Source of the DNA: Desulfatiglandales bacterium
GTDB lineage: Bacteria > Desulfobacterota > DSM-4660 > Desulfatiglandales > Desulfatiglandaceae
Direction: 5' to 3'
NCBI GenBank assembly: GCA_963666345.1
Contig: OY762721.1
Location: forward strand, 1,536,001 to 1,600,000
DNA: 64,000 nt
Translations under genes and position numbers: made by a program
In this document: positions 1-64,000 of the stretch, piece after piece
Numbering within the stretch: position 1 is the stretch's first letter
Layout of the letters: each line of letters starts with the position of its first letter
The notes under the pieces: model-generated
Databases searched by the model: none
Told to the model about the DNA's origin: nothing
Seen by the model: the letters and a program-made list of their open reading frames with translations, nothing else

Positions 1-18
1 GGCCGTGAGCAATTCATC

Positions 19-708
19 GTGGAATATGAGGGGCATGAAGAAACGATCCTGGCGCATGATTACGATTCCATATACAGGGTCCCCGGCCTGTATGAATATC
101 TCTTCTATGAAAACTACAAGTGCAGCTCCCCCGGTGTGATCAGTTCCATGCTTGAGCAGGTGGTCGAGGACTCCTCAATGGAGATGAGCGATCTCACGGT
201 GCTGGATGTTGGCGCGGGTAACGGGATGGTGGGAGAAAAACTCAAAGATGCCGGCACCGGGTCTCTCCTTGGAATCGATATTATTGAAGAGGCGGCTGAA
301 GCGGCCGAAAGAGACCGTCCCGGAGTCTATAAAGAATACTTTGTAGAGGACCTGATCGAGCTTCCCGAGGATGTGGAAAAAAAGATAGAACAGGCCGAAC
401 CCAACTGTATGACGGTAGTGGCGGCCCTCGGTTTTGACGACATGCCGCCTGGGGCGTTTGTCGCCGGTTACAATCTCATCACGACCCCCGGCTGGATCGC
501 CTTCAATATCAAGGATCAATTTCTCACAGACAATGACACCTCCGGTTTTTCCCGACTGATAAACAGGATAACCTCCGAAGGGTTGTTCGAACCAAGGGCC
601 AGGAGGCGCTATCTGCACCGCTATTGCCAGGACTTCACACCCCTTCACTACTACGCCATCGTGGGGAAGAAGACAGATGATATCCCCTCTGACTGGGCCG
701 AATGCTGA
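19..708 (+). CDS. Class I SAM-dependent methyltransferase (start may lie upstream of the window)
   Basis: VLDVGAGNG motif I followed by GIDI; 229-aa ORF near the window edge. Confidence 0.8.
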   Translation: MEYEGHEETILAHDYDSIYRVPGLYEYLFYENYKCSSPGVISSMLEQVVEDSSMEMSDLTVLDVGAGNGMVGEKLKDAGTGSLLGIDIIEEAAEAAERDRPGVYKEYFVEDLIELPEDVEKKIEQAEPNCMTVVAALGFDDMPPGAFVAGYNLITTPGWIAFNIKDQFLTDNDTSGFSRLINRITSEGLFEPRARRRYLHRYCQDFTPLHYYAIVGKKTDDIPSDWAEC

Positions 709-727
709 AAACTGAAAGGAGAATGCC

Positions 728-2191
728 TTGGAACCTATTGAAATAAACACATTCAGACCCCGGATGCAGGTACTGGACAAGGAGCAGGCCTGGGCGATCC
801 ACAATGCCGCCCTTGAGATCCTTGCAAAAACCGGCTTCAGGATGGAGCATGCCCGGGCAAGAGAGATGCTTGAAGACGCCGGCTGCACCGCCGGCAAGGA
901 CGACTGGATGAGGATGCCCTCCTACATGGTTGAAGATGCCCTCAGAAGCGCCCCCGGACAGATAATGCTCTATGACCAGCAGGGGGAACCTGCCATGTCG
1001 ATCATGAGAGAGAACTGCTTCTTCGGTACCGGATCAGACACGATCTTTACATGTGACCTTGAAACGGGAAAAAGGAGAAGGACGATCTTAAAGGATATCG
1101 GAAAATTCGCGCACCTGGTGGACGGGCTGGACAACATGGCCTTTTCCATGTCAATGGGGAACCCGGCGGATGTTCCGATCAGGGACATATATGTCCATGT
1201 CTTCTCCGAGATGGTCAAATGCAGCAACAAGCCGATAATATTTATCGCGGACAGCGGAAAAGACATAGAGGCCATTCACCGGATAGCCTGCCTGGTGGCG
1301 GGCGGCGAGGACAGGCTCAGGCTCAGGCCCTTTCTTCTCAACTACTCCGAGGCCATAAGCCCTCTCAGGTTTCCGGAAAACGTGGTGGAAAAGCTGATCT
1401 TCTGCGCGGAGAAAAACATACCCATATGCCTGCCTTCAGGCTGTAACGCTGGAGGGGGCGGACCGGTTACGCTGGCAGGGGCCATGGCCCTGGGCATAGC
1501 GGAAAATCTTGTGGGGCTCGTCCTTCACCAGCTTACCTCAAAAGGGGCGCCCTTTCTTTTTGCCCCCAACGTGAGTGTCCTTGATATGAAGCACTCGGTA
1601 ATATCCTACGGTTGCACCGAGTGGAGCCTCACGCAGGCGGCCCTTGCCGACATGAGGGACGAGATCTACGGCATACCGATCTGGGCCTTTGCCGGGGCCA
1701 CCGATTCAAAGCTGGTCGACGGCCAGGCAGGGGCGGAAGGCATGCTTTCCATAATCACGGCAATGCTTTCCCGCTGCAATGTAATCCATGACGTGGGTTA
1801 TATCGAATCGGGCAGCACCTCATCCATGGAGATGCTCGTCATGGCAGACGAGCTTGCAGGCATGGGCAGGTACTTTGTAGAGGGTCTGGCTGTGACGGAA
1901 AACTCCCTTGCCCTCGATGTAATCGACAGGGTGGGCAGGGGGCCTGACGGCGCCATGTTTCTTACTGAAAACCATACGTTTGAGAACTTCAGGACATCCC
2001 ATTTCCTGCCGGAGCTTATGGACCGTTCCAGGCACGAGTCATGGGAGGCGGGCGGTTCAAAGGACCTGTCGGAAAGATGCCATGAAAAGGCGATTGAAAT
2101 ACTTGAAAACCATGAGGTCGTTCAAAAACCTGAACAACTGCTGACCGAGATCGAAGAAATCCTGAAAACGGGATCTGAAAGGAGTAACTGA
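728..2191 (+). CDS. MttB-family (trimethylamine methyltransferase-like) corrinoid methyltransferase, non-pyrrolysine
   Basis: 487 aa; ISPLRF, PVTLAGA, DSKLVDGQAGAE and HDVGYIESG motifs; no in-frame TAG; adjacent to a corrinoid protein. Confidence 0.88.
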   Translation: MEPIEINTFRPRMQVLDKEQAWAIHNAALEILAKTGFRMEHARAREMLEDAGCTAGKDDWMRMPSYMVEDALRSAPGQIMLYDQQGEPAMSIMRENCFFGTGSDTIFTCDLETGKRRRTILKDIGKFAHLVDGLDNMAFSMSMGNPADVPIRDIYVHVFSEMVKCSNKPIIFIADSGKDIEAIHRIACLVAGGEDRLRLRPFLLNYSEAISPLRFPENVVEKLIFCAEKNIPICLPSGCNAGGGGPVTLAGAMALGIAENLVGLVLHQLTSKGAPFLFAPNVSVLDMKHSVISYGCTEWSLTQAALADMRDEIYGIPIWAFAGATDSKLVDGQAGAEGMLSIITAMLSRCNVIHDVGYIESGSTSSMEMLVMADELAGMGRYFVEGLAVTENSLALDVIDRVGRGPDGAMFLTENHTFENFRTSHFLPELMDRSRHESWEAGGSKDLSERCHEKAIEILENHEVVQKPEQLLTEIEEILKTGSERSN

Positions 2192-2192
2192 T

Positions 2193-2870
2193 ATGTTTGA
2201 GTGCGGTGACATGAAAGAGGCCCTTGGCATTGGTGATATCGACAAGGTTTCCAGACTGGTTGAAAAGGCCTGCTCCGACGGTGTGAATGCGCAGGTGATA
2301 CTGGACGAAGGGCTGATCGGCGGGATGAGGCTCGTAGGCGAAAAGATGGAGAAAGGCAACATCTTCATCCCGGAGGTGCTTATGGCGGCAAAGGCCATGA
2401 ACCGGGGGGTCGAGATCCTCAAGCCGGCCCTGAATCAAACCGGATCAAAAAAACGGCACAGGGCCGTTATAGGTACCGTAAAAGGGGACCTGCATGACAT
2501 AGGAAAGAACCTGGTTTCAATGATGTGCCGGAGCACCGGCATGGAGGTGATAGATCTGGGGGTGGATGTTACTACCGACCGGTTTATGGAGGCGCTTGAA
2601 GAATCAGAGGCGGATCTGTTGTGCCTTTCAGCGCTTTTGACCACCACCATGCCTCAGATGAAGGATATAGTGCAGGAGGTAAAGTCAAACGGAATGGCCG
2701 AAAGGGTCAGGGTAATCGTGGGAGGCGCCCCTGTTACCCGGGCCTACGCGGACAGGATAGGTGCGGACGGTTACGCGGCAGACGCCTACGGTGCGACAAG
2801 GCTCGCAGAAGAGATATTCGCCACCACGACCTCCCCTGACAGGCATCGAGTGGAAGAGCATGGATCTTGA
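2193..2870 (+). CDS. Cobalamin-binding corrinoid protein
   Basis: GDLHDIGKNLV B12-binding motif, SALLTTT, VGGAPV, IFIPEVL cap. Confidence 0.93.
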   Translation: MFECGDMKEALGIGDIDKVSRLVEKACSDGVNAQVILDEGLIGGMRLVGEKMEKGNIFIPEVLMAAKAMNRGVEILKPALNQTGSKKRHRAVIGTVKGDLHDIGKNLVSMMCRSTGMEVIDLGVDVTTDRFMEALEESEADLLCLSALLTTTMPQMKDIVQEVKSNGMAERVRVIVGGAPVTRAYADRIGADGYAADAYGATRLAEEIFATTTSPDRHRVEEHGS

Positions 2871-2992
2871 GACATGCGCAAGGCAGCTTCCGTCCCGCCA
2901 AAAGGGGGGGTAATCTCAGGTACCACCATGATGAAAAAACACCTGGATGAGACTTAGTATCCAGGCGGTAACCCCATTTCCATTGTAAAGCC

Positions 2993-3032
2993 GATGAAGC
3001 CTTCGGCCCTTCATGAAGCAGGGCCGAAATAT
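2993..3032. repeat. Hairpin repeat (copy 1; copy 2 at 9385-9424)
   Basis: GATGAAGCCTTCGGCCCTTCATGAAGCAGGGCCGAAATAT; stem TTCGGCCCT/AGGGCCGAA. Confidence 0.75.
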
Positions 3033-3227
3033 TTCGGCACCTGCTGATCAGGCAAAGGCCCGCCCTGTTTTGTTTCTTTTAACACTGTTTTTTAACTTTT
3101 CCGCTTCATTCCTGCCGGCCTGCATCCCTTTTCACTGAAAAGATTAAAAAAATACTTGTTTTTTGAACGATTTTATATTTAAGCTGTATTTCCCTGTGCA
3201 CCTTTTTCCGACTCACGTTGACATAAG

Positions 3228-3380
3228 ATGCAAAAAGACAGGCCAGCCCAAAAATTTATATCCACCGGATGCCTCATCGGGCCTGAAACAGGAAAGGCCC
3301 TCGGCACCACACTGGAGTTTACACCTCCCGGCATATCTGAACCCATAGCAGGCATCTTGGACGGAAGCCCTTTCAATCCC
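3228..3380 (+). pseudogene. ADP-ribosylglycohydrolase (DraG-like) 5' remnant
   Basis: TGCLIGPETGKALGTTLEFTPPG..EPI....GSPF resembles the DraG-family N-terminus; homologous to 12923-13050 including the upstream DNA. Confidence 0.6.
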
Positions 3381-3557
3381 GACCCCTGTCAGCGGACAGG
3401 TGTTAATGCCTGCGCAGTCCGCGGCCGGATTCCCCTTTTTTTAGACCTTGAAAAACATGCATATACCAACGGAATATCCGTTGTTTATCCATATGGCAAG
3501 GTTGGAAGTCGGGCAATACCTTAAATAGATCAGATGGAAAAAAAGGAGGGAGTGAGT

Positions 3558-3842
3558 ATGAACGAGGTTCATGACGAAAACGGCTATGGTCTCGTGATCT
3601 TCAAGCCGGGAACACCGTCCGGCACAAAGGTCAAATCAGTCATCTTTTTCATTATCCTCTGCATCATCATCCTGGCGCAGGCGTGCTACTGGCTCTTTGC
3701 CAACAGCGCCGAACCGATCGTCCTTGGGATGCCCTACGGCATGTTCTTTGTGGTGCTTCTCATATTTATCGAATTCATTGCGCTGGTGGCCCTGTATTTT
3801 TCCGATAACAAATCAGAGCCGGGAGAAGGAGGTGCAAAATGA
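3558..3842 (+). CDS. Small two-TM membrane protein, partner of the SSS symporter
   Basis: Two hydrophobic segments, PIVLGMP motif; stop overlaps the symporter start. Confidence 0.75.
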   Translation: MNEVHDENGYGLVIFKPGTPSGTKVKSVIFFIILCIIILAQACYWLFANSAEPIVLGMPYGMFFVVLLIFIEFIALVALYFSDNKSEPGEGGAK

Positions 3843-5296
3843 ACTGGATAATTACCCTGTCAGTCATCATTGCCTACCTGTTTATCGTCTTCTGCATAGG
3901 TTCCCTTTCCGGCCGGGGACGCGAAAACTCGGTGCAGGAATACATAGCAGCCAACCGCAATCTCGGGTTCGTTGTCATGTACTTTCTCATGGGAGGCGCC
4001 ATATTCAGCGCGTTTGCCTACCTGGGCGGCCCGGGATGGGCATATTCCAAGGGGGCGGCGGCCTTCTACATCCTGGGGTACTGCGCGCTCGGGCTTGTGC
4101 CCTGGTGGATCTGGGGCCCGCGGGCGGCCCGTGCAGGGAAGAAATTCCGCTACGTGACACAGGCCCAGCTGTTCTCGGACCGTTTCCAGTCAAAGGCCCT
4201 CTCAGTCATTATCGCCGTGGTAAGCATCCTGGCATTTATCCAGTACATCACGCTCCAGATGAAGGGAAGCGCCTACGTGTTTGAGGTCGCCTCCGAAGGA
4301 AGGATTCCCTTCTGGGCGGGCGCGATCATCGCCTATGTGGTGGTGGTGGCATACGTACTGTTCGGGGGCGTGCGTGCGGTGGCCTGGACAAACGTGTTCC
4401 AGGGGATCTTCATGGTGGTTACCGCCTGGGTCCTGGGGCTCTATTTCGCCTACTCCCTTTATGACGGCCCGGGAAACATGTTTTTGCAGATAAACGACAA
4501 GCTCCCCACCCATCTGCTGGTGGGACCCGGCACCAAACTGGGATACATGGAGTATGCAACAGCCCTCCTTGTATCGGTTCTCGGCTTTTCCATGTGGCCG
4601 CATCTTTTCATGAAGGCCTATACGGCTGAAAGCGAAAAGGTTCTGAAGCGAACCATCGTCTGGTACCCGACATTCGCCATATTCCTGGTGCCTGTGCTCT
4701 TTATCGGATTTGCTGGCATCATGCAGGTCGACCCGAAGGTGCTCGGTGCACCCGACAGGATTCTGCCGTGGATGTTCGCCAACATGAAGTTCGGGCCCTT
4801 TGCCATAGGCCTTGTACTTGCCGCGGCCCTGGCAGCCGCCATGTCCACTCAGGACACGATCACGCATGCGGCAGGCTCCATATTTGCGCAGGACCTGGTC
4901 GAGGTCCTTAAGAAGGAAAAACATACTGAAGAGGAAGCCACCCGCTGGATCAGGATCTCGGTGGTGGGCTTCGGCCTTGTCTCCTATCTCATAGCCGTAT
5001 TCGGAGGCCAGACACTCGTGTCGCTCCTTCTGGGGGCATACGGCTCCATCGTGCAGCTGCTTCCGCTTGCGGCCGCCACCTTTTTCTGGCCCAGGGCTAC
5101 CAAGGCCGGCGCCATCTGCGGCATACTCACGGGAGTCATGTTCAACTACGCAATAGTGCTCAAGCTTATACCCAAATTCGCGGGCATTCACGCAGGCATC
5201 CAGGGGCTGGTGCTCAATATCATAGTGCTGGTGATAATCTCCTACCTGACCCGGCCCATGGAAAAAGAGCATGTGCGCAAGTTTGTGGAAATCTGA
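3839..5296 (+). CDS. Sodium:solute symporter (SSS family)
   Basis: 485 aa polytopic; EYIAANRNLG, FSAFAYLGGPGWAY, GGVRAVAWTNVFQG, AAAMST motifs. Confidence 0.92.
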   Translation: MNWIITLSVIIAYLFIVFCIGSLSGRGRENSVQEYIAANRNLGFVVMYFLMGGAIFSAFAYLGGPGWAYSKGAAAFYILGYCALGLVPWWIWGPRAARAGKKFRYVTQAQLFSDRFQSKALSVIIAVVSILAFIQYITLQMKGSAYVFEVASEGRIPFWAGAIIAYVVVVAYVLFGGVRAVAWTNVFQGIFMVVTAWVLGLYFAYSLYDGPGNMFLQINDKLPTHLLVGPGTKLGYMEYATALLVSVLGFSMWPHLFMKAYTAESEKVLKRTIVWYPTFAIFLVPVLFIGFAGIMQVDPKVLGAPDRILPWMFANMKFGPFAIGLVLAAALAAAMSTQDTITHAAGSIFAQDLVEVLKKEKHTEEEATRWIRISVVGFGLVSYLIAVFGGQTLVSLLLGAYGSIVQLLPLAAATFFWPRATKAGAICGILTGVMFNYAIVLKLIPKFAGIHAGIQGLVLNIIVLVIISYLTRPMEKEHVRKFVEI

Positions 5297-5312
5297 TAAA
5301 TCTTTCTAAAAT

Positions 5313-5349
5313 CCGACCGGGGCGGGCCCAAAAGCCCCGCCCCGGTCGA
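5313..5349 (+). terminator. GC-rich hairpin after the symporter
   Basis: CGACCGGGGCGGG...CCCGCCCCGGTCG; no clear U-tract. Confidence 0.55.
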
Positions 5350-5355
5350 TTGACA

Positions 5356-5502
5356 TTGATGACGTCTTAAAAGGTAATAATTGAGACGGTAAACCAAAAA
5401 GCTCCAAATGCAAGTCTTGAGGAATGAGGAGTACTCTCAGTACGTCGCAATGACGAAAGATGAAGCGTAACGCAGCAGTTGGACTTTTTACGAAACCGTC
5501 AA
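5356..5502. repeat. MITE-like intergenic element with imperfect terminal inverted repeats
   Basis: TTGATGACGTCTTAAAAGGT ... ACTTTTTACGAAACCGTCAA; resembles a common deltaproteobacterial repeat (from recall). Confidence 0.6.
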
Positions 5503-5533
5503 CTTTCACAATTAACAGAAATGGAAAAAAACC

Positions 5534-6697
5534 ATGACAGACCTGAAAGATATCATAGCCTCACACAGGGCACAGATAATCAAATGGCGGCGCGAGCTGC
5601 ACACGATCCCGGAGACGGGATTCAACGAGAAAAAGACCGCCGCCTATGTGGCGGACCAGCTGACCCGCCTAGGGCTTGAGACAAGGAAGGGGATCGCCAA
5701 AAACGGTCTGGTCGGCCTTATGCAGCTTGAAGGGCCTGGTAAGACCGTGATGGTAAGATCAGACATGGACGCGCTACCGATAAAGGAGGAAACCGGTCTA
5801 TCCTTTTCCTCCACACATGAAGGCACAATGCACGCCTGCGGCCACGACGGACACATGGCCATGGTGCTCGGGGCTGCACTCGTTACCGGCAAGCTCAAAG
5901 ACAAACTCAAGGGCAACGTAAAATTCCTGTTTCAGCCTGCAGAAGAGGGTCCCGGCGGCGCAAAACCGATGATCGAAGAAGGGGTGATGGAAGACCCCCA
6001 CGTGGATTTTTCAATCGGCGCGCACGTGTGGCCCGCCCTTCCAAAGGGCACGGTAGGGGTAAAGGCGGGCAGGCTCATGGCGGCAATGGACTGGTTCACC
6101 CTTGTGATTAAGGGAAAAGGGGGCCACGGCGCCATGCCCCACATGTGCATTGACCCGATAGATACCGCAGCCCAGGTCATAAACTCCCTCCAGAGAATCG
6201 TAAGCCGTCGCATGAACCCCCAGAACCCCACGGTGGTAACGATCGGCGCGATAAAAGGGGGCAGCACCTTTAACATCATACCGGATACGGTCGAGATGCA
6301 AGGCACCACCAGGACCTTTGACCGGACCATATGGGAGTCGTGGCCCGAGCGGATGGAACAAGTCATAAAGGGTGTGTGTGACGCGGCAGGTGCGGAATAT
6401 GAGCTTGACTACAACCAGGGATACCCGCCCACCCTGAATGACGCGGTAATGGCCGAGATTGCAGGAAGATGCGCGGCCGATACGGTCGGAGCGGACAAAG
6501 TGGTCGAGCCTGAGCCCACCATGGGAGGTGAGGACATGTCCTTTTATCTTGAAAGGTCAAAGGGCTGCTTCATATTCCTCGGCACCGGGACAAAGGGCTG
6601 CGCCCCCCTTCACAACAGCCGGTTTGATTTTGACGAGGATGTCCTACTTACCGGGGTGGAACTCTACTGCAGGATGCTCCTTGAGCTTCTCGGCTGA
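5534..6697 (+). CDS. M20D amidohydrolase
   Basis: RRELHTIPE, RSDMDALPI, MHACGHDGH, FQPAEEG, GGEDMS, PLHNSRFDFDE. Confidence 0.95.
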   Translation: MTDLKDIIASHRAQIIKWRRELHTIPETGFNEKKTAAYVADQLTRLGLETRKGIAKNGLVGLMQLEGPGKTVMVRSDMDALPIKEETGLSFSSTHEGTMHACGHDGHMAMVLGAALVTGKLKDKLKGNVKFLFQPAEEGPGGAKPMIEEGVMEDPHVDFSIGAHVWPALPKGTVGVKAGRLMAAMDWFTLVIKGKGGHGAMPHMCIDPIDTAAQVINSLQRIVSRRMNPQNPTVVTIGAIKGGSTFNIIPDTVEMQGTTRTFDRTIWESWPERMEQVIKGVCDAAGAEYELDYNQGYPPTLNDAVMAEIAGRCAADTVGADKVVEPEPTMGGEDMSFYLERSKGCFIFLGTGTKGCAPLHNSRFDFDEDVLLTGVELYCRMLLELLG

Positions 6698-6768
6698 TCA
6701 CTCACTGCGGGCATCTTTCTTATTTTGAAACAATCGAGATCTTTTGTCCGGTCACCCATGTTTATCAG

Positions 6769-6799
6769 GTAAAACCGATAAATTCATGGGTGTCCCCCT
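6769..6799 (+). repeat. Cassette-delimiting motif copy L1 (part of a hairpin at 6751-6794)
   Basis: GTAAAACCGATAAATTCATGGGTGTCCCCCT. Confidence 0.85.
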
Positions 6800-6839
6800 T
6801 ATCGCTGCGTCAAAACAGCTTGCATCCCCTGTTTTTAAT

Positions 6840-6855
6840 GACTATAATTATAGTC
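6840..6855. promoter_or_regulatory. Probable TA operator palindrome
   Basis: Perfect palindrome GACTATAATTATAGTC containing TATAAT, upstream of the antitoxin. Confidence 0.6.
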
Positions 6856-6881
6856 TAAATGGGATGTAAAGGAGACCAGCA

Positions 6882-7154
6882 ATGACCAGAACCATTTCAC
6901 TTGCCGAGGCAAAAAAAAGCCTTTCCGCCATTGTAAAGGATGTTGATGAAAAATACGACCGCTTCGCCATTACAAGAAACGGCGTGAGTAAGGCCGTGCT
7001 CCTTAGCAGCGATGAATTCGAGGGGCTCCTTGAAACCATCGAAATTCTTTCAGCCGCGGAGGAGCGTGACGCCATAGCAAGGGCAAAGAAACAGGTGAGA
7101 TCGGGTGAAACCGTTTCTATCAGGAAAATCAGGGAAAGGTACGATATCGATTAA
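6882..7154 (+). CDS. Phd/YefM antitoxin
   Basis: ISLAEAKKSLSAIV..V....ITRNG...AVLLS..E pattern. Confidence 0.9.
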   Translation: MTRTISLAEAKKSLSAIVKDVDEKYDRFAITRNGVSKAVLLSSDEFEGLLETIEILSAAEERDAIARAKKQVRSGETVSIRKIRERYDID

Positions 7155-7417
7155 TGCCCCACTCTATTGAATTCTCAAAAGAGGCCGCACGGGACATCGA
7201 TGTCCTTTACTCTTCAGATAAAAAGCTCTTTACCAGAATAATCAACAAGATTGAATCTCTTGAGGAAACTCCCTTTGAAGGCAAACCCCTTGTGGGCAAT
7301 CACAGGGGTGAGTTCTCCTTGAGGGTGGGAAATTACCGCATCGTCTATGAAACCGATTCCCCGGCAAAAACCGTCTACATACTCACCATCAAACACCGAA
7401 GGCATGTGTACAAGTAG
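7154..7417 (+). CDS. RelE/ParE family toxin
   Basis: 87 aa; GKPLVG, LRVGNYRIVY, ILTIKHRRHVY; coupled to the antitoxin. Confidence 0.9.
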   Translation: MPHSIEFSKEAARDIDVLYSSDKKLFTRIINKIESLEETPFEGKPLVGNHRGEFSLRVGNYRIVYETDSPAKTVYILTIKHRRHVYK

Positions 7418-7476
7418 CCGATATTTTTAATGGGTATCCGCTTGATACGGTCGTTATCATAAAAAAATGAGTGGAA

Positions 7477-7498
7477 ATACCACGCAATTGCGTGGTAT
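7477..7498. promoter_or_regulatory. Probable operator palindrome of the MNT-HEPN operon
   Basis: Perfect 22-bp palindrome ATACCACGCAATTGCGTGGTAT, 11 bp before the ATG. Confidence 0.6.
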
Positions 7499-7509
7499 AA
7501 ACACGCAAT

Positions 7510-8097
7510 ATGGATACATTGAATACGATATTATCTTCCCGCACCCGCGCTGAAATCTTCAGGCTCCTTTTCGGCACCGTCGAGGAGGAGCTTCACCTTC
7601 GTGAGATCCAGCGCCGTTCCGGACTTAACGACAGCACAATCCGTCAGGAATTGCGTAAACTGCTTCAACTCGATCTGGTAAAGGGGCGAAAGGACAGTAA
7701 CAGGATCTATTACAGTGGCAACAGATCACACCCTCTCCATCCTGAAATCCGGAATATGGTTTTAAAGACTGTAGGCCTTGCTCAAGTCCTGAGAGACGCC
7801 CTTCAGGACGAACGGATTGAAGTGGCCTTTGTCTTCGGCTCTGTTGCAGAGGGCAAGGCAACCGCCGACAGTGATATTGACCTCTTTGTAATTGGAGATC
7901 TGGGCCTGCGCTCACTTTCAGAACTGCTCTCAGACACCTCCGAAAAAATCGGAAGAGAAATCAACCCTCACGTGATGAATGTAAGTTCCTTTCTTAAAAG
8001 GGTCGAAACCGGTGAACATTTTGTTTCCAGCGTAATCGAATCGCAGAAATTGTTCATAATCGGGACTGAAAATGACCTTAAAGCAATGGGCCGATAA
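7510..8097 (+). CDS. wHTH + minimal nucleotidyltransferase (MNT antitoxin)
   Basis: N-terminal HTH; FVFGSVAEG..SDIDLFVIG NTase motif. Confidence 0.88.
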   Translation: MDTLNTILSSRTRAEIFRLLFGTVEEELHLREIQRRSGLNDSTIRQELRKLLQLDLVKGRKDSNRIYYSGNRSHPLHPEIRNMVLKTVGLAQVLRDALQDERIEVAFVFGSVAEGKATADSDIDLFVIGDLGLRSLSELLSDTSEKIGREINPHVMNVSSFLKRVETGEHFVSSVIESQKLFIIGTENDLKAMGR

Positions 8098-8511
8098 CGG
8101 CTGGCTGACTTCTCATAAATCAAGTGCACAGGAAATAGGCAATCTCCTGGCTATTGTCGAGCGCGACATTAAAGACGCTTCTAAAAGAACCATTTCCGCG
8201 GATTGGCGCTTTGGGATCGCCTATAATGCCGCTTTAAAACTTTGCACCATCCTTCTTTATGCCGAAGGCTACAGGGCGGAAAGAAACCTTCAGCATTACC
8301 GTACTATTCAGGCCCTGCCACTCATCTTGGGACAAGAGAAAAAAAGGATGCAAATTACCTGGACACATGCCGCTCAAAAAGGAACATCGTCGAATACGAT
8401 TACGTTGGAGGGGTCACGGAAGAAGATGCGGAAGAACTCATTGATTTTGCAGAAGGCCTGAAAGAGGAAGTTGAAGTATGGCTTGAAAAAAGGCATCCGC
8501 TACTTGCATAG
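8072..8511 (+). pseudogene. HEPN-like toxin, frameshifted at an A7 run (8339-8345)
   Basis: The frame from 8072 (WRFGIAYNAAL..QHYRT) continues in the -1 frame as DANYLDTCRSKRNIVEYD..DAEELI; coupled to MNT. Confidence 0.75.
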
Positions 8512-8570
8512 GGAAAACTCCCGCTGAACCTCCAATCGTCACCTCACCGACAAATTACGCTTAAATTCAG

Positions 8571-8601
8571 GAGAAACTGATAATTTCATGGGCGTCCCCC
8601 T
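8571..8601 (+). repeat. Cassette-delimiting motif copy L2
   Basis: GAGAAACTGATAATTTCATGGGCGTCCCCCT. Confidence 0.95.
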
Positions 8602-8680
8602 TATTGCTTTAAGGGGAGAAACCGGCAGATCAATAATAGCTGCCCTATCATTTTTACATCAATATTGATGTTGACCAGCC

Positions 8681-9034
8681 ATGGAATTTACTATAGAATT
8701 TTATGAAACCAGCTCGGGTAGATCCCCTGTGCGTGAGTTTCTTGATAAGATCAAGGGATCCAGTCCCGATGATTTTGCGATGGTCCTGGCAGGGCTGGCA
8801 AAGCTCCGAAAAAGTAATTATCACAAGGCACCTCTATCAAAACCGATAGGGAACGATCTTTTCGAATTGCGACATGTCGGCAGGTTGAATACCAGAATCT
8901 TATACTTTTTTATGAAAGGAAGACGGATAATCCTTGTCCATGGCTTGAGGAAAAAGACAAGAGCCATCCCCGCCGGCGACCGGCAGGTTGCCATGGAGAG
9001 GAAAGAAGACTGGCTGAAGAGGAATACAACATGA
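8681..9034 (+). CDS. HigB/RelE (Gp49-like) toxin
   Basis: FYETSSGRSPVREFL, LFELR, RILYFF..RIILVHG.RKKT; palindrome ACATCAATATTGATGT at 8656-8671 upstream. Confidence 0.9.
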   Translation: MEFTIEFYETSSGRSPVREFLDKIKGSSPDDFAMVLAGLAKLRKSNYHKAPLSKPIGNDLFELRHVGRLNTRILYFFMKGRRIILVHGLRKKTRAIPAGDRQVAMERKEDWLKRNTT

Positions 9035-9378
9035 AGGGAAAAACAGACTTTGACCGCTACCTTGAAGATCAATTGAAAAATCCCGAATTTGCCGCACGAT
9101 TCAAAAAGGCCGGCCAGGCCTGGGAGATTGCCATGCAGCTTGCCGCACTGCGTAAGGAATCAGGCTTATCTCAAAAGGAACTCGCAAATCGTCTCGGGAC
9201 ATCTCAGCAACAGATCAGCCGTCTTGAATCACCTGGCTATGAGGGGCATTCCCTGAGCATGATACGTCGATTTGCCGATGAACTGGGAGCTGCAGTCCAG
9301 GTAAGGATTGTAAAAAAGAGGCATACTGAAAAACTCGCCATCGCGGAAAAAAAGGGAGAATACCTGAACAAAACCTGA
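9031..9378 (+). CDS. HigA-like XRE HTH antitoxin
   Basis: LRKESGLSQKELANRLGTSQQQISRLES. Confidence 0.9.
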   Translation: MKGKTDFDRYLEDQLKNPEFAARFKKAGQAWEIAMQLAALRKESGLSQKELANRLGTSQQQISRLESPGYEGHSLSMIRRFADELGAAVQVRIVKKRHTEKLAIAEKKGEYLNKT

Positions 9379-9384
9379 TTTCCG

Positions 9385-9424
9385 GATGATGCCTTCGGCC
9401 CTGCATGTCGCAGGGCCGAAATAT
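9385..9424. repeat. Hairpin repeat (copy 2)
   Basis: GATGATGCCTTCGGCCCTGCATGTCGCAGGGCCGAAATAT, similar to 2993-3032. Confidence 0.75.
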
Positions 9425-9620
9425 CCTGTCAATCCTGTTAATCAAGCGAAGCGGGAGGTTGATAACTCCTTTTTCTTCCTCGAAATACACCGACTTTTTT
9501 GCAATTACTCTGCAAAATATCCGCATCCGCCTTGCAAAAAAGGCCGTTAACTTTACATAAAGTCATTTGAAATTCAAGCGCTACACTGAGCATAAACATC
9601 TGATGTGAACTAAATATCAG

Positions 9621-9651
9621 GAGAAAAGCATAAAATCATGGGCGTCCCCCT
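9621..9651 (+). repeat. Cassette-delimiting motif copy L3
   Basis: GAGAAAAGCATAAAATCATGGGCGTCCCCCT. Confidence 0.95.
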
Positions 9652-9892
9652 TATCTTTTTATGGTACAATAAATGTCCGATTATCATCCGGCATTTTGCG
9701 GAAATCATCCTATTTATTGCCATCCCAGCCGGTGCATAGACTCACTCAAGGGCCAGGCCAATTTTCAAAGAAATCTGCCCGAATCAGGCAGGGATCAGGC
9801 AACCTGGTTGAAATCGGTCATAAATTGTGACCGGTTCCAATCAGCAACATATGAGGCCACCATACAAAACCATCAGGATCAGGAAGTATAAA

Positions 9893-10417
9893 ATGCCCGG
9901 TCTTTTGCCTATTGAAAGAATCATCGAAAGGATTCATCTCATAAGAGGTATAAAGGTTATGATAGACAAGGATTTGGCACAGCTCTATGGTGTGGAAACA
10001 AAAGTCCTGAAGCAGTCTGTAAGAAGGAATATAAGACGGTTTCCCTCAGATTTCATGTTTGAACTGACAACACAGGAATATCAGTTTTTAAGGTCACAAA
10101 ATGTGACCTTAAAGAGAGGGCAGCACTCAAAGTACCCACCCTTTGCCTTTACAGAACAGGGAGTAGCAATGCTTTCATCAGTTCTTAACAGCGAGCGCGC
10201 AATAAATGCAAACATCCAGATCATGAGGGCATTTACACAGCTACGCCAGGTTTTGGCAGGACATGAGGACTTGAAAAGGAAGATAGAAGATCTTGAAAAA
10301 AAGTATGACCCCCAGTTCAGCGTAGTATTTGACGCAATCAAGGCCTTGATGGAAGAAGATCAAAAACCCCGAAGAAAAATCGGATTTGTGATAAAGGATA
10401 AAAAAGAGACTCACTGA
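9893..10417 (+). CDS. ORF6N domain DNA-binding protein
   Basis: IRGIKVMIDKDLAQLYGVETK..VRRNIRRFPSDFMFELT; PFAFTEQGVAMLSSVLNS. Confidence 0.92.
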   Translation: MPGLLPIERIIERIHLIRGIKVMIDKDLAQLYGVETKVLKQSVRRNIRRFPSDFMFELTTQEYQFLRSQNVTLKRGQHSKYPPFAFTEQGVAMLSSVLNSERAINANIQIMRAFTQLRQVLAGHEDLKRKIEDLEKKYDPQFSVVFDAIKALMEEDQKPRRKIGFVIKDKKETH

Positions 10418-10442
10418 AAGATATGTGGTTTGTAACATAAGG

Positions 10443-10474
10443 GGAAAAACGCATAAAATCATGGGCGTCCCCCT
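10443..10474 (+). repeat. Cassette-delimiting motif copy L4
   Basis: GGAAAAACGCATAAAATCATGGGCGTCCCCCT. Confidence 0.93.
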
Positions 10475-10903
10475 GTCATAGGGCTATCTGATGCCCTTAA
10501 GGATGAAGAGAGGCTCGCAAATTCTTTTGCAGACAGCATCACCCCTCTTCTTATTCCAGAGATACAAATTCATGCCTGGCGCGACAGGGAACTGATCGTC
10601 GTTACGGTACCTCATACTGCAGGGCCTTTTTACATTAAGGCAGAGGGTCTTGAAAACGGTGTTTACATAAGGTTAGGTTCTACGAACCGTAGGGCAGGCT
10701 CTGAAATGATCGCTGAACTCCAGCGACTTGCACGCAACTCTTTCTTTGATGAAAAGCCTTTCCCGGAAATCAACTCGGAAGATATTGACTTCCGAGCAGC
10801 TTCCGAGTTCTTTTCTGCTGTAGCCCGTAAATTGACATCTCCAAGAATGGAATCTCTTGGTCTAGTTGTCGATCACGGTGGAAACAGCAGCAGGGCTTTT
10901 TAA
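10475..10903 (+). pseudogene. Internal fragment of an AlbA_2/ATP-binding (RecG-like regulator) gene
   Basis: Open frame from the first base after L4: VIGLSDALKDEERLANSFADSITP..GVYIRLGSTNRRA..SFFDEKP; no start codon or RBS, and truncated at the 3' end. Confidence 0.7.
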
Positions 10904-10926
10904 AGAAAATTAAAGATGACATATTG

Positions 10927-10960
10927 GAGAAAAAACGCATAAAATCATGGGCGTCCCCCT
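10927..10960 (+). repeat. Cassette-delimiting motif copy L5
   Basis: GAGAAAAAACGCATAAAATCATGGGCGTCCCCCT. Confidence 0.93.
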
Positions 10961-11033
10961 GTCATGGACAGGCAACCGATGCCTCAAATTTCGATCTCAT
11001 AACCTGGCTTGTCACCAAATCAGGAAAAGGCTG

Positions 11034-12500
11034 ATGGCTGATCTCAAAGCGCTTATAAAACAGGGAGAAGGCGTTTCTATTGAATTCAAGGAATGTAGAC
11101 GAGCCCTTAACCGGGATGTTTATGAGACCGTCTGCGCGTTTCTCAACCGTCACGGTGGAAACCTGCTCCTCGGGGTCAGTGATGCCGGTGAAGTTACCGG
11201 TGTTGATCCGGACTGCATTGCTAACATTAAAAAAGACTTTGTAACGACCATTAACAATCTGCAGAAACTCCATCCTCCTGCCTATTTGTCAGTCGATGAG
11301 GTTGATATAGAAGGCAAGACGGTCTTGCGCATTTATGTGCCGGAGAGTTCACAGGTCCACCGCTGCAACGGGCGAATTTACGACCGCAATGAAGACGGTG
11401 ACCTCGATATTACGGATCATACCCGGCAGGTAGCCGACCTGTATCATCGCAAACAATCCAGCTACTCGGAGAACAAGATCTATCCGCATGCAGGTCTTGA
11501 AGATCTGCGGTCCGACCTCATTGATAAATGCCGCAGACTTGCAGGTGTCTGGCGAGAGGGGCATCCCTGGCTTGATATGGACGATATGGAGCTGTTGAAA
11601 AGCGCGCAACTCCACCAGACGGACCCTGAAACAGGCAAAAGAGGCATCACCTTGGCCGGCATACTACTGCTCGGTAACGACCAGCTCATTTTAACGGCGG
11701 TACCGCATCACCGGACCGATTTGATCCTGCGCAAGGTCAACCTGGATCGCTATGATGACCGGGATTTGGTGTGCACCAACTTGCTCGAAAGTTATGACCG
11801 TATTATTGCCTTTGTGCAGAAGCATTTGCCGGACCCCTTTTTTCTGGAGGGAATGGAACGTATCAGCATTCGCGATACCATCTTTCGTGAGGTAGCCTCC
11901 AACATCTTGATTCACCGGGAATTCACCAACGCTTTCCCTGCCAAGTTGATTATCGAGCGTGGTCAGGTACGCACCGAAAACAGCAACAAGCCTAATGGGT
12001 TCGGCGTCCTCGACCCGGCCACTTTCACTCCATTCCCCAAGAATCCTGTGATCGGCGCATTTTTCCGGGAAATTCACCGCGCTGATGAACTAGGCTCCGG
12101 AATGCGTAAGATGATGCGCTATGGCAGGGCCTATGGCGGTGCCGATCCGGAAATGATCGAAGGCGATGTGTTTAGAATCGTTGCCAAGACTCCGGAATTC
12201 AGCGCAACAGGTGAAGGGGAAGTCACCCCCCATGTCACCCCCCATGTCACCCCCCATGTCACCCCCCATGTAAAAAAGCTGCTTAAGATTTGTGAGGGTG
12301 AGAAAGGAAGGGCGGAACTACAGGAGTTGCTAAATATAAAAGACAGGAAGTATTTCCGGGAATCTTATTTAACCCCTTCATTTGAAATCGGATTTATTGA
12401 GATGACTATTCCGGATAAACCTCAAAGTCGACTACAGAAATACCGGCTGACGGCAAAAGGAAAGGCATGGTTGGATAAGAATAGGGATAAGGGAAAATAA
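11034..12500 (+). CDS. AlbA_2 (Schlafen-like) + HATPase-like + C-terminal HTH protein
   Basis: GEGVSIEFKE, ETVCAFLN.HGGNLLLGVSD, REVASNILIHREF, DELGSG, PDKPQSRLQKYRLT; start moved to 11034 because the track start lies inside motif L5. Confidence 0.85.
   Translation: MADLKALIKQGEGVSIEFKECRRALNRDVYETVCAFLNRHGGNLLLGVSDAGEVTGVDPDCIANIKKDFVTTINNLQKLHPPAYLSVDEVDIEGKTVLRIYVPESSQVHRCNGRIYDRNEDGDLDITDHTRQVADLYHRKQSSYSENKIYPHAGLEDLRSDLIDKCRRLAGVWREGHPWLDMDDMELLKSAQLHQTDPETGKRGITLAGILLLGNDQLILTAVPHHRTDLILRKVNLDRYDDRDLVCTNLLESYDRIIAFVQKHLPDPFFLEGMERISIRDTIFREVASNILIHREFTNAFPAKLIIERGQVRTENSNKPNGFGVLDPATFTPFPKNPVIGAFFREIHRADELGSGMRKMMRYGRAYGGADPEMIEGDVFRIVAKTPEFSATGEGEVTPHVTPHVTPHVTPHVKKLLKICEGEKGRAELQELLNIKDRKYFRESYLTPSFEIGFIEMTIPDKPQSRLQKYRLTAKGKAWLDKNRDKGK
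12222..12269 (+). repeat. In-frame 12-bp tandem repeat x4 (VTPH)
   Basis: GTCACCCCCCAT x4, perfect. Confidence 0.95.
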
Positions 12501-12590
12501 GTTGATAAGATTGGATCATCTCCAAAAGAGTTGATCTAAATGAAGGATTCTTCGCTCCGCTCAGTCCCACTGCTTCGCAGCGGGTTCCCA

Positions 12591-12652
12591 GTTTCGAAGG
12601 GTCAAGGGTTCGCGGGTTCGAGTGAAACGCTTAAAAATTACAAAGAGTTAAA
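12591..12652 (+). repeat. Octamer-repeat leader plus decayed start of a four-helix-bundle-type gene (copy 2 at 32070-32130)
   Basis: GGTTCGAG-like octamers, then GAAACGCTTAAAAATTACAAAGAG (xLKNYKEL). Confidence 0.5.
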
Positions 12653-12780
12653 CATCCAGGAATTGGTCATTTCCGGATATTGCTTTCAGCCATCAGCAAA
12701 TGACAAATAAGTTGATATTCCGGATCTGTTACTGACAGCTGAGCGCTGAGAGCTGATAGCTGATAGCTTGAGCCTATAAT
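12651..12780. repeat. Palindromic heptamer-repeat element (copy 2 at 28201-28374)
   Basis: CATCCAG.AAT..TCATTTC..TTCAGCCATCAGC ... CTGAGCGCTGAGAGCTGATAGCTGATAGC. Confidence 0.7.
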
Positions 12781-12922
12781 TCATTTGACTTTCCCGCTTC
12801 ATTCTTATTAGCCTGTATCGGTTTGTACTAAAAATATTTTTGAAAATTCTTGTTTTTTGCACGATTTTGTATTTAATCTGTATTTCCCTGCGAACATTTT
12901 TTCAGACTCACGCTGACGCAAA

Positions 12923-13165
12923 ATGCAAAAAAACAGGCCTGCCGCAAAAGATAGATTCACCGGATGCCTCATCGGGCTTGCAACAGCAAACGCCCCCGGC
13001 ACAACACTAGAGTTTAACCCTCCCCCTACATTTGAACCGATAAGCGATATCACCGGCGCCTTTTACGGATATGAGGGTATCCCAAACGAATGGATTTAAA
13101 AAATCGCCATAAGTGATATTATAGAGGAAACAGCAGCAGGACTTTTTAAAGGCGAGGGGAAATGA
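12923..13165 (+). pseudogene. Internally deleted ADP-ribosylglycohydrolase (DraG-like)
   Basis: DRFTGCLIGLATANAPGTTLEF..FEPISDI joined directly to the C-terminal GAFYGYEGIPNEWI*KIA; stop at 13097. Confidence 0.7.
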
Positions 13166-13244
13166 TCTATCGGGAGATAAATGGATAATCTCACGGGTGT
13201 CCATATAACCATTAACACTTCAACCAAAATATAGGCAAAATTTT

Positions 13245-13589
13245 ATGAAAGAATTGATTCAAAAGTTGAGAAATTTCGCAAAAGAAAGAGAATGGGAACA
13301 ATTCCATTCGCCCAAAAACCTTGCCATGGCACTGAGCGTTGAAGTTGCTGAGATTGTCGAAATATTTCAATGGTTGACACAGGAGGAAAGCAAAAACTTA
13401 AGGCCAGATGTATTGCAAAAGGTCAAAGAAGAAATTGGGGATGTAACGATATTCCTTACGAATTTAGCAGACAAACTTGGGATTGATCTTTTAGCGGCTG
13501 CAATGGAAAAGATTGAAGTCAACGAGCGGAAATATCCCGTGGATAAAGCAAAGGGAAGTGCCAAAAAATACACGGAATTTGAAAAATGA
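13245..13589 (+). CDS. MazG-like nucleotide pyrophosphohydrolase
   Basis: FAKEREWEQFHSPKNLAMALSVEVAEI..EEIGDV..KYP. Confidence 0.92.
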   Translation: MKELIQKLRNFAKEREWEQFHSPKNLAMALSVEVAEIVEIFQWLTQEESKNLRPDVLQKVKEEIGDVTIFLTNLADKLGIDLLAAAMEKIEVNERKYPVDKAKGSAKKYTEFEK

Positions 13590-15554
13590 TCGTATATTCT
13601 TCGACCAAATCAGAGTTCAGACAGGATGTCCGTGATAACCGAATTGACGGATTAATACTAGAAGCCTATCAACGCAACCTTGGCCACTCGACCAGTAAGG
13701 CAGAAATAGCATCATGGAAGAACTCCATGATGTATATGAACAATATACTGGAAGATGATGATATACCTGATAATACAGGCGTGGCCATCGAATATAAGGT
13801 CCCTCAAACCTCAAAGCGTATCGATTTTATTCTTACCGGTACTAATAACCAAAATAGAAGTACAGCAATTATTGTGGAGCTCAAACAATGGTCAGATGCA
13901 AAACTCACAGATAAAGATGGTGTCGTAAAAACAACCCTAGGTGGGGTACAGCGAGAAGTTAATCATCCGTCATACCAAGCCTGGACATATGCAGCCTTAC
14001 TTGAAGATTTTAATAAAACAGTTCAGGAGCAGAATATAGCGCTAAAACCATGTGCATACCTACATAATATGAAAAAAGGGGATGTAATCAAAAATCCTCG
14101 ATATAGGAGCTATCTTCAAAAAGCACCATCATTTATAAGAACAGATGCTAAAAGGCTATCCGACTTTATCAAACAATTCATACGCTATGGGGATTCAGGC
14201 AAAATCATATTTGAGATTGATAATGGCAAGATCAGACCATCCAAAAATCTGGCAGACAAACTTCTATCGATGCTTCAAGGCAATGAAGAATTTATTATGA
14301 TTGACGACCAAAAACTCGTCTTTGAAGCAGCTTTAAATCTGGTACAAATATCAACTGTTAAAGATAAGCATGTACTCATAGTGGAAGGTGGTCCAGGTAC
14401 AGGGAAGTCTGTTATTGCCATTAACCTGCTTGTACAGTTAACAAATGACAGACTCGTTTCACAATATGTGACAAAGAATGCTGCGCCACGTGATGTCTAT
14501 GAAAGTGTGCTGACAGGTTCGTTCACTAAAAGTCATATTTCTAATTTGTTTATTGGATCAGGTGGCTATATAAATTGTGAGCCGAATATCTTTGATGCAT
14601 TAATCGTTGATGAAGCCCACCGTCTCAATGAAAAATCAGGGATGTTCCAAAACAAGGGTGAAAATCAAATAAAGGAGATCATTAAGGCATCTAAGGCCAG
14701 CATTTTTTTTATCGATGAAGATCAACGTGTTACTTGGAAGGATATAGGCGAAATAAGGGAAATAGAAAAATGGGCCAATAAACTCGGTGCAACCGTTCAT
14801 AGAATGGAATTGCAATCTCAATTTAGATGTAATGGTTCAGACGGTTATCTGGCTTGGATCGATAATGTTCTACAAATAAAAGAAACCGCAAATGATACCT
14901 TAGAAGGCATTGATTTCGACTTTCGTGTTTTTGATTCACCGAATAAGCTAAGAGAGGCTATTCTAGATAAGAATAAAATCAATAATAAAGCAAGGTTAGT
15001 AGCAGGCTATTGTTGGAATTGGATAAGCAAAAAGCCAGAAAATAAGGCACAAAATGACATAGTCATCGAGGAGGATAACTTCGCGATGAGATGGAATCTT
15101 GCGTCAGATGGTAATTTATGGATTCGCAAACCAGAGGCAGTTAATGAGATCGGATGCATTCATACATGTCAAGGGTTGGAACTTGACTACATCGGCGTGA
15201 TCCTTGGCCCCGATATTGTTATAAGAAATGGTGAATTGTTAGTTCAACCAGATCAAAGGGCAAAGACAGATCAATCCCTAAAAGGTTATAAGAAGGCATT
15301 AAACGAAAATCCAGGAGCTGCCATTGCTAAAGCTGAAGCTATTGTCAAGAATACATACAGAACACTGATGTCACGAGGGCAAAAGGGTTGTTATATCTAC
15401 AGTACAGACCCAGAAACAAACGCATATTTTTCAGAACTAGCAAAATCAGTTTGTCAATAGGCGTTGAAAATTGACCCATCATCGGCGTCCAAAATTGACC
15501 CACCCCTGAGAAAAAAATATGGTTAAATAGTTGAGTAGTTGATCCCTTCTTTAT

Positions 15555-16286
15555 CTATGAAGCTGCGTGTTTCATTCTCCAGCTTTCGTTACCTGTTTCT
15601 ATAATTTCACAATGATGAGTCAATCGATCAAGCATGGCCGTAGTCATCTTTTTATCTCCAAAGACTTGGGGCCATTCACCGAAGGTCAAGTTGGTGGTAA
15701 TCACTATGGATGTCTGTTCGTAGAGTTTTGATATAAGATGAAAGAGCAGTTGACTGCCGTTTTTGGAAAAAGGCAGATAACCCAGTTCATCGAGGACCAC
15801 AAGATCAAATCGAAGTAGTCTTGCTGTGATTTTGCCGGCCAATCCAATCATTTTTTCCTGCTCAAGCTCATTTGCCAGATCCACCAGGTTATAAAACTTG
15901 CACTTCCTGCCATTCCTTATGGCCTGGGCCGCTATAGTTATGGCTAAATGGGTTTTGCCCGTACCGGTGCCACCTACAAAAATCAGGTTGATATGTTCGG
16001 CTATAAAATCACCCTGATAAATAGACCTAATCTGGGCTTCATCAACACAGGCCCCGTTAAAATCAAAGCCATCGATATCTTTAAGGACAGGAAACCTGGC
16101 CTGTCCCATACGATATCGGATACTCCTTATATATCTTTCGGCAGCTTCAGCCTTGAGCAGTTCCAGGATTACCTTTTCAGGAGTTGAATGGGTCTTGCGT
16201 CCATTGGAGACAACTTCATCATAAATGGACTGCATACCCCGCAACTTTAGTTTTTCCATATGGTCCATGATATCATTGCGCAGCAT
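15555..16286 (-). CDS. istB: IS21 ATPase helper IstB
   Basis: [32 protein letters not shown]. Confidence 0.95.
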
Positions 16287-17790
16287 GGTATCCCTCCCTT
16301 ACCAAACGTTCATAGCGGTGGCAGTCTGCTATGGGCTCTTGCTTGAGAATCAGATGGGAGGGGATACCCAAATCAGGCGTGCAATCCTGATCCTGATCCC
16401 TGTTTAAAAGATTGAGAACCACCTCTTTACTTACGGCCCTGATCTCTAGGGCCTCCTTACAGGCTTTACTTACAGCCTCAAGTCCGTAGAAAGGGACAGC
16501 ATTTAGAATGGCCACAAACTGACGGTCCCAGTCGGAAAAACGGTTTTGAAGCCCATTAAGGACGCCTTGCACAGGATGAGGAAGTTGCCAGTCTTTAAAG
16601 GGTGCTCCATTACGGAGAGCCCCGGGCTTACGTTCAAGGACCGGGACATAATGCCAGGGATTAAAAATAGTCTTGTTCTTTCCAAAATGCCTATCATGCT
16701 CTCCTACGATACAACCGTTATTTACTATCACTATCCGATCGGCATATACTCTCATATAGACCGCTTTACCCACCTGGCTGCAATTAACGCTGTATCGGTT
16801 CCGGTCATAGGTTACAAGTGAGCTGGGGGTAACCCTGGCTGGACGTTGTGCATATCCATCAAAGGGAGGTGGTAGATTTATCAGATAGGGTCTCTCTTCA
16901 CTGTAGACCTGCCAAACCGTCTTATCAGATATTGTTGGATGCTTACGGGTCTTTGCCCAGGTGATGCATTGTTCTCTAAGCAGCTCGTTTAGGTGTGTGA
17001 AATCCCTGGCCTTGATTCGGGGAGTGAAAAATCTCCTTCTGACCACACCTACCTGGTTTTCCACCTGACCCTTTTCCCAGCCTGCAGCAGGGGTGCAGCT
17101 TACCGGTTCAAATAAATAATGGGAACACAGTTGGCTGAAGCGGCTGTTGAACTGTCTTTCCCTTCCTCCCAGGATCTTGTTAACCACTGTTTTGAGATTG
17201 TCATATATGCCTTTACGGCAAACTCCTCCAAAAAACTCAAAGGCCCTGATATGGGCATCAAACACCATCTCCTGGGTCTCTCTGGGGTAGGCAATACAAA
17301 GGAAGTAGCGGCTGTGACATAACCTTATATGTGCGACCTTTGCCTTTACTCTGCTTCCGTCCAGATCTACCCACTCATGACTCCAGTCAAACTGAAAGGC
17401 TTCTGCAGGATCAAATACCAAAGGTATAAATACCTCCTTTGGCAAGCTCCTTTGATCCTGGTGCCATCTTTGAACATATCTCCTTACGCTGTCATAGCCA
17501 CCTTCGTAGCCGTTGAGTTGCAGCTCTTCAAAAAGTATCTGGGCTGTCCTGCGCAGTTTTCTGGGCAGTTTCTCATCTTCTTCCAGAAAGCCTTTCAGCA
17601 TGTCTATAAACGGTCCTAGCTTGGGTCTCGGCTGGTTGCTTCGTTCGTACTGAAAAGATGTTTCTCCGCTCCTTATCGCCTTTTTTACTGTATTTTTGCT
17701 AAGGCGCAGATCCTTCGCTGTCTGACGTATGGATTTGCCATCTCTGAGAACAGCTAATCGTATCTTACGGATTGTTTCCACTGTGAGCAT
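16273..17790 (-). CDS. istA: IS21 transposase IstA
   Basis: N-terminal [28 protein letters not shown]. Confidence 0.95.
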
Positions 17791-18581
17791 CCCTTTCCGC
17801 CTCCTTCTACCATAGTCACAGCAGAATAGAAGGCTTTCAGGGGTGGGTCAATTTTGGACGCCGATTCGCCCTATAGGTGGGTCATTTTTGCATGCCGATT
17901 CACAATCAGTTGATTATGAACAAAAGCAGGAGGAATTTACAGAAGCTGTGTTGGTTAATCAAGAAGAATTTCAATCAGACCAATATCCGGGTTTAAAGCT
18001 AAAGGTATTAAAGCATCATGAAGTAAAGCCTTTTGAAAACGCTGTACCGATATACGACCTCAAAATAGCAGCCGGTCAGTTTAGTGAGGAACAACTGGTC
18101 TCTGAATCCGATTGGGTGGCATTACCCGATTCGTTTCGTCCACAAAAAGGTCATTTTGTCACGTGTGTTGTGGGTGAGTCTATGAACAAGCGTATCCCTA
18201 ACGGAGCCTGGTGCTTATTTAAGGCAAATCAGGGTGGAAGTAGAAATAACAAGGTAGTTATTGTTCAGCACAGGGATATTCAAGATCAGGATACAGGCGC
18301 ATCATATACGGTAAAGCTATATTGCAGTGAGAAGATAACTGAAGGGGATGAATGGAGACACCGCAGAATTGTGTTGAAGCCAGATTCGTATATAGAGGGC
18401 TATGAGGAACTGGTGCTTGAAGATGATTCTCTTGTTGATTTGAGTGTTATCGGCGAGTTAATAGCTGTACTTGGTTAATGTATTATTCCAATACTATTAT
18501 AATTCTATGGACCTGTTATCTCAGGGGAATATTTTAGTTGATAGCTGAATGCTTTTTAATATCAAAGATTCAAGACTAAAA

Positions 18582-18656
18582 TACCCCCCTTTTGTAGATC
18601 ATATTATTTCCAACCATGAAAGCTATTATAGTTGCTTAGAAAATGGGGATATATGA
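18582..18656 (+). pseudogene. Possible RadC/JAB C-terminal remnant
   Basis: FVDHIISNHESYYSCLENGDI* resembles the RadC ending LDHII...YYSF.E.G. Confidence 0.35.
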
Positions 18657-18799
18657 AAGCAAAGGACCTCGTAACTTAACTTGGGGGCGTGACAACGGTT
18701 TGAAGTTACAAATTAAATTGGCTCAAAACCTGCTTGAAGTAGCACTTAGAATGGCATTTTTTGATTCAAAATGGGTATTTTAAGAATTTCTGGTGTACC

Positions 18800-18874
18800 A
18801 TGAAGGGCTATGTCGGCGTAACAGATAACGATTGGTTTGACTTCCTTTCTCAGCAACCGGAAATAGATGAGGTC
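18800..18874 (+). pseudogene. 5' stub of a paralog of the HNH gene at 20953
   Basis: MKGYVGVTDNDWFDFLSQQPEIDEV versus MKGYIGVTDNDWFSFLSKQPEIDEV. Confidence 0.85.
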
Positions 18875-18878
18875 CCGT

Positions 18879-19643
18879 ATGTATAGTCGCTACATTGGAA
18901 TCGATTATTCAGGCGCAAAAACTCCCATCTCCCGTTTAAAAGGCCTCCAAGTTTTCTGTGCAACTCCAAATGAAGATCCCATTAAAGTACACCCCCCAAA
19001 CCATATAGGCTGGAATTGGACGCGAAATGAGATTGCCCATTGGTGCTCAGAACAACTCCAAAGTAATAAACCCATAATAATTGGGATTGATCATGCTTTC
19101 TCCTTCCCAATAAGCTACATGAATCGTTATGGCATCAGGGACTGGGGCCACTTCCTTGAAGATTTCTACCACTACTGGTTTACATATAATGACAATATTA
19201 CAGTAGAATCCCTGCGAAAAAACAATCCAAGGTCCGGTAATCAAAGTGAGTTTAGACTTACAGAAATCTGGACATCCTCCGCAAAAAGCGTCTTTCAATT
19301 AGATGGCCCAGGTCAGGTTGGTAAATCGACCCATAGTGGAATTCCCTGGCTGAATTTTCTTCGCCAAGATCTTCAAATTCGAGAGCACGTGCATTTCTGG
19401 CCCTTCGACGGTTTCGAAGTGCCTCCCGGCAAGTCCGTATTGGCAGAGGTTTATCCTTCAATATTTCGAAACAGATATGCCAAAAATGAGAGAAATGAAC
19501 ATGAGCAAGATGCATATTCAATTGCTATGTGGTTGAAGGATATGGATAACCGCGGGGTTCTTGAGCGTTACTTTGATCCGCCCCTAAAAATAAAAGAAAG
19601 AGAACAGGTAAAACTTGAAGGGTGGATACTAGGAGTTTATTAG
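18879..19643 (+). CDS. Predicted RNase H-fold nuclease (DUF429-like)
   Basis: YIGIDYSGA, IIGIDHAFSFP, FWPFDG, AEVYP, EQDA, EGWILGV. Confidence 0.65.
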   Translation: MYSRYIGIDYSGAKTPISRLKGLQVFCATPNEDPIKVHPPNHIGWNWTRNEIAHWCSEQLQSNKPIIIGIDHAFSFPISYMNRYGIRDWGHFLEDFYHYWFTYNDNITVESLRKNNPRSGNQSEFRLTEIWTSSAKSVFQLDGPGQVGKSTHSGIPWLNFLRQDLQIREHVHFWPFDGFEVPPGKSVLAEVYPSIFRNRYAKNERNEHEQDAYSIAMWLKDMDNRGVLERYFDPPLKIKEREQVKLEGWILGVY

Positions 19644-19665
19644 TATTTTTAGAGAGGACAATGAT

Positions 19666-20580
19666 ATGGCTATTCCAGATTATCAGACAATTATGCTTCC
19701 GTTGTTAAGATATGCCGGTGATGGTAAAGTGCATTCAAAACATGAAGCTGTAGAATATTTGGCCGACGAATTTGACCTCAATGAAAAAGAAAGAAAGGAA
19801 CTTCTACCAAGTGGTAAACAGGGGCTTTTCGATAATCGAGTAGCCTGGGCAAAGTCATACATTAAGCAAGCGAAGCTAATTAATGTTCCAAAGCGGGGAC
19901 TTTTTGTGATAACAGAACGCGGCAACCAGGTGCTTTCTGAAGGTCCTGAAAGAATCGATGTAAAATATCTCGAAAGATTTCCAGAATTCATTGAATTTCG
20001 GCAAAGAAAGAAGAAAAAAGACACTAAGGAAGTATTGCCAAAAAAAGACTTAAAGCTGGAAACCAATCCTGAGGAAGCCTTAGAAACAGCTTTTCAAGAA
20101 CTTGAAGACAATCTTTCCTCTGAACTACTTCAAACCATAAAAGATTGCTCTCCTGCTTTTTTTGAACGTCTTGTTGTTGATGTGCTTGTAAAAATGGGGT
20201 ATGGCGGGTCACGTAGGGAAGCGGGCAAAGCCATAGGAGCCAAAGGAGATGAAGGCATTGATGGCATCATTAAGGAAGACAAGCTCGGCCTTGATATCAT
20301 TTACATCCAGGCCAAACGGTGGCAAGGCTCAGTAGGCAGGCCGGAAATACAAAAGTTTGCCGGTGCCCTCCAAGGGCAACGTGCGCGAAAAGGTATATTC
20401 ATTACAACATCTGATTTCACCAAAGATGCTCAATCCTACGTCACAAACATTGAAAGCAAAATCATCCTAATAGGTGGCAACCGCCTGGCAGAACTCATGA
20501 TCGAACATAATGTAGGCGTCTCATCTGTTGCTTCATACGAAATCAAAAAAATCGACTCTGATTATTTCATTGAAGATTAG
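19666..20580 (+). CDS. mrr: Mrr type IV restriction endonuclease
   Basis: MAIPDYQTIMLPLL, NRVAWA, FFERLVVDVL, DEGIDG, IYIQAKRW, KGIFITTS. Confidence 0.95.
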   Translation: MAIPDYQTIMLPLLRYAGDGKVHSKHEAVEYLADEFDLNEKERKELLPSGKQGLFDNRVAWAKSYIKQAKLINVPKRGLFVITERGNQVLSEGPERIDVKYLERFPEFIEFRQRKKKKDTKEVLPKKDLKLETNPEEALETAFQELEDNLSSELLQTIKDCSPAFFERLVVDVLVKMGYGGSRREAGKAIGAKGDEGIDGIIKEDKLGLDIIYIQAKRWQGSVGRPEIQKFAGALQGQRARKGIFITTSDFTKDAQSYVTNIESKIILIGGNRLAELMIEHNVGVSSVASYEIKKIDSDYFIED

Positions 20581-20594
20581 TGAGGTGAAAGAGA

Positions 20595-20822
20595 ATGGCT
20601 ATTGTCAGAAAATTTGAGGGAATAAAGCTGGACAGGGATTCAAGACACACCGAAGTAAACTGTACCTATGCGATTGTCCAAGGTGAAGATGGGGAGAAAT
20701 ATCTTCAGATTGACACCTACGGCTCAGCATCCAGAAAATTCCCCGGGAAGAAAAGTCAATCCATCCGTTTCAGTCCTGAGGCGATTAAGCAACTAAAATC
20801 CATCATCAATTCTGAATTATAA
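20595..20822 (+). CDS. Small conserved protein typical of restriction/defence loci
   Basis: 75 aa; LQIDTYGS..R...GKKSQSIRF; own RBS (GAGGTG). Confidence 0.65.
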   Translation: MAIVRKFEGIKLDRDSRHTEVNCTYAIVQGEDGEKYLQIDTYGSASRKFPGKKSQSIRFSPEAIKQLKSIINSEL

Positions 20823-20952
20823 AGGTCTAACGGTTAATTCCGGACCGCGACAACGGGTAGAAGACAAAAAGCAAAAGCTCAAAATCAGGGTTGATTTTGG
20901 GTGTGGCCATTTTTGATACTGAAATGAACCTCCTAAGGATCGTGAGGAAGCC

Positions 20953-21885
20953 ATGAAAGGTTACATCGGTGTAACTGATAATGACTGGTTTTCGTTCCTT
21001 TCTAAGCAACCGGAAATTGATGAAGTCAATTTCTGGCAGCCTGGAGGTAAATCCCTTTTCAGATCCTTGAGCCTTGGTGAACCCTTTTTCTTTAAGCTCC
21101 ATTCTCCTTTAAATTTTATCGCCGGCGGCGGATTTTTCGCGCATAGCACCATCCTTCCGGTAAGTCTCGCCTGGCAGACATTTGAAATTAAAAACGGTGC
21201 AAAATCATATCTGCAGATACGACGGATGATAGAAAAATTCCGTCGCACCTCATCAAGATTTGAAGACTACAAGATCGGCTGCATCATACTGACGCAGCCT
21301 TTTTTCTTCCCCAAGGATCAATGGATTCCTATCCCACCTGATTTCAGTCTCAATATTGTCCAGGGAAAAACATACGATCTAACTCAGGGGCATGGAAGCC
21401 GCATCTGGAGCCAAGTAAAGGAAAGACTCTCCACCCTTCCCTTTTCGGGGTCAATTGAGAAGAACAAGGCGGAAGACATCACCCGCCGTTTCGGTACACC
21501 TACCCTGGTGGAACAAAGGCTTGGACAGGGAAGCTTCAGGGTCATTGTTACGGATGCCTATCAGAGAAAATGCGCTATTACTCATGAGAAAATCCTGCCT
21601 GCCCTTGAAGCGGCCCACATACAACCTTTCAGTGAAAATGGCCCTAATCGTGTTGATAACGGCCTTCTCCTTCGCTCTGATATCCACAGGCTTTTTGATG
21701 CGGGATATGTGACCGTAACAAAGGACTATCACTTTGAGGTAAGCAAAAGGGTGAAGGAAGAATTTGATAATGGTAAGCAATATCGGCAGTTCCACGGCAA
21801 CAGGATAAATCTTCCAAACAGATTCGAATCACAACCTGGACCTGATTTTTTATCCTGGCATAATGAAAATGTGTTTAGAGGATAG
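20953..21885 (+). CDS. HNH restriction-like endonuclease
   Basis: RLGQGSFR..VTDAY..CAIT..LEAAHI.P..NGLLLRSDIHRLFD. Confidence 0.92.
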   Translation: MKGYIGVTDNDWFSFLSKQPEIDEVNFWQPGGKSLFRSLSLGEPFFFKLHSPLNFIAGGGFFAHSTILPVSLAWQTFEIKNGAKSYLQIRRMIEKFRRTSSRFEDYKIGCIILTQPFFFPKDQWIPIPPDFSLNIVQGKTYDLTQGHGSRIWSQVKERLSTLPFSGSIEKNKAEDITRRFGTPTLVEQRLGQGSFRVIVTDAYQRKCAITHEKILPALEAAHIQPFSENGPNRVDNGLLLRSDIHRLFDAGYVTVTKDYHFEVSKRVKEEFDNGKQYRQFHGNRINLPNRFESQPGPDFLSWHNENVFRG

Positions 21886-22022
21886 AATTTCAGTCATTCA
21901 CCCATTAATTGCTTACGGTGAGCGTCAAATTTATTAAGAGGAAATGATGGAAAATTATTTCACAACATTTTAGGAAAATGTGTCCTTAAGTGAACAACAG
22001 GACATAAAGGAGAAGGTAGACG

Positions 22023-23897
22023 ATGGAAGTTAATCCTGAAAAACAAAATATTCACACGCTTTTTTCTACTACCAATTATCACATAGATTTTTATCAGCGT
22101 GAATACAAGTGGAAGGGAGATACCGTTCTGCAGTTGATAGATGATATCTTCTATCATTTTGATCAAAGTTACATAGAACATTCAAATCTCGATCCTTCCG
22201 AAGATAATGTTATGAAGAACTATGCATGGTATTATCTCAATACTTATATAACCAATAAAGCAGGCAATCGGATGTTTGTTGTAGATGGTCAGCAACGCCT
22301 TACAACGCTGACATTGATGCTTATTGCCCTTTACCATCTTTGCGCACCAGACAGGTTCAATTCTTCAGATTTAAGAGAATGGATCAAATCAAAAATTCTT
22401 GGTGTTGGAACAGGAGGGAAAAAGAAATTCTGGATGGCTCACGACAAGCGCGAGCCACTTATGAAGGCGTTATTTGATGGCAGTGAAGCTTCCGAAGATT
22501 TGTTGAGTGATGGAATCACAGCTCGTCACATCATAGAAAACTATGATTTAATTGTAAAAGAGCTTTCAAAGAGGCTGTCATCACGGCATAAAGTTGAGAC
22601 CTTTATTTTCTATTTTCTATGTATGGTCGTTATAATCAATCTGGACGTTGAAAGGACAGATGTACCCATGGTTTTTGAAGTAATTAATGATCGTGGCGTT
22701 AGACTTCAACCTTATGAAATCCTGAAAGGTAAATTGCTGGGAGATATCGATAAGAGTGAGGTCGATCAATATGCAGACATCTGGGATAACGCTCTCCACA
22801 AGATAGAGGTACGTGGGGAGGGAGAGGTCGATACATTTTTTAGAACATATCTACGTGCCCATTTTTCTGAAACAAGAAAACAAGGCCAAGCATTTGATGG
22901 CCCTTATCACAGGGCAATTTATGATCCATTATGTAATGAAACTTTACAATTGAAAAAGGATTCCTCATGTGTGAAGGATTTCCTAAAAGGCGCCTTCACA
23001 TACTATGCCCGATTGTACTTAAAAATTTCCAAGTTCGGGGACGATGAAACCTCCCCATTTCCTGAATGTTACTATAATTCTCAGCTTAATCGTATGGATG
23101 GACATATTATGCTGATAATGGCTGCATGCAGTGTGAACGATCCAGATGAAGACAATAAAATAGCAATTGTCAGTCGTGCATTTGACCGGGCATATGTAAT
23201 GCTACAGCTTAATCGGGCATACGACAGTAACCAGTTCCAAGAATTTCTATACACACTGCACCCTTTTTTACACGATTGTAAAATCGATGATATAGATAAA
23301 ATCATTAAAGAAAAGGTGCTAAATGAAATTCAAAAAAGGAGAAATACTGAAGTAACCACCTTGCTTGATTATCCACAGTTTAAGAGGGTGGGATACGGTG
23401 ACTATAATACTCGGTTCCTTCGATATTTCTTAACCAGAATAGAAATTTTTATATCAGAAGGACTTGGTAAAAAATTGCAAGACTCACTTTACAATTTCGT
23501 CTCAGGAACCGGTAAAAGTAATGCTTATCATGTTGAGCATATCCTTGCACGCAATGATGAAAGCCGGAGATTATTTTTAGATGATAAAGGAGAATGTGAC
23601 GAATCCCTTTTTGAGACCGAGCGTAATCGCTTTGGTGCTTTGCTATTGCTAAAAGGGCAGGATAATATGTCCTCGGGAAATGAAAGCTACTCAGATAAAA
23701 TTCGGACATATACCGGTAGTGCCCCTTATCTCGCTCAAACATTAGTTCCAGATTTTTATAAATCCCACTCAGGTGTGAAAAATTTTATTCAAAACTCGGG
23801 CCTAGAGTTCACTCCAACCGAGCGATTCACCCTAGAAACATTAGAAAAACGTTCTCAGTTGCTTTATGCCATCACCTGTAAAATATGGGATTTATAA
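22023..23897 (+). CDS. DUF262/DUF1524 (GmrSD-like) protein
   Basis: YQREYKW, VVDGQQRLTTL, FEVINDRGVRL, C-terminal VEHIL..N. Confidence 0.9.
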   Translation: MEVNPEKQNIHTLFSTTNYHIDFYQREYKWKGDTVLQLIDDIFYHFDQSYIEHSNLDPSEDNVMKNYAWYYLNTYITNKAGNRMFVVDGQQRLTTLTLMLIALYHLCAPDRFNSSDLREWIKSKILGVGTGGKKKFWMAHDKREPLMKALFDGSEASEDLLSDGITARHIIENYDLIVKELSKRLSSRHKVETFIFYFLCMVVIINLDVERTDVPMVFEVINDRGVRLQPYEILKGKLLGDIDKSEVDQYADIWDNALHKIEVRGEGEVDTFFRTYLRAHFSETRKQGQAFDGPYHRAIYDPLCNETLQLKKDSSCVKDFLKGAFTYYARLYLKISKFGDDETSPFPECYYNSQLNRMDGHIMLIMAACSVNDPDEDNKIAIVSRAFDRAYVMLQLNRAYDSNQFQEFLYTLHPFLHDCKIDDIDKIIKEKVLNEIQKRRNTEVTTLLDYPQFKRVGYGDYNTRFLRYFLTRIEIFISEGLGKKLQDSLYNFVSGTGKSNAYHVEHILARNDESRRLFLDDKGECDESLFETERNRFGALLLLKGQDNMSSGNESYSDKIRTYTGSAPYLAQTLVPDFYKSHSGVKNFIQNSGLEFTPTERFTLETLEKRSQLLYAITCKIWDL

Positions 23898-24059
23898 AGA
23901 AGGTAATTTATCTAGCCAGTAAAAATGGGACTGAGAGGGGTCATATCTCTTTTTGGCTCCTGCGGTCCCTCAGGTTTTTGGGACGTAGGGACATTCGTCT
24001 ATAAGAAAGTAATTCAACATACAATGAAGGGAAAAGGGTCACACAACACTCTTGACAGC

Positions 24060-24243
24060 ATGACAGACATTGACCAAAGAGTTCGAATTGCGGCTTTTAA
24101 GTGGCTGGATGAGCAGGTCGGCATCCATGGTGACGTATTGCCTCGTTCGCTCCTTGCCCAGGGCTTTATATTCAATGGACAGCGGGTCCCCTTGGTTGCG
24201 CCTACAGGAATATTCAAACCCAGGGTTCTTCCACAAATGGATT
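24060..24243 (+). pseudogene. 5' fragment of an HNH restriction endonuclease, ending at motif R1
   Basis: MTDIDQRVRIAAFKWL..GDVLPRSLLAQGFIFNGQRVPLVAPTGIFKPR; stop falls inside the motif boundary. Confidence 0.65.
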
Positions 24244-24274
24244 AGGGGGACGCCCATGAAATTATCAGTTTCTC
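24244..24274 (-). repeat. Cassette-delimiting motif copy R1
   Basis: Exact reverse complement of L2. Confidence 0.95.
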
Positions 24275-24378
24275 ATTCCATATTTATTTAAACAGTCTCG
24301 GATAAAGGTAGGGAGCAGGGATTATATCTCTATTTGGCTCTTGCAGAACTACGGATTGCGGGGAACGGCTTTTAAATA

Positions 24379-24672
24379 TCACTTTTCAGGGGCAGCCGAC
24401 TCTCTTTCCTTTTCTATTTTTTCGTGCAGCCAGAGAGCCATAAGCTGTGTGTGGGGGATTCCCTTTTTACGGGCAAGACGTTTTATAATTGAGATATCAA
24501 ACGGATCCATGCGAATGGAAACCGGCTGACGGGGAGGCCGTTTGGCCTTGAAAAGTTCAGCCCCGCTGAGCTGTTTTTCGACATCCTCGACACTTTCTCC
24601 GGCAACAGCCCTATCCCACTGTTCCGCCTCTTCACGGATCTTGTTTCTTATTTCTTTTGGAAGTCTGCTCAT
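24379..24672 (-). CDS. CopG/BrnA-like antitoxin
   Basis: EEAEQWD, PVSIRMDPFDISIIKRLARKKGIPHTQL (RHH). Confidence 0.8.
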   Translation of the reverse strand: MSRLPKEIRNKIREEAEQWDRAVAGESVEDVEKQLSGAELFKAKRPPRQPVSIRMDPFDISIIKRLARKKGIPHTQLMALWLHEKIEKERESAAPEK

Positions 24673-24989
24673 TTTCCAATCCTTTTAAAATAAACTCTTT
24701 TAGTGGAATCCGACATGTGAAAGGCCGTTACACATCGCCACAAACCATACTGGGGATACGGGGCCACAATCACTTCAATGCATAACCCGGAGGAATCCGT
24801 GCCCCATAAGCGGTATCTAAATTCGATGGATTTCCCGGATTTTTTTCTGTTTTTGACAGCAAAGGTAGGAAACGGCCCTTCGCTGTAATAGACCTCTTCC
24901 ACCTGTTCGGGATGTATCCCATGAACAGCAATGTGATTTATGTTATCCTCATCCCGGTCAGGCACAAGAGATGGATCCGGTCTGATCAT
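24669..24989 (-). CDS. BrnT-like toxin
   Basis: DEDNINHIAVHGIHPEQVEEV..RYRLWG..RCVTA; overlaps the antitoxin; inverted repeat ACGTAAT/ATTACGT upstream. Confidence 0.75.
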   Translation of the reverse strand: MIRPDPSLVPDRDEDNINHIAVHGIHPEQVEEVYYSEGPFPTFAVKNRKKSGKSIEFRYRLWGTDSSGLCIEVIVAPYPQYGLWRCVTAFHMSDSTKRVYFKRIGK

Positions 24990-25057
24990 GCAAAAAATAA
25001 TAACGTAATTTTTTGATTACGTCAAGCCTCCCTCTATGTAATATATACCCATCTATC

Positions 25058-25088
25058 AGGGGGACGCCCATGAAATTATCAGTTTCTT
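25058..25088 (-). repeat. Cassette-delimiting motif copy R2
   Basis: AGGGGGACGCCCATGAAATTATCAGTTTCTT. Confidence 0.95.
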
Positions 25089-25170
25089 TGAATCGCCATA
25101 CCTGAAAATCTCTGCTTGAGGCCGGATGTTTCTTGACTCAATACCATTCAATTTTATTCTATATACCCCT

Positions 25171-25839
25171 TTAAAGTCCCAAAAGTTTTTTTGACAAACT
25201 GTGCAATTCTGAATTTGCAAGCGCAACCACCTTCTTTTTTACTCTCCGGGAGTAATATTCCTGTTCTGTCTTTGTGAGGGGAAGGCCTTCAAGTTTCTTT
25301 TTAAACAGCTCCTTTTGTTTTGGAGAAAATATTTGCGAAAGGGCATACTCCAGGGATAATTCTTCATATTTTGCTGTCCTCTGTTTGTCCTTTTCTGCCT
25401 TCTTTTCAAAATAGAGTTCGAATAACCCTTTCACACGCTCTGCATTAAGCTTGATGTCGCTGAATTCCAGAGTCTGGTTATGTGCTAAACGATTCCTCAA
25501 TTTCCTGACCAGTGTCTTATCTTCATCTGTAAACTTGTTTTTCAGGCTGTTCCACCAGGGAAAGGAAAGGTGGTAAAAGGAATATAGCGATCCGGAAAAC
25601 AGTATCAAATGATGAAATCGAAGCTTCTGTTCTTTTGTAGTTAACTGCTCTTCTACCTGTCCCGGATCAAACTGATAGCTTTCAGCAGCATTTGCCAGCA
25701 ATACAGGAAAACCTTCCCATAATCTGGTATCACACTCCCTGACTACTCTTGCCAGGGTTTCCCTGGCATCAAAGTCTTCTTCCGGCTCCAGCATGGGAAA
25801 ACCCAGTTTTGATAAGCTGGTCAAAAACTTACTGTCATT
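25171..25839 (-). CDS. Hypothetical protein, partner of the nucleotidyltransferase
   Basis: ORF coupled to the upstream NTase; RLWEGFPVLL, FSPKQKEL..LTKTEQEYYSR. Confidence 0.7.
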   Translation of the reverse strand, partial: NDSKFLTSLSKLGFPMLEPEEDFDARETLARVVRECDTRLWEGFPVLLANAAESYQFDPGQVEEQLTTKEQKLRFHHLILFSGSLYSFYHLSFPWWNSLKNKFTDEDKTLVRKLRNRLAHNQTLEFSDIKLNAERVKGLFELYFEKKAEKDKQRTAKYEELSLEYALSQIFSPKQKELFKKKLEGLPLTKTEQEYYSRRVKKKVVALANSELHSLSKKLLGL

Positions 25840-26422
25840 CATAAAGCCCCTCTCTTCGTAACAATTCGAGGAAGTGGTCAATGTTCGGCCTCAATCGATC
25901 TTCTCCCACATCGTAACCAACCAATTCATGAAAATGCGCGATAAGCTTTTCTATATCGATCTCCTTTTGCCGGTACTCCACTAACCTCAGACAGTCTTCG
26001 AAATCAACATTGGTTCCCCTCATCAATTTGCTGGAAATCAGGTCATAATCATTGAGGATGCCGATATAAAGATAAGAAAATTCCTTAAGTATAGAATGCC
26101 TGCCCATCTCAAGAGGGTTAACAAGCAGTTCTGTCGTGTGAATCCGATTACCCTGGAAAAGATCGAAGCGAAAATTCTCTCCGGCTCGTTGCCACCCTGA
26201 ACCTGTTATCTGCTTGTACCCCAGGTCCTTTAATTGTTTCGTCAGGTAAGCATATTCTCTAGCCATGGGAACCATAAAATCCACATCTTTGGTCGAGGGT
26301 TTGATCCCAATCAGAGTCATTGCCGTTCCACCGCAGGCAATGAGTTGTACTTTTCGCCTGAGGAAGCGATTCCAATCTTCCATGATATCAAGAAGCCGAT
26401 CTTTACCTAACCTATATTTCAC
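25835..26422 (-). CDS. AbiEii/DUF6036-like nucleotidyltransferase
   Basis: CGGTAM....KPSTKDVDF, SKLMRG..DFED. Confidence 0.75.
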   Translation of the reverse strand: MKYRLGKDRLLDIMEDWNRFLRRKVQLIACGGTAMTLIGIKPSTKDVDFMVPMAREYAYLTKQLKDLGYKQITGSGWQRAGENFRFDLFQGNRIHTTELLVNPLEMGRHSILKEFSYLYIGILNDYDLISSKLMRGTNVDFEDCLRLVEYRQKEIDIEKLIAHFHELVGYDVGEDRLRPNIDHFLELLRREGLYE

Positions 26423-26721
26423 TTGTATTAAAACCTACAAATTGTTGTCATTATATAATCATTTTATTGTACTATATGATACAAATTAAACTAATTTTTG
26501 TCAACAAATACACTCAGATATTTTTAGCAGCAATATTTCATGAAATTATTCCGGATTCCTTGATGGCGAAAACCTGTAATTTTAGATTTTTAACTAATTT
26601 GTAATATTATAATCAGTTTATTGTATATTTTAATTCAATTATTTGTACGATATAATACAATTTAATATAAGAACAAGCCGTGTAACCAAAGAAGAGGGTC
26701 ACATCTTGATTTGCCAGGATT

Positions 26722-26752
26722 AGAGGGACGCCCATGAAATTATCAGTTTCTC
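26722..26752 (-). repeat. Cassette-delimiting motif copy R3
   Basis: AGAGGGACGCCCATGAAATTATCAGTTTCTC (1 mismatch to L2). Confidence 0.95.
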
Positions 26753-27021
26753 ACGGGGTTTTCGCTGATTGGAAATGACTTTCGAGAAATCACATGGGCG
26801 GAACAATACAGCCAAAGGGAACTAAAGGAAGTCTCAAATGGATTCAGCATGTGGTTAATGACTTTCCATACGTGTTGAGCAGGCCCTTAATTGATGCAAT
26901 TGTATGATATGAGGGACGTTATCGGCTATCGTGACAAACTCCCGATGAAAAAATGATAAAATTGTTATCACGGTTCACTCTGAGGTGTATAATAGAGTTT
27001 TTATAAAGGGAGGATAATAAA

Positions 27022-27312
27022 ATGGCACAAGATCCGGGAATAGGTAAAAAAGTTGTGGCCACAATTACAGGTGTAAATGGTGAATGCAGTGCCGGGCATA
27101 AGGCAGGCGATACCTTTACGATCAGCTGCCATAATCCCGCCGGGCTGTGTGGTTTCTTTTATCACGATATTTTCCCCAGCCTTTCCACGTTCCAGTTCGG
27201 GGGCTCTCTGCCGTGGTGGAAAGGCGATACGATTGAGCTCCAATGTCCCGATAATAACATTGTCACGTTAAAATTGGAGAGATTCGAGAGGAAGTGGTGT
27301 AACAAAGTTTAG
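27022..27312 (+). CDS. TIGR04076-like Cys-rich small protein
   Basis: GECSAGHKAGD, GLCG..YH, QCPD. Confidence 0.75.
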   Translation: MAQDPGIGKKVVATITGVNGECSAGHKAGDTFTISCHNPAGLCGFFYHDIFPSLSTFQFGGSLPWWKGDTIELQCPDNNIVTLKLERFERKWCNKV

Positions 27313-27493
27313 GCCCGCTTATTTTGAGGATAAGGACGCTGAAAACTGAAAGAGGAGGTGCTTATTGAGAGATGCCTGAACCGTAGAGGGGGACGTAGGG
27401 TCCGAAACAACCTATGAAAATTCATTACGAATTGCCCTCTTTCCTCTCCGTCTCAGACATGACGGGCCAAAGGCGTTTACAGAAAAATCAGCT

Positions 27494-28135
27494 ATGGGAA
27501 AAGAATATGACATCGTAGCAAAGTTTTATGACCCTTTGCTTTATTTTTTCATGAAGCCCGTAAGAAAGGCGTTACTGAATGAACTCCTGACGCACAAGGA
27601 TAAAGCCATTCTGGATATCTGCTGCGGCACAGGCAATCAAGTAAAGCTTCTGGCAGAACACGGGTTCACTAATCTTCATTGTCTGGATTCATCCGCTTCT
27701 ATGCTGGAAATAGCAAAAAAGTCCGATTATCCTATCCACATCTATAATCAAGACGCTACAAAAACAAATTTTGATAATGAATCTTTTGATGTCGCGATTA
27801 TCAGTTTCGCGCTCCATGAAAAAGACAGAACCACCCAGGAAAACTTCATCAAAGAAACCCATAGACTGTTAAAGAATGACGGCATTTTACTGGTTGTTGA
27901 TTTTGCCTTTGATGAGTTAACTGCTATATTCAGTAAAATCGGAATAATTCTCGTGGAAAGACTGGCAGGCGGGGAGCACTATTCGTATTTCAAGAGCTAC
28001 ATCCAAAATAATGGCCTGTCAAGCTTGATTAAAGAAGATAAATTTATACTCATAAAAAATTTTCGAAAGCTTTTCGCTGGAGTCATCGTATCATTATATC
28101 GGAAAGTTCAGGACATAGATGCATTCTGTTTGTAA
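27494..28135 (+). CDS. Class I SAM-dependent methyltransferase (UbiE-like)
   Basis: ILDICCGTG, FDVAIISFALHE. Confidence 0.88.
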   Translation: MGKEYDIVAKFYDPLLYFFMKPVRKALLNELLTHKDKAILDICCGTGNQVKLLAEHGFTNLHCLDSSASMLEIAKKSDYPIHIYNQDATKTNFDNESFDVAIISFALHEKDRTTQENFIKETHRLLKNDGILLVVDFAFDELTAIFSKIGIILVERLAGGEHYSYFKSYIQNNGLSSLIKEDKFILIKNFRKLFAGVIVSLYRKVQDIDAFCL

Positions 28136-28200
28136 ATGGGGGCATCCGTAAATAAGTAAACAACTCAAAATAGCGCGCATCCATAACCATTTACTTGGGC

Positions 28201-28374
28201 TTAGGTAGTTTCCATCCAGAAATGAATCATTTCTGAATGTTGCCTTCAGCCGTCAGCTATCAGCAGGTAGCCAACAAATTTATATCTCAACTGTTTTACT
28301 GAGCGCTGAGAGCTGATTGCTGATAGCGTGAGTCCGTAAATCTTGATTTATGGATGAGCACTAGGTAGTAGGAC
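28201..28374. repeat. Palindromic heptamer-repeat element (copy 2)
   Basis: TAGTTTCCATCCAGAAAT ... ATTTATGGATGAGCACTAG ends; internal TCAGCCGTCAGCTATCAGC / GCTGAGAGCTGATTGCTGA. Confidence 0.7.
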
Positions 28375-28422
28375 CCTCCAGAGGCAGGGAAATAGTTTAT
28401 CAATAATTGAAAGGAGGAAAAA

Positions 28423-28749
28423 ATGGAGAAAAAATGGACCTACAAAAATTATGAGATTGAAGAAGGATTAAGACCCGGGAGTTCAAAGTTTCAATATTTT
28501 TTCGTTGTTTCCGAAAAGGGTGTGAAAAAGAGTAATTACTGTGTCTGGTTAAAGGATGATGCTTTATCCCGTTTTGATCAATCTGAAAATTTTGATACGA
28601 TTATCTCGTCTCAAAGAGAAAACTGGGTCAAATGGATTAAGGAAAAAATTGATGCGCAGGATTTTCAAAATCGCGCTTTAAAATTTGATAAGACAGGTGA
28701 AATGGAGATAAACCTGTCTGAAATGAAGGAACATATCACCATGGATTAA
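28423..28749 (+). CDS. Hypothetical protein
   Basis: 108-aa ORF with strong RBS AAGGAGG. Confidence 0.7.
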   Translation: MEKKWTYKNYEIEEGLRPGSSKFQYFFVVSEKGVKKSNYCVWLKDDALSRFDQSENFDTIISSQRENWVKWIKEKIDAQDFQNRALKFDKTGEMEINLSEMKEHITMD

Positions 28750-28853
28750 AAACCGCGGATTCGGAAAGGGGTCAGATCTACGCTTGACTGTTGCCGGCTT
28801 TTAAAAAGGTGACGCCCTCAAATAACTCAAGATAGAATGAAAGACCGCAGATT

Positions 28854-28884
28854 AGGGGGACGCCCATGATTTTATGCTTTTCTC
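28854..28884 (-). repeat. Cassette-delimiting motif copy R4
   Basis: Exact reverse complement of L3. Confidence 0.95.
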
Positions 28885-28933
28885 TTATAGGAAAGAAGCA
28901 GCCATATAAGATTCAGCCAACCATGTCTCATAC

Positions 28934-29545
28934 CTATGGATGGGGTATTATCATTTCTTTTGTGTCTTCGACAAGTTGTATCAGGCAGCCTACTGCCTCT
29001 TTAATCGCCTCTTTCGGGTCAACTCCCAATGATTCTGCATTGAGCGTGTTATTTAAATAGTATTTGACCAGATAATTCTTGTCGTCTTCATCAGGAAAGA
29101 CATGATACCTTTCAAGTAACTCCGACTTCCTTTTCTCAGTAACGGCACGCAGTCTGTCTTCCCATTTCTGTATCTTCTGTTTCATGTTCTTGGGCGTTTT
29201 ATCAGGCAGGTTGTAATAGAGGTAGGCCCAAAGACCGTCTTCCCTATTTTCCGCCGTAAGGGAGTCCCAGTTGAAATATTCAATCCCGTAAAAAAGACCC
29301 ATCTCATGCTTTCCGTCATAATATTGCTTAGGGGTCAAGGTAACTTCATCTTCATTTTCTTCATATTCCCATTCTATCTCACCATGAAAAGGCATCTCAT
29401 TTATTCTTCGCCCCAGTTCCCTGAAAACTTCACTTCTCAGCCAGTCAGGAACCCGCTTTTCCGCTTGAGAACAACTTTCCTTCAAGGCTTCCACGGCCTT
29501 GAGGTTTTTTACAATAAAGTCACATTCCTGGTTGACAATAATCAT
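28934..29545 (-). CDS. Hypothetical protein
   Basis: 203-aa ORF with RBS AAGGAG, in an operon with the upstream gene. Confidence 0.7.
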   Translation of the reverse strand: MIIVNQECDFIVKNLKAVEALKESCSQAEKRVPDWLRSEVFRELGRRINEMPFHGEIEWEYEENEDEVTLTPKQYYDGKHEMGLFYGIEYFNWDSLTAENREDGLWAYLYYNLPDKTPKNMKQKIQKWEDRLRAVTEKRKSELLERYHVFPDEDDKNYLVKYYLNNTLNAESLGVDPKEAIKEAVGCLIQLVEDTKEMIIPHP

Positions 29546-29565
29546 ATCTATTCTCCTTACCTGTT

Positions 29566-30372
29566 TTAGAAAAGCCAGCTTGAGCCGAAAAAGTGCCTCA
29601 AGGCACCGATCCCGTTACTGTCAATTTTTGTAGACTCCGCGATACTGCCCAGTTCCTCCCAGATTATTTGATTCAGTTTATCTCTCGATAGATTAATAAA
29701 TTTACCGCTTTTTGACTTTGTGCCGTATGGCGTGACAAAATAGGCGGCAATGTTCTTTTTGGATACCCCCATGGTTTCGGCAAATCCCTGTAAATCTTCC
29801 CATTCCCTTACCGTTTGAGGCCTGCCGGTCTTATGAGATGTTTCAGAGCCTGATTTTACCTTCAGCTCTATATCAATTATCACGTTTTCATCTGAAAAGT
29901 CCCTTGTAGATATCCTTATGTCTATACGGGAATTATCACCACTCTGCTCCCGCCTGACTGAGATATCTTCTTCCTTTTTTCTCTCTACAATCAATGCTAT
30001 TTTTTCCTTTCCGGTTTCTTTCAACAGCCTGACAATAATAGATTTTCCAAATGGAGACTTCTTAGGGTTTAACATATCGGCCGTGATGTCGCTGATTGCA
30101 TCTTCCCCTAATTTCAATCTCAATTCCCGGAAAAGATCATACTGCACGGCCTTTAAAAAGAAAGGCTTTTTCTTATAGGCTTCAACCAGTCCCCTTGTCA
30201 GGGAAAAACGTTCTTCTTTTCTTTGAAATGACTTTTCAAACAGGCCTGAGTCCTTGTAATTTTCAATCAAGATTTTAATGGTTTCATATCCTGAGGCAGG
30301 AGAAAACCGGCGTGTATAATCTTTCATCAGATTTTTTACGGCGGTAAATTTGAGCGGATCAGATTTTTTCAT
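29566..30372 (-). CDS. PD-(D/E)XK nuclease-like protein
   Basis: VRRE..SRIDIRI..VIIDIELKV..SE..Q..Y/FVTP pattern. Confidence 0.65.
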   Translation of the reverse strand: MKKSDPLKFTAVKNLMKDYTRRFSPASGYETIKILIENYKDSGLFEKSFQRKEERFSLTRGLVEAYKKKPFFLKAVQYDLFRELRLKLGEDAISDITADMLNPKKSPFGKSIIVRLLKETGKEKIALIVERKKEEDISVRREQSGDNSRIDIRISTRDFSDENVIIDIELKVKSGSETSHKTGRPQTVREWEDLQGFAETMGVSKKNIAAYFVTPYGTKSKSGKFINLSRDKLNQIIWEELGSIAESTKIDSNGIGALRHFFGSSWLF

Positions 30373-30484
30373 ATTCTTCCCGATTATTTTTATTATGATC
30401 CATTACCAGAAAAAGACTCAGAGATAAACCCCGCTCATATCTTGACACCAGGTTTTCCCGCCGCAAATTTCTGAAACACCCTTT

Positions 30485-30515
30485 AGGGGGACGCCCATGA
30501 TTTTACGTGTTTCTT
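30485..30515 (-). repeat. Cassette-delimiting motif copy R5
   Basis: AGGGGGACGCCCATGATTTTACGTGTTTCTT. Confidence 0.92.
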
Positions 30516-30703
30516 TGGATTGATAATGCCTGGAAATCTCTATTTGATAATAGATGTTCCTTGACTGAACGCCATTCATCTGCTTTTTCTATAACCGTCT
30601 CATGAACTGTTACTTTCGCCCTTTAAAATGAGGGACACGAAGGGCGACGACATTGCGTTAAAAAACTACTGTTCTAAAGTATTGAAAGGCCGGGGAATTT
30701 GAA

Positions 30704-31507
30704 ATGAGATTAAAATTCGATCCTTTTCAGATCTTTCAAAACAGCCTGACACCAGCGGGTCTCTATGCGAGGAAGAAGTGGCTGGATCAGGGCATAGGAA
30801 AAAACTGGCAGAGCGACTATAATAGAACGGTTTCAGAACTGCTTCACAGACAGGCTGACGATGGTTCCTGGGATCAATCTCCCCTCCTTACAATCAGAAG
30901 GCTCTTTGGTCTTCACCTTACGGTCCGGGAGCGAACCGCACCGATCGAAAAATCACTCCATTGGCTTTTGGAGTGCTGCATGGCTCAGTTTCCCGGAAAG
31001 CGCCTTGTTCTGGATGATCGGTTGACCTACCGGGTACTCCGTGACCTTCCCTTCAGCCCCGGATGTTCAGGTTATTTCTTATATGGTGCCGCTCTTTTCC
31101 TTTCGACTATCTTCGGCATGGAAAAGGACGAGCGGGTTCTGTTTATGTATCAGGCCCTCGCCGAATCGGGCATAAAATACAAGGGTCGCTGGTGCGGGTT
31201 ATCTAGCACAAACAATATCTTGAGGGCCTTTATCGTTCATCCGGAATTTGCTTCTCATAAAGCAACCAGGCTTGCTGTCGAGGCCCTTGCCTGCCGGCAG
31301 AAACCATCCGGTTCCTGGAAAAGGCCCGTTCCTTTTTACCAGACAGTCAACGCACTTGCCCATTTGAACCTGGAAAGCGCTGAAGCTCAAATCAAAGCGG
31401 CATTTAAAAGGGCTTATCGTTCACAGAATAAAGACGGGTCCTGGGGCACGGTCAACAAGGAGTGGAATACCTTTCTGGTTGTTCACGCATTAAAGAATTA
31501 CGGGTGA
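30704..31507 (+). CDS. Prenyltransferase/squalene-cyclase repeat protein
   Basis: Three QxxxGSW motifs. Confidence 0.65.
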   Translation: MRLKFDPFQIFQNSLTPAGLYARKKWLDQGIGKNWQSDYNRTVSELLHRQADDGSWDQSPLLTIRRLFGLHLTVRERTAPIEKSLHWLLECCMAQFPGKRLVLDDRLTYRVLRDLPFSPGCSGYFLYGAALFLSTIFGMEKDERVLFMYQALAESGIKYKGRWCGLSSTNNILRAFIVHPEFASHKATRLAVEALACRQKPSGSWKRPVPFYQTVNALAHLNLESAEAQIKAAFKRAYRSQNKDGSWGTVNKEWNTFLVVHALKNYG

Positions 31508-31563
31508 AAGACAGGGCACCGGTTCTTCATCCCCGCCAGGTTATTCCCGAGCGTGAATAATTC

Positions 31564-31596
31564 AGGGGCACACGCCCATGAAATTATCAGCTTTAT
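31564..31596 (-). repeat. Cassette-delimiting motif copy R6 (2-bp insertion)
   Basis: AGGGGCACACGCCCATGAAATTATCAGCTTT. Confidence 0.8.
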
Positions 31597-31856
31597 CACA
31601 CGACTCCCGCCAAAGCCCTGAAACGTAAAGCCGCTCAAACTCAGAGATGCGTGGAAAGTGGTTTACCCCTGACAAGCATCAAGTCATAAAACAAATTTGA
31701 ATACATATAATCTTAAACTTTTATCTTGTTTTTTTTGATAAGTAATGATAATTGACTAAAAGTGAGTAAATATTTAGTAAAAAGTGAGGTTATAAGGCGT
31801 CATAAGTGTGCTGCAGGCACACCTTTTTCAGGGGCCGCTTTTTTTGCGGGGCAACC

Positions 31857-32114
31857 ATGGATATCTATCTTGATGAAAGTCGCGACTTGGTATGGACTTT
31901 CGGCAGTCTTTACGGACACGGAGGTTCGAGCAGATATCTGACAATCTCCGCTCTGATCATACCGAAAGACCTTTCCAGGGATGGAAAAATACAGTTCAGT
32001 AAAAGATCAGCAGGGCTGCCTGTCCGCAAGCCGTCTATTCATATCTCCGCAATTACGGTTAAAAAAGAAGGATTCGAGGAGTCAGGGTTTCGCAGGTTCG
32101 AGCAAAACGCTTAA
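31857..32114 (+). pseudogene. Truncated DUF3800-family gene
   Basis: MDIYLDESRDLVWTF....GGSSRYLTI N-terminus; runs into the octamer repeat. Confidence 0.6.
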
Positions 32115-32136
32115 AAAGTTATAAAGAGGTGTCGTA

Positions 32137-32928
32137 TTGGAAAACAGGGACGCGATAAAGAGGCTGTGGTTCAAGGCATTGCTGGAAGCAAACAAAGAAA
32201 CCAGGCCCATGGACTCCCTTTCTTCCGCCTTCGGAGATCTCACCATGGAAGAGGCCTACGAAGTCCAGGACATGTCGGTTAAGGAGAGGCTAAAGAAGGG
32301 CGAACGCGTGATCGGCTGGAAAGTCGGTGCAACCAGTCGGGCCGTCATGGACCAGCTTAAGATAAATGAGCCGATCCTCGGCTGCATGACCAGCCGATCG
32401 GAGTATTCTTTTCTAAACGAGGTCAAGGCCTCTCATTTTTGCAGTCCTGCCGTGGAGGGCGAAATCGCCTTTGTCATGGGGAAACCGCTGAAAGGCCCGG
32501 GGATCACGAGAAAGGACGTGATTCGAGCTGCCGAAGGCATCATGGGGGCCGTGGAACTTGTTGACTGCAGGGTCACGGACTGGCAGTCGACAACCACGGA
32601 AGCCATTGCAGACAACGCCCTGCATGGCGGGATCATGCTGGGGCCTTTTATGAGGCCCATCTCCGGCCTGGATCTGATCCATGAAGGGGTTGTGATGCAT
32701 CGAAACGGTCATCTGCTGGCGAGCGCCTGCGGTGTCGAGGCCCTCGGGGATCCCTTGAACGTCGTGGTGTGGCTCGCCAATAAGCTCGGGGAATCGGGAA
32801 AGGAACTGGATGCCGGGGCAGTCGTTTCCACCGGCTCACTCACCAGATTCTTCTTTGTCAATCCTGGTGACGTGATCGATGTATGCTTCACCAACCTGGG
32901 GCGAATCCACTTCTCAATAGGGGAATAG
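32137..32928 (+). CDS. 2-keto-4-pentenoate hydratase / FAH family
   Basis: EEAYEVQ, GWKVGATS, EGEIAFV, IADNA, LGDPLN..WLANKL, STGS. Confidence 0.9.
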   Translation: MENRDAIKRLWFKALLEANKETRPMDSLSSAFGDLTMEEAYEVQDMSVKERLKKGERVIGWKVGATSRAVMDQLKINEPILGCMTSRSEYSFLNEVKASHFCSPAVEGEIAFVMGKPLKGPGITRKDVIRAAEGIMGAVELVDCRVTDWQSTTTEAIADNALHGGIMLGPFMRPISGLDLIHEGVVMHRNGHLLASACGVEALGDPLNVVVWLANKLGESGKELDAGAVVSTGSLTRFFFVNPGDVIDVCFTNLGRIHFSIGE

Positions 32929-32940
32929 TAGAGTGGGACA

Positions 32941-32970
32941 AGGAGAGCGCCGATGATTTTATGCCCCTCT
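32941..32970 (-). repeat. Degenerate motif copy R7
   Basis: AGGAGAGCGCCGATGATTTTATGC matches R4 at 20/24 by hand alignment. Confidence 0.45.
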
Positions 32971-33261
32971 TCTGAAGGAAACAAGAAACCATCATGATAT
33001 TGAAGGGCCGCTTTTCCTAGAGTCCACCTAAACAGATCTTTTCAGCTATTATTTGAAATCCGATATTGTCTCAGAAGGACATGGCGGTTCAGGCTGTTCA
33101 AGACTATTTTTCATTACGCTGAATAAAAGTCGCCCTTTAACGAGAACTATACGAGAATGGAACAGATCCTGATTTACAAATTTCAGCCTGTAGAGGTGTC
33201 TTTTACCCGGATATACGATAATGTTTAAGAAAAACTGATGCAAAAAATAAAGGAGTGATTA

Positions 33262-33732
33262 ATGGCGATACAGGAAGGAAAGGCTTCACCCGCGTTCACC
33301 CTGCCTGATCAGGACGGAAACATGGTGAGCCTTAAGGACTTCAGAGGTAAAAACCTGATCCTCTACTTCTATCCCAAAGACAACACATCCGGGTGAACCA
33401 AGGAGGCCCGGGGATTCCGTGAACTTTTGGGCGAATTCCAGAAAAAAGATATTGCAATCGTAGGCGTTTCACCTGACAGCCGGGCGTCGCATCAGGGATT
33501 CATAGAAAAAAACGACCTGCCATTCACGCTTCTAAGCGACCCGGACAAAAAGGTAATGGCAAAATACGGTGCCTTTGGTGAGAAAAAGATGTACGGCAAA
33601 ATCGTTCAGGGTGTGATCCGCTCCACCGTGTGGATCGGGCCTGACGGAAAGGTTAAAAAGCACTGGCCTAAAGTGGCCAAAGCGGCCGATCACCCGCAAA
33701 AGGTTCTTGAGGCGGTACAAACCGGAGGTTGA
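33262..33732 (+). CDS. bcp: BCP/PrxQ peroxiredoxin with selenocysteine (UGA at 33394)
   Basis: RBS AAGGAG; PAFTLPDQDG..LYFYPKDNTSG-TGA-TKEA; frame continues to 33732; SECIS-like hairpin at 33406-33432. Confidence 0.9.
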
Positions 33733-33847
33733 AGCAGGTCTCACAGAGACCGCTGAGCACGCAGAGATAATTTTGTGAAGAGTGAGTTAGCAGAACGATT
33801 TGACTATTCCACCATCAGGCGAATTACAATACAAAAGGAGGTAAGAT

Positions 33848-34384
33848 ATGCTGCGAACGATCAAGGCTTTCTTTCTCATTGGTGCTCTTATAACCTTTTC
33901 CCTGAGCCCCGCTCTTGCAGGGAGCAGTGAAGACCTGAAAAAGGCGGACAAGCTCAGATGCGAGGGTGATCACAAGGAGGCGATCGAGCTCTGTACAAAG
34001 ATAATAAAGACGGAAAAGGAAGATAAAATGGTCCTTCGAAAGGCCTATATGCAGAGGGCCTTTAATTACGGACGGCTCAAAAAATATGACAAGGCGATAG
34101 CCGACATGGACATGGTGGTTGAGTTGAAGCCTGACCGATCGTCGAGCTATTCGGCGCGCGCTCGCACCTACAGGCAGTCGGGTGATATAGACAGGGCCAT
34201 AGAAGATTTTGACCGCTCCCTTGAACTCAGGGAAAAGGCAGGGGTATTCGAGGATCGGGGGGACTGCCACGCGCAGAAGGGGGACAGGAAAAAGGCCATA
34301 TCCGACTATGAAAGGGCCCGTGAGCTGACTGTCCTTAAAAGCTCCAAGGAAAGAATGCAGGAAAAGATCGACGCTCTGAGATAA
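33848..34384 (+). CDS. Secreted TPR protein
   Basis: Signal peptide; AYMQRA..KAIAD, RAIEDF, KAISDY repeats. Confidence 0.85.
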   Translation: MLRTIKAFFLIGALITFSLSPALAGSSEDLKKADKLRCEGDHKEAIELCTKIIKTEKEDKMVLRKAYMQRAFNYGRLKKYDKAIADMDMVVELKPDRSSSYSARARTYRQSGDIDRAIEDFDRSLELREKAGVFEDRGDCHAQKGDRKKAISDYERARELTVLKSSKERMQEKIDALR

Positions 34385-34563
34385 AACCGGGTCCTTTTTT
34401 CCTTGTTCAAGTTTTCAGACAAGGGTTATAGTTGTGTAAAAAGGGTTCAGGGATTCCAGTTATCTATGGTTCAAACAGTTGATGTTTAATGATGTTTTCC
34501 TGAAAGCTGACGGCGTGAGTCCAAATATTGATATGGACTAATACTAAATTAGAGGGGTCGAAC

Positions 34564-34884
34564 ATGAGAAAGCTTGAGAGTTTTCAGAAGAAACATCTGA
34601 GAGGGATTGCCCACGGCATTAAACCGCTGGTATTTATCGGCCAGAAGGGCCTGACACCTGAAGTCCTGTCTTCTGCGGAAAATGCCATTGAAAGCCATGA
34701 ACTCATCAAAGTAAAATTCAATGATTTCAAGGAAAAGGAAGAAAAAGAGGAGATTGCCGCCCGCATTGAAAAGGAGACAGGCGCCGAGAATGTGGGAATG
34801 ATCGGACACACGGTCATCTTCTACAGGCAGCAGGAAGACCCGGAAAAACGCAGGATCGCCCTGCCTGAGCGGAATAAGGGGTGA
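34564..34884 (+). CDS. yhbY: YhbY/CRM RNA-binding protein
   Basis: LRGIAHGIKPLVFIGQKGL..HELIKVK..IGHTVIFY. Confidence 0.9.
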   Translation: MRKLESFQKKHLRGIAHGIKPLVFIGQKGLTPEVLSSAENAIESHELIKVKFNDFKEKEEKEEIAARIEKETGAENVGMIGHTVIFYRQQEDPEKRRIALPERNKG

Positions 34885-34912
34885 GACCCGGAAAGATCAA
34901 AGGAGGAAAATC

Positions 34913-36112
34913 ATGGCACGAAAGGCACACCCTGATGGAAGACCGCTTCTGTGTTACTCGCGCCCCTCTTGTTCAACCGGCGGCAGGCAAAAGGCCCCTA
35001 AGGTTTCATGTTTTTCTGGTTTTTTCGTCCCTGTTTTCTTTCTCTTTTTTTCATACACATTCTGCCCGCAGGCATCTGCAGATGATCAGGCGCGCGTCAT
35101 GCCCGATTACCTTTCCCCTCAGGATATCATGGGCGCCTCGGTCTATAAAAAGGCCGTGTCCTCAGTGGTGACTATATTCACCTCACATGACGTAATGAAT
35201 GAGGGAGTGAGCGCAAAAAAAAGCGGTATCGGAAGCGGAGTAATTATTTCACCTGAGTGCCACGTGCTTACGGCCGCCCATGTGGTCAGGGGCGCAGGCG
35301 AGATAACCGTAAAGACGCAGGACGGCAGGATGCGATCGGCGGAACTGCTTTTCAGCGAAACAGGCGCCGACATCGCCCTTATAAAACTCATCACGCCGGA
35401 GCCGGGACTGTCTCATGCCGAGCTGGGAGATTCCGACAATCTTGTAGTGGGCCAGTCCGTCTATGCCATAGGAAGCCCGTATGGACTTGAAAACTCCTTT
35501 TCAGTGGGAAATATCAGCGCGTTTCGCACCTTTGAGCGCTATTACGACGGCGCGATTCAGGCAAAGTTCATCCAGACAGATGCCGCGATCAACATGGGAA
35601 ACAGCGGCGGTCCCCTTTTGAACTCAAAGGCACAGGTCATCGGTATAGCCTCCCAGATCATAAGTGTTTCAGGTGGTTTCCAGGGGATCGGATTTGTTGT
35701 GCCGATAAACACTGCCAGGGAGCTACTGTCTCTCAAGGACCGGGTCTGGCTTGGCATCGAAGGCATCTATCTAAACCGGGAGGGGATCGCCAATCTGATG
35801 AACCGGAATCTTAAAGGCGGACTTCTAATCGAACGGGTTGCAAAGGGGAGTCCAGCGGACAAGGCGGGCCTAAAGGGCGGTTCTGTCCCGTCACGGATGC
35901 TGGGCCGGGATTTTGTGCTGGGAGGAGACCTGATTCTTGAGTTCGGCACCAGGGACGCCTGCTCCAGCGAGTGCCTGGCGGATCCCGACAAGCTGTTTTC
36001 CGAAACAGACAAGTTTCCGGTGAAATTCCTGCGCGCAGGCAGGATCATGGAGGCAACCATCGATCTTTCAGGCAGCAGACAGAATTTTCTTGAGGGAATC
36101 GGTAGTCAGTAA
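34913..36112 (+). CDS. HtrA/DegS-like serine protease with PDZ (start uncertain)
   Basis: GSGVII, LTAAHVV, DIALIK, IQTDAAINMGNSGGPL. Confidence 0.9.
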   Translation: MARKAHPDGRPLLCYSRPSCSTGGRQKAPKVSCFSGFFVPVFFLFFSYTFCPQASADDQARVMPDYLSPQDIMGASVYKKAVSSVVTIFTSHDVMNEGVSAKKSGIGSGVIISPECHVLTAAHVVRGAGEITVKTQDGRMRSAELLFSETGADIALIKLITPEPGLSHAELGDSDNLVVGQSVYAIGSPYGLENSFSVGNISAFRTFERYYDGAIQAKFIQTDAAINMGNSGGPLLNSKAQVIGIASQIISVSGGFQGIGFVVPINTARELLSLKDRVWLGIEGIYLNREGIANLMNRNLKGGLLIERVAKGSPADKAGLKGGSVPSRMLGRDFVLGGDLILEFGTRDACSSECLADPDKLFSETDKFPVKFLRAGRIMEATIDLSGSRQNFLEGIGSQ

Positions 36113-36781
36113 AAAGGCCTGACCCTCAGGGCCAAAGAGGGCCTGTTGGGATTTCACCATCCTGTGTCTTTTAAGTGCCCCACCATCTCCGAAAACGAAC
36201 ACCAGGATGACTGTTTCCCCCTGCCGCGCCCTGAATACCGTCATCGCACGGGCCCGGGGAGCGATCAGGCGACGCCAGCCTGAAAATTAGCCGACTGCCA
36301 TTTCTGCTCCTCCTTTTCCTTCAAACCGATCAGCTTCGCATATTAAGAACCGGCACGTCCGGCAGGGTTTATTCAAACAGGAAGAGGTTTGAGAGACAAC
36401 AGGCGCTTTTCCATCCGGAGATCGAGGAACAGCCCTGTTTTTCATTAGAGGACTCGACTTAAAACGGAATGGGGATCTTACTGATCAACAGGTTTGCTCT
36501 TTATTTTTCTTTGTATTCTATCAAAATCTCGATTAAAAAACTACTTGAGGCCCCGGGGTCTTGATTTGTTAATTTAGGTACAAGATGATTTAAATCGATT
36601 TTGACGCATACCGGACTCTCCCGCCCTTAAAACAGGGTACCCCCGGGCATGGACGTAAACAGAAGCAGGTGCGGCAACCTGTCGATAAGCAGGCTGCAGA
36701 GCGCCTTTGACAGACAAACGGAACCTCAGTCGGGGAACCTATACTCAGGCCCTGCCTGATCTTTCCAAGGCAAGGAAAGAC

Positions 36782-38065
36782 ATGGAATCAAACCGGAAAC
36801 CGCAACTGCGAACGGCCTGGTTTATATGGGGGCTGGGAGCGTTGTTCTACCTGATAGGCTTTTTTCAGCGGGTGGCCCCCGCGGTTATCACCGATGAACT
36901 GATGAGGGACCTGAACCTGAACGCCACGGCCCTTGGGAACCTCTCAGCATTCTATTTCTACAGCTACGTCGCCATGCAGATCCCCACTGGCCTCATGGCC
37001 GATGCCTTCGGGCCGCGTCGCCTTCTCACAGGCGGATCATTTCTTGCAGCCGCAGGAGCGGTCATTTTTGCACTCTCACCCGGTATCCTGCTGGCAGGCC
37101 TCGGACGGCTGCTTATTGGAGGCTCTGTTGCAGTGGCATTTGTTGGCCTTCTAAAGATATCCAACAACTGGTTTCCTCCCAGGTACTTCGGCGCTTTGAC
37201 CGGAATGGCACTTTTTTTCGGGATCGTGGGAGCGGTCTGTGCAGGCCCTCCCTTAAGGGCCATGGCGGACCTTTGCAGCTGGCGCATAGTCATCCTCGTA
37301 ACGGCTGCCGTCACCTTTATCCTGTGCGCATGCATATGGATATTTGTAAGGGACGATCCGCGCGAAAAGGAACACAGTGAGCCCTCAGGCCCGAAAGAGG
37401 CAGTTTCGGAAAAAAGGTGCGTGAAGATGCTCTCAGGTGTGCTCGAGGTGTTAAGGTATCGAAACACGATCCTGCTTTTCCTTATTCCGGGAGGCATTGT
37501 AGGCTGTGTGCTCACATTTTCCGGGCTCTGGGGAGTGCCCTTTCTTACGACCCACTACGGGCTTTCCACTGCCAGGGCATCTGCCATGAACACTTCTCTT
37601 CTTGTTGCCTGGGCCCTGGGAGGGCCGATCTTTGGGTGGCTTTCCGACCGCACAGGCCGGCGTAAAGTGATCTACATATTCGGATTCGGCATAGCGCTCA
37701 TCTGCTGGTTTATCATCCTCTTCTCGGCAAGGCTCCCCCTGCCCCTTCTCACGATCATAATGTTGACCGGAGGCTTTTTCTCAGGATGCATGATCATAAG
37801 TTTCGCCTATGCAAAGGAGTCGGTGCCGCTTCACCTGGCAGGCACTGTTTCAGGGGTTATCAACATGGGTATCATGATGGGGCCGATGGTGCTTCAGCCA
37901 GCAGTCGGATGGGTCCTGGACCGGAACTGGTCGGGGCAGATTGATCAGGGGATACGCAGCTACAGCCTCTCCGCATACCAGTCCGGTTTCATGCTTATGA
38001 TCGGATGGGCCGCTATTTCATTCCTTCTCCTGTTTTTTACAAGGGATACCAGGGCGCGGCAGTAG
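36782..38065 (+). CDS. MFS transporter
   Basis: MQIPTGLMADAFGPRR, GWLSDRTGRRK; polytopic. Confidence 0.9.
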   Translation: MESNRKPQLRTAWFIWGLGALFYLIGFFQRVAPAVITDELMRDLNLNATALGNLSAFYFYSYVAMQIPTGLMADAFGPRRLLTGGSFLAAAGAVIFALSPGILLAGLGRLLIGGSVAVAFVGLLKISNNWFPPRYFGALTGMALFFGIVGAVCAGPPLRAMADLCSWRIVILVTAAVTFILCACIWIFVRDDPREKEHSEPSGPKEAVSEKRCVKMLSGVLEVLRYRNTILLFLIPGGIVGCVLTFSGLWGVPFLTTHYGLSTARASAMNTSLLVAWALGGPIFGWLSDRTGRRKVIYIFGFGIALICWFIILFSARLPLPLLTIIMLTGGFFSGCMIISFAYAKESVPLHLAGTVSGVINMGIMMGPMVLQPAVGWVLDRNWSGQIDQGIRSYSLSAYQSGFMLMIGWAAISFLLLFFTRDTRARQ

Positions 38066-38243
38066 TCTCCCCTCTTTGCTGTTAGGCCCGACATCGGGCA
38101 GCCCCATCTTTTATCCCCCCGGGGTGACAAAGCGGGATAAAATGTTTATTATTAATGACATGTAACGATAATCCAGCCTGATCTACAGTTCATCCACGGT
38201 ATTGTTTTTTTTCAGGACCAAAGCAAACAGGGAGAATTACATT

Positions 38244-38591
38244 ATGAAAAAAGTAAAGAGCAAGGGAGCCGTGCCGGCTGCCCTCCTTTCAGTGGTTATT
38301 ATGGCAATCTTCTTTTTCATTTTAAGTGCAGGGAATTCTTCGGCAAGGCCGTTTCGCATGGGTAAGATCCCTGACCCAAAGCTTGGATGCGGTGTGTGTC
38401 ACCTGAACCCTGGCGGTGGAGGCTCACGTAATGACTTCGGAAAGGATTACGCCAAAATAGGCATAAAGGCAGGGGAAAGATACACCGATGAACTGGCCGC
38501 AAAAGACTCGGACGGGGACGGATACACAAACGCGCAGGAATTTGAGGCAGGCACAAATCCGGGAGACAAAAATTCAAAGCCTGCCCAATAA
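38244..38591 (+). CDS. Secreted monoheme c-type cytochrome with Ca-binding repeat
   Basis: Signal peptide, CGVCH, DSDGDGYTNAQE..GTNP. Confidence 0.75.
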   Translation: MKKVKSKGAVPAALLSVVIMAIFFFILSAGNSSARPFRMGKIPDPKLGCGVCHLNPGGGGSRNDFGKDYAKIGIKAGERYTDELAAKDSDGDGYTNAQEFEAGTNPGDKNSKPAQ

Positions 38592-38598
38592 GCGCCCC

Positions 38599-39879
38599 AT
38601 GAAAAGGACCCTCATCCTTGTCCTTATGGCACTATGCGTGGGTACTGCAGCCGCCTTCTGGCTTAAAACCCAGGCAGGCGGCCTGCCCTGGCAGGTCTAT
38701 ATTCATGAGACAGGACGGTTTCTTGCCCTTTCAGGCTTCGTCCTCCTTTTGTTTCAGTATATTTTTTCATCAAGGCTCAAATTCATTGAAAGAGGAACAG
38801 GGCTCGACTGGATGCTTGGCATCCACAAACCGCTTGGGTTAATAACACTTTCCGCTGTGACCCTCCACCCCCTGCTTATTTTCATCTCTGAAAGGCTTCA
38901 GGGCTATTCCACTCCTTTCGGGTTCTTGAAGCTCGTGGGACTGACCTCTCTCCTTTTACTCTGGGTGACCGCCGGCTCGGCCATGCTCTTTTCCAGGGTC
39001 AGGATGCGTTACGAATCCTGGCTCGGAATTCACCGGATAGGCTATCTCATCCTGCCACTTGCTTTCTTTCACAGCTTCTTTATGGGAACTGCGCTTAGGC
39101 AAGGTTTTCTAAGGGCTTTTTGGCTGACTCTGTTCCTTTGCTTTGCAGCCATCCTTGCAGCCAGGATCAAAAGGCACTACTTCTTAAAAAGAAACCCCCT
39201 CAAGGTAAGCGCAATCAGGCAGGTAACGCATGACTCATGGTCCATTGATCTTAAAGGGGATCACGCAGGCTACCTTCCGGGGCAATTCATGTTTTTGAAA
39301 CTCAAGACAAAAGGCCTTTTATCTGATTCTCACCCTTTTACAATTTCATCAAGCCCCACAAATAAAGATCTTTCAATCTTGGCAAAATCAGTTGGAGATT
39401 TTACATCAACGCTCTCCCAAACCGAGCCGTCCGATCAGGCCTATGCTGATATGCCTTACGGCTTATTCAGCTTCCTGAACCATGATGCGGATCGTTATGT
39501 CTTTATCGCAGGCGGTATCGGCATCACCCCGTTTCTAAGCATGCTCAGGTTCATGAGAGACAAAAAGATCCGCAAGGAGGTCATCCTGCTATGGGCAAAC
39601 AGGCATGAAAGGGATATTGCCTTCAGGCCGGAACTTGAAAAGATGACCTCTGAAATCTCCTCTTTTAAACCAGTGTATGTCCTTTCAAGACAGGCTGACT
39701 GGGCCGGAGAAAAGGGCCGCTTAGATATGGAAAAGCTCATGAGGCATGTGGGAGATTTTAAAGAAGGTGAGTTTTTTATCTGTGGTCCTCCGAAGATGAT
39801 GAGCGATCTTGAAAGGCTTCTTCGAACCCTGGGTGTCACAAAAGGGCGCATCCATACTGAGCGCTTTAATCTCCGTTAA
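38599..39879 (+). CDS. Ferric reductase-like TM + FAD/NAD-binding oxidoreductase
   Basis: TM His pairs, HPFTISS, AGGIGITPF, ICGP. Confidence 0.9.
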   Translation: MKRTLILVLMALCVGTAAAFWLKTQAGGLPWQVYIHETGRFLALSGFVLLLFQYIFSSRLKFIERGTGLDWMLGIHKPLGLITLSAVTLHPLLIFISERLQGYSTPFGFLKLVGLTSLLLLWVTAGSAMLFSRVRMRYESWLGIHRIGYLILPLAFFHSFFMGTALRQGFLRAFWLTLFLCFAAILAARIKRHYFLKRNPLKVSAIRQVTHDSWSIDLKGDHAGYLPGQFMFLKLKTKGLLSDSHPFTISSSPTNKDLSILAKSVGDFTSTLSQTEPSDQAYADMPYGLFSFLNHDADRYVFIAGGIGITPFLSMLRFMRDKKIRKEVILLWANRHERDIAFRPELEKMTSEISSFKPVYVLSRQADWAGEKGRLDMEKLMRHVGDFKEGEFFICGPPKMMSDLERLLRTLGVTKGRIHTERFNLR

Positions 39880-40117
39880 AAAGCGGCATTAAACGCTGCT
39901 TTTGAGACTTTCATTTTGTCTTTACCAAGCTGTGTTTGCGCAAAATCCCGTATTCTCCGAAAACCAGAACCGGGACGGCTGTTACATGATGAAACGCCCT
40001 GAAACCTGCCTCAGGATGGATCAAGGATCTGCCTCTTTTCCAGTTGATCGAAATGTTTCCTTATACTTTCACTGTTATTATATCAAATTGTTGCAGAAAA
40101 GACTTTTCATGACGGTA

Positions 40118-40315
40118 TCAGGTCTTTTCCCGCTTCTTTACTGCAGGCCCTCTCTTGGGGATCATAAAGGTCATGGCCGCGCCGATCAGTCCGGTCAGGC
40201 CTATGATGAGGTATACAGGCGGGTATCCGCCTGTCAGGTCGTGCAGGGCACCCGCTACATATGGGCTGACAGCTCCGAACATGAGCCCCAGGGTCATAAG
40301 GACTCCGAAAAGCCT
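40118..40315 (-). pseudogene. C-terminal fragment of an MFS transporter
   Basis: LFGVLMTLGLMFGAVSPYVAGALHDLTGGY; no N-terminal portion. Confidence 0.55.
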
Positions 40316-40595
40316 GTTCTCCTCAAATCCGGGGCACGACAAAAAGAGGTCGATATTCACCCGCTTTCTGGTTGGTACTCATACATGGAAACAGATGCCG
40401 CCTGCAGCAGATATCAATTCGTCTTTCCGCTCCTGTTTGATCTGATGTTGCAACGAATGAACATGAAAAGATGACCTTGACCCTCCTGCTGGATTTCATT
40501 AAATTGATGGGCAGCCTTTACGAGGCTGTTTACCGACAAAATTTCTTACGCCTTTGTTCCGGCAAATTTATTATAAGCATCCTACAGGGAAAAAT

Positions 40596-43376
40596 ATGAA
40601 CGATAAAAAATACTATCAGATGAAGGTAAGGGAGGTCCTGGACAACCTCAAGACCACGGCGGACGGACTTGATCCGGCAGAGGCCGCACGAAGGCTTGAT
40701 CAATACGGGGAAAACGCACTCACCGCCAGGATCGAGACCCCGCGCTGGCTGCTCCTTGTCTCGCAGTTCAAGGACCTGCTGGTGATTACCCTTATGGTCG
40801 CGGCGGCCATATCGATTATCATAGGCAGCACCAGGGATGCGGTTGTCATGATAATCATAGTCCTGATAAACGCCTTTATAGGTTTCATGCAGGAATACAG
40901 GGTGAGCCGGATACTTGAAAGCCTCAAGAATCTGATCAAGTCACCGGCCCGTGTGGTAAGGGCGGGTGAGCTCACGGAAGTCCCTCAGGACCGGCTCGTG
41001 CCGGGTGACATCGTCCGGCTTGAACCTGGGGACAAGGTACCGGCAGACATACGGGTCATGGAATCCTTTGACCTCAGGACCGAAGACTTCGCACTCACAG
41101 GCGAGTCCATGCCCCAGAGCAAGAACAGCCGCGCCATAAAAGAAGACTGCGTGCTGGGAGACAGGGACAACATGGTATTCATGGGAACCGCCGTTACCTC
41201 CGGCAGCGCCACAGGGGTCGTCACAGGCACCGGGATGAATGCCGAGATGGGCAGGATCGCCGGCATGACCCAGGAGACAGGCAAGGTGACCTCTCCGCTT
41301 GAGCGCGAACTGGGAGCCCTTGCCCGCTGGCTCACGATAACCGTGGTAATCATCGGGGCCGTCCTTTTCGCGGTATCTCTCTGGCAGGGGTTCACCCTTT
41401 TTACAAGCATGGTGTTTGCGCTAGGCATTGCCGTGGCCCTGGTGCCGCAGGCCCTTCCGGCTCAGGTGACCGTGGCCCTGTCCGCGACGAGCAAGAGGCT
41501 GGCCGAACTGAACGCAGTGGTCAGAAGCCTTCCCTCGGTGGAAACCCTCGGATCGACCAGTGTCATCAGTACCGATAAGACCGGAACACTCACCAGAAAC
41601 GAGATGACCGTTACCTCTGTCTGGTTCAACAACAGGCACTACTTTATGACCGGCACCGGGTATGAACCGGAAGGCGGCATACTGGGCCGGGACGGGGAAC
41701 CTCTCGATCAAAAAGACATAGATGAGATCGAGATAATGATGGACGCGGCCACCATGGCCTCAAACGCCGAGATACATGCCCCTGATGAAGAACATGACCT
41801 CTGGTACCCGGTAGGGGACCCCACGGAGGCGGCCCTTGTGACCATGTCCACGAAAATCGGCACCCGTTCCCCAAAAGAAGATGAGGAAAATCCCGAGCTC
41901 AAGGAATTTCCGTTCGACTCCGAACGCAAGCTCATGAGTTCGGTGAGACGGTTCGGCGACCGGGACCAGCTCGCCATGAAGGGGGCCACGGCAAGTGTTC
42001 TTTCCGTGAGCAGGCATATATACCGTGACGGCAGGACGGAACCTATCACGGAAGAGGATAAAGACGCAATCACGGCAATTAATGAGGAGTTCTCGAAAAA
42101 GGCCCTGCGTGTGCTGGCCATAGCGTACCGGCCGCTTGATCAGGGCGGGAAGGATTACACGCTGGAGGAAGCGGAAAAAGACGTGACCTTCCTCGGACTG
42201 GTGGGGATGACCGATCCGCCGAGAGAAGGCGTGGCAGAGGCGATGTCCGAGTGTCACGGTGCCGGTATCCGGACCTTCATCATGACGGGAGACCACCAGA
42301 TTACCGCCCAGGCGATCGGAATGGAGATCGGGCTTTCCGAATCGGATCATCCGTCACCTGTTATTACCGGATATGAACTGAAGGCCATGGATGACTCGAC
42401 CCTGTCAGGTGTCATGTCAAAGGAGCAATCCCTCATATTCTCGCGTGTGGACCCGGAAGATAAGCTGCGGATCGTGGAGCTTCTCGAGAAAAGCGGTGAG
42501 GTAGTCGCAGTTACGGGTGACGGTGTAAACGACGCCCCTGCCCTTCGCAAGGCGGATATCGGAGTCGCCATGGGAAAGATCGGAACCGATGTGGCAAAGG
42601 AGGCCTCCGAACTCGTCCTTCTGGACGACTCCTTTCCCACGCTCGTGAAGGCTGTAAGGGAGGGGCGCACGATCTACGCCAATCTGAGAAAAACCGTTCT
42701 CGCCTCCATGACCACCAACGCGGCCGAGCTCTTCGTGGTCCTTCTGGGGCTGGCCGCCGTGACGATCAAGGACTGGGCCATACCGATCCTTGCCATACAG
42801 ATCCTGGCGATAGATCTCCTTGCCGAGATAATGCCGCTTACCTGCCTGACCTTTGATCCCGGCTTCGAAGGGATAATGAAGCGGCCTCCAAGAGACCTCA
42901 AAGAGCATATCCTGAACAGGATCACATCCATGGAGGTGATCGGCCTTGGCCTTTTAATCGGAGTGCTCGCATTTTCCAATTACGCACTTTTCATGAACCG
43001 GCACGGGATAACCTTTACCATCGGCAGTGCCGACACCCTCCTTTACGCCAGGGCAACCACGATCACATATCTGACCATAGCCTTCTGCCAGTTTGCAAAC
43101 ATCCTGTCACACCGCTTCGAACGCACATCCATATTCAGGGGGGATTTCTTCTCAAACCCCTTGCTTCTCCTGTCCATAGGAGGGTCCATAATCCTTATAC
43201 TGATTGTGGTTCACACGCCCGGTGTAAGGGATTTTCTCCGCTTCGCCCCCATTTCCCTGATCGACTGGACCCATGTACTGGGAGCGGCGGCCCTGTATCT
43301 TGCGGCCTTTGAGCTGCTCAAGATGTTCAGGCGGATCAGGAACCCTCTAACAGACAAGAAAGCCCTCGGCCGGTAA
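40596..43376 (+). CDS. P-type cation (Ca2+-like, type IIA) ATPase
   Basis: LTGES, DKTGT, TGD, TGDGVNDAPAL; TM4 reads VPQALP rather than PEGL. Confidence 0.95.
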   Translation: MNDKKYYQMKVREVLDNLKTTADGLDPAEAARRLDQYGENALTARIETPRWLLLVSQFKDLLVITLMVAAAISIIIGSTRDAVVMIIIVLINAFIGFMQEYRVSRILESLKNLIKSPARVVRAGELTEVPQDRLVPGDIVRLEPGDKVPADIRVMESFDLRTEDFALTGESMPQSKNSRAIKEDCVLGDRDNMVFMGTAVTSGSATGVVTGTGMNAEMGRIAGMTQETGKVTSPLERELGALARWLTITVVIIGAVLFAVSLWQGFTLFTSMVFALGIAVALVPQALPAQVTVALSATSKRLAELNAVVRSLPSVETLGSTSVISTDKTGTLTRNEMTVTSVWFNNRHYFMTGTGYEPEGGILGRDGEPLDQKDIDEIEIMMDAATMASNAEIHAPDEEHDLWYPVGDPTEAALVTMSTKIGTRSPKEDEENPELKEFPFDSERKLMSSVRRFGDRDQLAMKGATASVLSVSRHIYRDGRTEPITEEDKDAITAINEEFSKKALRVLAIAYRPLDQGGKDYTLEEAEKDVTFLGLVGMTDPPREGVAEAMSECHGAGIRTFIMTGDHQITAQAIGMEIGLSESDHPSPVITGYELKAMDDSTLSGVMSKEQSLIFSRVDPEDKLRIVELLEKSGEVVAVTGDGVNDAPALRKADIGVAMGKIGTDVAKEASELVLLDDSFPTLVKAVREGRTIYANLRKTVLASMTTNAAELFVVLLGLAAVTIKDWAIPILAIQILAIDLLAEIMPLTCLTFDPGFEGIMKRPPRDLKEHILNRITSMEVIGLGLLIGVLAFSNYALFMNRHGITFTIGSADTLLYARATTITYLTIAFCQFANILSHRFERTSIFRGDFFSNPLLLLSIGGSIILILIVVHTPGVRDFLRFAPISLIDWTHVLGAAALYLAAFELLKMFRRIRNPLTDKKALGR

Positions 43377-43455
43377 AAAACAGGACCTGGAAAAGGGATT
43401 GTCCGCCGCACCCAGCGCTGCTGATCCTTTAATTCAAACATGGGGGAGCAAAGAA

Positions 43456-44268
43456 ATGGAAGATCTGAGCGCCCGGCAGATGAGAAAATTCATGGAGAAC
43501 CGCAATGAAGCCGACTACCTTCTCATAGACGTGCGTCAGCCTCATGAATACGAACAGGGGCACATCCCGGGTGCCAGGCTCTTCCCCCTTCCTCAGCTTG
43601 AGCCTGGCCTTTTTGATCTGCCCGATGACAGGGATCTTCTCTTTTACTGCAGGACCGGTTCAAGGTCCAGGACCGCTGCCATGCTGGCGGAGGAGGCGGA
43701 GGTGACAGAGGGGAAAGTCTATAACCTGGTCGGCGGGATCATGAGGTGGCAGGGAAACACCCTTTCCGATTTCCCATCCGTCCAGGTCTTCGACGGGTCC
43801 GAAACAGGTACGGACCTGCTGATAAAGGCAATTGATCTTGAAAAAGGGGCGTGGCGCTTCTACAAAGAGGTAGTAAAAAGATATGAAGACAACCAGGCCG
43901 CCTCAACCATCAAGGGGCTTTTAAAGGCTGAAAAAGCCCACGCAGAGATGATCTACGCCTTTCTTGACAGGGAAGACATAAAAGAGACATTTGAACAGAT
44001 CTGGAAAGGCCTTAAAGGAGATATACTTGAGGGAGGCGGAAGTCTCGAGGAGATGATCTCCTGCCTTGAAGACATTGAAGGGAACCTCTGTCTCAACATT
44101 GTGGGGCTGTCCCTTGACATCGAGTATTCCGCTTTCGACCTATACCGCACCATGGCGGAAAGACACCAGGAAAGCAGGGCGGCAGAGACCTTTCTTTCAA
44201 TAGCCCAAGCTGAAAAGGGCCATATGAGGCTGCTTACCAGGGCGATAGACAGGTGCGATGAAGGTTGA
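43456..44268 (+). CDS. Rhodanese + ferritin-like domain protein
   Basis: DVRQPHEYEQGHIPGA, CRTGSRS, two AEKxH motifs. Confidence 0.88.
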   Translation: MEDLSARQMRKFMENRNEADYLLIDVRQPHEYEQGHIPGARLFPLPQLEPGLFDLPDDRDLLFYCRTGSRSRTAAMLAEEAEVTEGKVYNLVGGIMRWQGNTLSDFPSVQVFDGSETGTDLLIKAIDLEKGAWRFYKEVVKRYEDNQAASTIKGLLKAEKAHAEMIYAFLDREDIKETFEQIWKGLKGDILEGGGSLEEMISCLEDIEGNLCLNIVGLSLDIEYSAFDLYRTMAERHQESRAAETFLSIAQAEKGHMRLLTRAIDRCDEG

Positions 44269-44372
44269 GGCCTGCTCGCGACATCCGACTACCGCACCAT
44301 GGGCAGGTGGATCGGCCGGGCTGCCGCACGTAACAAGGGGGGCTGCTACTGCATGCCTGAGGGAGGATACAA

Positions 44373-45716
44373 TCACTCGGTGCCGGGTGAAAACGCGCAG
44401 ACCTTTCTTGAGGGGCTTACATTATGAGCGGAAGCAGGCATTTTAAGCCGGCCTGATGGGTTCTCCCTACGTAGCATGAAACCCGCAGCCCCTGCCAGGC
44501 AGCATGACACGAAATAGAGGAGGAACAGGGCTGAGAAATCCCCGCTGCTAAGGCCGCTTTCCAGGTTCCCGCAACGGTCCAGGATGGCCCCTGCCAGAGG
44601 CTGGAACATGGCGCTTCCGGCCATGGGAAATACATAGATGAGGCCTGTAACGGTCCCTGCGATCTGAACCGGAAAACGCTCTTTTGCGCCAGCGAAGCAC
44701 ACCCCTGCCGGGCCCGCCCCCACAAGCCCGAAAAGGAGATTGTATGCATATATCTCAGGCAGGCACATGGAACCGTTTCGCACAAGCAGCCAGAGGGTTA
44801 AAGCAGCCAGGGCCGACATGCTCAAGCCCAGTATCCGCCCGTGTGAATTAAATCTCGTAGCGAGCCATCCGAAAAGGATCGGCCCGAACACCCAGCCTAA
44901 GGAAAACAGGTTGATGACGCTCCCTGCGGATGTCTTGCTCATACCGTAGACCTGAATGAAGTAAGGCCCCGCCCACAGCCCCACAAAGCTGAACATGACC
45001 CCTCCGTTAAGGAAAAACCAGACCGCCAGGAGCCGGAAATCACGATTTGCCAGGATCATGCCGATGGTCTTTCCCGCGGCAGGCCTCTGCAGTGGAAGGC
45101 CCGGTTCTTTCAGCTCAGGCTCTGCCGGCGACAGGCCGAAATCCTGCGGTTTATTTCGAACAAAAAGCCAGACCAGCAGGCCGTTCAGAAATGTCAGCCC
45201 TGCAAGGACCTGGAAACTTGATCTCCACCCGATCCATTCACTGATCCACGCAAGAGGTGAACCGGCCACCACCCCTCCCAGCCCGGCTATCGAAAGGACC
45301 AGGGATGCGGCCATGACATACTGTCTGGATGGAAACCATGCGGTTAAGGCCTTATAGGTCGGTACAAGAACCGCTGATACCCCCAACCCCACAAGCACCC
45401 GGGAAAAAAAGGCGGTTGTAACACTGTCCGCCATTGAAAAAAGCAGGGACCCCACGGCCGCCATGCACATGCATATGGTGACAAGGAGACGCGCCCCGAG
45501 CTTGTCCGCAATGATCCCCACCGGCACCTGCATAAGGGCATAGGGGTAAAAGTATGCCGAGGCCATAAGTCCTGCAACCGCCCCTGACGCATTAAAGGAT
45601 CTGATAAGATCACCCACAAGAACCGCCGGACACATGCGGTGTACGTAGACCAGAAGGTAGGATAAGGAAAGAAGTGAAACTATTACCCACCGATACGAAG
45701 ATACACGGTAATTCAT
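44373..45716 (-). CDS. MFS transporter
   Basis: MQVPVGIIADKLGAR; same subfamily as 36782. Confidence 0.9.
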   Translation of the reverse strand: MNYRVSSYRWVIVSLLSLSYLLVYVHRMCPAVLVGDLIRSFNASGAVAGLMASAYFYPYALMQVPVGIIADKLGARLLVTICMCMAAVGSLLFSMADSVTTAFFSRVLVGLGVSAVLVPTYKALTAWFPSRQYVMAASLVLSIAGLGGVVAGSPLAWISEWIGWRSSFQVLAGLTFLNGLLVWLFVRNKPQDFGLSPAEPELKEPGLPLQRPAAGKTIGMILANRDFRLLAVWFFLNGGVMFSFVGLWAGPYFIQVYGMSKTSAGSVINLFSLGWVFGPILFGWLATRFNSHGRILGLSMSALAALTLWLLVRNGSMCLPEIYAYNLLFGLVGAGPAGVCFAGAKERFPVQIAGTVTGLIYVFPMAGSAMFQPLAGAILDRCGNLESGLSSGDFSALFLLYFVSCCLAGAAGFMLRRENPSGRLKMPASAHNVSPSRKVCAFSPGTE

Positions 45717-45904
45717 AAAAATCCAGTATCAGAAAAAAGGCTTTTCCTGCCTGATTTTGTTAAAGACAAGGCCTCCCGAAATATTTCCCACAGCCAGCGG
45801 CCTGAGTGGAGTAATTGTATGTTTCAGGGGCCATCTGCAACCGGTCCAGCTAAAGGCATGAGCAGGCGGAAAAATCCCCCCGTTCATGCCTTTAAATCCC
45901 GGAT

Positions 45905-47803
45905 CTACCCCATGAGGGAAGGGAGCCACAGGGTGATCGCCGGCACAAAGAACGTGATGGTGATACGTACCACATCAGTGGCGATGAACGGAACTATCCC
46001 CTTGAAGATGGTGGAAAGAGACACATCTTTTGCCACACCCGCCAGGACAAACACGTTGATGCCCACTGGAGGGGTTATCTGTCCCATCTCGGCCATTGTC
46101 ACAACTAGCACCCCGAACCAGATCGGGTCATAACCGAGCCCGGTTACGATGGGGAAAAATATCGGCACTGTCAGGATGATGGCCGGGATGATGGGCATGA
46201 CGCATCCCAGGATAACGTAAACTCCAAGGATGGCCCATATGGTGACCGCGCTCGGAACGTCCATGCCCACCACGAACTCCGCGAGCCGGAACGGGATCTG
46301 TGACCTGGTCAGGAAATAACCGAAGATCTCCGCTCCGATGAGCATGAGCATGAGCATGGAGGTATTTTTTCCCGCCTCCGACAGTGCGGCCCAGATCTTC
46401 GGCATGCTCAGCTTCCGCTTGAACACCCCGATGACAAAGGCACCGAAACACCCCACTCCAGCCGCCTCGGTGGGGGTGAAAACCCCCGCATAGATGCCGC
46501 CGATGACTAGGGAGAACAGGACCAGTATCCCCCATGTACCCTTGAGGGAAACGATTTTATCCCTGAGTGAGGAGGAGGGTCCCGGCGGGCCAAGCTCCGG
46601 TTTCAGCCTGCACATAAGGTAGATGGCAAGCATGTAGAAGAGTGCCTGCATAAGCCCGGGAATAACCCCGGCGATAAAGAGCTTTCCGATCGACTCCTCG
46701 GTGAGGCTCGCGTAGATGATAAAAGCAAAGCTGGGAGGAATCAGGATTCCGATGGTGCCTCCGGAGGCTATCGCCCCGCACGCGAGGCTGTCCGCATACC
46801 TGTAGCGTTTCATCTCAGGCAGGGCGATGGTTCCCATGGTAACGGCCGTGGCAAGGCTGGACCCGCTCACCGCGGCGAACCCGGCGCATCCTCCAACGGT
46901 CGACATGGCGAGCCCCCCCGGGAGTCTCCCGAGCCAGTGTCGGAGGGTCTTGTAGATGTCGGTGCTTACCTCCGAATAAAAACAGAGAAGCCCCATAAGC
47001 ATAAACAGCGGGATGGTTGTCATTGCCTGATTCGACGAAGCGGTGTAAGGAGAGGTGCCGAGCACCGCCAGACTCGCCTCCGGGTTCACCAGATAGGAAA
47101 AGCCCAGAAAGCCGATCAGCGCCATGACCGGACCGATGGCCATGCCGGTAAAGAGCAGCACGATAAGCATTGCGATACCGAGAAGGCCGGCATCAATACG
47201 GGTCACATTCCACGGCGCCCATTCAAGCAGCAGGGGAAGGCACGCAATAACCGCAATGATAGCCGCCCCAATGCAGAACCATATCCCGGGGTTCCTGCAT
47301 TTCGCCCTGACTCCATCCACCGCGCGAATCGCATCTATCAGGAATTGAAGAGTAAGAAGGATCGAGCCTGCCGCCACAACCCACATGAACGGATAGTGGG
47401 GGATGGAAAGGACTCCGGAACATGTGCCTGCGACATACACCGATCCGGCCTGAACAATTCCCCGCCAAGACACAAGCGCCAGGACCCCGAAGCAGAGAAC
47501 CCCGGTTATGAAGTAAAGCACCGCATTGGTCCCCGGGGACAACTTCTCCGTGAGAAGGCTCACCGCCACGTGACTCTTCTTCAACTGGGTGAAGGCAAGC
47601 CCGGAGAAGACCAGGAACACCATCATAAATTCAACAAGTTCATAGCTTCCCTTGATCGGACTGTTGAAGAAGTAGCGAAGCACCACATCCGTGGTGATAA
47701 GCAGCACCATAAGAAGGAGCACCATGCGTCCCGCCTGTTCCATAAGCCGGATAACCGGGCCGGTGCACCTGTCCATTGCCAGCGCTGAATGTTCAAGACT
47801 CAT
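45905..47803 (-). CDS. TRAP transporter fused small/large permease (DctQM)
   Basis: N-terminal DVVLRYFFNSPI; SGSSLAT, GILIPPS, FTPTEA, ITPPVG. Confidence 0.92.
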   Translation of the reverse strand: MSLEHSALAMDRCTGPVIRLMEQAGRMVLLLMVLLITTDVVLRYFFNSPIKGSYELVEFMMVFLVFSGLAFTQLKKSHVAVSLLTEKLSPGTNAVLYFITGVLCFGVLALVSWRGIVQAGSVYVAGTCSGVLSIPHYPFMWVVAAGSILLTLQFLIDAIRAVDGVRAKCRNPGIWFCIGAAIIAVIACLPLLLEWAPWNVTRIDAGLLGIAMLIVLLFTGMAIGPVMALIGFLGFSYLVNPEASLAVLGTSPYTASSNQAMTTIPLFMLMGLLCFYSEVSTDIYKTLRHWLGRLPGGLAMSTVGGCAGFAAVSGSSLATAVTMGTIALPEMKRYRYADSLACGAIASGGTIGILIPPSFAFIIYASLTEESIGKLFIAGVIPGLMQALFYMLAIYLMCRLKPELGPPGPSSSLRDKIVSLKGTWGILVLFSLVIGGIYAGVFTPTEAAGVGCFGAFVIGVFKRKLSMPKIWAALSEAGKNTSMLMLMLIGAEIFGYFLTRSQIPFRLAEFVVGMDVPSAVTIWAILGVYVILGCVMPIIPAIILTVPIFFPIVTGLGYDPIWFGVLVVTMAEMGQITPPVGINVFVLAGVAKDVSLSTIFKGIVPFIATDVVRITITFFVPAITLWLPSLMG

Positions 47804-47821
47804 TTGATAATCCTCCCGGTG

Positions 47822-48883
47822 CTATTTTCCCATGTATTGGGGAGAATATTTCTCCACCAGACGCACTGCCTCGTCCAGCACTGCCTGGCCGGGAAGACCC
47901 TTGGCCTCCATGTCTTTTACCCATTTCTCCCACGCCGGCTTGGCTGTCTCACGCCACCTGGCGATCTCATCGCCGGAAAGATCGATTACCTCATCACCCC
48001 TTTTTGTAACCCTCTCTATGCCCTTCTGCATCTCCCCGCTCACAGCGGTGCAGATGGCGTCCGGAAGCATCTCGGCGGACACATCGGTAAAGACCTTCCG
48101 GATATCCTCCGGAAGTGATTCCCATGTCTTCTTGTTCATGGCGGTCCAGTAGCAGACACCGCCCAGATGCGCGTTGGTATGATACCTGGTGACCTCATAG
48201 AGCTTCCATGTGTTGAACGCACCCCACGCAAGTGCGCTTCCGTCGGTGACCCCCTTTTCCACGGACTGATAGATCTTGGGGGTACCCATGGTAACCGGCA
48301 CCGCTCCCATACCCTCCAGGGCGGCCCTGGCCGCGGACTGGGTGGCGATCTTGAGACCCTTTACGTCTTCGAGTCTCTTGACGGATGTATCCACCATATG
48401 AAGTTCGTATGGCAGGGTTACCCACAGGTTGAGGATATGCACATCCTTGTGTTCCGCCCGTATCTCAGGGAACTTGGCGTAGAGATCGGTCAGGGCATGA
48501 GCACCCACGAAGGTATTGGGGCTCATGAAGGGCAGTTCCATGACACTGGTCAGCGGAAAGCGTCCCGGGGTAAGACTGTGGGATGCCCATGAGATGTCGG
48601 CGATCCCGTTTACCACCGCATCGTAGGAATCCCGCGCCTTCACCATGGTCTGGGACATATAGAAGGTGATCTTGACCCTGCCGTTGGTGCGCTTTTCCAC
48701 CTCTTTTGCCCACGGCAGCATTGCCCCCCTGTAGGGTGACGACTTCGGAGGGATATACATGGCGAAACTAAGCTCGATCTGCTTTTTCGCATAGCTCACA
48801 CCGGGCGTAAGGATAAACCCCAGTGACAGAACAGCTGTCAGCATTAAACACAACACTCCACGGTAGATTGTTCTTTTCTCCAT
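47822..48883 (-). CDS. TRAP substrate-binding protein (DctP)
   Basis: Signal peptide; WAKEVEKRTNGRV, PGRFPLTSVMELPF. Confidence 0.9.
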   Translation of the reverse strand: MEKRTIYRGVLCLMLTAVLSLGFILTPGVSYAKKQIELSFAMYIPPKSSPYRGAMLPWAKEVEKRTNGRVKITFYMSQTMVKARDSYDAVVNGIADISWASHSLTPGRFPLTSVMELPFMSPNTFVGAHALTDLYAKFPEIRAEHKDVHILNLWVTLPYELHMVDTSVKRLEDVKGLKIATQSAARAALEGMGAVPVTMGTPKIYQSVEKGVTDGSALAWGAFNTWKLYEVTRYHTNAHLGGVCYWTAMNKKTWESLPEDIRKVFTDVSAEMLPDAICTAVSGEMQKGIERVTKRGDEVIDLSGDEIARWRETAKPAWEKWVKDMEAKGLPGQAVLDEAVRLVEKYSPQYMGK

Positions 48884-49120
48884 TCTTTTACTTTCTCCTT
48901 TCAGATTACCTGTTTTATTGTGCACGGTCTTCGGCTCAGCCCTGGCAAATCCCGGCATGAGCTAATTCTGGCCATTTTGTAACCATAAGTTCACATCGCG
49001 TGCACAATATAGAAGACTCCTTTAATGGTCAAGGGAAAAATACCTATTTATTTTTTTAATCAAATAGCTTAATATATTTAGCAATATGCCTTACAGATGC
49101 CATGCAATTTGCTTGACATG

Positions 49121-49151
49121 TTCACTATATAGACATATGGTCACTATATAG
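49121..49151. promoter_or_regulatory. Direct repeat TCACTATATAG x2 in a divergent promoter
   Basis: Two copies between dctP and the arylsulfotransferase gene; possibly the IclR operator. Confidence 0.4.
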
Positions 49152-49234
49152 TCACATGCAATAGAATCCTGCTCTGCTCTTTTCACTGCAGCGCGGCAGG
49201 CATCAAATCAATTATTACATGGAGGAAATCAGTT

Positions 49235-50455
49235 ATGGCGTGGCCTTACAGGTACGAGACAGGAGTCGCTCATTATGACAGAGACAGGGCATTTACCGGA
49301 TATACCCTTGTAACACCTTTTCCGGGACGTTCGGCATCGGCCCCTAATGAAGAAAAAGGCGAGGTGTTTCTTATTGATATGACCGGGCAGGTTGTCCACT
49401 CATGGAAGGCCCCCTTTCCGGTATGGTATGCCAGGCTGATGCCTGACGGCCACCTTGTGACGGCCCTGCGGCGCTCGACCCCGGAGCACCCCGACCGCCC
49501 GGGTTTTGATGCCTATCATATGGGAGGTGCCCACGGCCAGCTCATGGAACTGGACTGGGACAGCACAATCCTGTTTGAGCACTTTGACCCTAATATGCAT
49601 CACGACTTCCGCAGACTTGAAAACGGCAACTATATATATGTGGGATGGGAAAAGGTTCCGGACGATCTTGCAAAGCAGATCAGGGGCGGCCAGAAGGGCA
49701 CGGAACACAAGGACGGAACCATGTTCGGAGACTATTTCCGAGAGATAAACCCCGCAGGCCAGACCGTGTGGGAGTGGCACGGCATAGAGCATTTCGACCC
49801 GGATATCGACATCATAGGTGCAATCCACCCCAGGGAGGAATGGACCCATATAAACGACGTGGACGTGATGCCTGACGGCAACATCCTTTCAGACAGCCGC
49901 CATACTGACGGGGCATTCATAATAGAGCGCTCCTCAGGAGAAATCATATGGCGGTGGGGAAATGTGGCCTACCTGGATAAGGAAACAGGCCTTGTTGAGC
50001 ACAGGGACGTGCGGGACGCCACCAACATGGGCGGACCCCATGACGGGCATCTAATAGGCCCCGGGCTCCCGGGGGAAGGCAACATGCTCATCTATGACAA
50101 CGGCATGTACAACTACGTGTCAAGGGCGCTTGAGGTGAGTATCGAGACAGGCGAGGTGGTCTGGCAGAGCGAAGGCACCTTCGGCCTTGAAGGCTACGTC
50201 AAAGGCAGGGTCCACTTCTCCCCCTTCATAAGCGGAGCCGACAGGCTCCCCAACGGCAACACCATGATATGCTCGGGAGGAAACGGCGTAATCTTTGAGG
50301 TGACAAATAAAAAGGAGATAGTCTGGCACTATGTCAGGCCCGCGCCAAACATCCGCTCAGAAGTCCGGTACGGCATCTTTCGTGCCCACAGATACGCTCC
50401 TGACTACTGCCCTCAGTTCGAAAAAATCACTCCTGCAGGCGGTCAGCTGGTATAA
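49235..50455 (+). CDS. Arylsulfotransferase (ASST)-like protein, no signal peptide
   Basis: MHHDF, EWTHIN, PHD, YDNG, SGADRLPNGNT, FRAHRY. Confidence 0.85.
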   Translation: MAWPYRYETGVAHYDRDRAFTGYTLVTPFPGRSASAPNEEKGEVFLIDMTGQVVHSWKAPFPVWYARLMPDGHLVTALRRSTPEHPDRPGFDAYHMGGAHGQLMELDWDSTILFEHFDPNMHHDFRRLENGNYIYVGWEKVPDDLAKQIRGGQKGTEHKDGTMFGDYFREINPAGQTVWEWHGIEHFDPDIDIIGAIHPREEWTHINDVDVMPDGNILSDSRHTDGAFIIERSSGEIIWRWGNVAYLDKETGLVEHRDVRDATNMGGPHDGHLIGPGLPGEGNMLIYDNGMYNYVSRALEVSIETGEVVWQSEGTFGLEGYVKGRVHFSPFISGADRLPNGNTMICSGGNGVIFEVTNKKEIVWHYVRPAPNIRSEVRYGIFRAHRYAPDYCPQFEKITPAGGQLV

Positions 50456-50461
50456 GCTTTA

Positions 50462-50494
50462 CCGGGGAGGCCCGCCTCAAGCCGGCCTCCCCGG
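50462..50494 (+). terminator. Hairpin after the ASST gene
   Basis: CCGGGGAGGCC...GGCCTCCCCGG. Confidence 0.5.
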
Positions 50495-50597
50495 ACAAAA
50501 AAAGAGGCGTTCTTGACATGGAGCGGACAATACTTGATACTGCCTGAGCAGGCACTCGACTGTTCAACCCCTTGAGATCCTATGACGGGTAACAATC

Positions 50598-51392
50598 ATG
50601 AAACCAACCGACAGTGACCGAAAGCAGCCCTATTTTGTTCAGTCTCTGGACCGCGCCATGAACGTACTGGAGTGCTTCAACTACAATAACAGGGAGCTTG
50701 ATCTGGCCTCCATCACAAAGAAGACGGAACTCAACAGGACCACAGCCAGACGCCTGATAAACCATCTTCTCTCAAGAGACTATCTTGCATACGATCAGGA
50801 GACCAGGCGCTACAGGCTCGGGCTCAAGCTTTTCGAGCTCGGCGGAGTGGTCATGTCTTCCATTTCGCTTCGCAAGGTGGCGGCCCCGCATCTGACAGAG
50901 CTTCGAAACAGTACCGGTTACACGGTCTTTCTCGGCACAGGCCACGATGAAAGGCTCCTTTATCTTGACATGCGCGCGGCAAAGGGGCCCTTTCGGTTTT
51001 CATCCAACATCGGGACAATACGTCCCCTTCACTACGGTATGCTCGGAATAGTTATCATGGCCTATCTGCCCCGGAGCGAACAGGAAAAGATACTGGATGA
51101 GCAGCCCCTTGTACACCACGTTCCCAACTCCATAACAGACCGGGATCAGTTCAGTCTCATACTTGCAAAAACAAAGGAAAAAGGCTATCTCGTCGAAAAG
51201 GAGCTCGTGGTGGAAGGGTTCGCAGGCATAGCAGCACCTGTCAGAGATCACACAAGGCGGGTCGTAGCAGCCCTCGGTCTGGCCGTTCCGATAGTGGTGC
51301 TGGACGATCCGGTCAGAAGAAAGTCCCTCATAAAGGATGTCACTGCCACGGCAAACAGTATCTCCCACGACCTCGGTTATCTCAGCATTTAG
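50598..51392 (+). CDS. IclR family regulator
   Basis: VQSLDRAMNVLE, YRLGLKLFELG, IAAPVRD. Confidence 0.93.
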   Translation: MKPTDSDRKQPYFVQSLDRAMNVLECFNYNNRELDLASITKKTELNRTTARRLINHLLSRDYLAYDQETRRYRLGLKLFELGGVVMSSISLRKVAAPHLTELRNSTGYTVFLGTGHDERLLYLDMRAAKGPFRFSSNIGTIRPLHYGMLGIVIMAYLPRSEQEKILDEQPLVHHVPNSITDRDQFSLILAKTKEKGYLVEKELVVEGFAGIAAPVRDHTRRVVAALGLAVPIVVLDDPVRRKSLIKDVTATANSISHDLGYLSI

Positions 51393-51452
51393 AATTTCGG
51401 GCTCTTTATCTTATATATCTATGATCTAACAAGCGATCCGGATTTTTAATAA

Positions 51453-51494
51453 GCAAAAGGCCCCCTGCAGCTGAGCTGCAAGAAGCCTTTTGTT
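51453..51494. terminator. Bidirectional terminator between convergent genes
   Basis: GCAAAAGG..TGCAGC..GCTGCA..CCTTTTGT. Confidence 0.55.
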
Positions 51495-51510
51495 AAAGGG
51501 TTTGTCAACC

Positions 51511-53127
51511 CTAACGGACCTGATAGGGCATCCTGACTTCAAGTGCCTGGTAGGGGCACTCGATCTCGCAGGGCAGGCAGTACCAGCATGTCATGTTTGA
51601 TTCAAATGACCTGCCGCAACTAAGACACCGTTCAGCTTCCCTTTTCGCCTGCTCAGGGTCGAGCACCAGTTCGGTCTCAGCATCAAGACCCCGTTTTTCA
51701 ACAGGCAGGCACGGGCTCTCCCCCCTGGCGCCTCCTGCGGCCCTTTCCGCTATGACTTCGTATCGTCTTGACAGGCCTCCTGCCTCGTACCTGTCCCGTT
51801 CGTACCAGAGCCCTTCACCTGAAAGATACCGGCCTGCGCTTATTCCCGCCTCCTTTCCGGAGGCAAAGGCCTCCACCACGGAGGAGGGCCCGCTTGCGCA
51901 GTCTCCGGCGATAAACACCTTTTCATTTTCAGGGGCCTGCCTTGTCACCGGATCGCATGAGAAACGCCCGGCTTGCATGTCGAAGAGATATTCCGGAAGC
52001 CCGCACACATCAGGGCTATGACCTATGGCAACGGCCGCGAGGTCCGTTTCCAGGCTGTGAAGACCGCAGGTTTCATCGATCTGAGGCGCGAAGTTACCCT
52101 CAGGATCAAACACGGTCAGGCACCGGTTAAACGACAGCCTGACGCTTCCCGCATCCGTTTTTTCAATGCCCCCCACGCCCCAGCAGTTTTCCACTCTGAC
52201 CCCCAGCTCGCGGGCTTCTCTAAGTTCCTGTTCAAAGGCAGGCATCTCATTGGGGTTTTCAAGGCACACCATGACAACTTCGCGCGCGCCAGCGTGAACG
52301 CACGTTATTGCGGTATCAACGGCTGAATTGCCACCCCCTATGACCGCCACCCTCTTATAGGTAAAATCCTCGAGCCCGCCTGAAGCGGCCTTTGCCAGTA
52401 TATCAAGCCCTGAAACGACCTGTTCCAGGTCCGCGCCCGGCACGTTCAGCCTCATTGAAGGGCCCGCCCCTGTCGCGATAACGATTGCGCCGTGCTCTTT
52501 TTCGAGTTGGGCCAATTCCATGTCCCTGCCTATGGCGCATTCCGTAACAAACTCCACACCCATATCCCTTAAAAGGTCCACAGCCTCCTCCACCTCGCGA
52601 ACAGGAAGCCTGAAGCGGGGAAGGCCGTGCCGCAAGAGCCCGCCAGGCTTATCGGATGAGTCGTAAACGGTTACCTTGTGGCCCATTGAGCGCAGTTCAT
52701 ACGCAGCCATGAGACCGGCCGGGCCCGAGCCTATGACAGCGGCTGAAAGGCCTGTCTCAGCCATGATTTCCGGTCTTCTTCCTGTTACATCAGGATACCT
52801 CTCATCAAGATACCTCTTTAGCGCCCTTACCTGCACGGGCCCGTCGCCGATCGTCTTGCCCCTCTCGCATGCCGCCTCGCAGGGCCTCGAGCAGATCCTG
52901 CCCAGGATCTGCGAAAAGGGGGTGTGTTTTCTCAGTTCTTCCGCGGCCTCCTCTTCCTTTCCCATCGCGATAAGCCGGACATAGCCCTGACAGTTGATAT
53001 CAAGAGGACAGGCCTGACGGCAGGGCGCTACGGACAGGCGCAGGTTGTCCATGATGCAGCGGTCGACGCAGGTTCCGCAGGCAATACATGAATTACGGTC
53101 GATTCTTATATTTATATCGCTAATCAT
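51511..53127 (-). CDS. GltD-like FAD/NAD(P) Fe-S oxidoreductase embedded in an AprB-like ferredoxin
   Basis: CIACGTCVDRC; APCRQACP, GRICSRPCE, GSGPAG, GGGNSA; C-terminal CWYCLPCEIECP..MPYQVR. Confidence 0.85.
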   Translation of the reverse strand: MISDINIRIDRNSCIACGTCVDRCIMDNLRLSVAPCRQACPLDINCQGYVRLIAMGKEEEAAEELRKHTPFSQILGRICSRPCEAACERGKTIGDGPVQVRALKRYLDERYPDVTGRRPEIMAETGLSAAVIGSGPAGLMAAYELRSMGHKVTVYDSSDKPGGLLRHGLPRFRLPVREVEEAVDLLRDMGVEFVTECAIGRDMELAQLEKEHGAIVIATGAGPSMRLNVPGADLEQVVSGLDILAKAASGGLEDFTYKRVAVIGGGNSAVDTAITCVHAGAREVVMVCLENPNEMPAFEQELREARELGVRVENCWGVGGIEKTDAGSVRLSFNRCLTVFDPEGNFAPQIDETCGLHSLETDLAAVAIGHSPDVCGLPEYLFDMQAGRFSCDPVTRQAPENEKVFIAGDCASGPSSVVEAFASGKEAGISAGRYLSGEGLWYERDRYEAGGLSRRYEVIAERAAGGARGESPCLPVEKRGLDAETELVLDPEQAKREAERCLSCGRSFESNMTCWYCLPCEIECPYQALEVRMPYQVR

Positions 53128-53128
53128 C

Positions 53129-54823
53129 TTATTTCCCATCCTTTGCTTCATTTGCGAGCTTTTCAAGCGGCGCTCTGGTGCAGTTGATCTCCCCCGGGTC
53201 TTCCCCCCTCTTAAGCAGCATATGGCACAAGTAGTCCCGGTCGTTTTTTTCCGGGTAATCGGATCGTCTGTGGGACGTGCCCCAGCGGCTCTCCTTACGC
53301 TCAAACGAGGCCGCGGCTGAAAGAGAGGCGCATTCTATAATGTTTTCGATCTCGTAGATCTTGCTCAGTTCGTGACCGTTTGCGGCGGAGGTTGTTTCAA
53401 GAAGTTCTTTTTTCAATTTCCCGGCCCACTCAAACCACCGCTTGAGTTTGTATTCATTCTTGATCCCGACCACATAGTCGCCGATCAGCCTGCGCACCTT
53501 GAATTCGATATCCCTGACGTTCAGTTCGCGGCCCGGGTCGGACCGGCTGTTTCTATTATTCACGGCCTCCTTGACCTTTGCGTCGTTTAACCCGGTCTGT
53601 TCCGGGTGGGCGGATATGAAACTTACAGCCTCTTCCGCTGCCACTTCACCGAATACCAGGGCGCCTGAGAGGTGCTGCTTCGGGACACAGGCCACGTCCC
53701 CTGCCGCGAAGAGTCCAGGCACGCCGGTCTGCGCCTTTTCGTTCACCCTCACTCCGCTCATACCGTGCCCCCCGCAGATCTGATGTTCGGTGGGCCACAG
53801 TTCGATATCCTTTTTCCTGAAATCTATGCCGCGGCCCTTGAAAAAGCGCTCCTGAACCGGCCGCTCCGTGGTAAAGAGGATACCCTCTATCTCCCGGATG
53901 ACACTTTCATCCAGATGGCTCAGTTTCACGCGCACAGGCCCGCGTCCCTGCTCATGTGCCTCGTTCATGAGGCTCATGTTGTTTACCTCGTTTTCCATAA
54001 TCACCCTGTTAAAGACATCCAGAACCTGCCCTCCTCGCGTCACGGTTATGGCAAGAAGCGGCATGTTGGCGTCCTTTATCAGCACCGGGCTCTGGGTGGA
54101 CTCCATCCCGATGAGACCCGCCCCGGCCTTGTAGCACATCAGGAAACCGTCCCCGGTGTTTCCGGGAAAGTCAAAGACACCGTACAGGTAGCCCGAGTTT
54201 GGAAGGGTCAGACGTGCCTGTCCGCCTGAGGCCATGATCACGGCCTTTGCCCTGCACACCACTAACTCGCCCGTGCGCACGTTGAGACCGACCGCACCTG
54301 CGACCCTGCCGCCGTCCATGAGAAGATCAATTCCCATGACCCTGTTTACGGCCTTTGTTCCGGATTTAAAGACCCGTTCGGCCATCATGGTCTTGAGGTC
54401 GGGCTCCTGCATGGCGGTCTGGAAATTTCCCTTTACATGATATTTGAGGGTCCTGTAATTACCCGATGCGTCAAGGGGGAAGTAGACCCCCCACGATTCA
54501 AGCTTTTTGAGCAGTTCGTATGACCTTGCGGCCATTGTGTAGCTTGCAGGTTCGTCAAATACCCCCTGACATCCCAGGCCCACTGATTGTATATAGAGTT
54601 CGGGGGACGTGAGGTTGGGTATGGCGACTATGTTGAGGGCATCCATTCCGCGCGCAATGGAGCCGGAATACTTTATGTCTCCCTTGTCAAAGACAAGGAC
54701 TTCCAGCTCAGGATTGAGCTCTTTGGCCCTGATCGCGGCCATGCACCCTGCGCTTCCTCCGCCGATTATCAACAGATCGGTCTGTCTGTAAAAAACTTTG
54801 TCCAAGGTCTCAGTCTTGTTCAT
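53129..54823 (-). CDS. AprA-like / SdhA-FrdA family flavoprotein
   Basis: IIGGGSAG, SGSIARGMDALN, PGNTGDG, CGGHGMSG, RKESRWG..RSDYP. Confidence 0.88.
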   Translation of the reverse strand: MNKTETLDKVFYRQTDLLIIGGGSAGCMAAIRAKELNPELEVLVFDKGDIKYSGSIARGMDALNIVAIPNLTSPELYIQSVGLGCQGVFDEPASYTMAARSYELLKKLESWGVYFPLDASGNYRTLKYHVKGNFQTAMQEPDLKTMMAERVFKSGTKAVNRVMGIDLLMDGGRVAGAVGLNVRTGELVVCRAKAVIMASGGQARLTLPNSGYLYGVFDFPGNTGDGFLMCYKAGAGLIGMESTQSPVLIKDANMPLLAITVTRGGQVLDVFNRVIMENEVNNMSLMNEAHEQGRGPVRVKLSHLDESVIREIEGILFTTERPVQERFFKGRGIDFRKKDIELWPTEHQICGGHGMSGVRVNEKAQTGVPGLFAAGDVACVPKQHLSGALVFGEVAAEEAVSFISAHPEQTGLNDAKVKEAVNNRNSRSDPGRELNVRDIEFKVRRLIGDYVVGIKNEYKLKRWFEWAGKLKKELLETTSAANGHELSKIYEIENIIECASLSAAASFERKESRWGTSHRRSDYPEKNDRDYLCHMLLKRGEDPGEINCTRAPLEKLANEAKDGK

Positions 54824-54881
54824 TATCACCTCTCTACTTCCTTTTTATCTTTGGCCCACTTATTTTTAGGCACAAAAAACC

Positions 54882-55655
54882 TCATACCATGAGGTTCATC
54901 CACATGTTTTTTTCATACGGCCTGTAATCAAACTTCACTTCCAGATAACGTGCCATGAAAACCACCAGCCCTACGCTGACAACTAAGTCCTGATCGTTAA
55001 AATACACGGCCTTTCTTACCAGGATCGGAGCTTCAACGGCCGTTTCAAGGATTGCCGCCTCATCCTCCGAAAGCCTGCGGCTCGTAATTGAGTAGGTAAC
55101 CTGTTTGGTCCTGGTGGTGCGGTTTGCGTCCAGCACTTCGGTAAGCATTTTTTCCGTCAGTGCCCTTTCAGTAAAAAGCCATGCTGAAGAAGGATCGACC
55201 GCCCTGTATTCGATGGCGAATTTCAGATCCTTGATTTTCTTGAGCCTGCTGACCAGATGAATTTTTTGGGCGGGCGCAAATTCCCCGGCCCATTCGGGCG
55301 GTTCACACTCCGACCTTGAAATAAGCTCATTTGAGATCTTTATGCCTTTTCCCCCAAGGGCGGGCTCCATGCCTCTGAAGGTCTCAACCACCCCGTTATT
55401 TACCGGCCGGCAGGTGAATGTGCCTTTTCCGTGGATCTTCTGCACGAGCCCGGCATGTTCCAGGTTTTCCACCGCCTTTCTTATTGTGGTGCGGCTTACC
55501 CCGAAATGCTCAATAAATTCCGGCTCACTCGGAAGACGCGTGCCTGGCACAATCTTTCTTTTTCTTATGAAATCCGCTATTGCCCTTTCCACCTGCCCGT
55601 AGATGGGGCTTTTGTCCCCGGCTGCAAGTCCCGGCATTGAATCCCATACTCTCAT
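54882..55655 (-). CDS. GntR (HutC/UTRA) regulator
   Basis: RLPSEPE..FGVSRTTIRKA..GKGTF; palindromic TGACGTCA/GTCATGAC upstream near 55700. Confidence 0.9.
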   Translation of the reverse strand: MRVWDSMPGLAAGDKSPIYGQVERAIADFIRKRKIVPGTRLPSEPEFIEHFGVSRTTIRKAVENLEHAGLVQKIHGKGTFTCRPVNNGVVETFRGMEPALGGKGIKISNELISRSECEPPEWAGEFAPAQKIHLVSRLKKIKDLKFAIEYRAVDPSSAWLFTERALTEKMLTEVLDANRTTRTKQVTYSITSRRLSEDEAAILETAVEAPILVRKAVYFNDQDLVVSVGLVVFMARYLEVKFDYRPYEKNMWMNLMV

Positions 55656-56024
55656 GATCCCCCCTCCCGAAAAAAGACAATCGCATAAATTCATGATGAC
55701 GTCATGACGACATTATGTATTCGCACCCAGGTGGTGTCAAGGCAAATCCTGACATTTTTCCATTGGAGGGGAAAAAGCGTGAGGTGGGTTCTTTTCAAAA
55801 GGAAGCCTTTCGCGCGGGTTGAAAGGCCTTTAAAAAGCCTGAAAGGCGCTTTTGACCTGAACAGGTCGGGATGAACTCCAGTATGATCTTGATCAATGGT
55901 TGGGAAAATACAATCAGCGCCGGCCACATCAAGGCAAACGATGTCAGGGCAAAACTCCAATGGAGACTTTCATGGAAAATTTGCCCTTGGCAAAAGAGAA
56001 AATATTGGATAATAGAGTTGATGC

Positions 56025-56099
56025 CTGTCTGACACCTGCAGCTTAGTCGGACAACAGCCTCAGAAAGGGTATGTGTCAGATTACATCCTGGCTACTACA
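56025..56099. repeat. ~75-bp sequence inverted-duplicated at 59269-59343
   Basis: CAGCCTCAGAAAGGGTATGTGTCAGAT shared exactly in opposite orientation. Confidence 0.85.
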
Positions 56100-56109
56100 C
56101 TTAAATGTT

Positions 56110-57279
56110 TCAGCAGGCGTCATCTTTTTTGTCATTGAAGAAAAACAGATAACCAAGCAAGGCCACCAGGCCCATACCGGCTATGGAAATATAGACCCAT
56201 TTCAGGCTTGAAAAGGCAACAACGGAGGTTGCTATCATAGGTCCCAGTGCATTTCCCGCAAATCTGCTTGAATTCAAAAATCCCAATACCCGTCCGTCCG
56301 ATTCCGAGGCAAAAGATGAAAAAACCAACGGCACAACAGCCGCTATCGCAGCCGTTTGAAGCATACGAAGGGTAACAAAACTTGTGAGCCCTAAACTCAA
56401 TGACAGCAATGATTGGAAGATCGCCCCCAGGATACCCGCTATAAAAATAAGCCTGTAAACCGGTATTTTTGAAGACAATCTGCACAGCAAGAAAGTGCCT
56501 GCAACAGCCGTTGCCGTATACAGCATCACAATCAGACCGGCTGAATTTACCGCCGCACCCTGTTCCATATGGAATCCCTTGAAAACATCCGGAAGGATGC
56601 TGGGCAGAAACATTAACTGGACCGTTGCGGTAAAACAAAGCCCCCATCCGATGAGAGTCTTTTTGTCCATTACACGTTTTTTAACTGCAGAGGCCTTACT
56701 TGATTCATCCGTAGCTTCCTTTACATAGAAAAAACAGAAGACCAGAGTCACAAATACCAGACCGGAGGCGCTGATAAACGCGCCTTCGTAACCCAGCATG
56801 GTGGCAGCCAATGCGCCTATCGGAGGACCGATCAACTGTCCCAGTGTCAGGGAATTTTGATACAGGCCTATATCTCTTGACACCCACTGTCTGGATGACG
56901 ACGAAGAGACAATAATCAGGCCGATGGTAGAAATACCGCCCAATATCCCCTGCATGATTCGAAGCACAAGAAGAACCGGAAGACTTGATACAAACCCCAT
57001 CAACAGAATTATAACGGCATGGGAAAGCAGGCCCGCCATAAAAAGGCCTTTGGGACTGAGACCGGAGGCTAACGACCCCCAAAAGGTGGACGCAATAGCC
57101 GCGGCAAAGCCCGGTGCCCCCATGATAACTCCCGTCCATATAAGCGTTTCCGCAGATGAGCAGGGGCTGATATCGTGAATGAAAAAGGGGAGGAAAACCA
57201 TAACGAAATTGAAAGAAAAGGCTATGCCGAACTGGGAGAGACAAATGAAGAGAACGTTTCGATAGTTTCTTTGATTCAT
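56110..57279 (-). CDS. MFS transporter (DHA1/MdtG-like)
   Basis: FVMVFLPFFI, FWGSLA, LRIMQG, GQLIGPPIG. Confidence 0.88.
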   Translation of the reverse strand: MNQRNYRNVLFICLSQFGIAFSFNFVMVFLPFFIHDISPCSSAETLIWTGVIMGAPGFAAAIASTFWGSLASGLSPKGLFMAGLLSHAVIILLMGFVSSLPVLLVLRIMQGILGGISTIGLIIVSSSSSRQWVSRDIGLYQNSLTLGQLIGPPIGALAATMLGYEGAFISASGLVFVTLVFCFFYVKEATDESSKASAVKKRVMDKKTLIGWGLCFTATVQLMFLPSILPDVFKGFHMEQGAAVNSAGLIVMLYTATAVAGTFLLCRLSSKIPVYRLIFIAGILGAIFQSLLSLSLGLTSFVTLRMLQTAAIAAVVPLVFSSFASESDGRVLGFLNSSRFAGNALGPMIATSVVAFSSLKWVYISIAGMGLVALLGYLFFFNDKKDDAC

Positions 57280-58333
57280 ATCATTACATGACAGGTTTGC
57301 AGATGGTTTCATGGATGCCGAGTGAGCCTAACTTAGTAGAGGGGGCACCAGTGACAACTCAAGCCTTATGCGCCCCGGAGATTTCCCCCGTCGCAGGCCG
57401 TTAAAATAATCACCGGACAAACCATTGTTTTCTGCCCAAAGGTTCGAAAAGAGACAAGCCACGGCCCGGGAACTTTTGTGCCGTAAGGCTCTATTGTATC
57501 AGATAAAATCTTCAATATAAATTTCCTAGTGCAGGCCTGCCGGCATATTCAAACCCCATACCAGGCGGGCTGCGGTGCAATTTCTGATTGAGCTGTCTTT
57601 TGTTCATATCAGATTTTTATGAGAAAAGAAAATTCGTATATTAATTGCCCAATTTTATTTTTGCTCCTATTGCTCAATCTGTCATTCATAGAGTTCAAAC
57701 AGAAACGGATGGGATTCGGAAAGGCATCTGGAGAAAAAAGATCCGATGAGTTAATTCGGTTTCGGAAGAGGGCCCGAGATCTCAAAAAGGAGTCTTTGGC
57801 CAAGTGGTTTGGTTTTCCAGATGAAACTGAAATTCGGAGAGCCTGGTTGCGATCAAACAGTCTTGAATTATTCCGGAATCTCGGCAAATTCAAAAATAGC
57901 GGAAACAGATTTAATTTCAGCTATTATGGTTCGACCGAATACAACGGGACACAGATTGCTTGCCAACAAAGGCATTCCAGGTGTTTTTAAAACCTGTTAT
58001 TAGGTCTTCCAATGAGTCCTGTGCCCGCTTAAAATGGGTAAACACCTTTCCATAGCATTTATCACAACGTTGGCAACAGCTGTGATATCCAGCAACAACC
58101 ACCTGTTTTCCCTCCATCAGTAGGCCAAAAGATGAAGTCGTGCCTTCTGTGATAAGCTTAATTATTGTTGACGTTTTATTGACGAGAAAAAACCAGGGTT
58201 GGTGCTTGATCTTTACATATATAAGGGTTAACCAAACCTGTGACAAGAAAGTACTATTGAAGTATCCTTCTGAAAACTAAGTTTCTAGACAAAGGGGAGT
58301 CGGGTCGCCTCTTCCTTATAGTGCATGAATTGA

Positions 58334-58939
58334 CTACGGCGATTGCCTGCCGATATCACTTCCGTTATTTTTTTGGTCTCTCTCGTAAACCCTAGCTCTT
58401 TCATCGCTGCGGTTTCTCTGTACATCCCTGCCAGTATCATTTACTTCTTTTTTTTGAACCTTTTTCCTATCATCACTGCGTTTCCCTTGTGCATTCCTAA
58501 CGGTATTATTCACTTCTTTTCTTTGAATACGACCTTTATAACCTTTTTGCTCTGTTTCATTAATCCTGCCCCTATTATTTCTCCTCTGTATTTCCTGTGT
58601 CTTATTTCTTTTATCTTTCTGATCTCTTACGTTAATCCTACTTCTGTTTTCTTCCTGGACTCTTACATTTCTCTTGCTTTTAAACTTCAATCCCTTTGGA
58701 TAATGATTTCTTGGAAGATCTATCCAGCGTCCGCTCTTTGACCTTGAGTAGTACCATCGGTCACCATGGTAATAATAGTAAAACCCTCCATATGTGTAAT
58801 AGGAGTATGGGTCTACCGATTCAACAGTTACCGGAAGAGGTGGTGCAATGGCTACATAGGAACCACGATGCCCTACTGTCGTAACGCATGATACACTCAT
58901 AAAGGCCATGACAATGATAATAAGAAATCGCTTTTTCAT
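58334..58939 (-). CDS. Probable lipoprotein with Tyr-rich domain and basic low-complexity tail
   Basis: MKKRFLIIIVMAFMSVSC lipobox-like; YYYYHGDRWYYS; R/K/N/Q-rich C-terminus. Confidence 0.7.
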   Translation of the reverse strand: MKKRFLIIIVMAFMSVSCVTTVGHRGSYVAIAPPLPVTVESVDPYSYYTYGGFYYYYHGDRWYYSRSKSGRWIDLPRNHYPKGLKFKSKRNVRVQEENRSRINVRDQKDKRNKTQEIQRRNNRGRINETEQKGYKGRIQRKEVNNTVRNAQGKRSDDRKKVQKKEVNDTGRDVQRNRSDERARVYERDQKNNGSDIGRQSP

Positions 58940-59016
58940 GTTATCCCTCATTTGTATGATCTAATCATGTGGCTATGGTGATGTTTTCTGTGCCCTGCTA
59001 TACCATTTATTTTAAA

Positions 59017-59033
59017 AGCAAGACATATGCCGA
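59017..59033 (-). promoter_or_regulatory. Sigma-54 (-24/-12) promoter of the lipoprotein gene
   Basis: Minus strand TCGGCATATGTCTTGCT (GG-N10-GC); upstream palindrome TGTCGA..TCGACA near 59132-59156. Confidence 0.6.
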
Positions 59034-59268
59034 ATTGTCTTAATTAGAGGGTAACAGTCTGAATTATCTATAAATCCTATGACAATCTATCAAATGAAAT
59101 ATTCATCAGAAGCTGAGAGATCGGCAAGAAATGTCGAATCAAAGATTTTTTCGACAGGGTGACAGCGATTCTGTTTAACAAAAATTTTATTGAAGGAAGT
59201 GCTCAGTTGAGATATTATTTTTACTCATCCTGAGAGGAACTGACTGACATTATGTTGTTGAGATTTAT

Positions 59269-59343
59269 TGTAGTAGCTAAGATATGATCTGACACATACC
59301 CTTTCTGAGGCTGTTATCCGACTAGGCCGCAAGCGCCAGACGG
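59269..59343. repeat. Inverted copy of 56025-56099
   Basis: TGTAGTAGCTAAGATATGATCTGACACATACCCTTTCTGAGGCTGTT. Confidence 0.85.
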
Positions 59344-59420
59344 TCTTCACCTTTCACATCCACATTTTTTACTATCCCGCAAAAAATCTTTCCACAGAAT
59401 GCTTAGATCTATATTTTATC

Positions 59421-59630
59421 CTAAATGAAGTTGTCTTCCTTATGTTTACTTGAAATAGCACCAGCAAGATCATCTAGGGCTTTAAAATCATTTTCTGAGG
59501 GAACGCCCCTGCACAAAACAGGCTTCAGCACCTCAGCTTTCAAATCAGGGGTCATTCCGGCAAGAGTCTCTACCGTTTTTCCACCCCATCCATATGAGCT
59601 TATAATAGATAGAAACTTTGTCCTAGGTCT
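59421..59630 (-). pseudogene. C-terminal fragment of an FprA-type flavodiiron protein
   Basis: RPRTKFLSIISSYGWGG flavodoxin motif; no N-terminal domain. Confidence 0.7.
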
Positions 59631-59639
59631 TATCTGTAT

Positions 59640-60820
59640 CACTGTTTGAGGAACACATCTCGATCAGCAATGCGGCCACCGCCGGATAAAGGCCCTGGCA
59701 GTGCCTGCTCATAAAGATGGTTTTCCGTCTCCGGCAATACAGCGACTTCGGGAGATGGTTGGAGAGGAGAATCAGGCTCCGGTTGCGGCGCAGGGAAAGA
59801 AGGGCCGGTGTTTGATGGACTTTCTCCGTGAACAGCCGGATCGCACGTGAACTGAGGATCAAGGACAAGCGCCCTCTCTTGCCAGGCGGGAAATTCAGCG
59901 GTCCGGGGATGGGCCAGGTCCTTGCGATATAGAAAGGCCCCGGGAAAATGGACGGTTACAAAAGGCGGAAAAAATTCATTCGAGACCTCGCAGGGGCTCA
60001 CGATCAGCCATCCTCAGTCCACGAGTGCGTCATAGAGTTTTCTTATCACCGAACGGGCGCGCCCGGCTTCAAAATACATGATAACGTTGCGGCAGAAAAT
60101 GAGATCCATGGCATTTGTGTTGCCGGCAAGCGAGGGGTATGAATCTTCCGCCAGGTTCAGATACGAGAAGTCGACCATCTTCTTGATTAAAGGGACGATC
60201 CTGTTCAGCGAGTCTTTGTCTTTAATAAAGTAACTCCTGATCCACATCGGGGCCTCCCGGAACGACCATTAGCTGTAAACGCCGTTTTCGGCCCTTTTCA
60301 AAAAATCCGGGTTGATATCGGTGGCGAGGATGGTAATGTTCCAGTCTTCGAGGTCGGAAATCAGTTTATGGAGCAGGATGGCGATAGAGTAAGCTTCCTC
60401 GCCGGAAGCGCAGCCTGCGCTCCATAACCGCAAATGCCTGGAGGCGCGACGTTTGCTGACCAGCCCGGAAATGATTTCTTCTTCCATGACTTTAAACAAG
60501 GTTGCTGTCCCGGAAAAAGCAGGTCTCTCCGACCGTGAGGTGACTCGCCAAAACCTCGATCTGGCGCCGGGACAAAGATGAGGAGAGAAGCCAGGTTAAA
60601 CACGCCTCCGTGTCCGTGAAATCAAACTCCCGCGCCGTTAAACCAAAACGCGCACGCATGTTGACAACCGGAACAACCCGGCCCTGCCAATTCACGACTC
60701 CCACTACGATCTCCGGCGCTTTGGGCAACAAAGTGATTTCCGCCGCTCGCACGACTTTCTCCACCACGGACAGATAGCATAGCCTTGAGCATCAAGCCTG
60801 AACACCATAAGCTGGTTTTT
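59640..60820 (-). pseudogene. Decayed cheW-cheR deletion fusion
   Basis: CheW (LPKAPEIVVGVVNWQG..PVVNMRARFGL) joined to CheR (LTVGETCFFRD, WSAGCASGEEAYSIA, ATDIN, DLIFCRNVIMYF); several frameshifts. Confidence 0.85.
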
Positions 60821-61032
60821 ATTTATTATAGTTATGACGATTTTCCTCCATCTATCAAAAAAGATGCCTTCATTCAGTCCTGGGCTTAACGGGTGCCGTG
60901 AAGCAAGGGGTGAACCGCATGTATCAGAGGTTCCATTTCAATTGGTTTTGCAACAAGTGCGATGGGGCCGTAAAGCATGGCCTCTATCGTAAGGTCGCTG
61001 TCCGGACAGCCGGTGATTACAGTGACCGGCAA

Positions 61033-63135
61033 TCACTCTTTCTCATCCTCGATCACCTCATGTAACACCTTGCTCAATGACAGGGATTCAAATGGTTTGG
61101 GCATCATACCCTTAAAGCCGTATTCCTGAAAATTGGCCAGGACCGGGTCATCTGAATAACCGCTGGAGACGATGGCCTTTACTTCAGGATCTATCTCTAT
61201 CAATTTATTAATGGCTACCTTTCCCCCCATCCCGCCGGGTATGGTCAGGTCCAGGATAACTGCATCATAGGGCATTCCGGATTCCATGGCCGCCTTATAC
61301 ATCTCAATCGCTTCAATGCCGTCCCTTGCAAATTCCGATTCATAGCCAAGGTTGTTCAACATCCTCCCGACCAATTTTCTTATTGACTCTTCATCATCCA
61401 TCACAAGGATCCTGCCATGGCCGGTTATCAGAAGGTCTTCTTCTTTTTCAGGGACTATTTTGTCGCAAGCAGGCAAATAGATGTGAAATGTCGTACCCGC
61501 CCCCGGCCGGGATTCCACCGAGATGTACCCGTCGTGCTTCTTGATGATGGAATAGGTCGTGGCAAGCCCGAGACCGCTGCCCCCATACTTTGTCTTTAAA
61601 TAAGGGTCAAATATCCTTACAAGATGCTTTTCAGGTATACCTGCTCCCTGATCTTTAATGGATATCCTGATGTATCTGCCCGGCTTGAGGGGCAGCCCGT
61701 GTCCATCATCTATTATTAGATTTTCCGCCGCGACCCGAATGATTCCCCCTTCCGGCATCGACTGGTTTGCGTTGATAACAATATTATTGATGCCCTGGCT
61801 GATCTGTCCCAAGTCGACCTCAGCCGGCCAGAGGTCTTCTGCTATCGAATACTCGCACCTGGATTTTGAACCTCTTAAAACAAGGAGAGATGATTCCTTG
61901 ATAACGTCTTTAATCGAGACAGTTTCCTTTAGCGGCGCTCCTCCTTTGGCAAAGGTCAATAACTGCCCGGTCAGTTTCTGCGCACTTGTTGAAGCCGCCT
62001 CTGCATCATTTAACAGATCAAATATATCATCTTCAGGTGTTACCTGATTCTTGGCTAAGGAAATATTGCCGAGAATCGCTGTTAGAATGTTGTTGAAATC
62101 ATGGGCGATACCCCCTGCAAGCATCCCAATGGATTCAAGCTTTTGGGCCTTTAAAAGATCCTCTTCCATCCTCTTGCGCTCTGTTATGTCGCTATAAGCT
62201 ATTATCACCCCATAGCCTTCCAGCGGAATGGGAACAGCGGTTACATTGATCCAGATGACATCCGCTTCTCCCTTGACAATACCCATTTCGACATTCTCAA
62301 TCAGGTGATTTTCCTTCAGTGCCCTGACACTGGCGTACTCGTATGCCGGCATGGGAGAGCCGTCGGGCCGGATGATGCGCCACTCCAGGCCGTCAATCTT
62401 TCTTTTGCCATATTCTTGCCGCGGCAGTTCCAACAGCCGCCCTCCCTCTTTATTCATTTCCAAAATGTTCCCAGCCTTATCCGATACGGTAATTCCTATA
62501 GGTAATGATTCGAATAGCGTTTGATATTTTATCAGGTTGACCTTGAGCACCTCCTCCGCCCGCTTGAGATTGGAGATATCGCTGACCGCCGCTCTGATCT
62601 GCCTTAAATCGTCACCCTCGTTTTTTATGACGGTGCATTCCATACGGGCATAAAACTCACGGCCGTCATTTCTCACAAGCCGCAGCTCACAGGACCGGGA
62701 TGTCTCCGTTTCCAGAAGGCGCTGCCGATACTTATAGAAAATGTCCTTGTCTTCTCTCAGAACAAAGCGAGAGAAAGGCTTTCCAATCAAGGCACTCCGC
62801 TCTATCCCCGTCATGGAGGCACCGGTCAGATTGACCTCCTCGATGATCTCCTTTTCACTCACTGTAAAATAGCCGACCGGCGCAAAGTCATACAGATGAG
62901 AATACTTGTCCCGTGTTCGTTCAAGTTCACCCTGGATGCGGCGGAGTTCATCGTTCTGCATTTCTAACTCGATCTGATGAACCTGAAGCTCGTGGATGAG
63001 GGTTGTCATCTTTTCGGGTGACACTCCGGAGAAATCCTCGCTGCCGCCGAGCGCTTCTTTCAGCTTTTCCTCGGCTCGTTGCCTGAACTCAAGATCTCCC
63101 TGATTTTCCTTCGCTTTTAATTTCTTCGTATCCAT
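61033..63135 (-). CDS. PAS-PAS hybrid histidine kinase/receiver
   Basis: GIAHDFNNIL H-box, DQGAGI, GSGLGL, ILVMDDE..DLTIP. Confidence 0.95.
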   Translation of the reverse strand: MDTKKLKAKENQGDLEFRQRAEEKLKEALGGSEDFSGVSPEKMTTLIHELQVHQIELEMQNDELRRIQGELERTRDKYSHLYDFAPVGYFTVSEKEIIEEVNLTGASMTGIERSALIGKPFSRFVLREDKDIFYKYRQRLLETETSRSCELRLVRNDGREFYARMECTVIKNEGDDLRQIRAAVSDISNLKRAEEVLKVNLIKYQTLFESLPIGITVSDKAGNILEMNKEGGRLLELPRQEYGKRKIDGLEWRIIRPDGSPMPAYEYASVRALKENHLIENVEMGIVKGEADVIWINVTAVPIPLEGYGVIIAYSDITERKRMEEDLLKAQKLESIGMLAGGIAHDFNNILTAILGNISLAKNQVTPEDDIFDLLNDAEAASTSAQKLTGQLLTFAKGGAPLKETVSIKDVIKESSLLVLRGSKSRCEYSIAEDLWPAEVDLGQISQGINNIVINANQSMPEGGIIRVAAENLIIDDGHGLPLKPGRYIRISIKDQGAGIPEKHLVRIFDPYLKTKYGGSGLGLATTYSIIKKHDGYISVESRPGAGTTFHIYLPACDKIVPEKEEDLLITGHGRILVMDDEESIRKLVGRMLNNLGYESEFARDGIEAIEMYKAAMESGMPYDAVILDLTIPGGMGGKVAINKLIEIDPEVKAIVSSGYSDDPVLANFQEYGFKGMMPKPFESLSLSKVLHEVIEDEKE

Positions 63136-63159
63136 CTCCCTCTTCTCCCAATCGACAAT

Positions 63160-64000
63160 TCACGCAAGATCCCGTTCCGTGGTCGCAATTTCAATGGGCC
63201 GACCGCTCTCATCCGTTAAAACAGTACCGGTCAACCATACATCCAGTATTTCCCCGGCCTTTGTCTTTCGCCGGGTCTTAAATGACTTTATGGGTTCACC
63301 CCTCGTCAGTTTTTCAACGGCCGATTTAAACTCGCTCTGCTTATCCTCCGGGACAAGTTCGCTGATGTTCATCTTGAGGGCCTCGGCTTCGGTCCAGCCA
63401 TACATGTGCTGCGCACCCCTGTTCCAGGCCAGAATCTTGCCCTCAAAATCCAGTACTATAACGGCATCATTGGAATCCTCCAAAACAGTGGCCAATCTTC
63501 TGATTTTATCCGCCTGCTTGATCTTGTGCACATCAACAAAGGTCATCACCACTCCTTCAATGACATTTTCGGAGGTCCGGTACGGCATGACCCTCATGGC
63601 ATACCAGATAAGATCCTTTGTCAGGACGTCCATCTCCAGGGTATTGAGGTCTTTGAGGACCTTTCCGGCCAGGTCGATAAGATCGACATCCGGAAAGCTT
63701 GTTTTAAGGTCACTGAGAGGCCTGCCGATATCGGTCTGAATCAAACTGATTATATTTGCTGCGGCAGGGGTGTAACGTTTGATATAGAGGTCGGTATCCA
63801 GGAATATAGACGCAATTTCAGTTGCGGCCAACAGGTTGTTCATGTCGTCATTAGCCCTGGAAAATTCATCCACCTTGTTTTCAAGTTCCGCATTCACTGT
63901 GGCCAATTCCTCATTGGTGGATTGAAGCTCTTCCTTGGAGGTCTCCAGCTCTTCGTTGGTGCTTTGAAGTTCCTCGTTGACCGATTGCAGCTCTTCATTT
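63160..64000 (-). CDS. C-terminal part of a CheB/CheR-PAS fusion protein (5' end outside the window)
   Basis: NEELQSxNEEL coiled-coil repeats run to the window edge; PAS_10 (FLDTDLYIKRYTP, DIGRPL) plus PAS. Confidence 0.88.
   Translation of the reverse strand, partial: NEELQSVNEELQSTNEELETSKEELQSTNEELATVNAELENKVDEFSRANDDMNNLLAATEIASIFLDTDLYIKRYTPAAANIISLIQTDIGRPLSDLKTSFPDVDLIDLAGKVLKDLNTLEMDVLTKDLIWYAMRVMPYRTSENVIEGVVMTFVDVHKIKQADKIRRLATVLEDSNDAVIVLDFEGKILAWNRGAQHMYGWTEAEALKMNISELVPEDKQSEFKSAVEKLTRGEPIKSFKTRRKTKAGEILDVWLTGTVLTDESGRPIEIATTERDLA

Follow-up and report, generated by a model that had tools for sequence, protein, structure and literature searches.

A toxin–antitoxin and defence island bounded by the probable terminal inverted repeat of a RAYT-like transposase in a Desulfatiglandales genome

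A low-GC island of 26 kb, rich in toxin–antitoxin (TA) and defence genes, is divided into modules by a 30-nt motif (consensus AGAAACGCATAAWWTCATGGGCGTCCCCCT) that almost certainly serves a single clade of TIRYT transposases as its cognate terminal inverted repeat (TIR). The island lies within the 64,000-nt stretch of DNA analysed here (the window), and the gene of the predicted transposase is located elsewhere in the same genome. Cross-genome comparisons suggest that modules are gained and lost at the CCCCCT tip of the motif, and we infer that mobilisation of modules by TIRYT is the best-supported reading. Taken as a whole, the statement that the motif is this TIR and that TIRYT drives module gain and loss at its tip is tentative, with chances a little short of even. 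The system noticed in the sequence-only reading that preceded this work is not without precedent; the TIRYT/TIRtron class has already been described (Di Nocera, De Gregorio & Rocco 2013, PMC3733652; Quentin et al. 2018, PMC6006769), and what is new here is the module array.

Motif copies and modules of the island

The sequence-only reading had noticed a repeated motif that bounds TA/defence modules with its tips pointing inward, and scans with the core and with a profile bear this out, the coordinates having been correct to within 3 nt. With at most one mismatch, the 16-nt core TCATGGGCGTCCCCCT occurs on the + strand at 6784, 8586, 9636, 10459 and 10945 and on the − strand at 24244, 25058, 26722, 28854 and 30485. 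Left copies thus read + and right copies −, and every CCCCCT tip faces a 13.3-kb centre. Allowing three mismatches gave 12 matches in the window (a number reached in 0 of 100 shuffles, mean 0.86), including those at 48577 and 49400, which have three mismatches each and lack the 5′ half of the motif. A profile made from 135 unique copies recovered all ten intact copies at E ≤ 2.3e-8, the copy at 31564 (31572–31592) at E 4.8e-4 and that at 32941 at E 1.1. Because of these values, the 11–12 copies originally proposed become ten intact ones, a clearly decayed one at 31564 and a doubtful one at 32941; with a second doubtful copy, L6, the island tally is ten, one and two. The best other match in the window, at 55676, had an E-value of 0.013, so the claim that no copy lies outside the interval holds for the window, but it fails for the genome, which has seven more full copies.

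Neighbouring copies are 486–2132 nt apart. The outermost left copy, L1 (6770..6799, +; E 2.3e-8), departs from the consensus at 6 of 30 positions and lies 72 nt past the stop codon of a core-genome M20 peptidase gene. The intact copies L2 (8572..8601, +) and R1 (24244..24273, −; the innermost on the right) match at every position of the 31-nt motif, and so do the intact L3 (9622..9651, +) and R4 (28854..28883, −), in agreement with the identities first reported. The intact L4 (10445..10474, +) and L5 (10931..10960, +; the innermost intact left copy) share an identical stretch of 35 nt. R2 (25058..25087, −) is also intact, R3 (26722..26751, −) has one mismatch within the core, and R5 (30485..30514, −) keeps the core intact, its 5′ half being divergent. 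R6 (31566..31595, −; E 4.8e-4) is decayed, its tip altered. At the right island edge, the doubtful R7 (32941..32970, −) is strongly decayed, with 21 of 30 positions retained and a non-significant E of 1.1. The doubtful, decayed L6 (13177..13206, +) likewise keeps 21 of 30 positions and is absent from the profile-scan matches; the only indication of it is a 77-nt stretch, 71% similar to the one ending in the 10931–10960 copy, and the 47 nt ahead of it resemble the 47 nt ahead of L5.

Between L1 and L2, module 1 (6800..8571, +) encodes a Phd antitoxin (6882–7154), a ParE/RelE-type toxin (7154–7417), an HTH-nucleotidyltransferase (7510–8097) and the partner of the latter (8072–8461; PDC-M05B). 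Module 2 (L2–L3; 8602..9621, +) holds a Gp49/HigB-type toxin (8681–9034) with an HTH antitoxin (9031–9378), and module 3 (L3–L4; 9652..10444, +) an ORF6N-domain protein (9827–10417; PADLOC PDC-S05). L4 and L5 enclose a 5′-truncated AlbA_2-type ORF (10478..10903, +; E 2.1e-4, under the Pfam cut-off) that covers profile positions 47–117 of 118. Its frame is open from 4 nt past the L4 tip, and the tip is therefore a breakpoint within a gene. The central core (10961..24243, no strand assigned) encodes an AlbA_2/Fic-like_C protein, an ADP-ribosylglycohydrolase remnant, a MazG-like protein, a Schlafen-type helicase, an S24 peptidase-like protein, the Mrr type IV restriction enzyme, HNH and GmrSD, together with an IS21 (15481–17865) that has perfect inverted repeats of 29 nt.

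On the right, the R1–R2 module (24274..25057, −) consists of small ORFs at 24669–24989 and 24379–24672, the second with a weak CopG/Arc-like match (E 7.5e-4). R2–R3 (25088..26721, −) carries a DUF6036 nucleotidyltransferase (25835–26422) and a 236-aa partner (25171–25881), and R4–R5 (28884..30484, −) a PDDEXK_4 nuclease (29566–30372) and a 203-aa partner (28934–29545); neither partner had a significant family match. The genes of R3–R4 (26752..28853, +), a TIGR04076-family protein, a SAM methyltransferase (27494–28135) and a 108-aa ORF, are on the strand opposite to the right-arm motifs. The gene content proposed earlier was accordingly right for Phd, the ParE/RelE-type toxin, nucleotidyltransferase, Gp49/HigB, ORF6N, AlbA_2 and nuclease, but BrnTA was not confirmed: a profile search found no BrnT match among the R1–R2 ORFs. 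The motif is, as had been stated, neither a CRISPR repeat nor attC-like: the island has no attC-type paired core sites, its single weak RYYYAAC...GTTRRRY candidate lying inside a coding region. Also as stated, no recombinase gene lies beside the array, and the scanned window ORFs include no intI, cas or other recombinase gene except the IS21 istA/istB pair.

A RAYT-like transposase gene bracketed by the motif

The link to HUH/Y1 (RAYT-like) transposases, which the sequence-only reading had tentatively offered, proved correct. About 460 kb from the island and outside the window, at 2026896–2027915, the genome (G000) carries a gene bracketed by two exact inverted motif copies, one 27 nt ahead of the ATG and the other overlapping the stop codon by 1 nt, with their tips outward. 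Its 339-aa product matches Pfam Y1_Tnp and Bac_DnaA_C as well as NCBIfam REP_Tyr_transpos (E 6.6e-16), scoring 58.5 bits against the NCBIfam RAYT model with its cut-off of 80. By these matches the protein, TIRYT, is predicted to be a RAYT-like Y1/HUH single-strand DNA transposase with a C-terminal DnaA-type HTH. The 13 nt preceding the motif in R1 are the same as the 13 nt with which the TIRYT gene ends, stop codon included.

All 19 aligned relatives have the HUH histidines and the tyrosine of RYIHLNP, and the protein of this genome retains all family-invariant residues. Gene-adjacent inverted repeats tipped GGG(G)AC/GGGGA, differing between paralogues, were present at 19 of 24 TIRYT loci. The six proteins with the TIR studied here all lie to the same side of a single branch (support 69/83; as low in 0 of 500 label shuffles). 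Physical association of the motif with Y1 genes was seen at at least 10 loci (G000, G061, G063 and 7–8 metagenome loci), and in G000 and G061 the copies on either side of TIRYT genes point away from the gene, as expected under the model proposed below. The genome has a single close copy of a gene for a Y1_Tnp plus Bac_DnaA_C protein. Since it is the only gene of its clade in the genome, is bracketed by exact copies and has kept the invariant residues, TIRYT is likely to be the trans-acting enzyme for the solo copies.

Possible gain and loss of modules at the motif tip

The motif is not confined to the island: of the 17 intact copies in the genome, seven lie outside it (553561, 2026867, 2027942, 2032121, 2033437, 2044953 and 3361261), and several of these have housekeeping-type genes as neighbours, among them UbiA, Lgt and glycosyltransferases. 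Three other genomes contain 17–28 copies, and G033 has direct arrays with TA modules (HigB/HTH, BrnT/CopG, DUF2283). TA families occur within 900 nt of a copy at 21 of 68 metagenome loci (19 of 61 with duplicate contigs merged), as raw counts uncorrected for genome-wide TA density. These TA ORFs share the strand of the motif in 26 of 30 cases, and 19 are on the 3′ side of the nearest copy and 11 on its 5′ side.

Homology between related genomes does break at the motif, as the sequence-only reading had expected. Of 298 unique internal homology breakpoints, 30 (against 1.2 expected) are no more than 6 nt from the CCCCCT tip and 5 are at the other end, in a set of fetched loci selected for holding the motif and with many of the 30 being ends of TIRYT genes. 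At one site, G061 has a 1.68-kb Phd/MNT/HEPN module between two direct motif copies; in its sister species G063, the same neighbouring genes (89–93% DNA identity) enclose a single motif. A 1.3-kb module and both its motifs are common to the two genomes (94.8%) in differing surroundings, and their synteny stops at the tip of the 5′ TIR of TIRYT.

In the mechanism that we propose, the CCCCCT tip would be the active end and a resident solo copy the landing site. The incoming unit, some DNA with a motif at its 3′ end, would be joined just past the resident tip, leaving the upstream copy intact and placing a second direct copy behind the new DNA; the reverse reaction would remove the unit and leave one copy. 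The chemistry may be like that of IS200/IS605 (PMC5027513), whose "peel and paste" is strand-specific, but the target would be a further copy of the element's own end. Successive rounds would produce direct arrays with modules co-oriented with the motif. Gene capture with bidirectional building of the array is conceivable on these terms, as facing resident copies L1 and R7, both growing inward, could generate the mirror layout and a decay gradient; the most decayed copies, L1, R6 and R7, are the outermost. The mirror layout would be explained just as well if half of one direct array had been inverted in a single event.

Several observations count against mobilisation. The motif has no hairpin or dyad symmetry (folding z −1.1 to +0.9), in contrast to the substrates of studied Y1 transposases, and some TA ORFs lie on the 5′ side of their copy. 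None of the window modules was found in another genome, nor was any excision product, circle junction or empty donor site for them found in assembled contigs, which end at repeats through an assembly effect. Contigs from the same strain or a related one (98–99.5% and 97% identical) show differences that lie away from a motif. Other such observations would be expected if copies of the same TIR family spread passively as small non-autonomous elements (solo, tandem or inverted dimer, like REPINs or MITEs), persisting best in the intergenic DNA of dispensable islands, while TA/defence modules came by other routes and homologous recombination between copies caused indels and rearrangements that seem to break at the motif. 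Gene-free inverted dimers, 55–67 nt apart, occur at 5 of 16 multi-copy metagenome loci and in G061, G063 and G065, with tandem copies 31–48 nt apart at three further multi-copy metagenome loci. G061 has a copy-bearing element of ~130 nt with no gene cargo that is absent from the orthologous site of G063; the array is unchanged in same-species metagenome contigs (99.5–99.8% identical); and some copies, as noted, adjoin housekeeping-type genes. The G061/G063 indel, too, is equally compatible with deletion through homologous recombination between two direct repeats, for which the duplicated stretch of ~50 nt suffices. Passive spread leaves unexplained the excess of breakpoints at the outer tip, since recombination within a repeat should favour neither edge, and likewise the strand bias of the TA ORFs, the gene truncated 4 nt past a tip and the finding that each of the ten window sites holds one half of a dimer only. 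We regard it as possible, if on the doubtful side.

Mobilisation by TIRYT must also be weighed against a regulatory role, in which the copies would be operators for the HTH of a (domesticated) TIRYT or of another factor, or outward promoters, co-regulating TA/defence operons. The co-orientation of copies with adjoining genes, in the window as among the metagenome TA ORFs, their position 3–300 nt upstream of operons, the likeness of the TAAWWT hexamer to a −10 box and the DNA-binding HTH of TIRYT all fit such a role. Nevertheless, a sigma-70-like match using the hexamer exists at only 2 of 10 copies (L4 and L5), the −35 region is not conserved, several modules have separate promoter-like sites between motif and genes, R1 and R4 face convergent genes, and the tip breakpoints and the module indel are left unexplained, making regulation improbable. 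That the copies serve a trans-acting tyrosine recombinase, whether as an atypical integron/CALIN array or as Xer-type modules, is largely refuted and very improbable: the arrangement, cassette-like and rich in TA systems, recalls sedentary chromosomal integrons and the genome encodes an integron integrase (1359039–1359980; TIGR02249, 472 bits, cut-off 265), but that gene lies 183 kb from the island, has an in-frame TGA and no motif copy nearby, and the motif, devoid of dyad, hairpin and attC-type core sites, is tied to Y1 genes instead.

Comparison with known systems

Integron cassette arrays and CALINs resemble the island in their direct arrays of short sites between co-oriented, TA-rich modules of one or two genes and in an enzyme that can act from elsewhere. 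Integrons also use single-stranded substrates. The sites here differ in having neither attC character, paired core sites nor a hairpin; the enzyme would be a Y1/HUH protein rather than IntI, and the array has two convergent arms with no attI or Pc. IS608 ends are subterminal hairpins, unlike its 4–5-nt target. The proposed target here is a full copy of the end, and the cargo is not a transposase gene. What would be shared with IS608 "peel and paste", besides the enzyme superfamily, is a chemistry that cleaves both ends in a strand-specific manner, passes through a single-strand circle and inserts directly 3′ of a short specific sequence with no target duplication.

REP/REPIN–RAYT systems, as outlined in PMC2817692, PMC3116915 and PMC3333891, likewise have a single-copy Y1 gene between inverted copies of its own repeat and more copies genome-wide, presumably handled in trans, and inverted dimers exist in the present family too. 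REPs are described as hairpin-forming palindromes, usually in more than 100 copies and tightly spaced in BIMEs, whereas the motif here is unfolded, with 17–28 copies per genome and whole genes in between. The closest likeness in gene and repeat is to TIRtrons, whose TIR repeat families are treated in PMC3733652 and whose enzymes correspond to TnpA-Y1 subclass 2.1, subgroup 2.1.2, of PMC6006769. According to these accounts, the class has a RAYT-like Y1/HUH gene with a DnaA_C-type HTH, non-palindromic, GGGG-tipped inverted repeats near the start and overlapping the stop, and moderately abundant extra TIR copies, single, dimeric or grouped; the tip here, GGGGACGC, matches 7 of the 8 positions of the published GGGGWSAS. 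The parts of both papers on which we drew make no mention of genes between TIRs, TA/defence cargo, co-orientation or tip indels, whereas here the modules of a single island lie between 10–13 solo copies, at a distance from the transposase gene.

Motif copies and the modules between them

Searching the window with the 16-nt core of the motif (TCATGGGCGTCCCCCT) yielded 10 copies at no more than one mismatch, five on the + strand (6784-10945) and five on the - strand (24244-30485). When up to 3 mismatches were allowed, the number of matches rose to 12, a value reached by none of 100 dinucleotide shuffles (mean 0.86), which led us to reject a chance origin. Flank alignment defined a unit of 30-31 nt, and a profile of 135 unique copies from many genomes gave the consensus AGAAACGCATAAWWTCATGGGCGTCCCCCT, with conservation stopping at both ends; since the copies had been found by their 16-nt core, independent evidence of conservation is limited to the 14-nt 5' half. 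Ten window copies scored E <= 2.3e-8 with this profile. Of two further copies listed by the sequence-only reading, the one at 31564 scored E 4.8e-4 and the one at 32941 only E 1.1. A candidate decayed + copy at 13177-13206 (L6) was picked out solely by the similarity of its flank to that of L5, the left copy preceding it. The identities noted earlier, of L2 with R1 and of L3 with R4 (left and right copies, respectively), hold over the motif, and every tip, CCCCCT, does face the 13.3-kb centre. The most decayed copies, L1, R6 and R7, are the outermost ones. GC content is 36-50% in the copy-bearing stretch, as compared with about 53% in the flanks. A weak match to the 5' half of the motif (55676-55695, E 0.013), directly upstream of a GntR-family regulator gene, is either a chance match or a very decayed copy.

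The copies part one- or two-gene modules: a Phd/ParE-type module, a nucleotidyltransferase pair (PADLOC PDC-M05A/B), a HigB/HTH module, an ORF6N module, an AlbA_2 fragment, and a DUF6036 nucleotidyltransferase and a PDDEXK_4 nuclease, each of these two with a partner ORF that has no family assignment. BrnT, previously read as part of a further module, was not confirmed. The AlbA_2 ORF is severed 4 nt past the tip of L4, the fourth left copy. The central core encodes a Schlafen-type helicase, a MazG-like protein, IS21, Mrr, HNH and GmrSD.

Several other repeats lie within the island. The IS21-family element at its centre (15481-17865; istA 16273-17790 and istB 15555-16286, both on the - strand) has perfect 29-nt terminal inverted repeats, and its depth in related metagenome runs is far greater than that of its surroundings. 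The non-coding stretch 12171-12837, after the AlbA_2 gene, contains members of two further repeat families, one matching over 45 nt at 84% and one over 44 nt at 86%, with partial copies at 32073-32117 and 28299-28342. With variable AAGGGGTC-like units and a contig depth 10-20 times that of its neighbours in four runs, this stretch has the appearance of a different kind of small, widespread repeat. Inside the AlbA_2/Fic-like_C gene, the 12-nt unit GTCACCCCCCAT stands four times in tandem (12222-12269) and encodes (VTPH)4. Remnants of an ADP-ribosylglycohydrolase gene were found at 12923-13176 and 10880-10930: an N-terminal piece (weak Pfam match, E 0.0044) and a C-terminal tail stand before L6, and the tail recurs before L5 (26 nt at 96%). 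This arrangement suggests that a 'gene tail plus motif' unit may have been duplicated upon arrival of the AlbA_2 segment.

The gene bracketed by the motif

The whole genome (G000) has seven full motif copies outside the window. Two of them, exact 30-nt copies in inverted orientation, bracket a gene for a 339-aa protein at G000 2026896-2027915, their tips turned outward: 27 nt separate the first from the ATG, and the second shares 1 nt with the stop codon. L3 and R4 are identical to these terminal inverted repeats (TIRs) at 30/30 positions, and the other eight intact window copies share the 16-nt core at no more than one mismatch as well as the 5' half. The protein matches Pfam Y1_Tnp (E 5.2e-10) and NCBIfam REP_Tyr_transpos (E 6.6e-16), and its H-x-H motif and RYIHLNP, which includes the catalytic Tyr, do not vary among the 19 relatives compared, the protein itself included. 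Residues 260-313 match Bac_DnaA_C at E 2.3e-6 (27.9 bits, below the Pfam cut-off of 31.5) and are also matched by DnaA models. A PDB sequence search returned a designed repeat protein as its sole match (E 0.0044), which is uninformative. This is a single gene, with no close copies elsewhere in G000.

These features correspond to those of TIRYT genes, a class of RAYT-like Y1/HUH transposase genes. The part of PMC3733652 that treats them describes a 'TIRtron', in which a TIRYT gene is accompanied by non-palindromic TIRs that have a GGGG tip and belong to moderately abundant families 'organized in dimers or clusters'. The part of PMC6006769 that bears on this layout places it in subclass 2.1, subgroup 2.1.2, which is defined by a C-terminal HTH extension (Bac_DnaA_C, HTH_23 or HTH_28). 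Among the papers searched, the term TIRYT occurs in these two alone. The TIR tip found here (GGGGACGC) fits GGGGWSAS at 7/8 positions. Homologues are present in 46 of 61 related genomes (E <= 1e-20), with up to 17 matches per genome, and gene-adjacent inverted repeats tipped GGG(G)AC/GGGGA were seen in 19 of the 24 related loci examined, differing between paralogues. Seven loci from the homologue search, most of them with in-frame stops or at the end of a contig, were manually excluded from a tree of 19 proteins. In this tree, a branch (support 69/83) that recurs in 70% of bootstrap trees has all six proteins carrying the present TIR on the same side; no label shuffle out of 500 was as low. 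It is therefore nearly certain that the motif represents the end sequence cognate to a Y1/HUH TIRYT gene. Since the motif brackets such a gene, the HUH/RAYT link that the sequence-only reading had suggested was right, and the gene at G000 2026896-2027915 provides the trans-acting candidate which that reading had called for. Its picture of a system without precedent was too strong, because elements of this class have been described before.

Two solo copies in G000 (3361261 and 2030773-2032041) adjoin AAA_14/DUF4143 ATPase genes, and one of them also adjoins an orphan Cas6 gene (G000 3361395-3362159).

The motif tip as a preferred junction

The core was found at no more than one mismatch in 15 of 61 relatives (G000 counted), with more than three copies only in G033 (8) and G018 (4). 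A collection scan with the bare 16-mer returned at least 124 stretches, most of those listed being single matches in unrelated GC-rich taxa; as we estimated a few hundred chance matches in 596 Gb, such lone matches were treated as chance. The scan also revealed three genomes with many copies: a Desulfosalsimonadaceae MAG (G061, 28 copies), a Desulfobacteraceae MAG (G063, 21) and Geomonas paludis (G065, 17). The cognate TIRYT is bracketed by the motif in G061 and G063 too, and further copies diverge from the gene on both sides. A direct array in G033 comprises three copies and HigB/HTH, BrnT/CopG and DUF2283 modules.

From a metagenome scan (117 stretches), 76 loci were analysed. Setting aside eight that come from the species of the window or a 97% relative leaves 68, of median length 2.6 kb, with 90 copies and 245 ORFs within 900 nt. 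Type II TA families occurred in 21 of these 68 loci, or 19 of 61 once duplicate contigs were merged (raw counts), other defence-type families in five, and Y1_Tnp or DnaA_C in eight. Of 30 TA ORFs, 26 were on the strand of the motif; 19 of the 30 lay 3' of it and 11 lay 5' of it. Ordinary genes also adjoin many copies. Only one of the 16 multi-copy metagenome loci had a convergent motif pair, so the convergent arms of the window are unusual.

Some copies elsewhere are parts of larger repeats. In G061 and G063 (loci L230, L233, L236 and L239) the motif often forms the 3' end of a ~170-nt element, whose ~140-nt body is also found alone; both genomes are unusually rich in intergenic repeats, G063 having a further ~155-nt repeat in more than 40 copies. 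On two G. paludis contigs (C29 and C30; loci L226 and L227) the motif lies within a longer repeat with 8-nt inverted flanks (GGAGGCAG and CTGCCTCC), and two Y1_Tnp ORFs terminate exactly at motif tips. The occurrence of the same TIR in a different bacterial order hints that the TIR may have spread horizontally.

The ends of homology between loci pointed to the tip. We compared all fetched loci (HSPs of at least 250 nt, below 99% identity) and found 30 of 298 unique internal breakpoints within 6 nt of CCCCCT, against 1.2 expected and five at the other end of the motif, a count in which many tip breakpoints are TIRYT gene ends and the loci had been picked for holding the motif. G061 and G063, which are 89-94% identical in syntenic DNA, illustrate these breaks. 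Between the same pair of genes, where G063 has a single copy, G061 has two direct copies enclosing a 1.68-kb Phd/MNT/HEPN module, with ~50 nt duplicated; elsewhere, synteny stops 3 nt past the tip of the 5' TIR of the TIRYT, and a 1.3-kb module is common to both genomes together with its two motifs (94.8%) in different surroundings. Junctions thus fall preferentially at the motif tip, and species differ in the modules that lie between direct copies.

The expectation that differences would break at the motif was upheld between species by these data and failed among same- and related-strain contigs, whose variants, a 153-nt deletion and a replacement of the DNA around GmrSD, lie away from motif copies. 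The replacement is seen in a metagenome contig of a related strain (L324), 96-97% identical to window 20011-21881 and 24076-24291, where 1.1 kb of other DNA replaces 2.2 kb with GmrSD, the right edge falling ~170 nt before the R1 tip. The array itself was unchanged in same-species contigs. A blastn search of the other fetched loci yielded no match to any module of the window. The M20 peptidase and HtrA-like genes that flank the island never share a contig in the 61 searched relatives, all of other genera, and locus L271 was rejected as an orthologous site, having only yhbY in common with the window. Logan contigs stop at motif repeats, as assemblers do; the few tip joints, such as 10474 to 12725 in X6 and 9652 to 12544 in X3, were not counted, having short sides or running into other repeats.

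Possible mechanisms and comparison with known systems

How might these arrays arise? TIRYT would cut one strand at the motif tip, and units of DNA with a 3' motif could then join just past a resident tip and perhaps leave again, much as in IS200/IS605 transposition, except that the target would be a copy of the end itself. Direct arrays co-oriented with their genes, and divergent arrays round TIRYT genes, would follow from such tip joining. The convergent arms of the window could represent two facing resident copies, each growing inward, or alternatively the product of one inversion. That TIRYT mobilises modules at all seems to us slightly short of an even chance. We put forward still more tentatively, as less likely than not, the full proposal that TIRYT acts as the 'integrase' of a single-stranded-DNA cassette accretion, in which the 30-nt end would be both landing site and 3' module tag, TA/defence genes would stack into integron-like arrays without attC or IntI, and facing copies would give a nested, inward-growing island.

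The main rival holds that the copies are passive small elements of the same motif identity, with homologous recombination doing the rest. Motif dimers, tandem copies and a ~130-nt copy-bearing element without genes, by which G061 and G063 also differ, are consistent with this explanation, whereas the bias of breakpoints to the tip and the strand bias of the TA ORFs argue against it. A promoter or operator role is weak, as a consensus promoter match was found at only 2 of 10 copies.

Two further ideas were dropped. The reverse complement of the motif resembles a ribosome-binding site plus ATG, yet no ORF of at least 50 aa starts there, and the two motif variants yield unlike peptides. A replication-strand bias was rejected, the GC-skew switch points (~2.14 and 0.12 Mb) lying outside the window and both motif orientations on one replichore.

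The motif differs from known repeat classes as well. REP/REPIN sequences are imperfect palindromes with a stable hairpin, usually in more than 100 copies per genome, whereas G000 has 17 intact copies in 4.16 Mb; seven copies folded as single-stranded DNA showed no hairpin (z -1.11 to +0.92 relative to shuffles), and we rejected a REP/hairpin identity because the motif does not fold. The GTAG or CGTC tag of REPs is absent from both ends of the consensus, and the 339-aa protein scores 58.5 bits with the RAYT equivalog NF047646 (NCBIfam), below the cut-off of 80. IS200/IS605 elements enclose their transposase gene between subterminal hairpins that lie at both ends of a single strand; the motif has no hairpin, and the TIRs, being inverted, lie on opposite strands. 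A CRISPR array has short repeats in a single orientation, regularly spaced by 25-50-nt spacers, whereas copies here are spaced by 486-2132 nt of gene-containing DNA in two orientations, and an Rfam search of window 5000-35000 gave no match at E <= 0.1, in agreement with the earlier view that this is not a CRISPR repeat. Nor is the motif attC-like, as had also been read: it has neither attC-type cores nor a hairpin. Defining attC by paired RYYYAAC and GTTRRRY cores (consensus partly from the sequence-only reading) and a foldable 50-150-nt palindrome, we found one candidate in 28 kb, in a coding region (-7.3 kcal/mol over 110 nt), and rejected an attC/integron identity. G000 has, or had, a classical integron, since it carries an intI gene (1359039-1359980; TIGR02249, 472 bits against a cut-off of 265; one in-frame TGA), the only one in the genome, which stands 183 kb before the island and does not adjoin the array.

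The TIRYT/TIRtron class of element is thus known. A solo-TIR array bounding TA/defence modules, with cross-genome turnover at the tip, is not among the TIRYT accounts described in the relevant parts of PMC3733652 and PMC6006769. Here and at the corresponding loci of other genomes, a TIRYT end sequence marks the joints of TA/defence modules, and between-species differences fall at its tip. Genes of the TIRYT/TIRtron class abound in this group. To our knowledge, no activity or role has ever been demonstrated for them, their function having been unknown since 2013, and the locus with its counterparts elsewhere offers a concrete, testable role for this long-unexplained family. If TIRYT does not move the modules, the family would still clearly exemplify how RAYT-type repeats that are non-palindromic and low in copy number shape accessory islands via recombination; if it does, cassette arrays would have a second origin, with a mechanism unrelated to that of integrons, and defence islands a new mode of assembly.
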